Shown: positions 1 through 64,000, counted from the first letter of the stretch. The stretch: DNA of 64,000 nt from an uncultured virus (IMG/VR IMGVR_UViG_3300031539_000003) (IMGVR_UViG_3300031539_000003), one strand, 5' to 3'. Made by a program: numbers and translations. The notes: generated by a model from the letters alone, not told the origin.

Positions 1-602
1 TGGTCATTTAACCTACCCCAAAATTGCTTAGCAACTTTCAATTCATCTTCATTTGGAGTAATAAAACTTGCCATCGTTTCAGGTTGTATATGCTTTATCG
101 GCTTATCTATAAAATCTCCCCTATCATTTGCAAACGGCATTGTTGTAGCCAAAGAACTAAATGAAACATCATAACCTTTCTTGTAGGCTTCCTTCCTTAA
201 ATACGTTAATTGCTTTAATAAAGCATATTCGTGCGCCATTCCATATTCATAATCATGAGATGCCTGCGCTACTTTTTGATTAACAAGTATTATATCTATA
301 TCATTAAGACATTTCAAATATTCTTTTATATCCTGAAAACCATCCCTATTCGCTAATCTTTTTAATGATATACTATTAATATCGAATGGACTACAACCAA
401 ATCTCTCCAATTCCTTTAACTCATAATATTCATGTAAAATATATGAACTACTTAATATATCCCCATCTTCATGAGCATGATATACAAACCAATTATGTAA
501 ATTCCCAATTTTAGGAATTCCTACTGACCATATAGAATACCACTGAGTTCGTATGGCATCTTCCTGACTAATTTTAACATTTTTAAATAATGCGTTATCC
601 AT
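1..602 (-). CDS. Hypothetical protein, 3'-partial (runs off window edge); HExxE...AHxxA motif
   Basis: Not in the ORF track. Manual translation from ATG at 602 (MDNALFKNVKISQEDAIRTQWYSIW...YILHEYYELKEL...GMAHEYALLKQL...WGRLND) stays open to position 1. Confidence 0.75.
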   Translation of the reverse strand, partial: MDNALFKNVKISQEDAIRTQWYSIWSVGIPKIGNLHNWFVYHAHEDGDILSSSYILHEYYELKELERFGCSPFDINSISLKRLANRDGFQDIKEYLKCLNDIDIILVNQKVAQASHDYEYGMAHEYALLKQLTYLRKEAYKKGYDVSFSSLATTMPFANDRGDFIDKPIKHIQPETMASFITPNEDELKVAKQFWGRLND

Positions 603-609
603 AAAATTA

Positions 610-637
610 TACTTTATTTATACTATTTAATTAATCG
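610..637 (-). promoter_or_regulatory. Putative phage late promoter, copy of 28-bp bipartite motif
   Basis: Minus strand CGATTAATTAAATAGTATAAATAAAGTA, same spacing as four other intergenic copies; ends 7 nt before the ATG at 602. Confidence 0.55.
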
Positions 638-644
638 GAATTCC

Positions 645-682
645 AAATAAAAAAGGAGGCAAGAAATCACCTGCCCCCTTTA
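645..682 (-). terminator. Rho-independent terminator
   Basis: Minus strand AAAGGGGGCAGGTGATTTCTTGCCTCCTTTTTTATTT: GC-rich stem then T-run, just downstream of the 723..1172 stop. Confidence 0.75.
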
Positions 683-722
683 CTTAAAGCTACATTCAAT
701 CAAAGTTACCATAATGGTAACA

Positions 723-1172
723 CTATTGCAAGTACTTCTGTAAAACGGTTCTGCTGATTCCAAGTTGAATAGGGGCCTGTAAAATTCTCCTTATCCCTGC
801 ACGAGAAGTACTAAAAAATATACCTTTCGCCTCAGGGCCTCTCATATACGACTGAACTGTTTCTGGTATGTCAGAAAATTTTAAATCCATATTTTCTCTA
901 ACTATTTTCTGTAATACCTCAGTAAGGGTTAAATTATTAACATCTCTTTGGAAAGCAGTAAAAGCATTTGTCAAATTTTTACTTGCAACAGCAGTTAGAA
1001 ATTCTTTATCTACCGCTGTCTCACTATCAGATGCCCTATTATTAATGAGCCCTGGATAATCACCGGTAAATTCATTTGCTGCCAACTCAAGAAAACGTTT
1101 TACATTTCCATCGTTTATATCTTTTATAGATCTTAATCTTTTACGTCTCTCTCTTCCACTTCCATAGCTCAT
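723..1172 (-). CDS. Hypothetical protein
   Basis: 149-aa ORF in the operon, preceded by GTAGGTGGG RBS-like sequence; no recognisable motif. Confidence 0.75.
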   Translation of the reverse strand: MSYGSGRERRKRLRSIKDINDGNVKRFLELAANEFTGDYPGLINNRASDSETAVDKEFLTAVASKNLTNAFTAFQRDVNNLTLTEVLQKIVRENMDLKFSDIPETVQSYMRGPEAKGIFFSTSRAGIRRILQAPIQLGISRTVLQKYLQ

Positions 1173-1196
1173 AATAAACCCACCTACAATTCAGTT

Positions 1197-1907
1197 TTAT
1201 TTTTTCTTATTTTTAGTACCAGAAGCAACATCAGTATCAAGAACTTCCATAGTCGTAGACATAATAACATCTTCAATATTCCTGTCCTTAAAAGGAGCAG
1301 AACCAACCGTCATTCTTTTCCCATCCGCAGTAGCAGTTACTTCAAATAATCCAGTTTCCTTTAATGCTTGATTAATTAAAGCAAACGCTCTGGTTTTTGC
1401 TCTAGACGACTTAGTAATTATCTCTTTTGACTCCCGAATAAGCTGTTGTTCACCTTCATCATTATCTGATTTCTTTGGCGCAACATTAGGTTTTGGTTCG
1501 GTAGTAGTCTTTGGTTCTTTACTGCCCTTCTCATTATTCTCCCCGTCTACAACTGGGGGCTCATCACCATTTTCGGGATCGATATCATCTTGACTTACGC
1601 TTTTACCTGTCTTTTTCTTAACGGTAGTCGTCTTTTTTGGTTTCGAAGATTCGGCTTTATCATCGCTCATTTTACCTTTATCTAACTCTTCGGTGCATAA
1701 TGTAAGTCTTGAACCATCATTATTCCTAATACTCACCGAATATTTATCATTTCCTACTCCATCTTCGATCTCATTATCCTTAATTTCACCTATGTCTGGA
1801 TTTTCGTCTATAATACTTTCATTATTCGACATACAATCCCAGCATAATCCATACTTCAACTCTTCAAAATCATAAATATCGTTACTGCACTCAGTGCATT
1901 TGCTCAT
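1197..1907 (-). CDS. Hypothetical protein with N-terminal CxxC...CxxC zinc finger and charged low-complexity middle
   Basis: MSKCTECSND...LCWDCM; long K/E/D/T-rich stretch. Confidence 0.75.
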   Translation of the reverse strand: MSKCTECSNDIYDFEELKYGLCWDCMSNNESIIDENPDIGEIKDNEIEDGVGNDKYSVSIRNNDGSRLTLCTEELDKGKMSDDKAESSKPKKTTTVKKKTGKSVSQDDIDPENGDEPPVVDGENNEKGSKEPKTTTEPKPNVAPKKSDNDEGEQQLIRESKEIITKSSRAKTRAFALINQALKETGLFEVTATADGKRMTVGSAPFKDRNIEDVIMSTTMEVLDTDVASGTKNKKK

Positions 1908-1932
1908 AGTATGTCCTTGCTAATATCCTGCC

Positions 1933-3327
1933 TTAACGATCCAACAAATCTCTCTGTGACGCTATCAAACAACCTCTCGCAACAGCATCCAAAGGATTAG
2001 AAGCTTGGACCACTTCACCGACAGGAATGTTCCAGGGTTTCTTCTCTACTTGCTCTTCAAATAATTTAATAAAATTCTTAGGCTTTGAAGTACCACCGGA
2101 TACCACGACTTTCAAACTTTCCCTAAGCTTAATCTTCCTTTTATGAATTTCCAGATTACCCATAATATTTTTAATAACATACTCAAGGTGAGAAATATAA
2201 AATATCCTGATAGCATCCTCAACAACATCGGTAGGATTCATTAAATCAAAATCATCACTTTCCTTCGTTGCTGTAGCATCAGATAATGAAATCTTTCTAT
2301 TTCGAGAAACTTCTGCATCGATCCAATCACCACCTCTTGCAATAGAAAAAGAAAATATTTCAAGCCCCCTATATGACATCGCAACATTAGTCATACCAGC
2401 ACCGAAAGAAATAGCCAATCCAGTAAACATAGTATCGGCTAATTCAGAATTAACAATAGCCATAGCTTCATTCATGGCATAAACATTTTCTGCCTTAAAT
2501 CCAAGGTTCTCCAGGAAATGACTAATTTTAGCTTCATGATAAATAATATCAAAATCAGAGTCAACCGGTTCAGCAGGCACAGAATAATAAACAATATCAC
2601 TCAAATTACCTTTCCCAACTACTGCTTTTAATATCTCCATAATAACAGGTTCGCATTCTTTCTCATCCGCTGACAAAACACCATCTTTTAATGGTCTTCT
2701 CAACTTCTGGTCAAATAATACTGCCATATCAAACGCTTCATTGCCAACAACAAATAATTCATCTCCCAATTTTACATATTTAACATTTGATGAATCAAGC
2801 ATATTCTTTTTCTGTTTTGATGCTTCCATTTTAAAAAAACCATCTCTCGCAGAAATAGTATCTATCTGCTGATTATCGTTATAGCGCGCAGAAACAATAA
2901 AAGCCGTCCCTACATCGATACCTACAGCTTTCCCGTTACCAGTAGAAGAACTACTATTAGGCTCGGCTGCTGACTTATCATTACTAACATCGGAACCACG
3001 CTCACTCATACTAACAACCTCACTTTCATTTATCTTTCTGTTGATATTTATAGGTCTAACGCTATGCTTGTAAGCATTACCCATATCAACCGGTTTATCT
3101 ATAATACGCTTCGTTGGCTGTTCTGTACGCCTTCTCTCGAAAACCTTATCACTCTTCGCTTTTGATATTTTACTTTTTCCATCGACCATATCTGACTCTA
3201 GTATTGGTTTACATGTCTTCTTGCCACAAGGATACGGACTACACAGATGATCTTTTTTATAAATATTAAAAATACATCTTATACAAAATCTCTCATTCCC
3301 GCTAAGCACGACCTTACTACTGTCCAC
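1933..3327 (-). CDS. Actin-fold ATPase (MreB/MamK/ParM-like) with Cys-rich N-terminal extension
   Basis: Phosphate-1 VGIDVGT, RRPLKDGV, YSVPAEP, connect-1 NEAMAIV, phosphate-2 ISFGAGMTNV, ARGGDWID, adenosine VVSGGTS, connect-2 NPLDAVARG. Possible second start at 3009. Confidence 0.85.
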   Translation of the reverse strand: MDSSKVVLSGNERFCIRCIFNIYKKDHLCSPYPCGKKTCKPILESDMVDGKSKISKAKSDKVFERRRTEQPTKRIIDKPVDMGNAYKHSVRPININRKINESEVVSMSERGSDVSNDKSAAEPNSSSSTGNGKAVGIDVGTAFIVSARYNDNQQIDTISARDGFFKMEASKQKKNMLDSSNVKYVKLGDELFVVGNEAFDMAVLFDQKLRRPLKDGVLSADEKECEPVIMEILKAVVGKGNLSDIVYYSVPAEPVDSDFDIIYHEAKISHFLENLGFKAENVYAMNEAMAIVNSELADTMFTGLAISFGAGMTNVAMSYRGLEIFSFSIARGGDWIDAEVSRNRKISLSDATATKESDDFDLMNPTDVVEDAIRIFYISHLEYVIKNIMGNLEIHKRKIKLRESLKVVVSGGTSKPKNFIKLFEEQVEKKPWNIPVGEVVQASNPLDAVARGCLIASQRDLLDR

Positions 3328-3369
3328 AATCGTATCACGCCCATTATCCGTTTGTTACTTATTTTTTTA

Positions 3370-3747
3370 TTATTCTTTATTATCATCCCCATGCATTTTT
3401 CTTAATTTATTAACTGCATCTAAAGATTTTTTACCATCTACTATATTTTCAGTCCCTACCCCATTTGTTTTTGATTCTACTTTTCTATTATTCCATTTCT
3501 CTTCCAACTTTATATCTTCCTGAATCTTTCTCCGTCTTTCCTCATCTGTTATTCCATCTTCTTCATCAACATTATATTCACCACGTTTACCATGAATGAC
3601 GTGTTTCTCAATTATCTTTTCGCTACTGCCAATTACCCCTTTAATAGTACTTAATATATAAGATATATACACTAAAATAACGGTAATAATTAACAATAAA
3701 GACATAATGGCAGATAGTACATCACTGCCAACATCAACATTAAGCAT
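3370..3747 (-). CDS. Small single-pass membrane protein
   Basis: N-terminal hydrophobic helix VLSAIMSLLLIITVILVYISYILSTI followed by a charged soluble tail. Confidence 0.75.
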   Translation of the reverse strand: MLNVDVGSDVLSAIMSLLLIITVILVYISYILSTIKGVIGSSEKIIEKHVIHGKRGEYNVDEEDGITDEERRRKIQEDIKLEEKWNNRKVESKTNGVGTENIVDGKKSLDAVNKLRKMHGDDNKE

Positions 3748-3776
3748 AATAACACCTAGCTACTATCTGTTATTTA

Positions 3777-4496
3777 CTATTTTTCTTTTGGAAACAAAAT
3801 AGCGTCTATCTTAGAATAAATCTCATCTGCCTTAATATCAATAAATTTTTCTTTTATTAAAACAGCAAGTCCTACAGCAATAGCCAGTGAATTATCTATA
3901 CATTCTGCCTTTTTATACCAATTATCTAACCAACATGAATTATTCTGAAAATCACTATCAAATTTATTAAAATCAAAATCACCATTTTTCCTATCATTTA
4001 TAAAAACTGGGATCCCGTCTTTCTCTAAATCAACGATAATATTTTTTATCGTAGATGGCAATGTATTAAAAAGTTCAACATCAACCAGAACAACCGATGC
4101 ATAATTATCAAGCCCCCACAATAAGGCTGTCTCAAGTGTCCGGAAATCTGCTAATTCATTGTTGTCAAAAATCTTAACTGGAGAAACTTCAGCTTTAGGC
4201 GCTATCCCCTTAATGTAATACTCACCTTTCCCTGCAATTATCCCAGCAATAAAAGTACTGTGACCATTAAAATCATCTAATGTATAAGGATTGCCTGTAG
4301 ACAAATTGTAACCTTCTACTCTTTTTAAATCTTGATGACTGTCCAATCCACTGCCAATAATCAAAACTCTCATTCCTTCTCCATTTTTATATTGCTTCCA
4401 ATCAACAGCTACGCTATTACGCCAATCGACAGTCGCATTGTAACTCTGATACATCCTACCACTCCAACCGCTCGATAATCCTAAATCGCTGCGCAT
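3777..4496 (-). CDS. Subtilisin-like (peptidase S8) protein, degenerate active site
   Basis: GEGMRVLIIGSGLDSHQDL, DDFNGHSTFIAGIIAG, KGIAPKAEVSPVKIFD, NSLAIAVGLAVLIK align with the S8 Asp, His and Ser regions. Confidence 0.75.
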   Translation of the reverse strand: MRSDLGLSSGWSGRMYQSYNATVDWRNSVAVDWKQYKNGEGMRVLIIGSGLDSHQDLKRVEGYNLSTGNPYTLDDFNGHSTFIAGIIAGKGEYYIKGIAPKAEVSPVKIFDNNELADFRTLETALLWGLDNYASVVLVDVELFNTLPSTIKNIIVDLEKDGIPVFINDRKNGDFDFNKFDSDFQNNSCWLDNWYKKAECIDNSLAIAVGLAVLIKEKFIDIKADEIYSKIDAILFPKEK

Positions 4497-4571
4497 ACCA
4501 TACTCCCTTTCATTAAACCTACAAAATATTAAATCTTAATCTCTATATCAATATTGCTAAAAATAATATGA

Positions 4572-5429
4572 CTATTTGTTCATTTCAACATCTTGAACAG
4601 CATTTTCATCTTTCTTGCCCATACTATTTATTTTCCCATTATTATCTTCTTCTCCATATCCAGTCATTAAATCAAGAAATTCCTCGCTCCTTCTCTTAAT
4701 GGCGACAAAACTTCTTGTATATTTTTCAGCAAAACTTTCTGCCCTTGCTACCCATCCTGTCCCACCTATTGGCTTTTCATTAATCCAAAGATCAAAATGA
4801 TGCCCCAATTCGTGAATAATAGTGTCACCTAATATTTCATAATGAAAACGCCCCGATGTTAAGAATAAAGGCCCGCTGACATTACTCGGTGTTACACGAT
4901 ACCTCAACTCCCCATTCATCATTTCTTCTTTTTGACACCATATAGTAATCCTATTTTCAAGTAATTCTTTCCCTTTTTTCTTGATGTTATATGTACCAAA
5001 AGCCCATTTCTTGCTAGTTAACTCATTACTAATTATAATCTCTTTCAGACCCTTAAAATGATCTTGTGGTACTTTAAAAAACTCATAGGCTTTTTTTATC
5101 TGTTCTGGTGTTATAGGATTACGTACCCCTTTTTTCGTAACCTTCATTTTAATAATTGGGACACCATATATCTTAACCTCTGATTCCTTTTTACCCTTTT
5201 TAGATTTCGGATCAGTAGGACTAGCGTCCTTTAAATCCTTTTTGGCAAATTCATCTACTACCTCGATGTAATCTGGGGCACACCTAATCGGAGGCATACC
5301 AAATTTTTCAACCCATATAGGCGTATCAAAATCATCGATAAACCCCGCTTTAACCCTGCCCTTTTTACTAATATGCCTAAAGGACTTTCCTTGAGCTTTT
5401 AAATATCCTTCTAATAATGTAGACATCAT
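4572..5429 (-). CDS. Putative zinc metallopeptidase-like protein (HExxH)
   Basis: TIIHELGHHFD followed by AESFAEKY (zincin-like third-ligand pattern). Confidence 0.6.
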   Translation of the reverse strand: MMSTLLEGYLKAQGKSFRHISKKGRVKAGFIDDFDTPIWVEKFGMPPIRCAPDYIEVVDEFAKKDLKDASPTDPKSKKGKKESEVKIYGVPIIKMKVTKKGVRNPITPEQIKKAYEFFKVPQDHFKGLKEIIISNELTSKKWAFGTYNIKKKGKELLENRITIWCQKEEMMNGELRYRVTPSNVSGPLFLTSGRFHYEILGDTIIHELGHHFDLWINEKPIGGTGWVARAESFAEKYTRSFVAIKRRSEEFLDLMTGYGEEDNNGKINSMGKKDENAVQDVEMNK

Positions 5430-5450
5430 CGAGGTCCTTGTTTTATAATT

Positions 5451-7778
5451 TTAAGCTTTTTCTCGAATTTCTTCATAAATTTTAACGAGTTTATTACCAA
5501 AATCAGTCCATGAATTAGTATTGCAAAAATTATATTGATTTAAAACAATTTTTCTTTGCAAATTCTCATCATTCAATAAATTGATAACACCTTTCGATAT
5601 TACTGTTGCACTTGGAGTAACAATTTCACAAACATTCTGCAAATCAGAGAAAAAACTTGCATTTGATACCATTAATGGTCTTTGAACTCTCATGCAAAAT
5701 CTGCTGGCAATCGAAACTCCCCAATATTCGACATTATTAATACTATAATTATTATATGGTAAAATAATCACATCGCTAGCAGCCAACATCTGTAATACTC
5801 TATCTTCTGGTAATGTATTTTTAAACCTTTTTACATTATCAGATAAACCTAATCTTCTAATTGTATTATCCAATAATTCATCGTACATTTGTGTTGCTAC
5901 TCTATCTCTCTTAACAACAGAAATAATAAGGTACAATATATCTGGTATTTCACGCTTAATGACTGGCATTGCCTTAATAACTTCAATCCAATTCTTGTGA
6001 GGCTGTAGAAATCCAAAAGAAGCAATTATCTTCTTATTTGTCATCCTAATATTTTTCTTTGCTTGATCCTTATCCAATGAATATCGCCCATCGCAACCCA
6101 TTATTAATACCCTAACCTTATCATGAGCAACGCCACATTCAGAAATCATTTTACTCTTTATCATCTCACTATGCACAATAACCAAATCGCATTTTGCAAA
6201 ACCAGAATTATGCGCAACGCCCATAATGCCACAAGCATAATCATGTACTGTGATAATAACCTGGACATTCATCATTTTTAATATTTCTATCGTATCAACT
6301 AATTTCTTATGACTATAAAAAGAATAATGATGCTGTATATGTACTGTCCTAATACCCTGTCGCTTTACAGTGTCAGCAAGATTATATATATTTTTTATTA
6401 TTGTTATGTCCTGTTGTCCTCTTGTCCTCTCTATTAATTCCTTTGTATAATCAGCAACACCACAATTATCGCCCCATGATGGGATTAACATTGCAACAGT
6501 ATTTACTTTAGTATCCTTATAGACAACATTAATATTTAACATATTTTCCTGAGGTCTATCAACAACAACACTATCATCTAATATAAGTTCTTCAAAATTA
6601 TTAGTAACTAAACTAACCTGCTGTGGTATCCAATACTCATCTAATTGTTGCAATCTTTCGTACATTCTTTGCCCAGCAACAGTCCAATTGAATTCACTCG
6701 TTATTTTTTGACGAGCCACTGCACCTTTAGCTCTTGCAACCATAATATTTTCATAAGCTTCTCTCATTAACTTTCTTGCATGCAATACATCTATAACAGG
6801 AGAACGAGAATTCTTATATAATACACTTGCTTTATGAAGATCTCCATAATCCTCAAGCCCATTGGTTTTAACTAAATAACCATTATCACTATTAACAAAA
6901 TCAAGATAAGAAGAATTATCCGGCAATATACACGGCAACCCAGATGCCATAGCCTCTGCCATAGGTAACCCAAATCCTTCGCCCCTAGTCAATAAAACAA
7001 ATATATCTGCAGACGTATACAATCCTGGCATTTTATCATCACCTATTATATCACCTATAAATAAAATGTGAGGGTGTAAAACATTGGGCGATTCCCTACG
7101 ATATCTTATAATATCTTCTTTTATTATTCTTTTGGATTCAGTCGGTTTTTTAGAACCATTGTAAGCCTTTAATATTAAGGAAACATTATCATCGCTTGAA
7201 AACTCGGCTAAATAAGCAGGCAAAAGTAAATCAAACCCCTTCCTAGGAGTATACTCACTAATAGAAAGAAATCTAACCCTATCATCTTTTTCTATTAACG
7301 GTTCAATAGCAGGATGGTATTGATCGACATAAACTCCAGGCTGCATAACAACAACATTATTAATACCATTATCATTAAAGGTATTTAAATTATATGTACT
7401 TGGAGTCCACACCTCATCCATCTGTAAACATGCTTTCTTCCAGTCATATTTACCCACATTCGGAACATCGGAAAACTCAAACATCGTATAGCCTATTTTA
7501 TAGCCAGCATAACTCCTATCAAACCACGGAGCAATGCCCAGACTAAGTTTTGGAGGAGTAAATCCTCTTGGAATTACTGTTTTCTCTAATTCGTTGAGTC
7601 TCCTTAATACTCCTGCAGGCAGCGGGGCTTCATGTGGTTCCCATAACTTATTTGGTTCTAACTTTATTCTTACTCCTAGCCTATCTAATTCCAGTATAAA
7701 ACCACGTGCAAGTTTAGCATAACCTGAAGGCCCATAGACGGGGGCAAAAACGATTAAATACATGTCTCTAACTGCCAT
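5451..7778 (-). CDS. Two-domain GT-B (GT4-like) glycosyltransferase
   Basis: Domain 1: GPSGYAK, PRKGFDLL, TRGEGFGLPMAEAMASGLPCI. Domain 2: CGVADYT, FGFLQPHKN, LAASDVIILPY. Confidence 0.9.
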   Translation of the reverse strand: MAVRDMYLIVFAPVYGPSGYAKLARGFILELDRLGVRIKLEPNKLWEPHEAPLPAGVLRRLNELEKTVIPRGFTPPKLSLGIAPWFDRSYAGYKIGYTMFEFSDVPNVGKYDWKKACLQMDEVWTPSTYNLNTFNDNGINNVVVMQPGVYVDQYHPAIEPLIEKDDRVRFLSISEYTPRKGFDLLLPAYLAEFSSDDNVSLILKAYNGSKKPTESKRIIKEDIIRYRRESPNVLHPHILFIGDIIGDDKMPGLYTSADIFVLLTRGEGFGLPMAEAMASGLPCILPDNSSYLDFVNSDNGYLVKTNGLEDYGDLHKASVLYKNSRSPVIDVLHARKLMREAYENIMVARAKGAVARQKITSEFNWTVAGQRMYERLQQLDEYWIPQQVSLVTNNFEELILDDSVVVDRPQENMLNINVVYKDTKVNTVAMLIPSWGDNCGVADYTKELIERTRGQQDITIIKNIYNLADTVKRQGIRTVHIQHHYSFYSHKKLVDTIEILKMMNVQVIITVHDYACGIMGVAHNSGFAKCDLVIVHSEMIKSKMISECGVAHDKVRVLIMGCDGRYSLDKDQAKKNIRMTNKKIIASFGFLQPHKNWIEVIKAMPVIKREIPDILYLIISVVKRDRVATQMYDELLDNTIRRLGLSDNVKRFKNTLPEDRVLQMLAASDVIILPYNNYSINNVEYWGVSIASRFCMRVQRPLMVSNASFFSDLQNVCEIVTPSATVISKGVINLLNDENLQRKIVLNQYNFCNTNSWTDFGNKLVKIYEEIREKA

Positions 7779-7804
7779 TTAAAACAATCTCCTAGAAAAT
7801 GTTA

Positions 7805-8605
7805 TTAAACAGTCGATGATGTTGACGATTCAGAACTATCTGACGACAAAGAACTTACCGATAACTTACTCGATTCAGAACTATCTGACGATAAAGAACT
7901 TACTGACGATTTACTTGATTCAGAACTTAATGATAACTTACTCGATTCAGAACTTAATGAATCAGAACTATCTGACGATAAAGAACTTACTGACGATTTA
8001 CTTGATTCAGAACTTACCGAAACACTAGACAAGGAACTATTAGAAGAACCTGAACTCAATGAATCAGAGCTTGACGATAATGAGCTTTCTGAAGACTTGC
8101 TAACAGAAAGTGACGACTTAGAAGAATCAGAAAATTCTGCCTGTTCCTCTCCCATCATATTTATCTCAACATCAACATATCCAGGACCAACCTTTGAAAC
8201 ATAACCAATAAGATTATCTGTAACAGATGAGCCATCTTCACCCACCTCTCCAATAGCACAAACCTTACCAAAACCCCATATAGAAATCCCTACTCCAACA
8301 ACCAAATTTGTCGATATAGCATAAACCATTCTGGCTATCCCATGTCTCATAATAGTAATTTCATCCTCTTGCAAAGCCGAAGTTATAGCAACCCCTCTAA
8401 AATTATCAAGGGTACAATTCTGCTCTGCCCATCTAACAGTCCCATCATTCCCATTAGCCTCTGTGGCCTGCCCCTTCAATACATAATTATTGGCAGGCCC
8501 AACTGTAAATGGATAAGCAATGCTTTTACCACCTAATACATCCACAATCCCTTCAATGCTCACCCCAGCCGAAGGTAGTGCGCTTATCATTGGTCTTGCA
8601 GTCAT
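7805..8605 (-). CDS. Head decoration protein paralogue with Ser-rich C-terminal tail
   Basis: N-terminal ~150 aa closely resemble 56341..56814 (MTARP..S..P.AG..I.GIVDVLGGKSI; RHGIARMV; YVDVE); last ~107 aa are (SSx)n. Confidence 0.8.
   Translation of the reverse strand: MTARPMISALPSAGVSIEGIVDVLGGKSIAYPFTVGPANNYVLKGQATEANGNDGTVRWAEQNCTLDNFRGVAITSALQEDEITIMRHGIARMVYAISTNLVVGVGISIWGFGKVCAIGEVGEDGSSVTDNLIGYVSKVGPGYVDVEINMMGEEQAEFSDSSKSSLSVSKSSESSLSSSSDSLSSGSSNSSLSSVSVSSESSKSSVSSLSSDSSDSLSSESSKLSLSSESSKSSVSSLSSDSSESSKLSVSSLSSDSSESSTSSTV
7826..8130. repeat. Coding tandem/degenerate repeats encoding the Ser-rich tail
   Basis: Exact 55-bp direct repeat at 7875..7929 and 7962..8016, plus several GATTCAGAACT units. 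Confidence 0.85.
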
Positions 8606-8646
8606 TTTACATCTCCTTCTATTAATGTAATATTAAACATTCATTT

Positions 8647-11600
8647 TTATATAGTTGACGAATCAGAGCTTATAGACGAATCAGAGCTTATCGACGAATC
8701 AGAACTAGCCGATGAAGATGAAGCAACTATTGTAACCTGATTCCATTCTGCTATAACAATAAATGGTTCAGGTGTAGGCTCAACAAAAGTTATTGAATTA
8801 CCCAAAATAGTCCAATCCGTATTTTTTCTTAATCTACTCCCATTTTTAAATAATCTAATATTATTGGATATTGACTCAACATATTCCAGTGGCATTTCCC
8901 AATGAAAAGCATCAACAAAAGTACAATCACCCTCAAAATATTCTGATATAGTCGTTAAAATAGATTCTAATGTCTCAACTAATTGGCCCCAGTCAATATC
9001 AAATCCCAACCCTATTAAGGCAGCAAGTTCCTCTAACCTTTGCCTATGTGTCCTTACTTCACTTTCAACAGCCTCAAGCCTACCCTCAATATCAGAAAAT
9101 GGCAATTGCCATCTAAGCTCAAAAAATGAACCATTTATAGGAGCTTCCTCAAACTCTAACTCTGCTGTCGCCCTTGTCCATTTAACTTCCCCTGAACCAA
9201 GCGACCTTACCTGACTATAAACCTGAGTTGATTGATTATAATTTATCCAAATTGTCTGATCTGATCTTTCGGTAATTGAAACCTCATGCCCTCTATTTAA
9301 CTCGACTGGAGGTGTTACACTAATAATGCTATTGGTAGATAATTGATATTTCAAATGCGTATAATAAACATTAAAACTTCCACCTTCAATGACACTATAT
9401 ACTAACCAGACGTTACCATCAGCACTATGATGTAATTCCATTCTAGAGTCAATATTAAAATTATCTAATACAGCCGATAAGTCTGAAGGTATAAAATCTG
9501 CAGCGACTACTATGGCAGTATCAACATCCAATATAGCAGCCATAGGTCTATTACTATTATCATAAACAGAATTATCACAAACCCACGATATCCAAACATC
9601 TCCACCGTCAGATAATTCCTGAGAAAGAGATGGGTAATAACAATTATTAACACCATCACTTATCAAAATTTCACTTCCAGATGCTGCATACGGTGCTGTA
9701 CTATTAAAAACTCTTAAATAAATGTTTGATATCCCGCTCTCAACCCTTCTATAGACAAGCCATATCTTATCACCAGTACCACCAGTATTGTATATGTATT
9801 TCCCTTGTGGTGAATATATTTCATCTGACAAATCATAAAAAGGTACAGGATCAGCAAAACTTGTCTGACCATAAGACACATAACTATAATAAACATTGTG
9901 ACTATTTACAGGCAAAGAACTGGTAAATAAAAACATTAAATCTTCATCTGGTCCATTTGGAATTTTCACAACAGAAGGCCTAGAATCAGAATCAACAATA
10001 AATCCTGTATTTACAGGAGGTGACCACACTTCTTCTGATATCTTCTGAGTTGCCCACCATAAATTATAACTAGCCCCAACATCTTCTGTATCAACCCATA
10101 ATGTCCATACTTCATCGTCAGATTGAACTGCAGATACAACAAGCCCAAGATTATTACCACTAAAACTAACTCTCTGTGGAACTGTCCAAGGATTTATCCC
10201 TCCAGGAGTGAAATCATTAACTGAATATGGTTGCCCTGGTGCTGTATACGCTGAAATATCCCCATCCACAGTAATAGTAGTGGCTGTATTCGAAATTATT
10301 TCATAAACCTGAGGGGTACCATTAGCTGTATTAGGATTTATATGACCACCAACAAGAGACCCATCGGTAGGAAAGTCAGCAACAGTATCTCTAACAGTAA
10401 AATTATCCGGAAGAGAAGTCACCGTACCAAAACTAGGATTATATAATAATTCCAATATAATAGGATTGTTGGTACTATCATCAGTCAAATCTGCCCTTAC
10501 ACCAACAAGCCTTGAAGTCTCATCTTCTAACAATAAACTATCAACTTCAAAAACTGTATTTACACCATTTACATCCTGAGTAACCCTTTCCATAATCAAT
10601 CTGGTTGTTTTATCATAAACTCCCAGATTATCTTCTATCTTGGTAAGTAACGATTGAAGAGTATCGACATCAGATATTTGATGCTGATGAATAATTGTAG
10701 AATACTCAGTATCGTGATCATGCCCCTTATCAGACTTCCCTGTAGTCGGATGATCAAGTTCTTCTTGAGTATAATACCTGTTATCATGAGCAACAACAGT
10801 ACCTATTGGAGGATTAGATCCATTAAGATTTTTTGTATGCTCTTCAAACTCATTATTATTTATGTAATTAGGATGAGCATCAATATCATTCCTATGAGAT
10901 TCATGTTTGGCATTTTCAACATATAATGTATGAGCATCATGGTAAAAATCAACCGTTAAACGCTGTCCGGATGCCGGTGGAACAAGAAAAACAATTCTTC
11001 CCCATTCTTCTGTTACCTCTTCACCTTGTTTTATATACGTTCTATCTACAACATTCGTAACTGTATAAAGAGCACCATTAACTAGCGCTTCGTCTAGATA
11101 AACTGCTATCGACTCATCTTCTGCTATTGGTAAAACCCAAAAAGTATTAGCTGTTCCATTAGTTAACTCATCTTGCAAACCGTCAGGAACATACGCCTCA
11201 AAAAATTTAGTAGTATGAATCCCAATATCTTCAACAGCCTGATTGGCAGCACTGATAACACTCGGTAAATCTTCTATGATATATCGCATATCAGTAAGCT
11301 CTAACTCAGCCGTATGAGGCAAATACCATATTCTCTCCTGGGAAATCAAACTGACATCAGATAATACAATTAAAATATTTCTTGTATAAGGAACATAATA
11401 AACACCTGGGACAAGATCACTCGACATCCCATTATTATTTAATGCATCCCACTTTGACTGAGTAATAGCAGACGGAATCTTAATAATCGTTTCGCCACCA
11501 TATGTTAAATAGGTAACTTTTTCTACAGTCAATATATTAAGATTAGCCTCATATTTTGCCCAATTGACACCCTCATCATGTGTCCCATCCATCTTATCTA

Positions 11601-12222
11601 AGAAAACTTCAGATTGAGTTTTAAGAATTTCCGGTCTAACTAACTTTGCAATTTCATGAAACAGTATATTCCCATCAGCATCCATCTCTGTTGGAAGCGT
11701 ATCCACTAACCTTAATCTATACCCCGATTCTACTCTATCTGACGTATGTTTCCCATCTATAACAGCAAAGCCTGGCTCACCAAGAGCAACAGGTATAAAA
11801 TTACTATTTAATCTTTCTAATATAAGGTGTAATACCACAAGATCTGGATAGACATCATTATCGGGAACTTCAACATAATCATTTAATGGGATATCAACAG
11901 CCTGCCCACCTATATATGCTTTTCCCTTAGTTATCTTTAACTCATAATTACTGGTAGGAGATAATACTACTGCCTGCTGTAAAGATGTAACCAATCCAGG
12001 CTCAAATTCTTCTGTTTCAGTATTGAATTTAGTTTTATAAACACCATTAAGCTGCCCGCGTGTAGCAAACAGGAAATTTTCAAAACTGGTAATCATTATA
12101 TCCTGGAATGCTATCAGATCAGTCGGCGTTATACTCAAATCATATTTGAAAACTACTTTTTCAAATATTTTTCTAGATACCGGCACACCATTCTGTGTAT
12201 ATAGAGAGTAGACATCTGACAT
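8647..12222 (-). CDS. Large virion fibre/baseplate-associated protein (HxH fibre repeats, propeller-like region, coiled coil, Ser-rich C-terminus)
   Basis: AHDNRYYT, GHDHDTEY, HQHQISDVDTLQ fibre-like motifs; repeated W-I/L-V/S-Y/W strands; ends SSSSASSDSSISSDSSISSDSSTI. Confidence 0.65.
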   Translation of the reverse strand: MSDVYSLYTQNGVPVSRKIFEKVVFKYDLSITPTDLIAFQDIMITSFENFLFATRGQLNGVYKTKFNTETEEFEPGLVTSLQQAVVLSPTSNYELKITKGKAYIGGQAVDIPLNDYVEVPDNDVYPDLVVLHLILERLNSNFIPVALGEPGFAVIDGKHTSDRVESGYRLRLVDTLPTEMDADGNILFHEIAKLVRPEILKTQSEVFLDKMDGTHDEGVNWAKYEANLNILTVEKVTYLTYGGETIIKIPSAITQSKWDALNNNGMSSDLVPGVYYVPYTRNILIVLSDVSLISQERIWYLPHTAELELTDMRYIIEDLPSVISAANQAVEDIGIHTTKFFEAYVPDGLQDELTNGTANTFWVLPIAEDESIAVYLDEALVNGALYTVTNVVDRTYIKQGEEVTEEWGRIVFLVPPASGQRLTVDFYHDAHTLYVENAKHESHRNDIDAHPNYINNNEFEEHTKNLNGSNPPIGTVVAHDNRYYTQEELDHPTTGKSDKGHDHDTEYSTIIHQHQISDVDTLQSLLTKIEDNLGVYDKTTRLIMERVTQDVNGVNTVFEVDSLLLEDETSRLVGVRADLTDDSTNNPIILELLYNPSFGTVTSLPDNFTVRDTVADFPTDGSLVGGHINPNTANGTPQVYEIISNTATTITVDGDISAYTAPGQPYSVNDFTPGGINPWTVPQRVSFSGNNLGLVVSAVQSDDEVWTLWVDTEDVGASYNLWWATQKISEEVWSPPVNTGFIVDSDSRPSVVKIPNGPDEDLMFLFTSSLPVNSHNVYYSYVSYGQTSFADPVPFYDLSDEIYSPQGKYIYNTGGTGDKIWLVYRRVESGISNIYLRVFNSTAPYAASGSEILISDGVNNCYYPSLSQELSDGGDVWISWVCDNSVYDNSNRPMAAILDVDTAIVVAADFIPSDLSAVLDNFNIDSRMELHHSADGNVWLVYSVIEGGSFNVYYTHLKYQLSTNSIISVTPPVELNRGHEVSITERSDQTIWINYNQSTQVYSQVRSLGSGEVKWTRATAELEFEEAPINGSFFELRWQLPFSDIEGRLEAVESEVRTHRQRLEELAALIGLGFDIDWGQLVETLESILTTISEYFEGDCTFVDAFHWEMPLEYVESISNNIRLFKNGSRLRKNTDWTILGNSITFVEPTPEPFIVIAEWNQVTIVASSSSASSDSSISSDSSISSDSSTI

Positions 12223-12259
12223 TGATTGTCTCCATGAAATTTATTTTAATTTGTCTTTT

Positions 12260-15200
12260 CTAATATTGTCTATATAATGTTATCCTATAACCTTTAGTTT
12301 GTAAATTAGCATGATTATGATATATTTGTAAAGCTGAAGAACTACTAAAATAAGCATAAAAAGAGCCAAAAGTAAAAACAGGATAATTCATACTATACCA
12401 TATATTACTAAATGCCTCAACTTCATAATTAATAAGAACGCAATTGTCTGATGTAAAACCAGTAGGAAGAGTTACACCCGATGATGCGCCAGCACCAGTA
12501 GTCCCTGTAAGTACTGTTAAATGTCCTGAGACATATCCACCGTTACTTGCGGAAGCAGGGTTAAAGGTAATGGTTTTACCACCTATAGAAATTGTTCCAT
12601 CATTATTAATAGGACTATTAAATGGAAAACCATATCCAGCATTAATATTAACATCCCCACCATATCCCTCAACTGATTGCTTTCCATCACCACCCCTAAT
12701 ATTGATAGTACCACCTTCACCACCATCACTAAGCAATGCATCGCCACCATCTATCCTAACATCTCCACCATCTGCATAATCAGAGGTATTTGTACTACTG
12801 CTACCTCGTATATACATGTTATCAGCACTATTAGAGCTAGTGTCAGGATGCACAATATATGCATCATTATAACTCGTAAAATATATTGACTTTGCATCTT
12901 CTATATCAGCCCCATTAATATCTATTGCTTTACCATTAAGATAAACCTTACCATTACGATCATTTATTCCACCATATCCAGCATATATATATACACTACC
13001 ACCGTAACCTTCACTTCCAGGAGTCGTGTTATAATCATTCCCACCTTTTATCTCAACCCCACCACCAGAGCCACCATCAGCCGGACTATGACCAGCATAC
13101 ATCCCCATCCATCCACCCGAAACCCCAGAACTAGTACTAGTTGTAGAACCTGCTTCCAACGAAAAACCATCAGATGACCCACTAGATACATCGCCATGTT
13201 TTATTTCAGCATAATCAGATGAATCAAATTCTATAGTTTTAACACTACTTATTTTAGCATCAGCTACAGTAATGTCATTTATGCCAACATAACTACCATT
13301 AATTGAAACGAACCCTTCTCCACTACTACCATAACCAGAACCAACATAGACATTTCCACCAAAGCCAGTGATAGCATTTCCTCCAGTAACATATACATCT
13401 CCACCAGCACCAGAAGTTGCTGTCCCAGCCACTAGATTAACATCACCACCGCTTCTACCTCCACCCGTTGTATTACCACCATACACGCTAGTATCCTGCG
13501 CATGATAAGTAGTATGAACAGCATGACCTATCACACCTTCTGACGTATGAGCAAACTCTATTGTACTTGCCATATACAAATTAGCAAACCTATTATTAAT
13601 ACCACCTAAATCAGAAGTATTATCTGACCTACCTATAAAATTACCTTCGCTAAATATGGTACCATTAGCACCAATAAGACAGATAATATTACTAACACTA
13701 TCCTTAAAGGCAACCCCAGCATCAGTTATCTGCCTTATACTTAAGTCATACGTATCAGCTACAGATGGATTATAATAAGTGAATATGTCAGCACCCCTAT
13801 TTGGTGAAACAACATTACTCCCTTGACGAAAAGATAGTGAAGCAAAAGCAAGCGGGGAATTACTTTCATTATGAATTATTGAACTTGCCCCAACACTTGC
13901 ACTAGCAACATTAGACTTAACAGTCAATCCTGACGTAGCATTATACCCACCACCTGGCATAGTTATAGTTGTTTGCCCTGATTTTTTAACACTAAATCTT
14001 TCTGATATACTAACTAGACTATCTATAGCAGTATTTGCATCGGTATTACCAAAATATTGAAATTCCCCAGCAGCATTAATACCAAACATAGCAGCATCAT
14101 TATCGGCTACTAAACGTTTATAAGTACCACTATAGTAAATATTTCTGGTAAACCAAGTAGATGCATTAGCCCCAGAATCAAAATCTAAAATACCCAAAAC
14201 ATCTTTATACTGAAAATCAGCCTTCGGAGGATTTACTCCTATTCCTAATTTCCCCCCTATATGTGCATTATTCAATACATGCAAACTATTCGGGCCACCT
14301 AATGTATTTAATGCAGTTATTGCATTAGCATAACTTGGATTTATTCCTATCCTACCAAATAATCCACCTGCAGCTGTCCCACCGTTAAGATGTTGCACAA
14401 CATCATTGGTAGTATCATAGTCAATTTGCCCACCACCAGAACCTGTTGCCTCAAAATAAAATGCTGGTCCCTGAAATGAACCGGCTGTAATTTTTCCTGA
14501 TGCACCTATAGTAGTAACACCAGAAATAGCGCCAGCATTCGTTATCCCACCGCTACTATTATTCAACCCATTACCGGTAATTAACCCTGATGCAGAAATA
14601 GTAGTTACACCGGTAAGAGCACCACCCATAGCAATAGTAGACGCTCCAGAAATAGCGCCAGCATTCGTTATCCCACCGCTACTATTATTCAACCCATTAC
14701 CGGTAATTAACCCTGATGCAGAAATAGTAGTAGCTCCTGAAATAGCACCAGCATTAGTTATACCTCCACTACTATTATTTAAACCATTTCCGGTAATCAA
14801 CCCAGATGCAGAAATAGTAGTCACTCCCGTAAGAGCCCCACCCATAGCAATCGTAGATGCTCCTGAAATAGCACCAGCATTAGTTATTCCACCAGCATTA
14901 ACATTAAGAGAAGGAACCGATGTCGCACCACCGATAATAGCAGTACCAACAACACCTAAATTACCACCTATAGAAAGATCATTACCTAACGCATTAGGAT
15001 AAGTGTCATTTGCAGTTCGTGGAGCCCACGGAACTGTTGCCGACCCAAAAGTTAACATTGCCCCATCAACCCACAAATTGATAGTCTGCGTTGCTGCGCT
15101 AAAACCTTCTGGAGCAATAAAAACTCTTATACGTGTTGATCCAACTGACATTCTATGAGTAATTTTATATCTTTCAAAATTACCGGCTATACTAAATAAC

Positions 15201-16084
15201 TGCTCCGTACTACCAACTCCATCTTCTATACGTAACTTAACTGTTTGTGCAGTACCACCACTTGCTTTAGCATAAACACTAAATGTAACATCTTGTCCAG
15301 CCCACCCGCTACCTATGGTAGATACAAACCCTGGAGCATCTTGCCTAACAAAAAATGACGGCCCTGGTACCTGCGCTATACTTAATGAAGATCCACCGAA
15401 ATGAACATCGGCTGCATCATTATCTTCTGCTGTTGCGCCAGTCCCCTTTGACCAACCATCAGGAACATTACTAGCTAAAATCCAAGATTCAAAAGATGAA
15501 TTACTTAATAAATTATCGAAAGTTTGTTCCTGATTTTCGTATATATCAAGAGTTTTTCCTACAAATGTATGACCAACAAGCCAGAATGGTTTAGTAAAAG
15601 CATTTAAAGTAGTACCGCTCTCTAACCATAAAACGCCCGTAGGAGCATCTATAGCCCATGTACTCCCCTTTCCAAGTACAATCGGACTACCATAATCAGG
15701 AGCAGTCCCAGAACCATTATCTTCAAAAAGCTCAACTATCCACAAGGATGAGCCTGGCACAACCAGAAAACCTGACAATAAACCAGTTCCCGGATTTTCT
15801 ATATCTTCTGCTGCATCAGCATAGAATGCTTTTTCATTCCCAGGTGTTCCCGTTGTTGAATCAGCAGTCATTTTTACTACATGCTTCTCTACTCTACCCA
15901 ATGCTATTGCTTGAGTAGGAGTCAATGTCTGCCACTCCTCAGCCGGAATCTCTTTTGATATAACAAGATGAGGATTAGGAACTAATCTCTCTTCCTGAGT
16001 AAAGTCCTTTGCCTGAGTAGAAAAACCAACATTCTGAATATGCTTAACAGCAAGACTTTCAATAATACTCTCTTGAATCGGCAT
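12260..16084 (-). CDS. Tail fibre / receptor-binding protein with CBM-like domain and Gly-rich repeats
   Basis: NLLSNSSFESW...LWVDGAML (CBM4/9-like jelly roll), GGITNAGAISG repeats, LGIGVNPPKA fibre motif, GGxVxxxxG repeats. Confidence 0.7.
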   Translation of the reverse strand: MPIQESIIESLAVKHIQNVGFSTQAKDFTQEERLVPNPHLVISKEIPAEEWQTLTPTQAIALGRVEKHVVKMTADSTTGTPGNEKAFYADAAEDIENPGTGLLSGFLVVPGSSLWIVELFEDNGSGTAPDYGSPIVLGKGSTWAIDAPTGVLWLESGTTLNAFTKPFWLVGHTFVGKTLDIYENQEQTFDNLLSNSSFESWILASNVPDGWSKGTGATAEDNDAADVHFGGSSLSIAQVPGPSFFVRQDAPGFVSTIGSGWAGQDVTFSVYAKASGGTAQTVKLRIEDGVGSTEQLFSIAGNFERYKITHRMSVGSTRIRVFIAPEGFSAATQTINLWVDGAMLTFGSATVPWAPRTANDTYPNALGNDLSIGGNLGVVGTAIIGGATSVPSLNVNAGGITNAGAISGASTIAMGGALTGVTTISASGLITGNGLNNSSGGITNAGAISGATTISASGLITGNGLNNSSGGITNAGAISGASTIAMGGALTGVTTISASGLITGNGLNNSSGGITNAGAISGVTTIGASGKITAGSFQGPAFYFEATGSGGGQIDYDTTNDVVQHLNGGTAAGGLFGRIGINPSYANAITALNTLGGPNSLHVLNNAHIGGKLGIGVNPPKADFQYKDVLGILDFDSGANASTWFTRNIYYSGTYKRLVADNDAAMFGINAAGEFQYFGNTDANTAIDSLVSISERFSVKKSGQTTITMPGGGYNATSGLTVKSNVASASVGASSIIHNESNSPLAFASLSFRQGSNVVSPNRGADIFTYYNPSVADTYDLSIRQITDAGVAFKDSVSNIICLIGANGTIFSEGNFIGRSDNTSDLGGINNRFANLYMASTIEFAHTSEGVIGHAVHTTYHAQDTSVYGGNTTGGGRSGGDVNLVAGTATSGAGGDVYVTGGNAITGFGGNVYVGSGYGSSGEGFVSINGSYVGINDITVADAKISSVKTIEFDSSDYAEIKHGDVSSGSSDGFSLEAGSTTSTSSGVSGGWMGMYAGHSPADGGSGGGVEIKGGNDYNTTPGSEGYGGSVYIYAGYGGINDRNGKVYLNGKAIDINGADIEDAKSIYFTSYNDAYIVHPDTSSNSADNMYIRGSSSTNTSDYADGGDVRIDGGDALLSDGGEGGTINIRGGDGKQSVEGYGGDVNINAGYGFPFNSPINNDGTISIGGKTITFNPASASNGGYVSGHLTVLTGTTGAGASSGVTLPTGFTSDNCVLINYEVEAFSNIWYSMNYPVFTFGSFYAYFSSSSALQIYHNHANLQTKGYRITLYRQY
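14520..14900. repeat. Intragenic tandem repeats in tail fibre shaft
   Basis: Exact 86-bp duplication at 14520..14605 and 14646..14731, plus synonymous-diverged copies; encodes GGITNAGAISG four times. Confidence 0.9.
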
Positions 16085-16097
16085 TGCCTATCTCCAA

Positions 16098-17159
16098 TTA
16101 TGCATATGTAGGACTAAATGTGATCCTATTTAATGTCACACTAGTATTTTTAACTTTAATTTTTATAAAACATTTATAATTTGATAAAGCCGAACTTATC
16201 GTACCAAAACTAAAATCAACATTTTCACCAGATCCACCGGTAAATGCTAAACATCCACCAGGATTATTCTGGAAAATACCAAGATCTTGAAAAATGCTTC
16301 CATTCTCAAATCCACCACCAAACTGATACGTTGCAACACCAGGAAGATGTAAATAAACTTCAATATTTGTCTTACCCTGAATCTCACTTAACGCATTTGA
16401 CAAACCATGAAATGTAATCGTTCCACCGTTATAAGGGCCAGTCCCCTCAAGAAGTCTATAGTAAGTCCTTACTCCTGTTAAACCAGAATAATTATTACCA
16501 TTAGGTACTGTCCCAACATAATTCCGATTAGGATAAATCAAATTATTATAAGCAACCTGCAAACTTAATTCACCACCAACAGCAGGAGTTATATCAAGAG
16601 CAGAATTCCAGTCAGCATTACCTAAAGTAACACCACTATTATTCAAAAATGAATCAACAGCATTCTTCGTAAATCTATAATTTTCACCTGAAAATTCTTC
16701 TATAAGCGCAGTAGTATTGTAAAGTGGGGCAAACGTATCAACCCTAAATTTATCGGTAGCATAACTACTTTCATCTTCATCATAAACACCATGAGGATCA
16801 TAATATCTCACAGAAGCTCTTGCATTATCATTAGCAGACACCACCCCAGTAGACCCAAGTGCAAACTGAGCCAATGGGCTAGTCCCAGCACTAATATCTG
16901 CAATGGTAGCCTTATTTGGAGTTCCACTAAAAACAGTATCAGCATCAAACCACTCGACACTTCTACCAAACTCAGACCAATCTACTCTGAGCGTATTAGT
17001 ATCCCTGTACGTTTTCATTGCAACGTTATTACACGTAGATGCAATATTCATAACATCACCAACAGTTAGCCATGATATGCCTGATAATGCCTTATAGGTA
17101 TTACCACCGGCTTCCGTTACATTAACAACTGCACCTGAGGGGCTGATATTTGATCCCAT
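16098..17159 (-). CDS. Putative virion structural protein
   Basis: 353 aa, beta-rich G/S/T/N composition, between fibre genes, GGAG RBS. Confidence 0.6.
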   Translation of the reverse strand: MGSNISPSGAVVNVTEAGGNTYKALSGISWLTVGDVMNIASTCNNVAMKTYRDTNTLRVDWSEFGRSVEWFDADTVFSGTPNKATIADISAGTSPLAQFALGSTGVVSANDNARASVRYYDPHGVYDEDESSYATDKFRVDTFAPLYNTTALIEEFSGENYRFTKNAVDSFLNNSGVTLGNADWNSALDITPAVGGELSLQVAYNNLIYPNRNYVGTVPNGNNYSGLTGVRTYYRLLEGTGPYNGGTITFHGLSNALSEIQGKTNIEVYLHLPGVATYQFGGGFENGSIFQDLGIFQNNPGGCLAFTGGSGENVDFSFGTISSALSNYKCFIKIKVKNTSVTLNRITFSPTYA

Positions 17160-17184
17160 TTATTTCTCCAATTTATTATCTCTA

Positions 17185-17212
17185 TACTTTATTTTTTATA
17201 ACAAAAATATCG
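17185..17212 (-). promoter_or_regulatory. Putative phage late promoter, 28-bp bipartite motif
   Basis: Minus strand CGATATTTTTGTTATAAAAAATAAAGTA upstream of 16098..17159. Confidence 0.65.
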
Positions 17213-17217
17213 TTTTT

Positions 17218-20200
17218 TTATCCTACATCATTAAAGACACTCGGACACGAAGCCGACCCTATGATTGTTGTTTTAGTCGGATTCGTATAATGCGTAATTA
17301 CGATAACACCCAACTCCTCTTGCCCATAAACACTATTATTATTCTGCCAATCATACGGATTAAAAATTAATCTATACTGTGCAGTCTGATAATAAGGGAA
17401 TGGCAAAGATGTTTGTGGTGGAACATATGTCATTCTTTCTGTTAACTCTATAGTTCCATGAGGGCCAACAGTTACTGGGTAATCCGTTTGTTCTGTAGCA
17501 GTCCTCGGCAAAATATTAACCTTACTCTGAGAACTATCTGTATAAATAACATCTCCCCAAACATCAGATAAATTCAATGTCGCTATCACCTGACCATCTA
17601 TCGTAGCCTCCAAATAGCCCTGATCTGCCGGATATATATAACCGGTAATATTATATGCTGTACCACTTAAATTGGTCACACCACTATGATGAGCACCAAT
17701 CGTAATACTCGTACCAGGCAATAGAACTGCATCAGCAGGAATATAAGCATTACTTGATAAAAACCCTAAATTAGCCCAATCCTGTCTCATATCATTTGGC
17801 CCATTATCCACAGGATGTGCCCCATTTCCAGTATCTTCCCCACCTAATACCGGCGGTGCCGGAGGAGTCAAATAAGACAATAACGCTGCAACATCCGGAA
17901 TCTCAAATTCATTGTCTGTTAAATGAAGATTTCCGATAACACCCAAATCATCTACAGCAGGATCATCGCCAAGTGTATTGGAACTATTCTCGCCATTATG
18001 ATTATGCCCATCACCAATACCCCATACCAAGGAAAAACTATTAACTCTCGGTTGACTATCCCCACTATTATTATCTGGTATTACTTCAATCTTAACCCTT
18101 AATTGACTACCAATAGTAAGAGGAGAATCAAAAGTATGCAATGAATTTGGTGTAACTTGAGTTACAGGAACACTCCCGTCATTAGATAAATAATATTTTA
18201 CTTCATTTCCACCACCATTCATTTCATCTCTAACAAAAAATAAAACAGATTCAATATTTGACAGTTCAACTATCCCAACATTATCAATCCAAAATTCATT
18301 GCTCCCACTCGCCCCATCACCATCTAACTGCATTTTCATCTTTGCAGTACCACTTGGAGCAACAACAACACCAGTATACTCTGCATATCTCGAATTACTT
18401 GTATCAATATTTACTACTGAACTACCAATAGGAACATCGGCAATAGTAAACCATAACACCTTAAGTTGATACGCAACACTAGTACTTTCTGCCTTAATAA
18501 ATGCTGATATATTATAAGATTTCCCTACTTCAGCAGATACAAAATTAGTCATCGTATAACCGTTACCAAAACTAACCTTAACAGCATTATCACCAGCATA
18601 ACTTTTCGTACCATCTGTACTAAACACAGGAGAACCGGTTTTAGTCCAGTTATCAGGATCAAGAACACCACTCTCAAAAGTAGGATTCTCACTCCCTATT
18701 TTATTCACAACACCTATTGCATGCTGATCAACAAAAGATTTTGAAACCCATGTCCCGGTACCTCCAATTGGAGAAAAATTTCTCCAATCAGCAACAAGAT
18801 CAGTCGCCTGAGTAGGAACTTCATTTGCTCCTAAATAAACATCTCTATTATCCAGTTGTACATTGCTACTATTTGCATCATCCATATAAGCATAATCTAT
18901 GAATGATTCAACTGCCATTTGAGAAAGAGACAATCCAAGATCAGCAGAACTTACAAATAACTGTCTGTAATATTCAACAGTAGTTTCTAATACTTGTAAT
19001 TGCTGCCATGCACTGTATTCACTCTCACTAGGATTCCCACCAGTTGGAGAACCACCAGACCCACTACCACTATGCTTCCAGTCTATTCTAAATCTATAAT
19101 CACCGATATCATCATAACCTATAACATCAGTCCCAGTAGCATAATTAACATAAACTTCACCTATTTTCGTACTATTATTAGGGACAAGTGGCTTCAACCT
19201 GCTACCATCTTCAACCCCCTTAACTACACTTACAACCCCATTATCACCCAATACAACTATATCAATCCTATCATTAGTAGTAACAAGATCATCTATTGAT
19301 ATTTGAGTATAAGTAGCTGATAATTGAGCCTCAAATTTCTCATTATTATCCCACTGTAAATTTTCATAATTTACTATCCCTGCTCCATCATAATTATAAA
19401 CAAGAGCTGCATCATTTATTGTAACCTTTAAAATTCCACTATCGGCAAAGGCTGTAGCAACCCACCTATAATAAGTATTAGCGCCAAAATACACGATATA
19501 AATATCATCACTAACAAGAGCCCCAGATATCCTGAATGTTTTATCAGTAGTAGATTCGGATGTAACACTCATCATTATGATACTATCCCCTACTCTTACT
19601 CTTTTCCCATTCACATATCCATAGCCATCTGTTACCTTGATATAATTGCTATCTTCTGCCATTAAATGGAAACCACGAACGATACCATCGCCACTTAAAT
19701 CTTTAACCCTGTCAAAAAGTGCATCTTCAATAGTTTTAAAACTACTGTCAGGAAATGTTTCAGCATTATGTTCTATATCAGAAGAATCTAATCCGTGAGG
19801 GTTATCAGCGTCCGGTATGCCAGTACCAACTTCCAATATATGGTCGGCAATAGAAACGTCTGTTTCCCCGTGCGTTCCAGTTTTGGGGAGAATGGTATAT
19901 GGTGATTCATCAGCATTTACATCAATATTCTTTGAAGATAAAGCATGTGCATTATTGTCATCGGCAGCACCCGTTCCAACCGTTGTAATATGATCTTCTG
20001 TCGTTAATTGAGAAGTCGTTCCTGGGGGATTAAGAATATCAACATCACGACCTTCAAGCCGCGGAGATATAATACCCTTATGTCTATGGGTATGCAATTC
20101 ATCGTACTGCTGAACTAATCGTTTATCAACTGAATTGGTACCATCAGGGGCAATAGGCAATGACCCATCAAAATATCTATTCCCCAGTATCTCCTGAATA

Positions 20201-21681
20201 GCCATATCAATAGAAACACCAGAAGAAATATCAGCCATTGCAAAATTTGCAGGCAAATTAGCCAGCGTATATTCATAACCATAATGAATAACTAACGGAA
20301 ATTGGCTTTGCTCTGTAACCTGCAACATATCAACATGATCAACCCAGAAATAATTACTTCCATTAGTCCCATCTCCATCCAATTCCAATTTTAAATAAAC
20401 ACCACCGGCAGGAGCAGTAACAATTGCTGTATACTTAGCATAATTATCATTAGTAACTGTAACATCTACAGTAGAACTGCTAACAAAAGAAAATCCACTA
20501 TTATACCAATTTGCCTTAAATTGGAACGTCAATGCCGAAGGACTATCAGCCCTAACGTATGCTCCAAGTCGATAAGATACACCAACAGACACCGGAACAA
20601 AATTTGCATTGGCATAAGAATTACCATCACTTACCTTCACACACTTATTACCGGTATAACTCTCAGACCCATCAGTACTATATAATGGAGACCCTACTTT
20701 ATCCCAATCTGTCGGATCAGTAGTCCCATTTTCAAAATCAAAATTCTCTGACAATAATAAACTGCTTCCACCAACGATAGGGACATAGACATTTTCAGCG
20801 ACATCTCCGGATAATGTAACGGTAGCCTCAGGTAATGTCTCCCCATCAATATCTTTAGTTACTATTGATACAACCGATATAAGATCACCATTTGTATCCC
20901 ATATTTTTGTACCATCAGCATTAGTTAATTCAGATGGTGTTACATTTAAATCTGCCCCTATTCTATCTCTTTCATCGGCAGTATTTGTCCCAGGTGTAAT
21001 CAACAATGTACTGGCAGATGCCATATTACCAGGAGCATCATATTGTTGCTCTGCTTTCTCATAAACCCGCTTATTAACTATCTCAGCCAATCTCATAAGA
21101 AGATGAGGTCTTGTATCCCTAATGGTGCAATCGTTAATATCAGTAGCCGTATCAGGACGTAAAACCCTTGCTAATTCAACGTAAAGTTCAGGATTAGTCG
21201 GTAACTCGACAGCATATATAGTTCCACCAACAGTGATTGCAGCACCCTCTTGGGCAACAACTATCTCATAAGATTCTTCTGTCCTATAAGTTGTCGGTTC
21301 TCCAACTCCATACTCCCACCCCTTATCACCCTCTCCTTGAGGAAGATAAACAGGTTCAACTGGTCTAGCTATGATATAAAGAGTCAAATCGCCAGAGTAA
21401 GTCGTCGGGTCTACAATAGTTAATGTATCATCCCCACCTTTACTTGTTACAATTTTACCGTTCGTATATGATCGACCAGTATTAACTGTAACATCCCAAC
21501 CAGTATCAGCAGCAACATCAAGACCATATATTACGCAATTACCAATAGAATCATAAACGAAATCCTCAAACCTTCTATTCTGGACATCCTGGAGTTCATT
21601 TAATTCAGTCTCAAGTAATATTTTATCTTGATAAAACCTAACCTTCTTAAAATTCTTGTCTTGTTCATTGACGTTTGGCAT
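17218..21681 (-). CDS. Large tail fibre/baseplate-attached protein (DUF4815-like N-terminus, two CBM-like domains)
   Basis: FKKVRFYQDKILLETELNELQD start; duplicated domain (SENFDFENGTTDPTDW...FWVDHV and SENPTFESGVLDPDNW...FWIDNV); DH...NPHG fibre repeats. Confidence 0.7.
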   Translation of the reverse strand: MPNVNEQDKNFKKVRFYQDKILLETELNELQDVQNRRFEDFVYDSIGNCVIYGLDVAADTGWDVTVNTGRSYTNGKIVTSKGGDDTLTIVDPTTYSGDLTLYIIARPVEPVYLPQGEGDKGWEYGVGEPTTYRTEESYEIVVAQEGAAITVGGTIYAVELPTNPELYVELARVLRPDTATDINDCTIRDTRPHLLMRLAEIVNKRVYEKAEQQYDAPGNMASASTLLITPGTNTADERDRIGADLNVTPSELTNADGTKIWDTNGDLISVVSIVTKDIDGETLPEATVTLSGDVAENVYVPIVGGSSLLLSENFDFENGTTDPTDWDKVGSPLYSTDGSESYTGNKCVKVSDGNSYANANFVPVSVGVSYRLGAYVRADSPSALTFQFKANWYNSGFSFVSSSTVDVTVTNDNYAKYTAIVTAPAGGVYLKLELDGDGTNGSNYFWVDHVDMLQVTEQSQFPLVIHYGYEYTLANLPANFAMADISSGVSIDMAIQEILGNRYFDGSLPIAPDGTNSVDKRLVQQYDELHTHRHKGIISPRLEGRDVDILNPPGTTSQLTTEDHITTVGTGAADDNNAHALSSKNIDVNADESPYTILPKTGTHGETDVSIADHILEVGTGIPDADNPHGLDSSDIEHNAETFPDSSFKTIEDALFDRVKDLSGDGIVRGFHLMAEDSNYIKVTDGYGYVNGKRVRVGDSIIMMSVTSESTTDKTFRISGALVSDDIYIVYFGANTYYRWVATAFADSGILKVTINDAALVYNYDGAGIVNYENLQWDNNEKFEAQLSATYTQISIDDLVTTNDRIDIVVLGDNGVVSVVKGVEDGSRLKPLVPNNSTKIGEVYVNYATGTDVIGYDDIGDYRFRIDWKHSGSGSGGSPTGGNPSESEYSAWQQLQVLETTVEYYRQLFVSSADLGLSLSQMAVESFIDYAYMDDANSSNVQLDNRDVYLGANEVPTQATDLVADWRNFSPIGGTGTWVSKSFVDQHAIGVVNKIGSENPTFESGVLDPDNWTKTGSPVFSTDGTKSYAGDNAVKVSFGNGYTMTNFVSAEVGKSYNISAFIKAESTSVAYQLKVLWFTIADVPIGSSVVNIDTSNSRYAEYTGVVVAPSGTAKMKMQLDGDGASGSNEFWIDNVGIVELSNIESVLFFVRDEMNGGGNEVKYYLSNDGSVPVTQVTPNSLHTFDSPLTIGSQLRVKIEVIPDNNSGDSQPRVNSFSLVWGIGDGHNHNGENSSNTLGDDPAVDDLGVIGNLHLTDNEFEIPDVAALLSYLTPPAPPVLGGEDTGNGAHPVDNGPNDMRQDWANLGFLSSNAYIPADAVLLPGTSITIGAHHSGVTNLSGTAYNITGYIYPADQGYLEATIDGQVIATLNLSDVWGDVIYTDSSQSKVNILPRTATEQTDYPVTVGPHGTIELTERMTYVPPQTSLPFPYYQTAQYRLIFNPYDWQNNNSVYGQEELGVIVITHYTNPTKTTIIGSASCPSVFNDVG

Positions 21682-21697
21682 AATTTATTAACCTTTT

Positions 21698-22312
21698 TTA
21701 CGCAGGTTTATATAATTCTCTTTTATCGGAAATCATTCTAACGAACCAATTTGAATCCTGCAATACCTCTACATCCATTCCGAAAACTTTATCAATAGCC
21801 TTTATCATACCGTGAAATCTCGCATGATAATCGTGACCACTCACAAAACCACCATCTTTTACTTTATCCATCCACGCTATAATATCTGCTAATCCATTTT
21901 CTTCATCATGAATAGCATCTATATAAACTAAATCTAATGAAAAATCATCTATCGAATTTACAGCATTGAGAGAGGTATCCCTAATAATAGATATTTCACT
22001 ATTATTTCTTGCCATTCCAGCAATGCGATTATAAATCTTCTCCCAATATTCATTCGTAAGTTCTTCTGGTCTTGGGGTTCTATCATAATTTTCAGGATAA
22101 GGTTTCCAGGGATCAACGCAATAATATTTTTCAATAATACCCTTGCACCCTTTAATAACTCTCCCTGTCAAACCGCCGGTAAATACACCTATCTCGGCAA
22201 CATGCTTTAACTCATATTCCTTAATCAAATATTCAAGCATATGCATATTGCCGACATCAACAAATGCTTTTTTAGCACCACAACACCAGTTTGGTAAACT
22301 TCTTTTTCCCAT
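21698..22312 (-). CDS. Class I SAM-dependent methyltransferase (Methyltransf_24-like)
   Basis: AEIGVFTG, YCVDPW, DLVYIDAIH, GGFVSGHDY motifs. Confidence 0.85.
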   Translation of the reverse strand: MGKRSLPNWCCGAKKAFVDVGNMHMLEYLIKEYELKHVAEIGVFTGGLTGRVIKGCKGIIEKYYCVDPWKPYPENYDRTPRPEELTNEYWEKIYNRIAGMARNNSEISIIRDTSLNAVNSIDDFSLDLVYIDAIHDEENGLADIIAWMDKVKDGGFVSGHDYHARFHGMIKAIDKVFGMDVEVLQDSNWFVRMISDKRELYKPA

Positions 22313-22314
22313 AA

Positions 22315-23163
22315 TTAATCAGCCGGTTCCATCGGAGCATCATTCAACGGTACTGTTATTCTCCACCTTATCATAAGTCTATCAGTACTCGACTTATGCC
22401 ATATTTTAAAAGTCCTATAGTTAACCATATCACCATATTCCTGAAGCTGACTGATAACAATATAATCCCTATCGAAAGGTTCAACGGTTCCTCCAAATAA
22501 ACCCATCTCCATTAAACCACCGACAACTTCAAGATCACCAAACTCACATTCAAGCTCTATAATATGTGTGGGATATGCGCTAACCGTAAAATCAGTATTA
22601 AGATATTGCACTTTCTGGAATTTCTTCCTACCAACTTCATTTACCAGTATTGGCTTATCTATATTTGCCCATAAAGCATCCCCATCTTCCAGCATCCTAC
22701 CACCCAACACTGTCGAACCTGGTGGATTCGTTTTATCCCAATCCTGCGGTAAACCCTGAATATTTAATACATCGGTAATATCATCGCCACTTTCAGCAAT
22801 ATATTTCCCAAGGCCACTATTGTACGATTCAGACGGCTTACCAAAACCAATAGCCAAGTGAGTAATGCCCCTTAACTTCTCTATGGTATCCTGACCATAA
22901 ATATCCTGAAATGTTGCCCCTGTTGGCAAAGCCTCACCTATCAAAACTCTGGCAATCAAGATACTACATCTTTCAACAACAATATTCTGAACATGTCGCG
23001 TCTCAGAAGTTCCATTTTTATGAAGCATTGTAGCAAAAATCTCACCTTTAATGTTCTTCAAAAAATCCATTTGCTCATGATACTTATAGACTTTCCTTTT
23101 CTTACCACCATGCAACAAAGCATCGATTTTCCTGATCTCATTACTATTTAATTCGAAATCCAT
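22315..23163 (-). CDS. Baseplate wedge / tail-collar fibre attachment protein
   Basis: NIVV...ITHLAIGFG...LVNEVGRK...EMGLFGG...YRTF..WHK...IRWRIT pattern; follows the baseplate J/I-like genes. Confidence 0.65.
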   Translation of the reverse strand: MDFELNSNEIRKIDALLHGGKKRKVYKYHEQMDFLKNIKGEIFATMLHKNGTSETRHVQNIVVERCSILIARVLIGEALPTGATFQDIYGQDTIEKLRGITHLAIGFGKPSESYNSGLGKYIAESGDDITDVLNIQGLPQDWDKTNPPGSTVLGGRMLEDGDALWANIDKPILVNEVGRKKFQKVQYLNTDFTVSAYPTHIIELECEFGDLEVVGGLMEMGLFGGTVEPFDRDYIVISQLQEYGDMVNYRTFKIWHKSSTDRLMIRWRITVPLNDAPMEPAD

Positions 23164-23175
23164 ATTACACTCCTT

Positions 23176-25056
23176 TTACAAGCAGACAACTTCTCTCTCG
23201 TATTGATGAATAGCATCTCTCGTAAAGTATTCTGTTATTATAGCCTTCACTCCATAGAATAATGTCCATCTTCTATTTCTAATTCTTGGCATCCTTACTG
23301 GCTGTACAGTAGTAAGCCATTGCATTTTTTGTAATTCAAGCGTAGGATTACTCCCTCCATTCCCATAAGGATTAGCCGGTACTACCGTAGTCTGACCAAT
23401 AACACTACTAGCCATAGCGACCACTAAATCACTACCGGCATCTATATTGTCAAATATTTCTTCTATGCCACTGATAGGAATGTCCCAATATTCAATGAAA
23501 AATTCTGCCAGCCTAAAAATTGGGGCTTTATATATAGTACCACTCAAATTTACCCTAAACTGAAAAAAAGCATCAACAGATTCAACAATAAATTCTCCAG
23601 TATTGGTTACATATTCAGTTCCCCAATCATCCCCATCTCCTAAACCATTGAGATATGCTTCGGAAGGCCCAGTCCTTATTTGTACTGATATATCTCCGGT
23701 ATTATAAATCCACTTCACCATTCCGAATTTTGTCATACCATCACCATCGATGGGAGGTGAAATATAATATCCATCTGTCTCATATTCATCTAATACAGCA
23801 TCATAATCTAATTCTATATCAGCATCTTCTATTAATTTTCCTTCGTTAATATTACTCCATTTACCGGTCATTAGATAATCAGTTAAAATATCATCCCCAA
23901 AATAAACCATATCGTCACCATTAAATTCTTTGGGAACAACCTGTAAAGTAGCCTTTAAATCTGTAGTGCCATCATCTATCCTTAATCTAATATCATGTGA
24001 ATCAGCCGGTTCAACTCTAACCACTTCTCTCACATTGTTGTCTGCGTGATTAAATAATACGATTTCTTCTCTTTGCCCTAAACGTAACGGTATCTGAAAA
24101 TCCTTTGGCAAAGTAAATGATTCACCGTCCAATAATCGGTGTACTCTCCTAGATGTCATTACTCCGTATGAAACATCATCTTCAAACCTTTTCCCAGGAG
24201 CATTATTCTCAGTTCCATCATGATCTGTAAACCCTATTTTCGCTGCCCCTTCATCCGTACCTACAAGTAAATCATAATCTTGCTCCTTGACATTACCTTT
24301 AGTTCTAATATCAATTATGTCGTGTCTTTGTAATATGGGGATACCCCTGCACCAGTCATCCCTGACAACTTCGCCATCTAAATTACCTAATATTTCTCCT
24401 TTAATTTTACCTGTCAAAGACGCTTTATCTTCCAACTTCATTCTAAAATTATCTTTAAAATTTCCATGAAAGATAAGGTACAACAATACTCCTGCTGCTC
24501 TCGTTTTATATATTTTATCAAAAAGTTCAGCCCTACTTATGATAACTTCATCACCAGTCTGAACCATCATTAAATGGACTTCTATTTTCCCCTCTTTCGT
24601 TTCTTCTCCCAAGAATTTTGCTTCTTCAATAAAATCTTCGCCACCCTTTAATGCTTCTCTATAAACTTCAACCACTTTAGTATCATCATAATCATCATTA
24701 TCAACGTCTATTCCATAATAACCTCTAATTGCGTTTTTTATTCCCTGTAATGTAGAATCATTAAAAAATGTATCGTTAATAATAAGTCTTTTTCTATATG
24801 CCTCATCAATTTCACCGGCTAATCTTGGTCTATTCATCCCTTCACCGATTATATCAAGGTCATTTCCTTTTGCTGTCATAATAAAACGTGCACGAAGATT
24901 ACTGTCTACATCTTTCTTTATTTTATATAAAGAATTAGCCTCTGTCTTAAGAAGTACCCTATCAACACTATCTTCCTTGTACGGGCCGTCCCACTCAAGA
25001 AACATTTTCAGCATGTTTTCAAAAATTTGTTTTATCTCAGAATTTCTATCAGGCAT
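23176..25056 (-). CDS. Baseplate wedge protein (P2 gpI / XkdU-like N-terminus) with long C-terminal extension
   Basis: FIMTAKGNDLDIIGEGMNRPRLAGEIDEAYRKRL...TLQGIKNAI...RAAGV; directly after baseplate J. Confidence 0.7.
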   Translation of the reverse strand: MPDRNSEIKQIFENMLKMFLEWDGPYKEDSVDRVLLKTEANSLYKIKKDVDSNLRARFIMTAKGNDLDIIGEGMNRPRLAGEIDEAYRKRLIINDTFFNDSTLQGIKNAIRGYYGIDVDNDDYDDTKVVEVYREALKGGEDFIEEAKFLGEETKEGKIEVHLMMVQTGDEVIISRAELFDKIYKTRAAGVLLYLIFHGNFKDNFRMKLEDKASLTGKIKGEILGNLDGEVVRDDWCRGIPILQRHDIIDIRTKGNVKEQDYDLLVGTDEGAAKIGFTDHDGTENNAPGKRFEDDVSYGVMTSRRVHRLLDGESFTLPKDFQIPLRLGQREEIVLFNHADNNVREVVRVEPADSHDIRLRIDDGTTDLKATLQVVPKEFNGDDMVYFGDDILTDYLMTGKWSNINEGKLIEDADIELDYDAVLDEYETDGYYISPPIDGDGMTKFGMVKWIYNTGDISVQIRTGPSEAYLNGLGDGDDWGTEYVTNTGEFIVESVDAFFQFRVNLSGTIYKAPIFRLAEFFIEYWDIPISGIEEIFDNIDAGSDLVVAMASSVIGQTTVVPANPYGNGGSNPTLELQKMQWLTTVQPVRMPRIRNRRWTLFYGVKAIITEYFTRDAIHQYEREVVCL

Positions 25057-25067
25057 AATTACCTATC

Positions 25068-27386
25068 TTATACAAATTCAATATTACCGGCTCTCAAAAA
25101 TCCTCCTGCTGGAGGAATTATATCAGTCGATGGGCTTAAAACTTCTGTATAAAGTAATCCTTCTTCATCGGGATTAGCCTCTGCTATTATTCTTTCCCAA
25201 TATGCTACTTCGTCCTGCTCTAACTGATTTATATAAGCCGTTAAATTATCAATAATCAATTCCTTAATTGCATTCTCATCAGCACCACTCTCTAAATTTA
25301 TACCTACAGAGATAGAAACATCCACAAATTCTACCTGTGGCTCCTCTATAATAACTTCAATACCAGCGGCCTTAACTTCATTAATCGCATCTTCAACAGC
25401 CTGCCTTAAATCATTAGACATAGGTAACGCATGAGGTACCGGTAAAACAGTAATACTACCAGGCCTAACCTGCCAAACAGTATCCATGTATTCGCCTAAT
25501 TCCCCCTCATTTGAACCAATATCATCAGGAACTTTCAAAGCATTTTGTGCCTCTATCTCATAAATTCTTCTAGTGTCAGCCGTACCTGTCTTCTCTCCGA
25601 ATATTTCTGCACTTATCAGATTACTTCCATTACTCTTAAATTTATCCGCAACTTGAACCGGGTTATAAAGTGCGCCATCGTACACGTACCTCACAGTAAC
25701 AATACCAGTATCCTTAAAAACTGTTATTTTCTGCCCAGACTGAAGGACAAATGAAGATGAAGATTCACTTGATTCAGAAGAGTCGCTAGACATAGAAGAT
25801 AGCGAACTATCAGAATTAGATGAATCTGAGCTATCCGAAACAGCACTCGAAACAGAAGAAGAACTATGAATATCTGATGACTGCGATGAATTGCTGGATA
25901 AAGAAGAATTTGAACTATCGGATGATTCACTGGAAAGTGAAGATTCAGAACTCCTTGAAAGAGGGCTCGACTCTGACGAAATACTAGATATTGATGAATC
26001 AGAACTCTGTGACGTAGATGAAGTGCTAGACGATGATACTTCCAATAAACCTAACTCATACGGGGTACCATCTATATCGGTCTGCCCAGGTGTCAGTGCA
26101 ATTACTGGCTGATACGTTGGAATAACAAAATTAATTTCATCCCCTAACCCATCTAATAATAAGAATACCGGAAGTTCTTCTTCATACACAACATAAGTAT
26201 TAATATTACAAATTGATGACTGAGCGTTTAATAAATCCCTTAACACTCCAACATTCGGGACATTATCATAAATCTCTAATGTTCTAATATCATCGCCATA
26301 AGCAAATGTATATTTTAGTCCACTCGTAGATCCTGGAACAACATCAAAATAAATATCTTCAAGTTCCATTCCTTCGGGCTGAATTGTTAAAAATTTACCA
26401 ATAATCCTTGCCCCATCAGTAAGTTCGTAACTCTTTCTAGTGGTATTAATGTTACGTATTAATTCATCAAAATTGTCTATATTATTAAAATCTTCAGTAA
26501 GCTCAACATCATGGCTATCCCTATTCCATACCTTTAATCTTTTTGTCCCCGCCTGAGAACCATCGGTAATGTATAATGAAACTCTATCTGTTGCTATGGT
26601 AGCATTTAATGTACGAAGATAACAACACTTAACTGAAACACCATCTTCAAGATAATATTCTGCTGCAATTATTATTTGAGTTGGGTCAGTTATTGATACC
26701 GTTCTAATGCCCTGAACTCCCATAATAGCATTAGTAATAGCAGCCAATGTACCTTTTCCAAGAGACTCGAGGGCAACAATAATTCTTGCTCTATAATCTT
26801 CATCTGTTTCCTGTTTCGTCCCACCAGTAGTAGATGTAGTTACAACCCTATGGACACCAGATGGCGGATTAGGCATTCTATTTAGAGCACCAGCAGCCAA
26901 ATTACCGGATTCCCCTGGAATTGTACATCTAATACTTATTTCAGTACTCAATTGATTGGGAACAATTGTACCAGATTCAGTAGTAACAAAAGTAATAACT
27001 TCTTCATCAGGTGAATCTGAACTTGTTGTTACTTCTAGCCCTTGTGGGATCCTAAGTTCAACTGGCGATGGTAATTCTCTATAAAAAGTGGCAACACCTT
27101 CAGCATAATTAGGCTGTAATCTAAAAACACCCCTCTCTTGTCCATGCAAATCAAGATGCTTTCCAGTTGCATATAATATAAAACTTTGTTTCTTAAACTG
27201 ATATAACTTATAGTATAAATCAACCTTCTGCCTACCACTAGTATACATGAAAGTCCACATTTTACTACCAACATCAACATCAGTTACATCTCCACCTTTA
27301 ACAGTATTAACGTAATTCATCAGTTGATCTGCAACCACTTCACTAACAGGAGGGACTATCGTATTAACGTCTATTAATGATGCCAT
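25068..27386 (-). CDS. Baseplate J-like wedge protein with ~400-aa insertion containing a Ser-rich tract
   Basis: FILYATGKHLDLHG, PGESGN, GGTKQETDEDYRARI, GKGTLAAI, VKAAGIEV. Confidence 0.9.
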   Translation of the reverse strand: MASLIDVNTIVPPVSEVVADQLMNYVNTVKGGDVTDVDVGSKMWTFMYTSGRQKVDLYYKLYQFKKQSFILYATGKHLDLHGQERGVFRLQPNYAEGVATFYRELPSPVELRIPQGLEVTTSSDSPDEEVITFVTTESGTIVPNQLSTEISIRCTIPGESGNLAAGALNRMPNPPSGVHRVVTTSTTGGTKQETDEDYRARIIVALESLGKGTLAAITNAIMGVQGIRTVSITDPTQIIIAAEYYLEDGVSVKCCYLRTLNATIATDRVSLYITDGSQAGTKRLKVWNRDSHDVELTEDFNNIDNFDELIRNINTTRKSYELTDGARIIGKFLTIQPEGMELEDIYFDVVPGSTSGLKYTFAYGDDIRTLEIYDNVPNVGVLRDLLNAQSSICNINTYVVYEEELPVFLLLDGLGDEINFVIPTYQPVIALTPGQTDIDGTPYELGLLEVSSSSTSSTSQSSDSSISSISSESSPLSRSSESSLSSESSDSSNSSLSSNSSQSSDIHSSSSVSSAVSDSSDSSNSDSSLSSMSSDSSESSESSSSFVLQSGQKITVFKDTGIVTVRYVYDGALYNPVQVADKFKSNGSNLISAEIFGEKTGTADTRRIYEIEAQNALKVPDDIGSNEGELGEYMDTVWQVRPGSITVLPVPHALPMSNDLRQAVEDAINEVKAAGIEVIIEEPQVEFVDVSISVGINLESGADENAIKELIIDNLTAYINQLEQDEVAYWERIIAEANPDEEGLLYTEVLSPSTDIIPPAGGFLRAGNIEFV

Positions 27387-27401
27387 ATATATCGATCCTT
27401 A

Positions 27402-27860
27402 TTATGCAATCTCTGATTCAACAAGAGTACCGGTTTTAAGGAAAAAACTAAAAACAAATAAAGATGGGTCAGGATAATCGACAACTTGAACACTGATTGC
27501 GATATCAACAGCCCTATGATCACGAGCATTTTTATCCACAGATATATCTAATGTACCATCCACGAATCTCTCTTCGAACAATAAAGATTGTTCAATCCAT
27601 GTCCCTATTAACTCTCTATTCTCAAAAGAATTTCCCTTACCTATCATTTCATTAAGACGACTACCATACCAAGGATATTCAGGATACCATGCAAGCGGCG
27701 TTTTAAGTCGCCTAAATATTGCATTGGATAAATTGTACAAACCACTAACAATCGCGATATCACCCTGCCTATCAAGAACTATCGTTCTCTCAAAAACATC
27801 TTCAGCCCAACCCCTACCTAAATAAGAGTCCTGTTGTTCTTCCTGGTAACTCTTTGCCAT
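27402..27860 (-). CDS. Baseplate wedge/sheath initiator (T4 gp25 / P2 gpW-like)
   Basis: GDIAIVSGLYNLSNAIFRRLKTP...YPWYGSRL...QSLLFEERF; directly upstream of J. Confidence 0.8.
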   Translation of the reverse strand: MAKSYQEEQQDSYLGRGWAEDVFERTIVLDRQGDIAIVSGLYNLSNAIFRRLKTPLAWYPEYPWYGSRLNEMIGKGNSFENRELIGTWIEQSLLFEERFVDGTLDISVDKNARDHRAVDIAISVQVVDYPDPSLFVFSFFLKTGTLVESEIA

Positions 27861-27917
27861 AACTTATTGCCAATGTTGAATTTAAGTCAATAAAACGGTA
27901 AAACTACTCTTTTATAA

Positions 27918-27945
27918 TACTTTATTTTTTATAAATAAAATATCG
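27918..27945 (-). promoter_or_regulatory. Putative phage late promoter, 28-bp bipartite motif
   Basis: Minus strand CGATATTTTATTTATAAAAAATAAAGTA upstream of the baseplate wedge genes. Confidence 0.65.
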
Positions 27946-27960
27946 GACTAAAATGCAGAA

Positions 27961-30900
27961 TTATGATGATTCGATAATACTTAATCCACTAATATTACGA
28001 GAAGGCAGGCTAGTGGTTCTCATCAGTCTAATATTGAACGATTTTCTATCGTAAGCATATAAAACATCATTTCCGATATCCTTTGCAACATAAAACAAAA
28101 GATTACCAAAAACTCTTAAATAATAGAAATCACTTACATCGCCATGAAAAACCTTAAAATCTAATTTAGGATTACTACTTGTTACTAATCCATAATGTTT
28201 ACTATACCCATATTTCTCTGAACTCCCAGGATTACCTTCGTTGGCATTAATAACTGTAATTCCCTCATCAGTTGCCACATAGAGTAAATTAGATAAAGTT
28301 ATTTCACTCTCCTGATAGGAAGATTCTCCAACCATAATAAAAATATTATTCACATTTGATGATAATATATCAGGAGCGGTAGCTGGTACAGGGGTAGTAT
28401 CATAGGTATAATCAGGGGTTACCCTATCACCAGTATCACTGGAAATATTATAAAAAACTCCAACCGTACCATCTACTATTGGTGTATAATAAAGTTTATC
28501 ATCAGTAGTAATAAAAACACTCCCCACATCCTTACCGGCAGCATAACTAAATTCAGACAAAGAATTCTTAATGACAACAATCCCATCGTCTGATCCCACA
28601 GCAATAAAATCATCACCATCAATCCTTGCCCCATGAATAGTCTTAACAACACCACTATTTAATTCAGGGCCAACGGAAACAATATATCCTGACGCTGCAT
28701 TTCTATCTAAAATATTACCATCATAATTATAATAAGAAGATTCCCTGGGATTCCTAATTTCATCATTAACAAAATCAATTTCGACAAGACCACCATAAAC
28801 ACTACTCACTTCACCTTTTGAACAATAAATAATTCCATTCATAGCAAATATAGCATCTATAGCAGAATCACCATCAATAGCATTATCAACCGATGATGAA
28901 AACTTCATCCATAACGTATTATCACTAGCGTTTACAATATCTAGCCCTTCATCAGTAATTATCAAATAAACAATATCGGGAAAATCACCATTCTCAACAT
29001 GCCACCCCTTAAAAATATCCTGTTTCCATGCAGGGCTAATATCATCAAGAGAAGTATCATATATAAAAACATTATTTACAACATCACTCTGTAAAACGTT
29101 TGAAAAATTATATATATATTCAGGAATAGGGAAAAACTCATAAGCACCAATATCTACCCCTATATCCTGTCTCCTCTCCACTCCATTAAAATCATCGTCA
29201 GGAGCAGTATCTTCTTGACCAATATTAATACATGGACTATCAGGAGTTAAATAAAAATTATCGTTATCATAATCAACAAATAATGGATCTATCCTAATAT
29301 TATTGTGCTTTTCCCATCGAGGAACTAACCCAGAAAAATCTTCATTATTTCCCCAAAAACAATTATGGTCAGTATCCCATAATGGATTTGCTATTATCGC
29401 AACATTATTCTCATAAAAAATATTATTCCTAACTACAGACTTATCATTATTCGGCAATAAATTCTCTATAACATTAGCGTTATCAACAAAAGTATTATTT
29501 ATAATATCAGACGGGGATTCATTCAATTCAATAACTACTTCACCTGCATTATAAAAAATATTATTAGTAATAGACACATCTGTACAATCAACCAACTGGA
29601 TATGTTTAAGCCCACCTCTAAAAATATTCTTATCAATATTTATATTAGTAGATGGATTAGCATAAATAGGATAATCACCCTCAAAAATATTTCTCTCAAT
29701 CGTTATATCATCAGATCCAATAATAGAAATAATACCATTGTCAGCATTCGTAAAAATTAATCCACTAATAGTAATATCCTGAACAGATGATAAAGTTATT
29801 GCATTCCTATCTTCCATATCAATAGTAGGAGCATAACCATCTGCTACCACTATTGATAAACCATTATTCGCAATATTAAATGATTCAAAAAATGTATCAT
29901 CAGTTTGTATTTTCAATATATCATTATCAATAGCATTATCAACTGCAGCTCTAATAGAATGATATTTTGTAGTAGTGGTTAAGTTCTCAACGGAAGCATC
30001 AGTCAATTTATACCATGTTGAATCATACAATGTACCATCAGTCTCATTCCCATATTCATCTTTTACCTTTATATATACCTTTTTCAATCCCTGAAATGAT
30101 TTCCCCCCATAATCACTTATAAGATCCCAACTTGATCTAGTCGTAGCATATGGTTCATAACTTGACCAATCCATACTATTATTACTAAATTTCATGCTCG
30201 TAACATTACCTGAAACAGAAATCAATAAATCTACAATACCATTCGATGTTACATCTTCCTCAACCTCCGTACTAGTATCTATTGCAAATGAACTTATAGT
30301 TGGGACCGCTGTATCAACAAGTCCAGAATCGGTTGCTATATTACTGTCAAACGTACCATCGTATGCCCTCATTCTCACATAAACAGTAGTCTCTTCAACT
30401 CCTACTCCTAAATCTGCTAATACATCCCATACAAAATTAAAATCAGTTCCGGTAAAAGTGAAATCCAATATATCAATATTATCATGAGAGGCATCTGTGA
30501 CACTAGGAGTCATTGTTTCTTCTTCTCCGGTAAAATTACCAGTAAAACTATACTCATACAGATTCAAACTACAAGTATCATAATTCTGATCAATGCCAGT
30601 ATAACCAATATCAACCATCCCACTACCATCACTTCTTTGCGATAAACTATTTATAATTATTGATGGTGCAACATTCGCTACGCTATATTCAAATGCCCCA
30701 ATATCAAAGCCTAATATTCTAGGCCTGGATATACCATCAAAGTCATGGTATGGAGCATCAGTAGCAATACCTTTATCTATACATAAACTTGTAGGTAATA
30801 ATCTAAAATCATCACCAACATAATTGACGTAGCTAGGATTTAAAGAATTTGCATCAACTCCACCACTTGTATTTATATAATTATTTGAATTATTCCAAAC

Positions 30901-31569
30901 ATTATTATTAGTTTTAATAGAATAATCTGGGGTAAGAGGTGTTGTCAAAACTATACCGTTCACATTATGGGTAACATTATTATTTCTAATCCTTATTGTC
31001 TGTTCTCCCCTAAATCTAATTCCAGTCCCACAATCAACAATAGTATTATTGACAACATAAGGATTAACAACACCGACATCAGTAGTAATCCCATAACCAG
31101 TTATATTTCTAATAACGCAATTATTAACTCTATTATTTAATGCTCCACTAACTAAAACTCCATTATTCCCATTATATAATAGGCACGAATCAACATCTAC
31201 ATCCCTAACACCAGACGCAATTTCTATCAAATAAGTTCCTACATAATAATTATGAACTTTACAATTATTAATTTTAGAATAATTACTCCCTGTTGAAAAA
31301 ATTATAGCAGCAGTAATATCAAACAAACTCAAATAAACATATCGAGATACAATGGTAATATTACCATTAATAATAACCGTATCCCCGCTGTTTGCTTCTA
31401 TAGTTATATAATAAGAAGATGTTGTAGTCTTTGATCCAACAGAAAATCCAGCATAAGTACCACCATAAACAAGGATTTTATAATAGTCAGTCAATGGAGA
31501 AACTATAGCATCCACAGCATCCTGTATTGTAGAATACGGTTTCCCTGAACCAACCTCATATAGTATCAT
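27961..31569 (-). CDS. Virion protein with two right-handed beta-helix (pectin-lyase-like) modules; possible depolymerase/adhesin
   Basis: YSTIQDAVDA start, Asn-ladder repeats, two copies of DFxLxxxSxCIxxG...DFxGxxR...DIGAxEx. Confidence 0.75.
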   Translation of the reverse strand: MILYEVGSGKPYSTIQDAVDAIVSPLTDYYKILVYGGTYAGFSVGSKTTTSSYYITIEANSGDTVIINGNITIVSRYVYLSLFDITAAIIFSTGSNYSKINNCKVHNYYVGTYLIEIASGVRDVDVDSCLLYNGNNGVLVSGALNNRVNNCVIRNITGYGITTDVGVVNPYVVNNTIVDCGTGIRFRGEQTIRIRNNNVTHNVNGIVLTTPLTPDYSIKTNNNVWNNSNNYINTSGGVDANSLNPSYVNYVGDDFRLLPTSLCIDKGIATDAPYHDFDGISRPRILGFDIGAFEYSVANVAPSIIINSLSQRSDGSGMVDIGYTGIDQNYDTCSLNLYEYSFTGNFTGEEETMTPSVTDASHDNIDILDFTFTGTDFNFVWDVLADLGVGVEETTVYVRMRAYDGTFDSNIATDSGLVDTAVPTISSFAIDTSTEVEEDVTSNGIVDLLISVSGNVTSMKFSNNSMDWSSYEPYATTRSSWDLISDYGGKSFQGLKKVYIKVKDEYGNETDGTLYDSTWYKLTDASVENLTTTTKYHSIRAAVDNAIDNDILKIQTDDTFFESFNIANNGLSIVVADGYAPTIDMEDRNAITLSSVQDITISGLIFTNADNGIISIIGSDDITIERNIFEGDYPIYANPSTNINIDKNIFRGGLKHIQLVDCTDVSITNNIFYNAGEVVIELNESPSDIINNTFVDNANVIENLLPNNDKSVVRNNIFYENNVAIIANPLWDTDHNCFWGNNEDFSGLVPRWEKHNNIRIDPLFVDYDNDNFYLTPDSPCINIGQEDTAPDDDFNGVERRQDIGVDIGAYEFFPIPEYIYNFSNVLQSDVVNNVFIYDTSLDDISPAWKQDIFKGWHVENGDFPDIVYLIITDEGLDIVNASDNTLWMKFSSSVDNAIDGDSAIDAIFAMNGIIYCSKGEVSSVYGGLVEIDFVNDEIRNPRESSYYNYDGNILDRNAASGYIVSVGPELNSGVVKTIHGARIDGDDFIAVGSDDGIVVIKNSLSEFSYAAGKDVGSVFITTDDKLYYTPIVDGTVGVFYNISSDTGDRVTPDYTYDTTPVPATAPDILSSNVNNIFIMVGESSYQESEITLSNLLYVATDEGITVINANEGNPGSSEKYGYSKHYGLVTSSNPKLDFKVFHGDVSDFYYLRVFGNLLFYVAKDIGNDVLYAYDRKSFNIRLMRTTSLPSRNISGLSIIESS

Positions 31570-31583
31570 ATCTTATTCTCCTA

Positions 31584-32198
31584 CTAAAAAGTAAGTACGC
31601 ATTTTGTTTCTCCGGCATAAACACCAGTCGGTGGTAAAATGTAAGTTCCAGTTGTCGGTATTGGTGCGATAATATTTCCTGAAAGTCCGTTATATATGTG
31701 TGTCCCCATAATATCCCATGCTACACCCCTATCACTAGGTGTAGACGCTGACATTTGACCATAACATGGAGTAGCCATAGCAGCCATAGGGAAGGTAGCC
31801 ACACCAGCCCCAGCGATAGGATTTAATGCAGTCCCACTTATAATTGATACAGGCCAAGGCACTAACCACGCCTGAAGAGCACCAAAAAATGCAATCATAG
31901 TAGCCTGTGGATCTGTACCTGCTATCATACTTAAAAACAAAGCCTTTAATGCTAATGATGCTGCTACTGTCAAATCAACTGTTACTGATTCAGTAAATGG
32001 AAATGGTACCAATGGAGTTGGCGGAGTCACAACACCAACCGTTGTAGCCGATATTGACCAATTAGCATCAATATGACCTTGAATACCATTCGCAACAGCC
32101 TCAGTAGCAGGATCCCTATAATTATTAGGATCTAACCCATCCCATATAATAGAATCAAGTTCAGCTATTACATCACTTGCTATATCACCACCAGCCAT
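31584..32198 (-). CDS. Hypothetical baseplate-associated protein
   Basis: 204-aa A/G/P/T-rich ORF downstream of the spike gene, with RBS. Confidence 0.6.
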   Translation of the reverse strand: MAGGDIASDVIAELDSIIWDGLDPNNYRDPATEAVANGIQGHIDANWSISATTVGVVTPPTPLVPFPFTESVTVDLTVAASLALKALFLSMIAGTDPQATMIAFFGALQAWLVPWPVSIISGTALNPIAGAGVATFPMAAMATPCYGQMSASTPSDRGVAWDIMGTHIYNGLSGNIIAPIPTTGTYILPPTGVYAGETKCVLTF

Positions 32199-32218
32199 AT
32201 CATCTTTCCTTTAAATTA

Positions 32219-32583
32219 TTATGCAACTAAACAATTTTCTTGCTCTCTTAATTTTATATGCTCTTCTTTATGGCATTCTTCACAATATGTAATACCATTA
32301 TCTACATCATAAAAATAATCATCATGCAAAACAGAAAATGTATCAATCTCGTATTGTTCTTCAATACCAATATATTGATCAATCAAATCAGATAAAGATT
32401 CTCTATGGTGAGCATTCAAACGTCCACCCCACATTGCATACACTTTCTTACTTCTCTTTTTGATTAACGATATTTAACAGAACACTGAGAAGAACATGTC
32501 ACCCTCCATGCACTTTCTGATTTAGTACAACTAAATTCTTCTCTACACCAAATACATTGCTTTATTATTCTCACTTTTTTCAT
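32219..32583 (-). pseudogene. Disrupted HNH homing endonuclease with N-terminal zinc fingers
   Basis: 32583..32464 encodes MKKVRIIKQCIWCREEF...TCSSQCSVKYR*; the same frame continues KCMQCG after TAA; the HNH core (GGRLNAHH...NGITYCEECHKEEH) is in a different frame. Confidence 0.7.
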
Positions 32584-32658
32584 AACCCCAATCGCTCAAA
32601 GTAACACTTCAATGCTACTTTATTTCATTAGCTAACACATTAAAATCCATTGCCATTA

Positions 32659-35600
32659 TTAAGCCCCTTTAAGCTTCACGATACCAGCCCCAGGGCCTCC
32701 ATGTGGAGCGCCTGTAAACGCGCATATCGGGAGAATATTAGGCATCCATATGGCTGCATCGCCAGACTCTAATGTTACAAATGTCCCACCTTTCACCTTT
32801 GTTTCCATAACAGACTCTACAACCACATTCCCATCTTTTGCAATATCAATTTTTGAACTACCAGCACTTATATTAATGTCCCCACTATTATTATAAACAA
32901 CTGTAGCCCCTCCAGCATCAATTGTAATCCCAGTATCATCCATTGTAATAGTATTACCGGTAGAATCAGTAATAACTATTTTCTTATTCGCCTTATCGAG
33001 AACAATGCTATTATCTTCACTACCTTCCTGCCCATTTAATATCTTCGCTATCTTATTGACAGCATCCATTAGTATTTTATTAGTGCCAGCATCTGCATCT
33101 TCAAACTGATTTTCTCTATTCGTAATTTCAACAGTTTTTGCATCGCCAGCGTCTGTCTTAATCAAATTAAGACCATCACTCATTTCCAATACGGCTTTAC
33201 CCTGCTCGGCATTATCACTCTCTCTGATAGCCATATAAGCCCCTGTGCGGGCTCCCCATGCCGTAGGTGTCTCAAGAGTAAGATGCTGATCCCTGAACGT
33301 ATTATGATAGATATAGAAGTCTACAAGACTATCTGCCGGAGTCGCACTATCTGCTGTTTCTTCCCATATTATTGTTCCCACCTGATCAAGTGCATCTTCT
33401 TCAGGATTCATCGGACGATAATTGGTAGTATCCCAATGATTAAACAACAATGACATCGACATTTTATGAGTAGTTGCAGTTAATTCATTCTCCTGAATAA
33501 CTAATCCGGAATTAGTATAATGCATCAATTCCAGTTTCCCCTTCGGAAGAATCAATCTCATATCAGCATCAGAACCTTCTATCGCATTATCGGTAGCATT
33601 CGTAGATTCTTCCCATATATCTACCGGCACCGTTTGATTCGGCTCATCACCTTCAAGTAAATCCTCAAAAACTAACCTATTCCCTAATTGTATTGAACTA
33701 TCATCCGGAAGTATCTTATTGCCATAAATTGACTGAGCTAAAGTTATTTTTGTCGCAGTATTATAAGTATCATGTTTATCTTCAAAAGTAACAACCCCTT
33801 CGCCATCTTCTGAATAATTCTCTTCCCTAATTCCATAAATAGTTTCAAATTTTAAATCACATAAATCATACCTTTTGGGCTCATGTGCATTATTCTTTTC
33901 ACCTTCTTTATAATTTATTACTGTAGTACCATCACTTTTCGGTACATACTCCCATTCACGCAATCTCAAATCAATAACTGGAGCATGATATGTAGATACA
34001 GAATCATAATCTATATCTCCACTTTCATCTTTTGGTAACTGCTCTTCAAAAAAAAGTCCACTACTAGTATAATGAGCAAACTCAGCATTTGCTTTTGGCT
34101 TCATTAATAGATCGATATTATCAACTCTAATATCTGTATTACGAGCAGCTAACGGAACATCTATTTCTTCGTGAGTATAATGCCCTTCTGTACACCCAGG
34201 CCAATGTGGACACTTTTTCTTACCCAATTTTTCATCTTCTCTACCCGATTCATAAGTAGTCTGTCGCTCTTCTTCAGGATAATCATTACCATCAGGATCT
34301 ACATTTAATTTACATCTACTACCATCATCATGAATACATTTAAAATCTTCAAAATCAGCATTAGTTGGCGTTCTCTTCAAGTCGTAAAATTGAATCCTAG
34401 AAGGTCTTGTCCCTGGAAGTGGATTCTTTATTCTTGTCTCCGTTCCACCTGCAACTAAATGTTGAACATCATAATAAACTATTTCTTCGTCAGATATTCT
34501 CTGAACACCAGTATTATCATGAGCCAGCCTCAAATGAACAGCATTATAATAACTATTCTTACAATCATCTTCCATCAATAACGATGCTAACGGTTTTTCT
34601 TGATCATCAAGTCCCCCTAAATTTTTAAATTTTGGTGTTTGACGAATCAATGATAAATCCAATCCTATTGAACTCTGATTCCAGTCATCTCCCAAATCAT
34701 ATGTTTTCTTTGCTTTCTCCTCAATAATCAATCCACTTTGAGTATAATGTTTAAAAACAATAGAGCCACGCGGGAAATTATTTAAAAGACCAAATTCGTC
34801 TAATGTTTCATCTAAAAAAGAATCAGTATTCAATGCAAAAGATTTTGGTCTATTGCCATCTGCCAAATATCGTCCATCTTCTCTCATTGCACTCCCGATT
34901 GCAACTCTATCGGGATATTCCTCCATAAATATTCCCATACCCATATAATGAGAAAATTGAGCCTTACCTTTTGGAGGGGACAATATCATAGCAAAATATT
35001 TATCATCATACTCATGCATTAAATAATGTTTTGGAGTCGAAGTATTTTCACTCTGATAAAGAGGTCCACCGACAACAGTATTGGCATCTGATATAACAAT
35101 AAATGCATCACCAGAATCATTGTACTGCACTGGTGCTTCCCACTCAATATATACATTTAAATAAATACTAGATTCATCACTTGACTCATAATCTAAAACA
35201 ACTCTAATTATTTGCCCCGGCAAAATAGATGGATTACTCGCTGACGTAACCTTAAATTTTAATTGGGCAGTTGTACTTTCTTCATCATCTAATTCTAAAT
35301 TTACCTGATTCGCTGTATCTAAATTAAGATCACCAGTAATTGGTTGTGTATAAGTAAATGACCACTGATGACCTAGTTGGTGTCTAAGAAGAACATCTCC
35401 CAAATTATGAACTGGAGGTTTTTCAGTATCAATATCATATGTCCTTCCTATAATAACAGATTTATTATGATCGTTATCAATAGGAAGGGCAATTACAGAT
35501 TGCTCTTCACGTGGAGAACAAATAAACCCATATCCATCTCCAGCATAAGGAGTAACTATTGCACGACTTGATAAGACAATATCCCCTACTGGAAGATCAA

Positions 35601-35739
35601 TATCAGCATCTATCTTGTAATCTACATTATCTACATTCTTAATTTTTGCCTTACGACTAGCTGGCTGTTTTTTTACAGCATTCTCGGCTATCTTTTTTGA
35701 AGTAGATATTATGGTACTACCTAAACTAGCTCCTGACAT
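32659..35739 (-). CDS. Central baseplate spike (gpV/gp5-like), greatly enlarged
   Basis: N-terminal OB-fold motif TPYAGDGYGFICSPREEQSV...IIG; C-terminal beta-helix repeats (ITDSTGNTITMDDTGITI); tip motif CAFTGAPHG. Confidence 0.8.
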   Translation of the reverse strand: MSGASLGSTIISTSKKIAENAVKKQPASRKAKIKNVDNVDYKIDADIDLPVGDIVLSSRAIVTPYAGDGYGFICSPREEQSVIALPIDNDHNKSVIIGRTYDIDTEKPPVHNLGDVLLRHQLGHQWSFTYTQPITGDLNLDTANQVNLELDDEESTTAQLKFKVTSASNPSILPGQIIRVVLDYESSDESSIYLNVYIEWEAPVQYNDSGDAFIVISDANTVVGGPLYQSENTSTPKHYLMHEYDDKYFAMILSPPKGKAQFSHYMGMGIFMEEYPDRVAIGSAMREDGRYLADGNRPKSFALNTDSFLDETLDEFGLLNNFPRGSIVFKHYTQSGLIIEEKAKKTYDLGDDWNQSSIGLDLSLIRQTPKFKNLGGLDDQEKPLASLLMEDDCKNSYYNAVHLRLAHDNTGVQRISDEEIVYYDVQHLVAGGTETRIKNPLPGTRPSRIQFYDLKRTPTNADFEDFKCIHDDGSRCKLNVDPDGNDYPEEERQTTYESGREDEKLGKKKCPHWPGCTEGHYTHEEIDVPLAARNTDIRVDNIDLLMKPKANAEFAHYTSSGLFFEEQLPKDESGDIDYDSVSTYHAPVIDLRLREWEYVPKSDGTTVINYKEGEKNNAHEPKRYDLCDLKFETIYGIREENYSEDGEGVVTFEDKHDTYNTATKITLAQSIYGNKILPDDSSIQLGNRLVFEDLLEGDEPNQTVPVDIWEESTNATDNAIEGSDADMRLILPKGKLELMHYTNSGLVIQENELTATTHKMSMSLLFNHWDTTNYRPMNPEEDALDQVGTIIWEETADSATPADSLVDFYIYHNTFRDQHLTLETPTAWGARTGAYMAIRESDNAEQGKAVLEMSDGLNLIKTDAGDAKTVEITNRENQFEDADAGTNKILMDAVNKIAKILNGQEGSEDNSIVLDKANKKIVITDSTGNTITMDDTGITIDAGGATVVYNNSGDINISAGSSKIDIAKDGNVVVESVMETKVKGGTFVTLESGDAAIWMPNILPICAFTGAPHGGPGAGIVKLKGA

Positions 35740-35742
35740 AAT

Positions 35743-38700
35743 TTATATTGTCGCCTTCTGCGCTAAATGTTTACCTTCCTTGATTTGCTTCTCTGAATAT
35801 TGATTCTGTAATTTCAAAGCATCACCTTCACCCTTTGAATAATAAGCAACTTGACCAGAAAGATCATCTGTATTATAAAAATCACCAACAGAATTAGCAC
35901 TGAAAGTCTGAACTGCACCACCACTTTTGCTATAATTAATACCGACATTATCAATTAAATATGGACCAGCAAGAGCACTATTTATATCTAATATATTTAT
36001 TCTATGCCCAGGTCTCAATTCAAGAATCGGCTCACAAGTTATTTGCACTTTTCTTATTTTCTGCCTATGATCCAACAATCTTTCCTTAGCAGTTTTAATA
36101 GCATCTATCACATTATCTATTTTATTTATCTGTACAAAATCTTGTTTTACTCCATGTCGCCGAATAGACTCATCATCATTAACAATAACAATTATAACTT
36201 CAGTAAATCCTGGGCTCTTGCCCATTAATACAACTCTATTAATAGTTTGAGATGAATTCTCTTCGGCCTGAGAAGATATTAATTTAGGAAATCTATTTTT
36301 ACCTGCTTCCAATCTATATACAAATCTCTGGTCTATTTTACTCGCAAATCTTGGTCTTACATTATAAAATCCAAATTCATCAACAAACTGAATAATATCA
36401 AAATACTGGCTAGTAATTTTCTTGATAGCATCAAAAATAGTGTCACCGTCAAAAACCAAATCATTTGACAACTTCTTTAAATTCCTCAATAACTTTGCAT
36501 CTTCAATAATATTAAATGAAATTTTCGTTCCTGTACCTCCAACAACGTCTTCCGGAGGATGAACATTATCCGGAAAAGCTACTATCCATTCTCCAACAGG
36601 TGATAGGGTAACATTATCACCTCCACCGGTTGATCCAGCAGGATCTAACTCATCAGAAGATCTTCTCGCCGGAGGAACAATTGTATCAAAATCATTTGTT
36701 CCAGCAGGAGTAGGAGTAAATGTAGAATAATTATCACCTTCCCACACCCCTAAAATATCAGTTTCTAAATTAACATAAGTACGCCCACCATAACTATCAT
36801 CTGTATGAGTCCATGCACCAACAACCCATCGTCTGGGGGCATTAATAACATCTTTTGGCAATACTATTATCTGACCAGGTTTAACCGTTGGAAATTCTAC
36901 AGCATAATCATCATAATCCTTACCTACCGGTTGCAATAAAGCATCCGTATTAGCATAAGCTGACCTTTTTTTACCCGTATAATATTTATCGTGAAACGCC
37001 CTAGTAAACTGCCTTACCTTTTGATAAAAAATTTTAATTCTAAGTAACGCATCAGGATTACCCTTTTTAATAGCTTCTTCTATTAAATCAAAAGAGCCAG
37101 TATCCATCTGCTTATTCTTCGTTTTTTTAGGTTCTTTTTCTTCTACTTCATCAGCCGTAACTATATTTAAACTCTTCGCAAATGCTATAACATCAAATTT
37201 TTTACCAGATGGAGTTTGATATAAAATTATTTTATCATCACCATACCCCTTCACTTCTCTCTTTGGCCATATAGAGTCTATCTTACCTTCTACTGGGATT
37301 CGGTGTCTTAAAGTATCCCAAACTATCTCAGGATCATTAGAAGCCATAAGAGCCCCTATTTTTGTGGCTCTAGCCGCCGATGTAGTAACAGCCCTTTGTT
37401 GCATTATATACTTTACAGCATTCCACCCATCAATAAAAAATAACCTGGTAGCATTTAGCGATTTTCCATCTGATCTCTTGATAGGTTGTGGAACTCTTAT
37501 CCCATATTCAGCCCAACGTTTAGGCTTTAATTCAACCGGTCTTTTTCTATTTAATTTATCCTGATTACCAATGATAGTAGCCAATGATGTATTATTAGGC
37601 CAACCAGCATTATAAGTTTTACCTGTTTTACCATCTTTATATATCCATAATGGTGATGTACTACCCTTTCCTTCTAACTCTGCTTCTGTAACACTATTTA
37701 AACTTTTAGTATCAAATTTTTTACCACTATTGACCGGATCATTCGGCCCAATATTATCGCTATTGTCAAAAACAGCATTAACAAACTCTTCACTCAACTC
37801 AACAAGGTCTTCAATATTAATCTTATCCATCCATTCTTTCTCTTGGTCTTTAATTCCTTTCGTCACGTTTGTAGCATATTGATTATTTGCCCCTGCTTCA
37901 ATCTCTCTTCTATTTATATCTTTTAAATCATCTTCCCCTTCTGTATTTGTCAAATCATCCATACCAAAAATAGTCCCCAGTTTTCTCTGACCTTTAGGGG
38001 GAATAGAACCAATAACCCAATCGACATTACTTAATATTAAGTGCCCAAAAGGTAATCCAACCTGACTAGAAATAATATCATATATTACTTCTTCATGAGG
38101 CATCGTTATCCTTCCTTCACTAGGATAACTCTTATATATTCTAACATCTGTCAAAACAGAGCCTAAACTCCTACCCTTAAGTATTAATTTATTACCACCA
38201 TCCTTACTATAATCATAACCAACATCATCTACTTTACCGGTAAACATTAAAACTACACCATTATTATAAATCCCCCTCGATGGAGTAGGTTCATAAACAT
38301 GTTTTTTACCTTCTTCATTAGTAGTGGCAGTTTCATAATGTTTTTGTCTAATGCTAAAAAGTTTTTTATCTTCAGATGCAATGTCCTTATTCTTAACCCA
38401 TGCATCTACCTTACTGGTAAAATCAGGCTTATCGGGTTTATCATACCACATATAAACCTTAATAATATCCCCACTATGATATATCCCTCTATTTTTACCT
38501 TTGTCATTTGATAACGTAATAGATATCTGCATCGATGCTTGACTATAATTGTAACCAAAAGAACAATTCAATAAGTCAGCATCTATCAATGATATTTTAT
38601 ATAATTCTTTTCCTTTAGATATCTTCGCCAACTTTTCATTTTCTTCAACTAATTTTTCATCAACTTTAACAAAACCATACATCCCAAATTTATTTATCTG

Positions 38701-39054
38701 ATCGCTGTCTCTTTCTCGTATATTCTCTGAAGCAGGATCATAAATATACCACTGTTGATTTACACCTTTCAAAAAAGCAAAATGTATCCATTTATCCTGA
38801 AATCTTTTTCTTCTTTCTGATTCATTAATTATTTTTTTAACATCTTCTTTAGTAGCCAAATAAACAGTACCAGTACCATCAGCAGGAGTAGTAGTTTTAT
38901 CTTTAGAACTCACACCTAACTGCCTATAAAAAATCCTTCTATATATCTTTATTAATCTTCTGGGATGCCTAACATTCCCTAACTCACCAGAGATAGAAGA
39001 CAACTTACCTTTAAGTATGTCTATTGATTCTGATTCTGATTTAGAAGCACCCAT
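35743..39054 (-). CDS. Baseplate hub protein (T4 gp27 / P2 gpD / XkdQ-like) with large insertion
   Basis: ITLSN, MFTGKVDDV, LILKGRSLGSVLTD, INRVVLMG, SIRRHGVKQ, LRPGHRINI, YLIDNV; lies between LysM and spike genes. Confidence 0.75.
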   Translation of the reverse strand: MGASKSESESIDILKGKLSSISGELGNVRHPRRLIKIYRRIFYRQLGVSSKDKTTTPADGTGTVYLATKEDVKKIINESERRKRFQDKWIHFAFLKGVNQQWYIYDPASENIRERDSDQINKFGMYGFVKVDEKLVEENEKLAKISKGKELYKISLIDADLLNCSFGYNYSQASMQISITLSNDKGKNRGIYHSGDIIKVYMWYDKPDKPDFTSKVDAWVKNKDIASEDKKLFSIRQKHYETATTNEEGKKHVYEPTPSRGIYNNGVVLMFTGKVDDVGYDYSKDGGNKLILKGRSLGSVLTDVRIYKSYPSEGRITMPHEEVIYDIISSQVGLPFGHLILSNVDWVIGSIPPKGQRKLGTIFGMDDLTNTEGEDDLKDINRREIEAGANNQYATNVTKGIKDQEKEWMDKINIEDLVELSEEFVNAVFDNSDNIGPNDPVNSGKKFDTKSLNSVTEAELEGKGSTSPLWIYKDGKTGKTYNAGWPNNTSLATIIGNQDKLNRKRPVELKPKRWAEYGIRVPQPIKRSDGKSLNATRLFFIDGWNAVKYIMQQRAVTTSAARATKIGALMASNDPEIVWDTLRHRIPVEGKIDSIWPKREVKGYGDDKIILYQTPSGKKFDVIAFAKSLNIVTADEVEEKEPKKTKNKQMDTGSFDLIEEAIKKGNPDALLRIKIFYQKVRQFTRAFHDKYYTGKKRSAYANTDALLQPVGKDYDDYAVEFPTVKPGQIIVLPKDVINAPRRWVVGAWTHTDDSYGGRTYVNLETDILGVWEGDNYSTFTPTPAGTNDFDTIVPPARRSSDELDPAGSTGGGDNVTLSPVGEWIVAFPDNVHPPEDVVGGTGTKISFNIIEDAKLLRNLKKLSNDLVFDGDTIFDAIKKITSQYFDIIQFVDEFGFYNVRPRFASKIDQRFVYRLEAGKNRFPKLISSQAEENSSQTINRVVLMGKSPGFTEVIIVIVNDDESIRRHGVKQDFVQINKIDNVIDAIKTAKERLLDHRQKIRKVQITCEPILELRPGHRINILDINSALAGPYLIDNVGINYSKSGGAVQTFSANSVGDFYNTDDLSGQVAYYSKGEGDALKLQNQYSEKQIKEGKHLAQKATI

Positions 39055-39066
39055 TAATAATTCCTT

Positions 39067-39492
39067 TTATATTACCAACAATTGACGGCCTTCATAAACT
39101 TCTCTGTCAGATGTTGGATTAATAATATCATTCGCTGTAGCCAAAAGAACCCACCCATCTGCATTTTCATATACTTTCAATGCTGCATTTCTAAGATCCT
39201 CACCCTTTTTCAAAGTATACAACTTAATAGAATAATTTTGATTACCAACTTCTGTTCTTTCCCTGGCTTCATCGAACAATGTTAGCTCTTTATCACCATA
39301 CTTCTTTTCTGTATTTCGAGCCATTTCTTTAGCTTCTTCCAACTGAGCACTTTCCTCAATATCTCCACCCTCAACCCCTAAATCTTCATCATCTACAACA
39401 GACATTATTGCTTCAAACTCATCTTGATTTATCTGCAATTTAGAAGGCTGTTTCTCAGGAGGTAACGAATATGGAACTTTTAAACTCATCAT
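39067..39492 (-). CDS. LysM-domain tail protein (P2 gpX-like)
   Basis: YTLKKGEDLRNAALKVYENADGWVLLATANDIINP...GRQLLVI. Confidence 0.8.
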   Translation of the reverse strand: MMSLKVPYSLPPEKQPSKLQINQDEFEAIMSVVDDEDLGVEGGDIEESAQLEEAKEMARNTEKKYGDKELTLFDEARERTEVGNQNYSIKLYTLKKGEDLRNAALKVYENADGWVLLATANDIINPTSDREVYEGRQLLVI

Positions 39493-39497
39493 ATCCC

Positions 39498-42400
39498 CTA
39501 AACAATTCTGGTTATTTTAGTAAATTTATAAAATTGAAGACCTTCTTCCAAAGTAAGAGATGCTTCTGCACGTCCTATAATTTCCTGATACTTAATATAT
39601 TTATCATGAGATAACTCTTTAGTCCGATTAATAGCATCAATATCACCATAAATAGCAAGAAGAAAAACTTCATAAGTTTTCTTATCAAAATCAATAGTTT
39701 CTAAACTAAAAATAGTCTTATTGAATAATCTAGGCTTCTGATTTCCTTGCAACTCTACAATTTCAGGATCAGTAATTAACTCAGATGCACTAATATCAAC
39801 AGTCCCAGTTCCGGTGTTAACTACTTGCCCACTAGTGAGTGCATTTACCAACTCCTGAACAATATTAAACTGATATTCTTCGGTAATAGTTCCCACAATT
39901 ATTCTTGCCCTATAACTTTTTGAACTATCATATGCAAACATAGTATCAGTATTTTTCAATATTGCTACAGCAATACCTTCTGAAACAGCAGTCCTATATT
40001 TAGTCTTTAAATTAGCAATATTAACACTATAAAAATTATATAAATCAATATTAACGTATTCACCAGTATACCTCATTGCCCCAGGCAACTCTTCAACTCT
40101 CCATGCAGATGTCGGAGGTAAATCTACAGGAACTGGCAATTCATTTGGTATAGTTATAGTATTTGTGCTATCTTGCTCTTTTGGATTACCATCTACACCA
40201 AGTTCCATTAATTTAGTTCTTTCGTCAAGCATTTTTTTAGACTCTATAAAATCTTCACTTTCAACATATGAATTATATACCTGTAACCACAATTTAGCGT
40301 TAGCCATATCCTCATTAGTAATCTGCGTTTCATCCGAAAGATCAACATTATCAATAAGTTTTCCTAATAACATAGATGTAATCTCTCTCTGTTGTTGCAT
40401 AGATGGATCAGAATAAAGAGAAATTAAATTGTTATATCTTCCTACCCAATCATCCTCACCAGCTTTTGGCACTAAAATATCTAGAGAAAATGGAACAGTT
40501 AACTGATCAAAATTAGACATATTATCATATAGGCCTGCATTAAAAGTACTACCCTGAAAAGAATAAACATTAACGGTTGTCACATAATCTTGCCCAAAAC
40601 CATCATGTTTTCTATAAATAAATTCTGCCGAAAGCTCATTTTTTGCATAGGTTACATACTGATTTCCACCTTCTGGATAGATATATATATACTTAATAAA
40701 ATCAAAAAATCTATTATTGGTATCAGTAACAGTCAACTTTGTTGGAGTTAAACCTTTTCTAACATAATAATCTTTAATTGTTACATATAAAGGATCATCA
40801 GCAGCAGGATATATAGTCAATCTTACTTCTTTTTCCGTTGGTGTCTCCAATCTATTATAACGGACATTGATATCAACAGTATCCCCAGGAGCAGATAAAA
40901 ATTCTACCTGACCAACCAACTGACTCAATATCGCACCATTTTCATTTTCGTGCACTCTATTAATAGAGCTAGTAACAAAATATTTACTACTGGGAACAAC
41001 TTTCCCATCTATCTTAACCTCAATTGGCTTACTTATATCAATAACCAATGGTGTATAATATTTCTTCGCATTTAATTGATTTTTCATCGGCTCACATTCA
41101 TCGGTAAATAGCTCACCAGGAATACTCTCCAAATAATGTAAATTAAATATTTCCTGTTCTTCATAAGCCGTAAAATCTACAGTCAAAAGGTCTCCCTGAG
41201 TAACTGCCTGATTAAACGTTATTTTAGTCCATATTTCTACTGTACTACCTACAACTCTTGCTTCTTCCAATACAACAGTATAATCACCTGTTACTTCCCT
41301 GTTGACCTTTACAATAATAGGATATAATTCACTATAAACTGAACGTGGAATCCAAAACTCAGTCAAACCAGAAGATGGGATAAAACCATTACTACCGGTA
41401 GGTTCACCTTCTGGAACAGGATAAATATTACGATAAGTACTATTACCATAAGGGTTATCAACAGCTTCTTGCCACAATAAATCAACCGTTACATTGCCGT
41501 AATGAAACTCAGAATTACCAAACTCCCCCAAATATACGGTCATTTGTGTACCAAGCCTACAGTCAACAGCAACTATTCTCCCTGCCGCTGGAGGACTACT
41601 AAAAGTTACCTTTGCCCAATTATCAGGATATGCAGGTCTGCTTACTATCGCATCAATAACATAATCTCCTGCAGAAATATCTTCTAAAACACCATTCCCA
41701 TCACTTACTTTTATCGTTACAGGATTAGATAAATTGACACCATTCTTTATCCAATAAACAGAAGTAATACCGTCTGTCAAAAAATCATCATTATATAGAC
41801 CTGTCCCAGTTGGTATATCAGGAGATAACACCAAGTTAGTAAATGTTTGACCAGTAATCTTAATTCTTGGCCTTGCCAACCATTTAAAAACTATCTCACT
41901 ACCATCTTTAGTAATAGTATAATCTGGATGAGCAAAAGAGTAAAAGAAAACTTCCTTATCAAATATTGCATTGACACTTACAAAATCACCGATAATCAGC
42001 GGGGATGTCAAGGTTATCTTTCCCCATCTGCCAGGTTTACCACCAGACCACGTAGTTGAAGGTATCACATCAAAACTAGTTATCTCGGTCATTGTCCCAC
42101 CGGTTGTTGGTCCTTCCCTTTTCCATACCGTAATTCCATTAGAAAGTACTGGATCATTTATTAATTCTGGAACATATAATTCAGTAACACCATTTGTTTC
42201 TATTACATTTAAACTACCACTACTTATCGGGTATGGGACTAAATCTTCAATAATTAAATCTTCATCTATTGCACTAGATATCCTATCAACATATAATAAT
42301 CCCTGACCATATAATACTCGATCCCCATTATAAAGTTGTATATCACTATCAGAAGGAACTACATAATCAACTCTTACTATACCCCATTTATGAGGGGCTG

Positions 42401-43754
42401 AGCTAAATGTCAATTTAGTCCAATTGCCTGCATATCCAGGCCTTAATGTAGAATCAATTACTGTATAATCACTATTTATAGACTGCGGTTTCCATATCGA
42501 CCCCTGTATACGATCTCCCCTATCAGCATCATCTTCACCCTGATTCTCTGGCAATATTTCATCTTCTGTTAACTGCTTATAAATCCTACCATAAAAAACT
42601 TCTAACTTTTCCCCTGGCTCACGTACTGGTAACCAATATTCAGTTTGAATACCATCTGTAAAACCATTATCCATAACCTTTGAAGGGACAATATTCCTCA
42701 ATTCTATTATCGGAACACCTGACATTGATGTAAACTCTGGATATTCTGGTACATCCAATGTAATAACTGGCTCTCTACTAGTTCCATATTTCAATATACT
42801 TAAAACTTCATCAACTTTTTCATCTGTTATATTCCCCCCTGATTGATCAAGAACTTTCGTTAACTCTTCTATCTGTTCTCTTAATGACAAAGAATCCATT
42901 ATATTCTTAAAAGAACTAAGTTGAGTATACATAAACGCTTTAGTCTGCTCTTCTGCTCCAGCGGCAGCAAGTGTATATCTAATTGACTCACCAATAATAT
43001 CATGAGCTAAATTTTTTTTATTTGTATCACTAACAATAATAAGCGTTATTTGGAAAGCGTATTGATTAAAAAACTCAGCGCTAGAAGTATACCCTGGAAT
43101 ATTAGCTGGATATACACGATACTTCCCAATATTTTTATCTATAAAAACAAGCCCTTCTTTTCCTTTGTATTTACATAAATTCCGAAGCATTTCAAATCTC
43201 GCAAGTCCTGCCTGCCCAAAAACTCTACCTGCGATCCTAATAAAACCACTACTTCTCCCCATGTCCTGTACATTATCATCATCTGAATCAGGAACTTGTT
43301 GTATAGGTATTGCTCTGGGCTGAGAACTATCTTCAATAAAAAGATTACCGATATCTCTAAAACTAAACGCTACTATTGAACTGGTCTGAGCATGTTTCCC
43401 AAATACACTTGTATATTCAGTACAATAAAGTAACGGGGGGAAATAAGGAGATGGTATTTCTGGTGAATCAGCTAACGAACCCTGGACCAACATATCTAAA
43501 GCAAATTTTGAAGAAATAGCAGAAACCTGACCTGTAGATGGAACACCAGTATTCTCAGCGCTCTTCGCAAAATCTCTAATTATTTGAGTCATTCTTTCTG
43601 CGCCGTATGCAACACCAGACACACCTCTTGTCAATGCTCCAACGTTAGCTTCCCTTTCACCAGCCCTACTTTGTCTACTCTGTAAAGATTTTGCAAAAGG
43701 ACTAGTTTGAGGATTCGCAGTAAATTCTTTTCCATCTCCAATTATATTCGCCAT
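39498..43754 (-). CDS. Tail tube initiator-like protein (Mu gpN/DNA-circulation-like N-terminal domain) with repeated Ig-like modules
   Basis: QVPDSDDDNVQDMGRSSGFIRIAG motif; about five repeats of G..T.(Y/F)W...W.K.TF...P..G..V.VD; follows the tape measure. Confidence 0.6.
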   Translation of the reverse strand: MANIIGDGKEFTANPQTSPFAKSLQSRQSRAGEREANVGALTRGVSGVAYGAERMTQIIRDFAKSAENTGVPSTGQVSAISSKFALDMLVQGSLADSPEIPSPYFPPLLYCTEYTSVFGKHAQTSSIVAFSFRDIGNLFIEDSSQPRAIPIQQVPDSDDDNVQDMGRSSGFIRIAGRVFGQAGLARFEMLRNLCKYKGKEGLVFIDKNIGKYRVYPANIPGYTSSAEFFNQYAFQITLIIVSDTNKKNLAHDIIGESIRYTLAAAGAEEQTKAFMYTQLSSFKNIMDSLSLREQIEELTKVLDQSGGNITDEKVDEVLSILKYGTSREPVITLDVPEYPEFTSMSGVPIIELRNIVPSKVMDNGFTDGIQTEYWLPVREPGEKLEVFYGRIYKQLTEDEILPENQGEDDADRGDRIQGSIWKPQSINSDYTVIDSTLRPGYAGNWTKLTFSSAPHKWGIVRVDYVVPSDSDIQLYNGDRVLYGQGLLYVDRISSAIDEDLIIEDLVPYPISSGSLNVIETNGVTELYVPELINDPVLSNGITVWKREGPTTGGTMTEITSFDVIPSTTWSGGKPGRWGKITLTSPLIIGDFVSVNAIFDKEVFFYSFAHPDYTITKDGSEIVFKWLARPRIKITGQTFTNLVLSPDIPTGTGLYNDDFLTDGITSVYWIKNGVNLSNPVTIKVSDGNGVLEDISAGDYVIDAIVSRPAYPDNWAKVTFSSPPAAGRIVAVDCRLGTQMTVYLGEFGNSEFHYGNVTVDLLWQEAVDNPYGNSTYRNIYPVPEGEPTGSNGFIPSSGLTEFWIPRSVYSELYPIIVKVNREVTGDYTVVLEEARVVGSTVEIWTKITFNQAVTQGDLLTVDFTAYEEQEIFNLHYLESIPGELFTDECEPMKNQLNAKKYYTPLVIDISKPIEVKIDGKVVPSSKYFVTSSINRVHENENGAILSQLVGQVEFLSAPGDTVDINVRYNRLETPTEKEVRLTIYPAADDPLYVTIKDYYVRKGLTPTKLTVTDTNNRFFDFIKYIYIYPEGGNQYVTYAKNELSAEFIYRKHDGFGQDYVTTVNVYSFQGSTFNAGLYDNMSNFDQLTVPFSLDILVPKAGEDDWVGRYNNLISLYSDPSMQQQREITSMLLGKLIDNVDLSDETQITNEDMANAKLWLQVYNSYVESEDFIESKKMLDERTKLMELGVDGNPKEQDSTNTITIPNELPVPVDLPPTSAWRVEELPGAMRYTGEYVNIDLYNFYSVNIANLKTKYRTAVSEGIAVAILKNTDTMFAYDSSKSYRARIIVGTITEEYQFNIVQELVNALTSGQVVNTGTGTVDISASELITDPEIVELQGNQKPRLFNKTIFSLETIDFDKKTYEVFLLAIYGDIDAINRTKELSHDKYIKYQEIIGRAEASLTLEEGLQFYKFTKITRIV

Positions 43755-43771
43755 TCTTACATATCTCCTAT

Positions 43772-46700
43772 TTACCCATTGATAGAAGCAGTATCGCCCA
43801 TATCCATTCCAACGCCTGCCTTCAGTACATCATTCATAATACGCTCAATCATTCTTCTATTAACTTCATCATCCTCAGCTGCTTTATATTCAACATTTGT
43901 ATTATTAGTAACATTAGGTCTATCAAGTTTATCCTTCAATCCATCTATTTTTTCATTTGTTTTCTTCTGCTCCTCAGTCTGTTGATCTACTCCCATTTTA
44001 GCAAAACTCTGTGCCTTTACATTTGCTGCAGCCTTTCGTGCCGCTTTTTCTTCAACCTTCTTCTTTTTCTCTTCCTGTTTATCAACCTCTCTCTGAGCTT
44101 TACTTTTACCAGTAACTGCTTCTCGGTTTTTATCATACAGCTTAGTCACTTGATTCCCTAACATTTTCTCAATATCCTTAATGGTGTCTGCATTTTTATC
44201 TTGATCAAAAAATCCCCTCGTTTTTTCACCAAAACCCTTTATTGCTTCCGTAGCCTCATCCAATTTTAAAAACTTTTCAAGGGGCTTAGGTAATATAAAT
44301 TTTAACCCTTGAAGTATCATTCGAAGAAGAAACTCAACCCCATATATTAACCCCTTCAATATCCATGTCCCCAACGTAGTTACCATACTTACAATCAAAC
44401 CTACCAATTTAATAACCATCTGAAGCAACGCCTCTCCAATATCAAGTAACCCCATTATCATCTTCTGCTTATTGCCACTAAAAAGACCATCTAAAAATTT
44501 AAATATTCCACTAATCATTTGTATCGCACTAGCAACAATTGACAATACTATATCTAACGCCCTATTTAATATTTTCCCCAAAAATGCTAATATCCAAGCC
44601 AAAATTGGAGCTAAAAATTTTGCCACAGACATCATCAATCCAAAAAGACTAGAAAACATCTCAACAAGTTGTTCCCAAATTTCAGCAACCTTTGTTACAA
44701 CAATCTTTATAAATTCCATTGCAACATCTCTAATCCCACTCATATTTTCCTTAAATGCTATAAATAAAGCAATTAAGACCGTAGCAATAGCAGCAATCGT
44801 CACAAAACTCTGACCTATCACAACTAATATCCCCTTTATGCTCATCCCTTGAGTTAGCATCGGCCCAAATATCTTACCTAGCCCAAGGTTCTTAAAAGTA
44901 GTACCAATCCTAGTTGCTGCTGCCCCCAATTTGTCCAATCTTTTAAATATAGCACCAATAATTTTAAAAGCAAAAACAAATCCTAAAATTTTTAACAATA
45001 ATATACCGAAATTTCTAGCTATTTCTAGTATTCTATCTATAGGTAGCTCTTTGATGCGTTCAGCAAAATTATCTATCCCCTTGGCAACCCTATCTATTAC
45101 TTCTGATAATGAAGTAGCTGCCCCTTTCCCTTTTTCTCTCATAATGCCAAATACTCTTTCAAGAATAACACCTATAATACCAAAAACAGCCCCGAATAAA
45201 CTAGATATTGCACTTAAAAGATTTTTAACTGAAGGCCATATTGTTTTTAAAAATTTTTTTACAGAAGTATATAATATCTCTAATACTGAAAATATTTTTG
45301 GTAGTGCTACTTCAACTATATAATTAAGAACACTTACGGTAATTTTACCAACCTCAAGAATAAAATTTTTAAATGCTACAGACATTGTTATCTGTTTAAT
45401 AACTCTCCACATTAATACAAACGGATTCTTGCTTACTGATGCATCAAGTATTCCATTATACTCCAACTGTTTTTTCCTAAGTAGCTCTTTTTCTTCTACC
45501 GATTTTTTAATTGCTGCCCTATAATCCTTTTCTTGTTGTTTATTCCTATTTTGTATAGCTCCCAATTTTTCGCGCTCAGCATTAGCTTGCTTAACGAATT
45601 TCACATGACCTGTTACTTCATTCCGTAAAACAGTTAATCTAGCTATCTCCATTTTCGTTAACTTACCATCGGTAGCTTTTTGCTCTGTTATATCAGATTG
45701 AATTTGAGATCTTTCTTCCATTTTATCATTAATGTCAGTTTGAAACTTTAATATTTTAGCATTCAGTTCCTCTGCTTCTGCCAACTTTGCTCCACTAAGG
45801 TCTTCTAGATGCCCTAATTTTTTACGTTCTTCAACAATCCCCTCCATTGTTTCTTTTGACTCCTTAATTAAAACATTAAGGTCAGAAAATCTACTCCTCT
45901 GCTGAGCCGTAGCTAATCCCCATGTCAAAGTATCATCTGCTGTTTTACCGGTATTAAGACCAATCTCCTTCATTAATTTATTAAACTCTGGAGCATCCCC
46001 AACACTTAAAGCTGTCCTCAGCGCTTCCTTCTGCTCCTCTGTAACTCCAGTCAATCCCTTCATTGCATCTTCCAACGCATCAACACTCTTGGTAATTGTT
46101 ACTAAATCTTCCTTCGTCTTAAAAAAGGTTACCTCACCACCTACAACGCCTAATCTTTCAGTTATTTCAACAACCCCTTGTATTTTTTCAATTAAACTAT
46201 CATAGAATTTACCAATACCTTTTATTTGTTCCTTAAAATCAATCCATACTTCAACCAGCGGATCCATTGCACTTTCAGCAGATTCCCCAAATTTCTTAAT
46301 TGAATCTCTTGCTCTTTTAAAATGAAGTCCTAATGCTACAGCAACAGCAATAACTGCTGCTATTGGAGCAACCAAAGTAAAAAATGTACCACTTAATGCT
46401 ATCAAAGCTGGCCCTAATGCCTGAATCCATATAAAAGCCCCACCAGCAGTAATACCTGCAGCACCCAAAATACCAACTACACTAGCAACTGTTTTACCAA
46501 TTGATGATAATCCCTTAAAAGTTTCTTTCATACTCTGAAAAATACCACCACCCTCAGTAAAAATCTTCAATGTTTTGTTCCATGCATCTTCAAGTTTATC
46601 TTGAGCAGTCACACCATTTCTAATTTCGTCATTACTGAGCGTCATGGCTTTTAAAAATTCAGTCATCGACTTAATAGAAGCATCTATTGCAGGAGAAAGT

Positions 46701-48544
46701 GCTTTAGCCAACCCATTAGCTGCACGCTCAATACCACTCCTAAATATTTTAATAGTACCATCTAATGTCTGCAACTGTATTCTCTGCATATTCATTGCTG
46801 TATTAGTCGTAGCCGTCTGAGACATAAGTCTTTTCATAGCAAAAGATTGTGACTCAGTAGAAAAAGTTAATTTTGTCATTTCATGTTGTACTGCCTCCAA
46901 CCCTGGCCCTAATTTTTCCCCAGCTTTTATTTGAATACCAAATGCTTGTGCAGCCATTGCTACAGACTTAGAATTGCCCTGAAAAACTTGATTCAAAACA
47001 GATAATTGATTTGCTGACTTACTCATACCATCTGTCCCTGCTTTCAATGCGCTAACATGTTTCTCCAATGCCCCCAAATTTAATAGCCTTCCTCTTCCTT
47101 CTTCAGTCAATTGTTCTATTGTTTTTTCCCCAGAAACAACCATAGCTTCTAACGCTATCTTCTCTTCCTCAAGTGCTCTTCTCCTTTGTATCCCTATATT
47201 TTTCTTAGCTAACTCATCTATAACTTTGCCTAATTTAACCATATCCACTGCATTATCTTTTGAATACTCATTAATCTTTATTAATCCATCTTTAGTTTTT
47301 TCAAAAGAATCTTCGCCAAAAACACTTATTAAAATCTTTTGAGTATCCCTAAAACTTTTTGCCAACCTGTTAATAGCACCTGCAGCACCTTCCCCTCCCT
47401 GCCTAAACTCTTCCATATACAAGTTTGCATCATCTAATTCACCAGCCATATCCTTAATCGCATCACCAAGTCCATTATAAATCTCTTCTGTAAAAGTACC
47501 TTCCCCACTGAGATTCTGCATTTCTTCAAAAACCTTCTGTACATCACCAATCATTCCGGTCATTCTTGTATTTTCTACCTGAATTTTATATTTCTCAGCA
47601 TTTCTTACAAGAGCGGCTAAACTAGTCGCTGCTCTCGCTCCAAATAATTTTGAAAATTGAGCAAGAAATTCCGGAGCACGCGATTTGCCAAGCTTATCCA
47701 GCGCTTCCTTAAATGACATTGTTGCCGCTACCATATTAAGAGTACCAGTTTCAGCATCAAATAACTTTTCCTTAGTAACTCCTAATGATTCAAAAAACTC
47801 TTTTGCACTTTTAGCCCCATCTTTCATAATTCCAAAAGTTTTAGCTAATTTAATACCAAAATTTTTCAAACCAGTACCAGCTACACTAGCATTTATACCA
47901 ACATCCCCTAACACACCTGCTGCAGCAGCAACTTCCTCTATCTCTACTCCAAGAGTAGCTAAAACACCAACAGCATTCTTTAATGTCTGGGCCAAACCCT
48001 CCAGTGTTGTATTCGTAGTTGTAAACGTAGCTGTTAATACATTTGAAACACGATTTGCTTGGGTTGACTCTAGAGTAAAACCTCTCATAGCATTTGCCAT
48101 AATAGTATTAGTTTTAGCTAAACCAACATTACCTGCTGTTGCCAATCTTAATGAATCAGGAATCATTTTTATAATTTCATTTGCCTTAAAACCAGCCAAT
48201 GCTAAATTAGACATACCGGCAGCAACATCTTTCGCCATAAACTCAGTTGTTCTACCTAATTCTTCTGCCGTATCACTCATTGCCTTAAACTCTTCAGTAG
48301 TAGCACCTGATAATGCTTTCGCTCTAACAATATGGAAATTAAAATCCTTAAAACCACCCACAGCATTAGTAGCAAAACCTGTCATCACCCTACTCAACGT
48401 AACAAACGCTGCACCCATAACAATAGCTGCACCAACTCCAGTTTGAGAAAACCTCTGCAAAATATTACCGGCTCTCGCAGTACCAGCGAGTAATCCCTGC
48501 GTATTCGCTCCAAAGTTTACAAATACCTGACCAGCTTGTGCCAT
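43772..48544 (-). CDS. Tail tape measure protein (TP901-like)
   Basis: ALSGATTEEFKAMSDTAEELGRTTEF...LALAGF...GINASVAGTGLK core; long helical/coiled-coil region; follows the chaperones. Confidence 0.95.
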   Translation of the reverse strand: MAQAGQVFVNFGANTQGLLAGTARAGNILQRFSQTGVGAAIVMGAAFVTLSRVMTGFATNAVGGFKDFNFHIVRAKALSGATTEEFKAMSDTAEELGRTTEFMAKDVAAGMSNLALAGFKANEIIKMIPDSLRLATAGNVGLAKTNTIMANAMRGFTLESTQANRVSNVLTATFTTTNTTLEGLAQTLKNAVGVLATLGVEIEEVAAAAGVLGDVGINASVAGTGLKNFGIKLAKTFGIMKDGAKSAKEFFESLGVTKEKLFDAETGTLNMVAATMSFKEALDKLGKSRAPEFLAQFSKLFGARAATSLAALVRNAEKYKIQVENTRMTGMIGDVQKVFEEMQNLSGEGTFTEEIYNGLGDAIKDMAGELDDANLYMEEFRQGGEGAAGAINRLAKSFRDTQKILISVFGEDSFEKTKDGLIKINEYSKDNAVDMVKLGKVIDELAKKNIGIQRRRALEEEKIALEAMVVSGEKTIEQLTEEGRGRLLNLGALEKHVSALKAGTDGMSKSANQLSVLNQVFQGNSKSVAMAAQAFGIQIKAGEKLGPGLEAVQHEMTKLTFSTESQSFAMKRLMSQTATTNTAMNMQRIQLQTLDGTIKIFRSGIERAANGLAKALSPAIDASIKSMTEFLKAMTLSNDEIRNGVTAQDKLEDAWNKTLKIFTEGGGIFQSMKETFKGLSSIGKTVASVVGILGAAGITAGGAFIWIQALGPALIALSGTFFTLVAPIAAVIAVAVALGLHFKRARDSIKKFGESAESAMDPLVEVWIDFKEQIKGIGKFYDSLIEKIQGVVEITERLGVVGGEVTFFKTKEDLVTITKSVDALEDAMKGLTGVTEEQKEALRTALSVGDAPEFNKLMKEIGLNTGKTADDTLTWGLATAQQRSRFSDLNVLIKESKETMEGIVEERKKLGHLEDLSGAKLAEAEELNAKILKFQTDINDKMEERSQIQSDITEQKATDGKLTKMEIARLTVLRNEVTGHVKFVKQANAEREKLGAIQNRNKQQEKDYRAAIKKSVEEKELLRKKQLEYNGILDASVSKNPFVLMWRVIKQITMSVAFKNFILEVGKITVSVLNYIVEVALPKIFSVLEILYTSVKKFLKTIWPSVKNLLSAISSLFGAVFGIIGVILERVFGIMREKGKGAATSLSEVIDRVAKGIDNFAERIKELPIDRILEIARNFGILLLKILGFVFAFKIIGAIFKRLDKLGAAATRIGTTFKNLGLGKIFGPMLTQGMSIKGILVVIGQSFVTIAAIATVLIALFIAFKENMSGIRDVAMEFIKIVVTKVAEIWEQLVEMFSSLFGLMMSVAKFLAPILAWILAFLGKILNRALDIVLSIVASAIQMISGIFKFLDGLFSGNKQKMIMGLLDIGEALLQMVIKLVGLIVSMVTTLGTWILKGLIYGVEFLLRMILQGLKFILPKPLEKFLKLDEATEAIKGFGEKTRGFFDQDKNADTIKDIEKMLGNQVTKLYDKNREAVTGKSKAQREVDKQEEKKKKVEEKAARKAAANVKAQSFAKMGVDQQTEEQKKTNEKIDGLKDKLDRPNVTNNTNVEYKAAEDDEVNRRMIERIMNDVLKAGVGMDMGDTASING

Positions 48545-48561
48545 TTAATCTCCTAAGATAT

Positions 48562-48597
48562 AAAAATGGGGAATACACTCTGAAGGCATACTCCCCT
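48562..48597 (-). terminator. Putative rho-independent terminator/attenuator between chaperone and tape measure
   Basis: Minus strand GGGGAGTATGC-CTTCAGA-GTGTATTCCCC-ATTTTTA: 11-bp stem with G-U pairs, then T-run. Confidence 0.6.
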
Positions 48598-49118
48598 TAT
48601 TTTATATATCCCCGCTTAGTGTAACTTCTTAATTTTTCATTAAGCGAGTTAATTTTACCGTCTCTTTTTTGGCTATTATCGTGTACTAATACGCTCCAAT
48701 TACTTAAATCTACAACGTCGCCTTGGGTTGCCTCAGACTTTTGTTTACCTGTCTGCATATCTTCATCTGTCTTTGAGACTTTACTTTTTGATAATCCTTG
48801 CAATTTCTCATTTAACTTATTTAATTCCTTCTTAAACTCAGGCTTACTTGTGTGTCTGTTTTTATTCGACAATTCTCCAGTAACCCTGCTTAACTCACTA
48901 TCAAGTTTGCTAACTGTAGCTTGCGTTGAGGCAGGCGAACTTCCTCCAAACAATGCTATAAGAAAATTAAAAAAAGATTCCTTTAACCATAACTGAGTCC
49001 CCATCATTAAACGATATTCATCAAGTGAAAGTTCTTTCATCTCACTTGGAGTTTTACGCCATAATAAACAGGTAAGCAGGGATTCCGCTAGAAAAGGGTC
49101 CCTGCTTATGAGTTTTTT
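48597..49118 (-). CDS. Tail assembly chaperone, frameshifted C-terminal part (gpT-like)
   Basis: The -1 frame is open from the slippery site: LISRDPFLAESLLTCLLWRKTPSEMKELSLDEYR..., continuing into ORF 48597..49040; WxxTPSE..EL..EY is typical of gpGT extensions. Confidence 0.8.
   Translation of the reverse strand, partial: KKLISRDPFLAESLLTCLLWRKTPSEMKELSLDEYRLMMGTQLWLKESFFNFLIALFGGSSPASTQATVSKLDSELSRVTGELSNKNRHTSKPEFKKELNKLNEKLQGLSKSKVSKTDEDMQTGKQKSEATQGDVVDLSNWSVLVHDNSQKRDGKINSLNEKLRSYTKRGYIK
49073..49118 (-). other. Programmed -1 ribosomal frameshift signal
   Basis: A AAA AAC heptamer (49118..49112) in X XXY YYZ phase, followed by a perfect 10-bp inverted repeat TAAGCAGGGA/TCCCTGCTTA (49099..49108 and 49073..49082). 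Confidence 0.85.
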
Positions 49119-49645
49119 ACTTCAGACCCTGCAGCGACATCAGAAACATTAGTCTCAAAGAAATCTATTTTATTAACTGATAAACAAATTTCAGCAAGCT
49201 CTTCATAACTCTTGTTATCCAAACCTTCAAGTTTCTGCTTTGTCATCACCGGTTTCCCATCAGGTCCCGTATAATGTTTTAGGCTTTTTTGAATAACACC
49301 TTTCTTTATCTCATCGAAAAGGTCAAGGGAAATGAAAAATCCCTTTGTAGAGCCATCTGCTTGAGCTTCAATCTTCTGCCCATTGATTGGTTTTAAAACA
49401 TCGTCCCTGTCACCCTTTGTCATCGGCATGACTGTTAATATCTTCTGTTTACTTTCCCACAGTTTCGGAACGGGTTTTAAATCTACATCAAAATCATCAA
49501 TACTTATGTACTGTTTACCAGCAAGAGCAGGAGGTAAATCTGTTTTCTCTACTTCTTTACCGGCATTAGGAACATTTTTTCCACTCTCTTCTTCAGGGAG
49601 AGGCGGTACAACGGGAGTTCTGCCTTTCTGTTCTTGTTCTGCCAT
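49106..49645 (-). CDS. Tail assembly chaperone (gpG-like)
   Basis: Between tube and tape measure; ends at the slippery site ...SEVKNS*. Confidence 0.85.
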   Translation of the reverse strand: MAEQEQKGRTPVVPPLPEEESGKNVPNAGKEVEKTDLPPALAGKQYISIDDFDVDLKPVPKLWESKQKILTVMPMTKGDRDDVLKPINGQKIEAQADGSTKGFFISLDLFDEIKKGVIQKSLKHYTGPDGKPVMTKQKLEGLDNKSYEELAEICLSVNKIDFFETNVSDVAAGSEVKNS

Positions 49646-49715
49646 TCGATACCCCTTTCATTTCAATCCACGCACCATTTAAAAAATGATGCGATAGGAT
49701 AAATATAATTTTACA

Positions 49716-50288
49716 TTAAGTTCCAGGCGCAATCTGGAACGCCATATTTTCTGATAACCAATTCAAGTCTGTAAATACAGCCGCACCGGCACCAACAGGT
49801 AATGTAAAACCCTGGAAAACTGCATTTGAAATCAATACAGCCTCATAATTCGCAATCGAAAACTCTCCAGAACTCGGTAACCTAGATTTATCCAATTGCA
49901 AAATTATATCAACAGGTTTAACCCACTGTACTGCTGCTGTTGGATTCCCTGCAACATCGGTTATCCTACCACCGATCTGATCACCCTCAGGGAATTGCCC
50001 TGGCAAAGAAAGGTTTGCCCCTGCAAATGCGCCAGTATTAACTTCACCACCAAGCAGTTTCCTGATTAAATCAAGATCACCAACTGCCTGCTTTAATGTA
50101 CCGCTGATTTTAATGCTTTTCAATACTAAAGCACCAACCGTATATTGACCTTGATACTGAATCTCCTCATATTCCATAGCAACTTCTACTGAGCTTTCTA
50201 CTCTACGAGCAATCTCAAACCCATCTATGAACAGAAATCCATCACCACCAGTAAATACGGCAGGTTCTTTTCCTCTCGTGTATGCCAT
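49716..50288 (-). CDS. Tail tube protein
   Basis: FTGGDGFLFIDG...IKISGTLK pattern (XkdM-like); directly after sheath; GGAGG RBS. Confidence 0.85.
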   Translation of the reverse strand: MAYTRGKEPAVFTGGDGFLFIDGFEIARRVESSVEVAMEYEEIQYQGQYTVGALVLKSIKISGTLKQAVGDLDLIRKLLGGEVNTGAFAGANLSLPGQFPEGDQIGGRITDVAGNPTAAVQWVKPVDIILQLDKSRLPSSGEFSIANYEAVLISNAVFQGFTLPVGAGAAVFTDLNWLSENMAFQIAPGT

Positions 50289-50352
50289 CTTAAACCTCCA
50301 ATATTAATATCATTTTTTCACATTTGTTAAGAATAAGACTTAAATCCTGCTA

Positions 50353-51789
50353 TTATGATGGCGGAAGTAAATCAATTTGACCATAAGCATACTTAATCGG
50401 AAGCATCGGCGCAATTTCTACCTTAACCCTGAAATTCTTCAATAACTTGTCATCGGGAGTCGTCTCATTCAAAACGCCAAAACTCTGAATCGCACCAACA
50501 TTTACTAATGTGTTGAGCGATCTTGTCACAAGTCCCTTTGCCCAGGTAAAAGTAGCATCACTGTTCGGTCTTCCAATAGAAAGTCTCAATGTGTTTCCAA
50601 GGTCACGGCTTATCTGATCATATATTCTCATTAAATGAATATCTTCATATGCACTGACATCACTTGTAGTAATACAGTCAACTACTACTACAGAACCAGC
50701 CTGAATGTCAAGTGAAACCATATTTGCTTGGTGCACAAGATCCTGAGTGTCCATATCCCACTGGATTTCAAGATCAATAACATTCGAAAGAGCACTATAA
50801 ATGACAGGAGTATAGAAAGCCTGACTCATCATTTTCCCAATAACAGACATAATAATTACGCTGGCGGGATAAAGAGTGCTAGTAGCATCTACAGGGTTAA
50901 TTAAATAACCACCCTGAGCCATATAACAAAGCCTTTCGCTACCCAAAGTAGTTGTCAACTGTAATCTTTCTTCCAGCGTCAATGATAAACCGCAACCAAC
51001 AAAAGCAACTCGATACGCTTTATTCTTCTTGTTGGACATCAACTCGCAGTGCACTTTCATTGCATTATGGAAAGTAGCATCATCAACACCTGGGGCTGTG
51101 ACAAGTGTTACATCCTTATGTAATTCAGCCTTACTTAACGCTGCAACATACGCAGTGGTAGGAACACTTGTGTCACCAGAATCTCCACCGGTTAATTGCG
51201 CGCCTACTATTTCCGCGAGCGTAGCACTCGCATCACCGACATCATACTCGGCAATCACCAAGTTTGAACCAGTGGTAGCACTGTTAATTGCTGTAGCAAT
51301 TGCTTCAACATCAGTTAAATTATCAAATATCTCTGTGCTAGTTCCATTATAAATAGTGACCATAGATCCGGTTGTAGTTCCTGCTTCAACATCAGCCAAA
51401 ATAGTATTCGCAAGTTCTGAATACTCTTTCGATTTCAGTGTTAAAACAACAGTCGGATAAGGATCATCATTATACAACTCCACAGATGCCTGCGAGTAAT
51501 CATCGTTAACTACACGACAAGATTTAATAATTCCACTACCGTAGTCATAAACAAGGTTGCCATAGAATGTCATCAAGCTTCCACTATTTGCTACCCCGTA
51601 TTCTGCTTCGAGTGCAGCCCTTGTAGTTACCAATATGACCTGACCGGCTCCATCAGTATCAATATCTCCACCACCTTTTTTGGCAGGTGCCATCAAATAC
51701 AGTACATCTGCTGGTGCCCCAGGTAATATCTGAAGGCCATCAGGATTTACTGTAATCTCATAAAATGGTGCTCTAGAATCTTGTGCCAT
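50353..51789 (-). CDS. Contractile tail sheath protein
   Basis: LTGGDSG, VTAPGV, HCELMS, DIHLMRIYD, IGRPNS, GAIQSF, IAPMLPIKY sheath C-terminal motifs. Confidence 0.9.
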   Translation of the reverse strand: MAQDSRAPFYEITVNPDGLQILPGAPADVLYLMAPAKKGGGDIDTDGAGQVILVTTRAALEAEYGVANSGSLMTFYGNLVYDYGSGIIKSCRVVNDDYSQASVELYNDDPYPTVVLTLKSKEYSELANTILADVEAGTTTGSMVTIYNGTSTEIFDNLTDVEAIATAINSATTGSNLVIAEYDVGDASATLAEIVGAQLTGGDSGDTSVPTTAYVAALSKAELHKDVTLVTAPGVDDATFHNAMKVHCELMSNKKNKAYRVAFVGCGLSLTLEERLQLTTTLGSERLCYMAQGGYLINPVDATSTLYPASVIIMSVIGKMMSQAFYTPVIYSALSNVIDLEIQWDMDTQDLVHQANMVSLDIQAGSVVVVDCITTSDVSAYEDIHLMRIYDQISRDLGNTLRLSIGRPNSDATFTWAKGLVTRSLNTLVNVGAIQSFGVLNETTPDDKLLKNFRVKVEIAPMLPIKYAYGQIDLLPPS

Positions 51790-51806
51790 CTTAAACCTCC
51801 TAAATA

Positions 51807-52028
51807 TTAGCTAATCTTTTTGCGTTTTCTCTTGTCCATATAGAAATCTAATTGGGATTTTGTTAACCTATCCCTCTCCTCTAAACACTGCTCAAAAACA
51901 ATCATACCAAATATTTTCTTATCGAGCCCAGTAAACTGCTTACGCCAAAACTCGATAGTTCTTTTGGGCTCTTTTTTTTGAGCCCCTTCTACTGGCGCAT
52001 TAGAGGGATTACCTAAATCTTCACTCAT
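51807..52028 (-). CDS. Small hypothetical protein upstream of sheath
   Basis: 73 aa with GGAG RBS; first gene after a promoter motif copy. Confidence 0.65.
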   Translation of the reverse strand: MSEDLGNPSNAPVEGAQKKEPKRTIEFWRKQFTGLDKKIFGMIVFEQCLEERDRLTKSQLDFYMDKRKRKKIS

Positions 52029-52084
52029 AGCATTACTCCAAACTAAAAGTTTAGATAAAACAAGATGTATAATTTCAATTTAAA

Positions 52085-52112
52085 TACTTTATTTTTTTCC
52101 CATAAAATATCG
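52085..52112 (-). promoter_or_regulatory. Putative phage late promoter, 28-bp bipartite motif
   Basis: Minus strand CGATATTTTATGGGAAAAAAATAAAGTA upstream of the sheath/tube genes. Confidence 0.65.
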
Positions 52113-52138
52113 AATTTTTTTATATTATTATATTAATA

Positions 52139-53140
52139 TTACAGTGGCTCCTCTAATTCACCTACCTGACTACCATCAGCATTATAAAGATCCATACGAG
52201 AAACACCAATGGGCCCGATGGAAATCTTTTGAAGTGACTCAGTAAAATTCAATGAATCAACATGTATCCCCTGCGCATTACCATACGCAACCGCTGATTC
52301 AGTAGTAATATCACTCAAACTCTTGGGTTGCCCTAATTCATCATTTGGATTAATAGTAATCCCATAATAATTCATTAAATCTATAATTAACTGAGTCATA
52401 CCTTCGGAAGTAGCAATATCATAGTCAGATGGATTCAAACCAGTGTCTTCAAGTTGGTCCACATCAAAGATAGTATTCCCATAAAAATTCTCTATATCTC
52501 TTATCTCAGTGGTAAAATTTATCTCATAAGCACCAGTATAAATTTTTGGGACAAAAGCACCATCGCTAACATCACCCTGGACAGTATCATTCATTATCCC
52601 ATCACCAACCACATCTATATCACCCCTATGATTCATATACATATTCTGAACAACAAATCCATTATCCCATCCATTATTCATACCTATTTCAAACAGAGTT
52701 TTATACATTTTTCTTCTATTAATAAATGGCTTTTCTATCTGCATTTTCAAAAACTCTCTTTGTCGAGGATCTTCTGCCCAAATAGTAGCCTGTAAAGTAA
52801 TATCTACTTCTTGACTATAAACCTTACCTACTAACGCCCCTTCATGATCATCCCCTTCTTCCCCATAAATATCTCTTATAAAATTATTCTGATACCTATT
52901 ATTTGGGAGTAATCTTCTGGATGTATGAATGGTAATTTCTGGAGGGGTAACTTTCACGATATCATTCCCTGGCATCTGATAGCCAGAATAGGTCGGCTCT
53001 CCTGCTTTCGTAACATATGGATACGCCGGAGATAATACAACATTAAATCCAGTTCCATCAGGATTCAAGAGATTCAATTCCCTGATCATCTTATTATAAA
53101 ACCGAATAAAACAACCGACTTCTGTTTCTCGCATTGGCAT
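52139..53140 (-). CDS. Putative tail terminator / neck protein
   Basis: Position after the HK97 gp10-like gene; DITLQATIWAEDPRQRE motif. Confidence 0.55.
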   Translation of the reverse strand: MPMRETEVGCFIRFYNKMIRELNLLNPDGTGFNVVLSPAYPYVTKAGEPTYSGYQMPGNDIVKVTPPEITIHTSRRLLPNNRYQNNFIRDIYGEEGDDHEGALVGKVYSQEVDITLQATIWAEDPRQREFLKMQIEKPFINRRKMYKTLFEIGMNNGWDNGFVVQNMYMNHRGDIDVVGDGIMNDTVQGDVSDGAFVPKIYTGAYEINFTTEIRDIENFYGNTIFDVDQLEDTGLNPSDYDIATSEGMTQLIIDLMNYYGITINPNDELGQPKSLSDITTESAVAYGNAQGIHVDSLNFTESLQKISIGPIGVSRMDLYNADGSQVGELEEPL

Positions 53141-53162
53141 AAATTATCTCTCTATACTATAA

Positions 53163-53534
53163 TCATTGTTCTAGCGCCTGAAATCCAGCATCTATTATTC
53201 TTTTCCTTATGTTTGCATTCCACTCATTTAATGTATCACTTAACATATTATGCCTAAACTCAACACTAGTAGCGTATGGTGCTGTATAACCGACAGAACC
53301 ATCAACCATTGCCGGTTCTGTATCACCCTGAGAATAATAAGCACTGCGTTTTAATTGACCGGTAACCACCGGTGTTACTCCACTAACATCCCCCAAAAAT
53401 TCTCTACCAATATCATTTACCTCAGGCCTTATTCCATTGATAACCCTTTTATTCATACCAGCAAAATTAACCATTGTTGAATTTATACCGGTCAAATTCA
53501 TCGAAAACAATTTACTTAAATCAAAAAGTCCCAC
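53163..53534 (-). CDS. HK97 gp10-like tail completion protein
   Basis: TPVVTGQLKRS...VGYTAPYATSVEF. Confidence 0.8.
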   Translation of the reverse strand: MGLFDLSKLFSMNLTGINSTMVNFAGMNKRVINGIRPEVNDIGREFLGDVSGVTPVVTGQLKRSAYYSQGDTEPAMVDGSVGYTAPYATSVEFRHNMLSDTLNEWNANIRKRIIDAGFQALEQ

Positions 53535-53536
53535 TC

Positions 53537-54148
53537 TTATTCCTCCGGAATAAATCTCTTATTTCCAGGAATTCCCGTAGCCTGCTGTAATATTAATTTT
53601 TGACCAATAGGAAATTCTGATACTTTATAAGATTCAACATGCCTGATATAAAATTCAAGTTCCTTAACCTCCCACATAATCCCATTCCAAAGTTTCTCCT
53701 TAAACACTATCATTGCTTGCTTATCCTCCGGCTGAACTATCCATCCAAGGCTCGCTTCAAGTTCTATCCCATCAGCATCTTCAACTGTCATTGTCGGTTG
53801 AGTGCCATATAATCTTGTATATTCAGGAGGAATAGGATAACTAATCAATAATATTCTTGAAGATGACAAAAATCTCCCCAACTCATATTTATGAATTGCT
53901 TCCTGATCAAGTGGTGCTGTCAATGCTAATACCCATTTTCTGTTCGCTATCTCTGACTGATTAGTATAGCCAGTTCCACCACATGGCTTATGGCTCGGAT
54001 CAGGGCGACCATACGTCTGATCAACACAAGCACACTTATAGGCCGTGTCCTTCTTAAAACAGACAGGAATGTACTGCCCAGGCTTCATGACAGCATTTAG
54101 CCATATCCTCTGATACTTAAATGTCAAATCTGCAGGAGGAGAAGCCAT
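53537..54148 (-). CDS. Putative head-closure (stopper) protein
   Basis: CAC...PDPSHKPCGGTGY metal-binding motif; neck gene position. Confidence 0.6.
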   Translation of the reverse strand: MASPPADLTFKYQRIWLNAVMKPGQYIPVCFKKDTAYKCACVDQTYGRPDPSHKPCGGTGYTNQSEIANRKWVLALTAPLDQEAIHKYELGRFLSSSRILLISYPIPPEYTRLYGTQPTMTVEDADGIELEASLGWIVQPEDKQAMIVFKEKLWNGIMWEVKELEFYIRHVESYKVSEFPIGQKLILQQATGIPGNKRFIPEE

Positions 54149-54158
54149 ATTCTACCTT

Positions 54159-55121
54159 TTATAAGTTTAAATCCCTATCTTCATATCCTACACCAGTTCT
54201 TAAATAATAATCAGCATCAGCATATGGTGTTTTTAGATCCCTTACTCTCTCACCCCTAACAACAGTTCTTGCAATATTAGCCCAAGGGCCGTCAGGATCT
54301 GGTCCGTCAGGGCCGTCAGGATTAACAACTACTTTACCTTTATATTTCAACAATGCCCATATATCGGCTATCTTATCATCTAACCCTTCTAAGAACTCTT
54401 CAAATCCTGGCAATAAATTTTCAACATCAAGACGAACACCAGCAAGATTAGTTGCCTTGTCTTCCTTAAAAACAGGTAGAATATATTCGGTAATAATATC
54501 TTTCGCCACAATATAAGCAGCCAACAACTGTATTATAGGTGACAACTCACCTTCTCCAGACATAGCACTATCTATCAATAATAGTTGAGCAACATTATCC
54601 ATGAAAAAAGGTTTATCTGCCTGTAATTCGACAGACATATTATAAATACCACCGGTATCATTTCCACCAACAACCTTGTACTGCAAATATCCAAAATCAC
54701 TTATTAGTTCAAAATTGCCACCATATACCGTCTGCTCTGCAAACTCCCTCGAAAAACCCAACATATAAGAAGACAACTTATAAATTTCATCTAATATTGT
54801 ATCTGTTAAATTAAAAGAGTAATCAATATCAACAGTCATTTCAATTGGTCCACTACTACCATATTCATAACCAGTTCCAGCTATAAAAAACACATCTGAA
54901 ATATTCTGTATCCCAACATGTTTAGTCTTCAAATCAATTCCCAGTAATGATGCTACTGCTGCATAGCCAGTATTATATTGCGTATCTAAAAAAGCTTCCA
55001 TAAAAATAGTAACATTGGCTATCTTCTCTTCAAATATCCAATCCTTAACAAGATATTCAACGACAGCTTGATGAGGAATTATAGTTTTAACTTTATCAAC
55101 TGTTGTAATATAAGAAGCCAT
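54159..55121 (-). CDS. Putative head-tail adaptor protein
   Basis: Start moved to MASYITTVDKVK (ATG 55121, GGAGAG RBS) because the track's start lies inside a terminator; first gene after the capsid gene. Confidence 0.6.
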   Translation of the reverse strand: MASYITTVDKVKTIIPHQAVVEYLVKDWIFEEKIANVTIFMEAFLDTQYNTGYAAVASLLGIDLKTKHVGIQNISDVFFIAGTGYEYGSSGPIEMTVDIDYSFNLTDTILDEIYKLSSYMLGFSREFAEQTVYGGNFELISDFGYLQYKVVGGNDTGGIYNMSVELQADKPFFMDNVAQLLLIDSAMSGEGELSPIIQLLAAYIVAKDIITEYILPVFKEDKATNLAGVRLDVENLLPGFEEFLEGLDDKIADIWALLKYKGKVVVNPDGPDGPDPDGPWANIARTVVRGERVRDLKTPYADADYYLRTGVGYEDRDLNL

Positions 55122-55142
55122 CGCTCTCTCCAAAGAAGGATT

Positions 55143-55175
55143 AAAAAATGCCCCACACATATAATGCAGGGCATC
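55143..55175 (-). terminator. Rho-independent terminator after major capsid gene
   Basis: Minus strand ATGCCCTGCATTATATGTGTGGGGCATTTTTT. Confidence 0.75.
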
Positions 55176-55250
55176 TTAATTTCTTACCTTAACCTCGTAT
55201 TAGCTACGGTACATTCATTTCAATACACGACACCCATCCGAAAAAAGATA

Positions 55251-56276
55251 TTACAGATTTGCAGGATTAATGTCAGTTATGATACCGCAAGCCTTATCAT
55301 CGACAACCTTAACAGCGCGTCTTTCACGTGCAATGGTGTTGGTAAGGTTCTTCAACAGGCTGTCTTCACTCTGTACTGTAACAGGCTCAAGCTCAGCGTA
55401 GATTGAAGGGAAATTACCATCATACATTACAACAACACGGGTACTTCTCTTAGCACCAAGAGCATCACGATCAAGGAAAGGTGTTGAAACAAGCTGTAAA
55501 CCGAACAGATTTGTCAACTTACCGGATACCCAAATGTCCCTTGCACCGAAGAAGGCAACATTCTGGAACTCACTCATCTTTCTGATCTTGGAGCCAATTT
55601 CAGTTCCAACAAAGATGGTTGAGGGCATGAACTGCTGAGTCTCTTCGATAGCAGCGATCATGTCGCTAATATCATCAAGATCAAAAGCTGCGCCGGTAGC
55701 GGTATCGCTGAAAAATGCACCGTTTACATAAGAGTTCATAATATCAATATTCTCGCCAATTTTCATGGCATATCCAACAGCGTCCAGAATCAGTGCCAGC
55801 ATATTCCAGTTTGAATCTTTGATAAGATTCTTGTTAATACCGGTTGCCATTTCATAATCCTGAATGGTAAGACTTTCTGTTGACAACTTTATCCCGTAGT
55901 GATTCGGGTCAACTTCCGGAGAAGAGATATAACTTCTTCTCATGGCCGTTACCTTCGGGAAATAGGTTGTAACAGCATCTACCGGCATAACTCTGGTATA
56001 CTGTCTGAGATTCTGTAAATTTTCAGCTGCTGTTCTGATACGCTGATCAAAAGCAACAGGGAGTAATTCCGGTGCATCGTCTGAACTGAGCACCTGCTGA
56101 ATTTCCATCCTTTTGCCCCTACGTGGGACAAGGCGGCCATCATTCGATAGCATCAACAGTACTGGCTTAATCGCTTCCTGAAGCTCCTTCTCTTCCCTTT
56201 CCGCCTCTTCCAACATTGCAGTCAGAGTGCTGTACTGTCCTTCGGCATCTTTCTTCAAAACATCTATGTCTTTCAT
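55251..56276 (-). CDS. Major capsid protein (HK97 fold)
   Basis: PELLPVAFDQRIRTAAE, INKNLIKDSNWNML, GKLTNLFGLQLVSTPF, ARERRAVKVVD; GGAGG RBS; position after protease and decoration genes. Confidence 0.9.
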   Translation of the reverse strand: MKDIDVLKKDAEGQYSTLTAMLEEAEREEKELQEAIKPVLLMLSNDGRLVPRRGKRMEIQQVLSSDDAPELLPVAFDQRIRTAAENLQNLRQYTRVMPVDAVTTYFPKVTAMRRSYISSPEVDPNHYGIKLSTESLTIQDYEMATGINKNLIKDSNWNMLALILDAVGYAMKIGENIDIMNSYVNGAFFSDTATGAAFDLDDISDMIAAIEETQQFMPSTIFVGTEIGSKIRKMSEFQNVAFFGARDIWVSGKLTNLFGLQLVSTPFLDRDALGAKRSTRVVVMYDGNFPSIYAELEPVTVQSEDSLLKNLTNTIARERRAVKVVDDKACGIITDINPANL

Positions 56277-56340
56277 TCCATTCCTCCTTGCGACTATTAT
56301 ATATCAGTTATTAGTTATTAGCACCTTAAGTCAGTACCGA

Positions 56341-56814
56341 TTAAACAGCAGCGCCTAATTTATTAACTTCAACATCAACATAGGCATCAGTAATTGATGG
56401 CACATAACCCTCACTAATAGACGCAACATAACCGATTGCATTTGAAGTGGAATTATCGCCGACTTTACATACTTTACCAGCGCCGTAAACGGCAACTTCA
56501 TCGCCAACTGCAAGAGCAGTACTGTTTTCATCAACAACCATTCTTGCAATACCATGCCTTAGAACGGAAATGATATCTCCCTTAACAGCAGAAGAAACAG
56601 CAACACCAGCGAAATTAGCGAGGGTAGCATCGGTATCAGCAGTAGCAACTTTGCCAGCGCCATCGAGAACCAATACCTGACCTTTGAGAGCATCATCGTT
56701 AGTGTCTCCAACAAGGCGACCTACAACAATACTCTTCCCGCCTAATACGTCAACTATTCCATCGATAGTTATTCCCGCAGCAGGGATTGAGCTTAAATTT
56801 GGACGTGCAGTCAT
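56341..56814 (-). CDS. Head decoration / capsid cement protein
   Basis: KGQVLVL.GAGKV, FAGVAV, GDIISVLRHGIA, AIGYV beta-tulip-like pattern; between scaffold and capsid genes. Confidence 0.75.
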   Translation of the reverse strand: MTARPNLSSIPAAGITIDGIVDVLGGKSIVVGRLVGDTNDDALKGQVLVLDGAGKVATADTDATLANFAGVAVSSAVKGDIISVLRHGIARMVVDENSTALAVGDEVAVYGAGKVCKVGDNSTSNAIGYVASISEGYVPSITDAYVDVEVNKLGAAV

Positions 56815-56876
56815 TATAAAACCTCCTTAATTCATCATTTTAGTCAATTATTATCTATTCCTGACACACATTTATT

Positions 56877-58574
56877 TTAACTATCATTATTTTGAAATAA
56901 AGAATCCTTAACAAGTGCAAGAACTGAATTCTCAGCTACTTCGAAAGTCCTCTGCTCTTTGCCATTGTTTTCATCATCTTTCTTCTGTCCGTACTTTTCA
57001 ATTTCACTATCACCAGATACGGTTTCAGCATTATCGGATTCATTAGTTCCATCACCGATACCATGTTCAATAGCAACCTTATTTTTCAGAGAATTATCTT
57101 TGATTGCTTTCAATTCACCAAAAAGGGTCTGCAGAACATCAAGGGACATGCTACTGTACTTTTCACGATCAGCATTTACAGCATCATCGTTCTCGTACTT
57201 ATTCAGATCTGTTTTAATCTGAACGATACCATCAACAACTTCCTTAAGGTCTTTCTCAACATACTTCTCAAGTTCAGAATTGAGAGCCTCAAGTTCGGAT
57301 GTCTTTGTAGCAAGCGACCTATTCATAGTTTCAACTTCCGTGGCCAATTTCTTATTCTCTCTTATAGACTTTGCTAATGCAAGTTTCACATCATAAAGTT
57401 CTTTCGAAAGATTTCCTTTGGCCTCTGCCAGCTCAACCATTGTCGCATCACACTTATCCTGCAACACGGTATTTTCAGTCTGACTGTTTTCAAGTTGAAT
57501 GGTCAGAAGTTCCATGTCAGGATTAGCAGTAACAGAATCAGCATTTGCGTCAGCAGCATCTTCGGTATTATTTTCCTCGGAATTACCTGCATCTTCTTCT
57601 GCTGTCTCTGTACTATCGGCATCAGCATTTTCTTCAGTACCTGCATCCTCAGCGCCTGCATCGTCAGTTGCTCCATCAGCTTCATCAGCATTTTCTGTTG
57701 CATCTCCTTCGTCAGCACCTTCGTCAGCACCTTCGTCAGCACCTTCGTCAGCACCTTCGTCGGTACTTGCAGCATCATCGTTTACTGCTTCGGTATTAGC
57801 TGCTTCGTCAGTAACTTCTTCTGAATTGGATTCTTCAGAAGTCTCAGCCTCAGCATCTTCATGACCAATACCCATACCATCCAGAACACTTACTATCCTA
57901 TCATGCTCTGCTTTGACCTGCTCTTCATTCCAGTTCGTTAACGTCAGGTCTTCCTCCCACCTATGTAATAATGCGTGAGCTAAAATAGCCTCATCAGCAG
58001 AACTTACATTGATAACAGAATTCTCACATTCACCTTCAACATTTGCAGCAACAAGAGCTTCAATCATATCGGTCATTTCGTTATTCTTGGCATACTCATA
58101 AATCGCCCCGATATCCATCGCATCTATCTGATCATTTGTTAAAGTGATCTGTGAATCATCGGCAGTAACTTCATCAGAATTTATAACAGGATTATCTGAT
58201 GGCCCCTTGACCGGTGATTTGTTCGATTCATCCCCAGTATCGACTGTTCCTCCATCCTTCGGGTGTTTTGTGGCAGGAACTTTTGAAACGTTACCCTTTG
58301 AGGGGCTTGGTTTCGGTGCAGGCGTAGAACTCGTGCCTCCACCAACATTCATGCCAGTATCAACCTGTCCACCACTCACTGGATTCTTCGGAGCAGGAAC
58401 ATCTGATACATTACCCTTGGATTTAGATTTCTTTGGAGGTGGGGTAGTTACAGCCGGTTTATTGGTAGTATTCTGGGGAGTGCTAGCAGGTTGAGCGCCA
58501 GTCACATCAGAACCTGGGGGAGTAACAAAAGTCTCCTTACCGTCCTGATTTTTCTTTTCCTTATTGTCCGCCAT
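56877..58574 (-). CDS. Nested in-frame scaffold protein (internal start)
   Basis: GAGGAGGT 7 nt upstream of the in-frame ATG at 58574 (MADNKEKK...), right after the protease domain. Confidence 0.65.
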   Translation of the reverse strand: MADNKEKKNQDGKETFVTPPGSDVTGAQPASTPQNTTNKPAVTTPPPKKSKSKGNVSDVPAPKNPVSGGQVDTGMNVGGGTSSTPAPKPSPSKGNVSKVPATKHPKDGGTVDTGDESNKSPVKGPSDNPVINSDEVTADDSQITLTNDQIDAMDIGAIYEYAKNNEMTDMIEALVAANVEGECENSVINVSSADEAILAHALLHRWEEDLTLTNWNEEQVKAEHDRIVSVLDGMGIGHEDAEAETSEESNSEEVTDEAANTEAVNDDAASTDEGADEGADEGADEGADEGDATENADEADGATDDAGAEDAGTEENADADSTETAEEDAGNSEENNTEDAADANADSVTANPDMELLTIQLENSQTENTVLQDKCDATMVELAEAKGNLSKELYDVKLALAKSIRENKKLATEVETMNRSLATKTSELEALNSELEKYVEKDLKEVVDGIVQIKTDLNKYENDDAVNADREKYSSMSLDVLQTLFGELKAIKDNSLKNKVAIEHGIGDGTNESDNAETVSGDSEIEKYGQKKDDENNGKEQRTFEVAENSVLALVKDSLFQNNDS

Positions 58575-59921
58575 ACCAGTAACCTCCTCACTTCTTTTAT
58601 TAAGTTTAATTATGCTTTCCTCCTGTAAGCTTAACATTTCGTCAAGAGTAGGTAATACTCGTTGATTTTCAGATTCTATTTCAATGCCAACAGTCAAACA
58701 ACTTTTTGACGCTGCCAACAATTCTCTTGCCTGACTTGGGTCTATCTGTTCCAAAACTCTTGCCCATCTTGCTGCTGGAACATTAATAAATGATAACTCT
58801 TCAAATACTATTTCGGTAGCAGTCTTAATACAGATAACTCTACCATGCTCTTCGGTATCATATTCAATTCCGCGAATATGATAACATCCCTCATTTATAG
58901 TCAAACCACATATGTTACAACGGGCTTTCATTGTAGCCCCGATAGATACAAACTTGTATCTACCTTCTTTTACCTCTTTTATCCCTCTTGCTCTCGTTAT
59001 TTTAACGATAAACTCAAGGTAAAATTTCTGATGTTCAGGATCAAACTTAATACTGGCTTTAAGTACTTCACCAAGAGATCTCTCAGGGTCGTCCCACTTA
59101 TGCCCTTCAATTACCATACGCCCTACAAATGTGTGCGCAGCTTTTTCAAGTTCACCTTTGGTAATCTCTGTAAAATTCCAAGTCCCTTCATGCATAGCAT
59201 TAACACGTAAATATAACCCACCATCAGCTTCTTCCAAATCTTCCATCTGATCATTATCAAGGTGTTTCTTATACTCCTGATCATCATTATTGCCACTTTT
59301 GCGATCTTCAATTGTAACGGAAGGTTCGAATTCAGACTGATTAAGAATTACTCTCATTGACCCAACATCAACTACAAGATCATTCTGTAAACTACCTGAA
59401 TCAACAATAGGGGCATTCTTTCCCATTGTTTCTGATTCTATCTCTTTTACTAATTCACGCTTTTGGTTTGTAATAATTATGATTTTAGTAGGTTTCACAG
59501 TTTCCTCTCCCGTAGATGGGGCATAGTCTTTAAATAAACTCTGTGGCAAAGCATCATCTAATGTATCCTTAATCATGTGCCCCCATCCATTGCTAACCAA
59601 TTTCGCGACAATTCTCGTATGTTCTCTGCTAATCTGTAATCTCGTCCATTTAGTTTTCTCTGGAAGATGCCACCACATATGCATCAAGGCGTGTGCATAA
59701 ATCGTTTGATTCCTATTAGAATAGGCTAATTTTGCATCAGAATCAGAAACACTACCATCTTTAACTACAACAGTAACGGCCTCATTATTATCTGATCCAT
59801 CCGACTTAATAGAATCTTCACATATCTTATCTGCTATTTCAACTAAATCCTTATCAGCAGTGACCTTATCAAGAAACTCATCGTAATTCAATTCAGTTAA
59901 ATCTTTCTTTTCACTTGCCAT
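56877..59921 (-). CDS. Prohead protease fused to scaffold protein
   Basis: IEGHKWD, RYKFVSIG, CNICG...CYH, FEELSFINVPA protease motifs, then an acidic disordered region and C-terminal coiled coil. Confidence 0.85.
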   Translation of the reverse strand: MASEKKDLTELNYDEFLDKVTADKDLVEIADKICEDSIKSDGSDNNEAVTVVVKDGSVSDSDAKLAYSNRNQTIYAHALMHMWWHLPEKTKWTRLQISREHTRIVAKLVSNGWGHMIKDTLDDALPQSLFKDYAPSTGEETVKPTKIIIITNQKRELVKEIESETMGKNAPIVDSGSLQNDLVVDVGSMRVILNQSEFEPSVTIEDRKSGNNDDQEYKKHLDNDQMEDLEEADGGLYLRVNAMHEGTWNFTEITKGELEKAAHTFVGRMVIEGHKWDDPERSLGEVLKASIKFDPEHQKFYLEFIVKITRARGIKEVKEGRYKFVSIGATMKARCNICGLTINEGCYHIRGIEYDTEEHGRVICIKTATEIVFEELSFINVPAARWARVLEQIDPSQARELLAASKSCLTVGIEIESENQRVLPTLDEMLSLQEESIIKLNKRSEEVTGMADNKEKKNQDGKETFVTPPGSDVTGAQPASTPQNTTNKPAVTTPPPKKSKSKGNVSDVPAPKNPVSGGQVDTGMNVGGGTSSTPAPKPSPSKGNVSKVPATKHPKDGGTVDTGDESNKSPVKGPSDNPVINSDEVTADDSQITLTNDQIDAMDIGAIYEYAKNNEMTDMIEALVAANVEGECENSVINVSSADEAILAHALLHRWEEDLTLTNWNEEQVKAEHDRIVSVLDGMGIGHEDAEAETSEESNSEEVTDEAANTEAVNDDAASTDEGADEGADEGADEGADEGDATENADEADGATDDAGAEDAGTEENADADSTETAEEDAGNSEENNTEDAADANADSVTANPDMELLTIQLENSQTENTVLQDKCDATMVELAEAKGNLSKELYDVKLALAKSIRENKKLATEVETMNRSLATKTSELEALNSELEKYVEKDLKEVVDGIVQIKTDLNKYENDDAVNADREKYSSMSLDVLQTLFGELKAIKDNSLKNKVAIEHGIGDGTNESDNAETVSGDSEIEKYGQKKDDENNGKEQRTFEVAENSVLALVKDSLFQNNDS
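57706..57761. repeat. 12-bp tandem repeat (CCTTCGTCAGCA x4 + partial) encoding (DEGA)n
   Basis: Read directly from the sequence. Confidence 0.95.
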
Positions 59922-60000
59922 AAAAACTCACCTATTCATACTTACAATTTTTTTGAAATTTTATAACAAAAGAACCAACATTTATCAAATAACACTTAAT

Positions 60001-60042
60001 TAATTTATTAATCATCAAAAAAATATCGGTTTTTTTTGATGA
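60001..60042 (-). promoter_or_regulatory. Putative late promoter motif overlapped by a 12-bp inverted repeat
   Basis: Minus strand CGATATTTTTTTGATGATTAATAAATTA (60028..60001); TCATCAAAAAAA/TTTTTTTGATGA arms at 60012..60023 and 60031..60042. Confidence 0.55.
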
Positions 60043-60088
60043 ATTTTAAAAAAAGATGTTTTTTTATTGAAAGAAAAATAGGAAAGAG

Positions 60089-60367
60089 TTAAGCAAGTTC
60101 GTATATATCACTTTTAAAATTAAAATTATCATCATTCTCAATGTACTCAATCTGGAATAAAAACCTTTGATTAAGCCGTTGAAACTCTAATTTCTTACTC
60201 TTTTTTTCCCTTGCGCATTCTGCAGTCATATTATCAATAACTTCATCCCATTGGCAAAAAGCAAGATAATCATAAGCGTTTTCAGCAGTTAATTCTTTTA
60301 AATGCTTAATCCTTAAGCATGATCCAAAATCTGTCAACAATGCTTTCCAACTAAATAATAATTTCAC
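60089..60367 (-). CDS. Hypothetical protein
   Basis: 92-aa ORF tightly packed in the operon. Confidence 0.6.
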   Translation of the reverse strand: MKLLFSWKALLTDFGSCLRIKHLKELTAENAYDYLAFCQWDEVIDNMTAECAREKKSKKLEFQRLNQRFLFQIEYIENDDNFNFKSDIYELA

Positions 60368-60370
60368 AAT

Positions 60371-61015
60371 TTACTCCGGCAAAAAATACTTCTTCTGTAA
60401 TTGGTCAACCTGATACATAGTCATCTTACCACTTTTCACATTATCTCTCCACCTTTGAGAAACTGCGGCTCTTAATAAAGAATTCTCCTTAAATACAAAT
60501 TGGGCATCTCTTGTTAAAGCATCCCCATTTTTTATCCCCCCTTTTTCAAGTCGCCCAACAACATTCTCATCCATCTGTTTAGCCCAGGGCTTTAATGCTC
60601 CAGTTGCTACCAACGCATACCCCAATGCTCTATCATTTATAACTTTTTTATTATCAATAGGAGTCCTTTTTATATTATCATAAATCTCACTCCTAGTTTT
60701 ACCAATTCTAGCAGAAGGTATATCTCTAAAATCTTTCCCTGTCATTCTCTCAAAAAACTTATGGTCATTATCAAACATATTCATCATGCTAACTTCTTGA
60801 CCACCAAGCTGACCGGTAAAAGATGCCGTCCCATCATCCTTGACTCTTAACAATGGCCCCTGCAACCCCATAGCCCTAAAATCTACAGCACTTTCTCCCA
60901 TAGGAGAATAAATACCCCTACCAGATAAAGCAACCGCCTCCCAATCTTTTTGATTCAAATAGACTGAATTCCTGCCAAGTAACTGACCGACTCTATCTGC
61001 CGAACCTGTTCCCAT
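60371..61015 (-). CDS. Hypothetical protein
   Basis: 214-aa ORF coupled to the upstream gene (1-nt gap). Confidence 0.7.
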   Translation of the reverse strand: MGTGSADRVGQLLGRNSVYLNQKDWEAVALSGRGIYSPMGESAVDFRAMGLQGPLLRVKDDGTASFTGQLGGQEVSMMNMFDNDHKFFERMTGKDFRDIPSARIGKTRSEIYDNIKRTPIDNKKVINDRALGYALVATGALKPWAKQMDENVVGRLEKGGIKNGDALTRDAQFVFKENSLLRAAVSQRWRDNVKSGKMTMYQVDQLQKKYFLPE

Positions 61016-61016
61016 T

Positions 61017-61841
61017 TTATTTTACTACTATCGTGAGGGTGCATTTGCAGTTTGGATGTAAGAATCTTTCTGCTTGCTCTAATGTGACTTCTGTACCATC
61101 AATTGACTGACATCTTTCACAAGGTTTAACACTAGTGGTCTCCCAAAGCCACTTCTGTACTTTTAACCCATTTTTCTTTGTCGCCTTAACAATTCCATGT
61201 ATAGCCCCAGCCCTAAATGATAATCTAAACGGTTCTACAGCAATATATCCCATCCTATATTCCATAGCATCTACTGCTGCAAATAATGCTACACCAAGAG
61301 CTATCCATGTCCAATTTATTCCATTTTCTTCTTTCTCTTCGTGCTGATCTACAATCTTGTCAATACGATCAGCCATATCAGTAACAAATCTATCAACGTC
61401 AGACCGAAACTCATCCTTTACCTTACTTATTGCCGCAATATCAGTCCTGTCTTCATTTGTTAATTTAACACCAATCTTATTTTCTGGAATATCATATCCA
61501 GATTTATACGCCTTCTCCATATTTGAATATTGTGCTTGTTCAAATAACTGATTACGCATAGCAAGAATAGCAAGGGCAATCCCCTCCTTATTATCCCCAC
61601 TCATCACTTTCTTTCTATTCCCTTTATTGTATTCTCTCTCAGAGAGATTCAGGACTGTACGTAATTCTTTTTTTAAATTTGAATAATATTTAGTATAAAA
61701 AGATTTACGCCTATCGGAATGTTTTTTAAATTCATCTGTATAATTAAAACTATCGAAATGAATTTTTTGCTCTTTGGCAGGTTTTTTCTGAAAAGTACTG
61801 CCACTCTCTTTATTAAAAAACTTCGTAATATCTGTTACCAT
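61017..61841 (-). CDS. Minor head morphogenesis protein (Mu gpF / SPP1 gp7-like)
   Basis: KWLWETTSVKPCERCQSIDG...HPNCKC; directly downstream of the portal. Confidence 0.85.
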   Translation of the reverse strand: MVTDITKFFNKESGSTFQKKPAKEQKIHFDSFNYTDEFKKHSDRRKSFYTKYYSNLKKELRTVLNLSEREYNKGNRKKVMSGDNKEGIALAILAMRNQLFEQAQYSNMEKAYKSGYDIPENKIGVKLTNEDRTDIAAISKVKDEFRSDVDRFVTDMADRIDKIVDQHEEKEENGINWTWIALGVALFAAVDAMEYRMGYIAVEPFRLSFRAGAIHGIVKATKKNGLKVQKWLWETTSVKPCERCQSIDGTEVTLEQAERFLHPNCKCTLTIVVK

Positions 61842-64000
61842 TATTCAAATTTTCCTATAACATTTCTACTGAAAGTAGCGCAACTCTTTGAAACAAGATA
61901 TTCGTATTGGTCAAAATCACTATCTTGATTATATAAATCTAAGCACGCATCAATATCATTACAAAAACTTTCTAATTGACCATTCAGTGAAGATGGATCA
62001 GGCATACTTGATATTGACCCAACAACAATACGGCTAATTTTATGGAAATTAAAATTACACCCCATTATCTGATTTCTTAACTCATCTGCAAACTCAATTG
62101 ACTGCTGAATCCTTTCAGTAGTTTTTTCAACGCTAGTACCATCCGGTCTTATCACCCTCTCTTTTATCCTATCAGTAATTTTAGATGGCTTCTCAACCTT
62201 CGTTATATCAGCAATCCTATCTCCCAATTCAGGAACACTACCTTCTTCATCTTCTCTCGGAGGTAATTCAACCGTCTTACCTTCTTCACCTTCTCCCTCA
62301 GGAGGATTTAGAGCAGGTTTAGATTTCCTCATTAATCTATTCTTCTGTCTGACATTCATATATCTGAAAGCACCATAAGTATCCAACAAATTAATAGCAT
62401 CTTCCCTGTCAATCATCCCTTCCTTAAACCACTCCGTTATTTCTTTACGAACTGACTGTTCTGCACCTCTATCTATATCCTTATAATTCCATGTAACATC
62501 ACTAGCTATACCCTCGAAAAGCAATACTAATTTACTAAACCTTTCGAGCGGAATATATAACTGATTAATAAAAGAATAAACATTATGATTGAAAGCATCA
62601 CTTTGGACAATAGCGGTATTACCTTGAATTGCAACTTTTCCATTGCGCCTTGTAAGAAATAAATGATTGGGAACATTAAAACAATACACCTTACCTTTAT
62701 AATGTTCTCTAAATATTTTATCTTTTCCAATTGTAACAATATTCCTATGAGATATTAACACCCTAAAACATCTGGTGCCATTTATAATCATCGAATTATA
62801 TCCCAGTTTAATTGCAATCTCCTGAACATTACCAGCTAATTCACGAGATGCAGTATAATAACACATTGATTTTCTATTAATCCTCTTATCATAACTACCA
62901 TCTCCATCCATCAATGCATCAAATAGTATCTGTAGCTGTCGCTTCGGTAAACTACGGAACTCTAACGGAATTCTCTTATCATGTGAATTATTACCAGTAT
63001 TCTCCATCAAGTAGGTATGCAATGATTTATCATATATATACCATATTAGAGCATCTTTATCTTGACCATGAGGTTTCTCTATAACTTTAAACTCGGTAAT
63101 AGAATCCATAAAATCTTTAATTTTATCTCTTACATAATCTTTCCTTTGCGAAATATGTAACCCATATTGATTTTTAACACTAGGGCAACAAATAACACAT
63201 CCCTCAGACAAAATATAGCCCAATAATTTCAGCCATTTATCCATTGGGATATTTCTATCTCCAACATTCTTCTTCTTAAAAGAATTCTCATATTTAACTT
63301 GTTTCAAAGTAAAATATCCACATTCCTTACCATCCCAATCAACAGCATGTTCAAATGCCGTCCTTCCCCAATTTATTTCCTCTGCCTTAACAATACCAAA
63401 TTTTTCCCGTCTAAATTCCTTACAATACATTCTATGGTCTGGCGTTACTAAAATGTCTATTGTTCGATTATTAAAATGAATCATCTCCCCATTGTAATCA
63501 TATAAATAAATATCTCCGATAGGTTTCTCAAACTCCAATTTACCGTTAATAGAATTATATGTTCCGATTAAATCATTCTTATCAACATCCCAATAATATT
63601 TCCATCCATTTTGCGTTAATGTTTCCGTATCGCTTGAATAACACGCTTTATTTGTTTTGCTCCCTTCAATAAGCATATTCATCGGAACACCAACATCCAT
63701 AAAAATGTTCTCCTGATAATGCTTCATCAAAGCCCTTAAATCCTGAGATGCATTACCAACAGTACTCTGACTCATTTTTACTTCAGAAGGTACTACTAAA
63801 TCTCCAAATCTTTCCTGTTCAGCTAATTTAGACTCAACTTCAAGAATAACATCATTACTAGGACAAGCAAACATTCTAAAAGGATAAATGTCATGTTTGA
63901 TAAGTTGTAACTGTAAATCTTCTACCATTCTCAACGCAGCAATATCATCTATAGCTCCCTCTATAAGCCCGATACCAAAACTATCACCAGGAAGAGCATC
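61841..64000 (-). CDS. Portal protein, 5'-partial, containing an intein
   Basis: Frame open to the window edge (DALPGDSFGIGLIEGAIDD...). Portal-like IFMDVGVPMNML, spliced junction TNKA|TAIVQSDAF, and EGMIDREDA. Confidence 0.8.
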   Translation of the reverse strand, partial: DALPGDSFGIGLIEGAIDDIAALRMVEDLQLQLIKHDIYPFRMFACPSNDVILEVESKLAEQERFGDLVVPSEVKMSQSTVGNASQDLRALMKHYQENIFMDVGVPMNMLIEGSKTNKACYSSDTETLTQNGWKYYWDVDKNDLIGTYNSINGKLEFEKPIGDIYLYDYNGEMIHFNNRTIDILVTPDHRMYCKEFRREKFGIVKAEEINWGRTAFEHAVDWDGKECGYFTLKQVKYENSFKKKNVGDRNIPMDKWLKLLGYILSEGCVICCPSVKNQYGLHISQRKDYVRDKIKDFMDSITEFKVIEKPHGQDKDALIWYIYDKSLHTYLMENTGNNSHDKRIPLEFRSLPKRQLQILFDALMDGDGSYDKRINRKSMCYYTASRELAGNVQEIAIKLGYNSMIINGTRCFRVLISHRNIVTIGKDKIFREHYKGKVYCFNVPNHLFLTRRNGKVAIQGNTAIVQSDAFNHNVYSFINQLYIPLERFSKLVLLFEGIASDVTWNYKDIDRGAEQSVRKEITEWFKEGMIDREDAINLLDTYGAFRYMNVRQKNRLMRKSKPALNPPEGEGEEGKTVELPPREDEEGSVPELGDRIADITKVEKPSKITDRIKERVIRPDGTSVEKTTERIQQSIEFADELRNQIMGCNFNFHKISRIVVGSISSMPDPSSLNGQLESFCNDIDACLDLYNQDSDFDQYEYLVSKSCATFSRNVIGKFE
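62618..63643 (-). mobile_element. Intein (342 aa) with LAGLIDADG homing endonuclease
   Basis: Starts CYSSDTETLTQNGWK; block B VTPDHRMY; LLGYILSEG and LFDALMDGDGS; ends YKGKVYCFNVPNHLFLTRRNGKVAIQGN followed by Thr. Confidence 0.92.

Follow-up and report, generated by a model that had tools for sequence, protein, structure and literature searches.

The DNA examined belongs to a contig of at least 136 kb from an uncultured large tailed phage, and the window, i.e., the whole stretch of 64,000 nucleotides (64 kb) analysed here, covers less than half of the genome. The virus is an uncultured myovirus, and this stretch is its late operon, which encodes particle building. The genes and features on which this analysis is focused are as follows:

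4572..5429, minus strand: conserved 285-aa protein, encoded directly downstream of the glycosyltransferase (GT)
5451..7778, minus strand: fused double GT4 glycosyltransferase, 775 aa, assigned by Pfam, AF2 and Foldseek
7805..8605, minus strand: decoration-protein paralogue, 266 aa, with the decoration domain at residues 1-152
7808..8149, minus strand: net acidic (Ser-Ser-x)n C-terminal tail of the paralogue, 114 aa, recognised by its Ser composition
8647..12222, minus strand: fibre-like virion-module protein, 1191 aa, a putative assignment
8650..8736, minus strand: C-terminal Ser tail of the fibre-like protein, 29 aa, missing from orthologues
21698..22312, minus strand: SAM-dependent methyltransferase (Methyltransf_24), 204 aa, Pfam 50 bits
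25068..27386, minus strand: baseplate J (wedge) protein, 772 aa, matched by Pfam Baseplate_J
25749..26036, minus strand: (Ser-Ser-x)n insertion of approximately 96 aa in a variable loop of baseplate J, where relatives have 5-8 residues
56341..56814, minus strand: canonical capsid decoration protein, 157 aa, without a Ser tail, adjoining the major capsid gene (55251-56276)

The genes for the fibre-like protein, the Ser-tailed paralogue and the GT follow one another in that order and in the same orientation, and the original prediction had correctly placed the first two directly upstream of the GT. The intergenic gaps from the fibre-like gene through the paralogue and the GT to the next gene are 41, 26 and 21 nt, and contain no terminator-like sites. 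The 285-aa protein encoded by this next gene matches no family in Pfam, PHROGs, NCBIfam or Atlas; a 286-aa ORF follows the GT in the related loci L002, L004 and L015, and is matched to the 285-aa protein by position and length only. A family search of the window proteins detected no sugar-nucleotide genes within the 64 kb.

Ser-rich tracts were located by a six-frame scan of the window with a threshold of at least 10 Ser in 20 residues. A plus-strand match at 57592-57861 was rejected as a coding tract, since it lies antisense to an acidic repeat encoded by a 1014-aa gene. Just outside the window, a fourth protein also has a Ser tract. Coding-strand matches fall in exactly three ORFs, all on the minus strand and with the tracts in frame; together with the translations and the residue composition, the scan confirms Ser tracts in the decoration paralogue, the fibre-like protein and baseplate J. 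The Ser content of the tracts is 52-61%, against a background of 7.3% in 21 other window genes, and the arrangement is (Ser-Ser-x)n, with Ser pairs at a period of three, D or E often at x, and approximately one third of the x positions hydrophobic (L, V, I) or basic. The Ser codons are mixed (TCT, TCA, TCG and AGT), and the three tracts are not DNA copies of one another, their sole cross-match being 25 nt. Two tracts occupy the chain ends of virion proteins and the third a variable loop.

The decoration paralogue was proposed to be related to a head protein, and this relationship holds: its residues 1-152 share 47% identity (E 6e-43) with the capsid-adjacent 157-aa protein, and sequence comparison indicates that the latter is the source of the paralogue. 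The canonical protein gives a weak match to Phage_cement_2 (21.6 bits vs a cut-off of 24), and the paralogue itself has no direct match to this family and an AF2 model with a pLDDT of 35. The Ser tail starts exactly at the end point of the canonical decoration proteins. Its Ser-rich stretch (7808-8143) contains 68 Ser in 112 residues (61%), its charged residues are seven E, six D and six K, and its DNA carries internal repeats of 45 and 87 nt. The orthologue P0124 (68% identity) has a shorter Ser tail of approximately 60 aa. The six-frame scan revealed no Ser-rich stretch in the major capsid gene.

Baseplate J is assigned by Pfam Baseplate_J (106.3 bits vs a cut-off of 21.1) and phrog_6 (E 1.5e-44), and a profile built from its orthologues matches the solved baseplate components 9euf_C and 9g8s_C in the PDB. 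Its Ser-rich stretch (25728-26054) contains 63 Ser in 109 residues (58%), and the charged residues of the tract are predominantly acidic (seven D and six E vs one each of K, R and H). Among relatives, P0126 (82% identity) and the fragment P0137 alone share the tract. Between the window protein and P0126, Ser is aligned with Ser at 60 positions and with another residue at only 2, whereas the other positions comprise 8 identical and 26 different residues; this pattern indicates that selection acts on the serines of the J tract while the x positions drift. The 1191-aa fibre-like protein has no match in Pfam, PHROG or PDB. Its C-terminal stretch (8650-8742) contains 16 Ser in 31 residues (52%), and the underlying DNA is an 18-nt repeat present 2.6 times. 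In L002 and L003, the gene immediately preceding the GT encodes a fibre orthologue (1227 and 1249 aa), and since the orthologues (57-58% identity) end at ...EWNQL, the Ser tail is an add-on.

The 775-aa enzyme is indeed a double GT4, as originally predicted. The N half (residues ~1-378) and the C half (residues ~427-775) are separated by a low-confidence linker of approximately 45 aa, and the AF2 model (pLDDT 72.6) contains two GT-B folds. GT4 membership is supported by PF00534 Glycos_transf_1 (90.3 bits vs a cut-off of 26.4) and PF13692 (70 bits); the C half is matched by Glyco_transf_4 in Pfam, and both halves by NCBIfam GT4 models. The EX7E motif in the C-terminal Rossmann domain is a feature of GT4 enzymes. 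The N half has an intact motif (E267-x7-E275), whereas the C half reads E684-x7-S692. E267, E275, R179 and K180 are invariant in 11 orthologues, and S692 and R693 are likewise invariant; ten orthologues at 51-81% identity conserve the residues of both motifs. No membrane-domain family was matched by Pfam, and the Pfam GT4-conflict family (PF20706) scored 23 bits, below its cut-off of 26. Foldseek retrieved the retaining GT4s MshA, BshA, PimB' and HepE (E 1e-11 to 1e-12), i.e., small-molecule and lipid GT4s, and, apart from orthologues, the N half is most similar to single-domain GT4s (42-44% identity). The DUF1975 acceptor-binding insertion is characteristic of GtfA/SdgB-type enzymes. DUF1975 is absent from the Pfam matches of the window GT, the GtfA model TIGR02918 reaches only 16.6 bits against a cut-off of 574.6 and covers only residues 244-306, and Gtf1 (4pqg), which is not among the Foldseek matches listed, gives E 0.0047 over 62 residues. 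The GtfA/SdgB assignment was therefore rejected in favour of a generic GT4.

The gene at 21698..22312 has the proposed SAM methyltransferase fold, given its Methyltransf_24 match. It matches no NCBIfam family, and its best PDB match (E 0.62) and its comparison with the GT4-fused Methyltransf_24 domain of P0089 (E 0.069) are not significant. Among phages, it is closest to cyanophage proteins that carry the annotation hypothetical or DNA methyltransferase, and it lies 14 kb away from the GT gene. A role as a glycan O-methyltransferase is not supported, there being neither a significant match to a characterised sugar methyltransferase nor linkage to the GT, and membership of this gene in a glycosylation system is likewise unsupported.

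The history of the tracts was read from two groups of relatives, the window's own clade at approximately 81% GT identity and a sister clade at 51-61%. The sister clade keeps the GT in the same place, without a tract in J or the fibre-like protein and without the decoration paralogue. The J tract is missing from 10 of the 13 J matches (those at 59-70% identity), and the fibre tail from all three orthologues, which represent two distinct viruses as L015 is 99.8% identical to L002. At these fibre loci (L002, L003 and L015), the GT is retained throughout and no decoration paralogue separates it from the fibre gene; relative to them, the paralogue in the window is inserted exactly at this junction. 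None of the five sister-clade loci (L002, L003, L004, L006 and L015) contains an S/T-rich tract. The GT P0006 and the tract-less J P0127 each come from one contig of 38,133 bp, and the two contigs are probably one and the same. These comparisons indicate that the Ser tracts were gained recently, within the clade of the window virus. Because the sister clade has the GT without the tracts, the GT predates them and is not dedicated to them, and an older GT must also have another substrate. The condition under which the original prediction would be refuted, relatives with the GT but without the tracts, thus occurs for all three proteins. Overall, the analysis upholds the Ser tracts, the decoration paralogy, the fused double GT4, the methyltransferase fold and the gene adjacency, but supports neither the dedicated acceptor tracts nor the GtfA/SdgB-type enzyme nor the methylated glycan.

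Tracts of the same type occur elsewhere. In L005, one of the single-domain GT4s with 42-44% identity to the N half is encoded two genes upstream of a beta-propeller-like protein of more than 1641 aa with five SSx tracts. L005 and L016 are 99.9% identical, and the L005/L016 and L002/L015 pairs recur in two data sets; furthermore, L015, a contig of a sister-clade virus, has the same GC content (23-24%) as L005/L016 and falls into the same MAG bin. The MAG of L005 contained no capsid, sheath or close J orthologue of the window virus. In the giant L005 protein, the SSx tracts are inter-domain linkers, as in P0140, in which three beta-sandwich repeats are joined to a decoration domain; a spacer role could therefore suffice. 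In a survey of unrelated viral contigs, none of the 13 with SS[DE] tracts had a GT4 nearby, and a GT of any kind was present in 2 of 12 scanned.

Our best reading, favoured tentatively, is that the tracts are exposed serine bristles O-glycosylated by the adjacent GT. In the window virus and its closest relatives, acidic, disordered (Ser-Ser-x)n tracts have been added to proteins that would lie on the particle exterior, and the 114-aa tails of the duplicated decoration protein would give a 'hairy' head. Before the particle is assembled or while it forms, the tract serines would receive O-glycans in the cytoplasm from the soluble double GT4 encoded immediately downstream, with a host nucleotide-sugar as the donor. 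The N half, with its intact EX7E, would be catalytic, and the C half, in which the second Glu is missing, may attach another sugar or bind the acceptor. Such a glycan might shield the tails from proteases and alter the particle surface, and the virus would have come to exploit its pre-existing GT through the tracts only later. The link between the GT and the tracts is partly supported, by adjacency, by the same GT subfamily beside SSx tracts in L005, by the conserved serines, by the location of the tracts at chain ends or in a loop and by the suitability of a GT-B/GT4 enzyme without a membrane-domain match. Against it stand the retention of the GT in relatives devoid of tracts, its generic GT4 character with fold matches to small-molecule and lipid enzymes, the linker-type tracts in P0140 and L005, the lack of a GT4 near the tracts of unrelated contigs and the absence of sugar-nucleotide genes from the window. 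The literature offers parallels: SRR adhesins are O-glycosylated intracellularly (PMC7948813, PMC6973325), glycosylation guards Ser/Thr-rich disordered regions against proteolysis (PMC11092751), and capsid and tail-tube subunits of mycobacteriophages carry glycans at their C-termini (PMC12619734, citing Freeman et al. 2023).

The tracts could quite possibly be unmodified instead, serving as polyserine-type flexible acidic spacers or anti-stick bristles, while the GT acts on other virion-protein sites, a host envelope glycan or a different acceptor. The retention of the GT without tracts in the sister clade, the use of SSx tracts as simple linkers between domains in P0140 and L005, the absence of a GT4 near the tracts in the 13 other viral loci, and the free drift of the x positions and of tract length are all consistent with this, and domain-separating polyserine linkers are established in secreted carbohydrases (PMC2386152). 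However, two of the three window tracts are free C-terminal tails and the third forms a loop within a single domain; a bare Ser tail of 100 aa on an environmental particle would probably be exposed to proteases (PMC11092751), and spacers account neither for a Ser-tailed paralogue placed directly before the GT nor for the co-occurrence in L005. That co-occurrence also suggests an improbable variant, in which the tracts are glycosylated by another enzyme, such as the host's or an L005-type single-domain GT4 elsewhere in a genome of which less than half is visible, and the double GT4 has a different task. The shared GC content, MAG bin and recurrence of L005/L016 and L015/L002 suggest that the virus group may carry both GT4s, but neither the 64-kb window nor the adjoining 2 kb in L001 contains a single-domain GT4, and L005 is only tentatively linked to a virus, its MAG being devoid of the structural genes named above. 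Still less probable is that the acidic tracts are phosphorylated or bind divalent cations, as in DSS-repeat proteins. The period-3 Ser pairs with many D/E at x would suit such a role, but no protein kinase family was detected in the 38 window proteins, and the hydrophobic or basic third of the x positions argues against it. To our knowledge, phosphorylated or cation-binding SSx-type tracts have no precedent in phage virions.

Returning to glycosylation by the adjacent GT, its fuller form, doubtful as a whole, is that this myovirus recently evolved a serine-bristle coat, through the decoration duplicate and tracts in J, the fibre-like protein and at least one more protein, which a pre-existing fused double GT4 glycosylates, its halves working like a joined GtfA/GtfB pair, one catalytic and the other holding the acceptor. 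If true, phage glycan coats would for the first time extend beyond actinobacteriophages, here with acceptor tracts made for the purpose, and the birth of glycan acceptors could be dated on a tree.

Among isolated phages, the nearest GT4 homologues are encoded by genes 20-21 of Streptomyces phage Blueeyedbeauty and genes 89-90 of Flavobacterium phage immuto, with 23-30% identity to the N half. These tandem pairs are analogous to the fusion, although they are separate genes outside the fibre/baseplate module, and the immuto pair sits in a large sugar-biosynthesis cluster, unlike the window GT. Virion O-glycosylation in the mycobacteriophages Che8, Corndog and Myrna (PMC12619734) shares phage-encoded soluble GTs, terminal extensions of virion proteins as glycan carriers (here proposed) and a similar proposed shielding role; its targets, however, are the major capsid and tail-tube proteins, at their C-termini, whereas here they would be the decoration paralogue, J and the fibre-like protein. 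The window virus does not belong to this type: its major capsid protein has no tail, and Mycobacterium phages account for 0 of the 137 phage records matched by the GT. It is also a myovirus of a low-GC host, known here from sequence alone.

SdgA and SdgB glycosylate SD repeats in Gram-positive cocci. GtfA and GtfB form a GT-B pair with a non-catalytic GtfB, which resembles the fused N half (EX7E) and C half (E..S). GtfA and GtfB are cytoplasmic and act on the long, Ser-rich disordered repeats of SRR adhesins, likewise in Gram-positive cocci (PMC7948813, PMC6973325), as the window GT would on its tracts. The differences are that GtfA/SdgB enzymes carry DUF1975 and match the GtfA model, that SRR and SD repeats have a period of two (SxSx or SD) rather than three, and that SRR substrates are adhesins rather than virion proteins. 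Accessory Sec genes (SecA2/SecY2/Asp) were absent from the 38 window proteins (64 kb of at least 136 kb). Finally, the polyserine linkers in carbohydrases of Saccharophagus, Cellvibrio and Teredinibacter are likewise long, Ser-dominated, low-complexity, flexible and extracellular (PMC2386152). These linkers separate domains, as the SSx tracts do in P0140 and L005, whereas the window tracts are tails or a loop, follow a regular SSx pattern with acidic or hydrophobic x, and are carried on virus particles assembled in the cytoplasm.

This virus has a real and unusual feature: lineage-specific acidic tails and loops composed of (Ser-Ser-x)n runs (SSx tracts) on proteins of the particle, among them a duplicated decoration protein. 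All long ORFs of the window lie on the minus strand, and the window comprises a myovirus virion module in accordance with Pfam and PHROGs, which assign the following genes:

Virion genes of the window (Pfam/PHROGs)
17218–21681, minus strand: CBM_4_9-bearing protein, 1487 aa
23176–25056, minus strand: second baseplate protein
25068–27386, minus strand: baseplate J
27402–27860, minus strand: sheath initiator / gp25-like protein
27961–31569, minus strand: beta-helix protein
43772–48544, minus strand: tape measure
50353–51789, minus strand: tail sheath
55251–56276, minus strand: major capsid protein
56341–56814, minus strand: small decoration-like protein

The Ser-rich windows (at least 10 Ser per 20 residues) of the coding strand are confined to three ORFs in a six-frame scan of the window. 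The three tracts of the original prediction are thereby confirmed, at 52–61% Ser against a background of 7.3% in 21 other genes of the window:

Ser tracts of the window
7808–8143, minus strand: decoration-paralogue tract, 61% Ser over 112 aa
8650–8742, minus strand: fibre-like protein tract, 52% Ser over 31 aa
25728–26054, minus strand: baseplate J tract, 58% Ser over 109 aa

A further Ser-rich window on the plus strand (57592–57861) arises from reading an acidic (ADEG)n repeat in antisense and was rejected as a coding tract. A perfect 12-nt repeat of 4.7 copies at 57706–57761 encodes (ADEG)n in a 1014-aa protein (56877–59921, minus strand) whose gene is flanked by the portal region on one side and the decoration gene on the other; this protein additionally contains Pro/Lys-rich segments and is probably scaffold-like. 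The Ser codons of the three tracts are mixed and DNA similarity among the tracts is limited to one 25-nt match; thus, the tracts are kept at the protein level and do not represent one slipping repeat. The decoration tail holds recent duplications of 45 and 87 nt.

The carrier of the longest tract, a 266-aa protein (7805–8605, minus strand), is a true paralogue of the capsid-adjacent decoration-like protein (47% identity, E 6e-43), as had been proposed, and its Ser tail starts exactly at the end point of canonical decoration proteins. The AF2 model of the paralogue, built from 4 sequences, is too poor to be informative (pLDDT 34.8); the tail is presumably exposed. Only 13 relatives were retrieved with the canonical decoration protein as query in a representative-library search. 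The 1191-aa fibre-like protein has no family match, and its orthologues (57–58% identity) end 29 residues sooner, at ...EWNQL. The J tract occupies the place of a 5–8-residue loop in relatives. A second fibre-like protein of 1274 aa (ORF 12260–16084) contains tandem repeats of 90, 126, and 216 nt at 14496–14893 (minus strand; 85–94% matches), which constitute repeated protein modules. A literature search on Ser-rich and polyserine sequences of phage particles, in which subscription journals were thinly covered, yielded no report of SSx tracts in phage virion proteins in the text accessible.

The metagenome contig L001 encodes a 100%-identical glycosyltransferase (GT) and extends 2 kb beyond the window start, where the same virus encodes a fourth protein with a Ser tract at L001:18985–19773, ~1.2–2.0 kb past the window's first base. 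The N-terminal ~145 aa of this protein form an SSx tract, after which comes a ~115-aa domain that matches no family, and its gene adjoins that of a Peptidase_M15/VanY-type enzyme, a putative endolysin (L001:18000–18833), which points to a bacterial host. The protein database assigns proteins of the window to a contig as long as 136,346 bp. IMG/VR queries with the capsid protein, the GT sequence, and alignments of the GT and the fibre retrieved no close relative and only 5 distant GT matches (25–28% identity); the capsid protein has no match among isolated phages, and no isolated phage is a close relative. No tRNA genes were found.

The 775-aa GT (5451–7778, minus strand) consists of two GT-B halves connected by a low-confidence linker (AF2 pLDDT 72.6; residues 380–426 below 50). 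The N half clearly belongs to GT4 (Glycos_transf_1, 90 bits; E267-x7-E275 present), and the C half is divergent yet GT4-like by profile, with EpsE, MshA, and TreT models matching residues 466–683 and the second Glu of the EX7E motif replaced by Ser. The two-domain GT4 of the original prediction is therefore upheld by the model and by GT4 profiles in both halves, which share no mutual similarity detectable by BLASTP. By fold, the enzyme resembles generic retaining GT4s (MshA, BshA, PimB′, HepE, and a chlorovirus GT); profile and structure-sequence searches revealed neither a DUF1975 domain nor a meaningful GtfA match, and no acceptor specificity emerged from fold or sequence searches. GT-family proteins themselves carry no Ser tract (0/120 among the matches listed, the window's GT included). 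A DNA-modifying role was considered; the window shows no sign of a hydroxymethyl-pyrimidine pathway: the "thymidylate synthase" PHROG match at 61841–63934 is an intein-bearing protein without Pfam or PDB support. This 697-aa protein (minus strand), which opens the structural module, contains a LAGLIDADG-type intein (Pfam LAGLIDADG_3; NCBIfam intein-bearing models).

Comparison between clades separates the age of the enzyme from that of the tracts. Ten full-length GT orthologues share 51–81% identity. In the window's own clade, the tracts are present in the ~81% relative: the J orthologue P0126 (82% identity) bears a ~100-aa tract and the decoration-paralogue orthologue P0124 (68% identity) a ~60-aa tail; P0124 and a GT from the P0005 cluster are each placed on a contig of 10,603 bp. 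In the sister clade (51–61% GT identity), the GT occupies the same place directly after the fibre gene, whereas the decoration paralogue and the fibre tail are both absent at loci L002, L003, and L015, which represent two distinct viruses because L015 is 99.8% identical to L002. No S/T-rich tract occurs at any of five sister-clade loci, and the J tract is missing in 10 of 13 J matches; one tract-less J and a GT orthologue are each placed on a contig of 38,133 bp. With the GT in place without tracts, the enzyme is older than the tracts and not dedicated to them. The acceptor tracts had been predicted to be dedicated, and separate occurrence of enzyme and tracts had been named as evidence against the proposal; such separation is indeed observed in one direction, the GT being kept without tracts. 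In the proposed mechanism, the tracts would be a recent add-on to the older GT.

Several neighbours of the GT are conserved at sister-clade loci. A 464-aa actin-fold protein (1933–3327, minus strand) strongly matches Pfam Volactin (237 bits) and is kept at the same downstream position in L002 and L004, with a same-sized ORF in L015; an actin homologue of this archaeal-type family encoded by a phage is unusual. A 239-aa subtilase-like protein (3777–4496, minus strand), whose match to Peptidase_S8 and mycosin models is limited to their N-terminal part, is conserved two genes past the GT in L002 and L004. A conserved 285-aa neighbour has no family match by any method used. On one sister-clade contig, a TnpB/Cas12f-like gene (HTH_OrfB_IS605 and Cas12f1-like_TNB; L006:3–1421) lies upstream of the GT.

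O-glycosylation of the tracts by the adjacent GT4 is the most likely mechanism, held tentatively and at somewhat less than even confidence. Two lines of comparison favour such a link. In the J tract, Ser positions are nearly all conserved between the window and P0126 (60 S/S and 2 S/non-S pairs), with only 8 of 34 x positions identical, although the proteins share ~80–82% overall identity; low-complexity alignment favours S/S pairs, but the first ~75 columns are ungapped. Furthermore, the closest relatives of the GT N half beyond the orthologue group are single-domain GT4s (42–44% identity), and the sole such GT4 with readable surroundings, at L005 (= L016; 44% identity), is followed by an M16 peptidase and a beta-propeller-like giant protein of more than 1641 aa with five long SSx tracts joining its domains (cassette L005:1–7648, continued on G001:C89). 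L005 has a GC content of 23%, in the 23–25% range of sister-clade contigs; L005/L016 is binned with L015 in one MAG labelled Methanothrix and recurs alongside L002/L015 in two data sets at 99.8–99.9% identity. These shared properties suggest that the sister clade may carry SSx tracts on another protein beside a second GT4. In the MAG with L015 and L016, a search for orthologues of J, capsid, and sheath gave only distant matches of 30–33% identity or none, so linkage of the cassette to a sister-clade virus is only putative.

The main rival explanation, to which we give only slightly less confidence, is that the tracts are unmodified polyserine-type bristles or spacers. It draws on the position of tracts between the domains of the same L005 giant protein and on P0140, in which an SSx linker separates beta-sandwich repeats from a decoration domain; polyserine linkers of secreted carbohydrases likewise join domains (PMC2386152). 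P0140, a 548-aa protein found with the canonical decoration protein, comprises three beta-sandwich repeats, the linker (aa 340–397), and a C-terminal decoration domain of 43% identity, and looks like a capsid-displayed adhesin-like module. A wider IMG/VR survey with the codon pattern TCNTCNGAN x3 (SS[DE]x3) returned at least 119 stretches; most of the 80 loci examined are short or antisense frames, and 13 hold credible tracts (ORF ≥180 aa, tract ≥30 aa). A local GT4 HMM detected a GT4 near none of these 13 and near one of the 67 other loci; by Pfam, any GT lies near a credible tract at 2 of 12 loci (L051 and L103; L083, a giant-virus MAG, left out). The set being small, heterogeneous, and underpowered, the survey neither supports nor excludes a GT4–tract link. 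L103 (L103:8477–15323), an unrelated IMG/VR phage contig, encodes, directly after the tape-measure gene, a striking tail protein of 887 aa in which a Ser tract spans 454 aa, followed by GT25 and sulfotransferase, two GT2, and radical SAM genes; judged by gene content, it is a strong candidate for a glycosylation cassette.

The methylated glycan of the original prediction finds support in the fold only. The methyltransferase has generic Methyltransf_24 as its sole family match; NCBIfam gave no match and PDB none of significance, and its phage relatives are cyanophage proteins without a known role. A Methyltransf_24 domain is fused to a GT4 in two bacterial homologues, P0089 and P0094; the similarity between that of P0089 and the window's methyltransferase is not significant (E 0.069).

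If the tracts are glycosylated, phages outside actinobacteriophages would bear glycan coats of their own making, displayed on dedicated disordered tags, and such a coat would bear on particle stability, adsorption, and recognition or clearance of particles. The GT and the 266-aa protein form a small, directly testable enzyme–substrate pair, and the older enzyme and newer acceptor tracts between clades offer a natural experiment on the origin of such a coat. If unmodified, the tracts are still an unusual device, in which a duplicated decoration protein adds only a 114-aa acidic Ser tail to the head. The closest known systems are virion glycosylation in mycobacteriophages and, in Gram-positive cocci, SRR/SD-repeat glycosylation; the window's GT lies outside the enzyme families of both.
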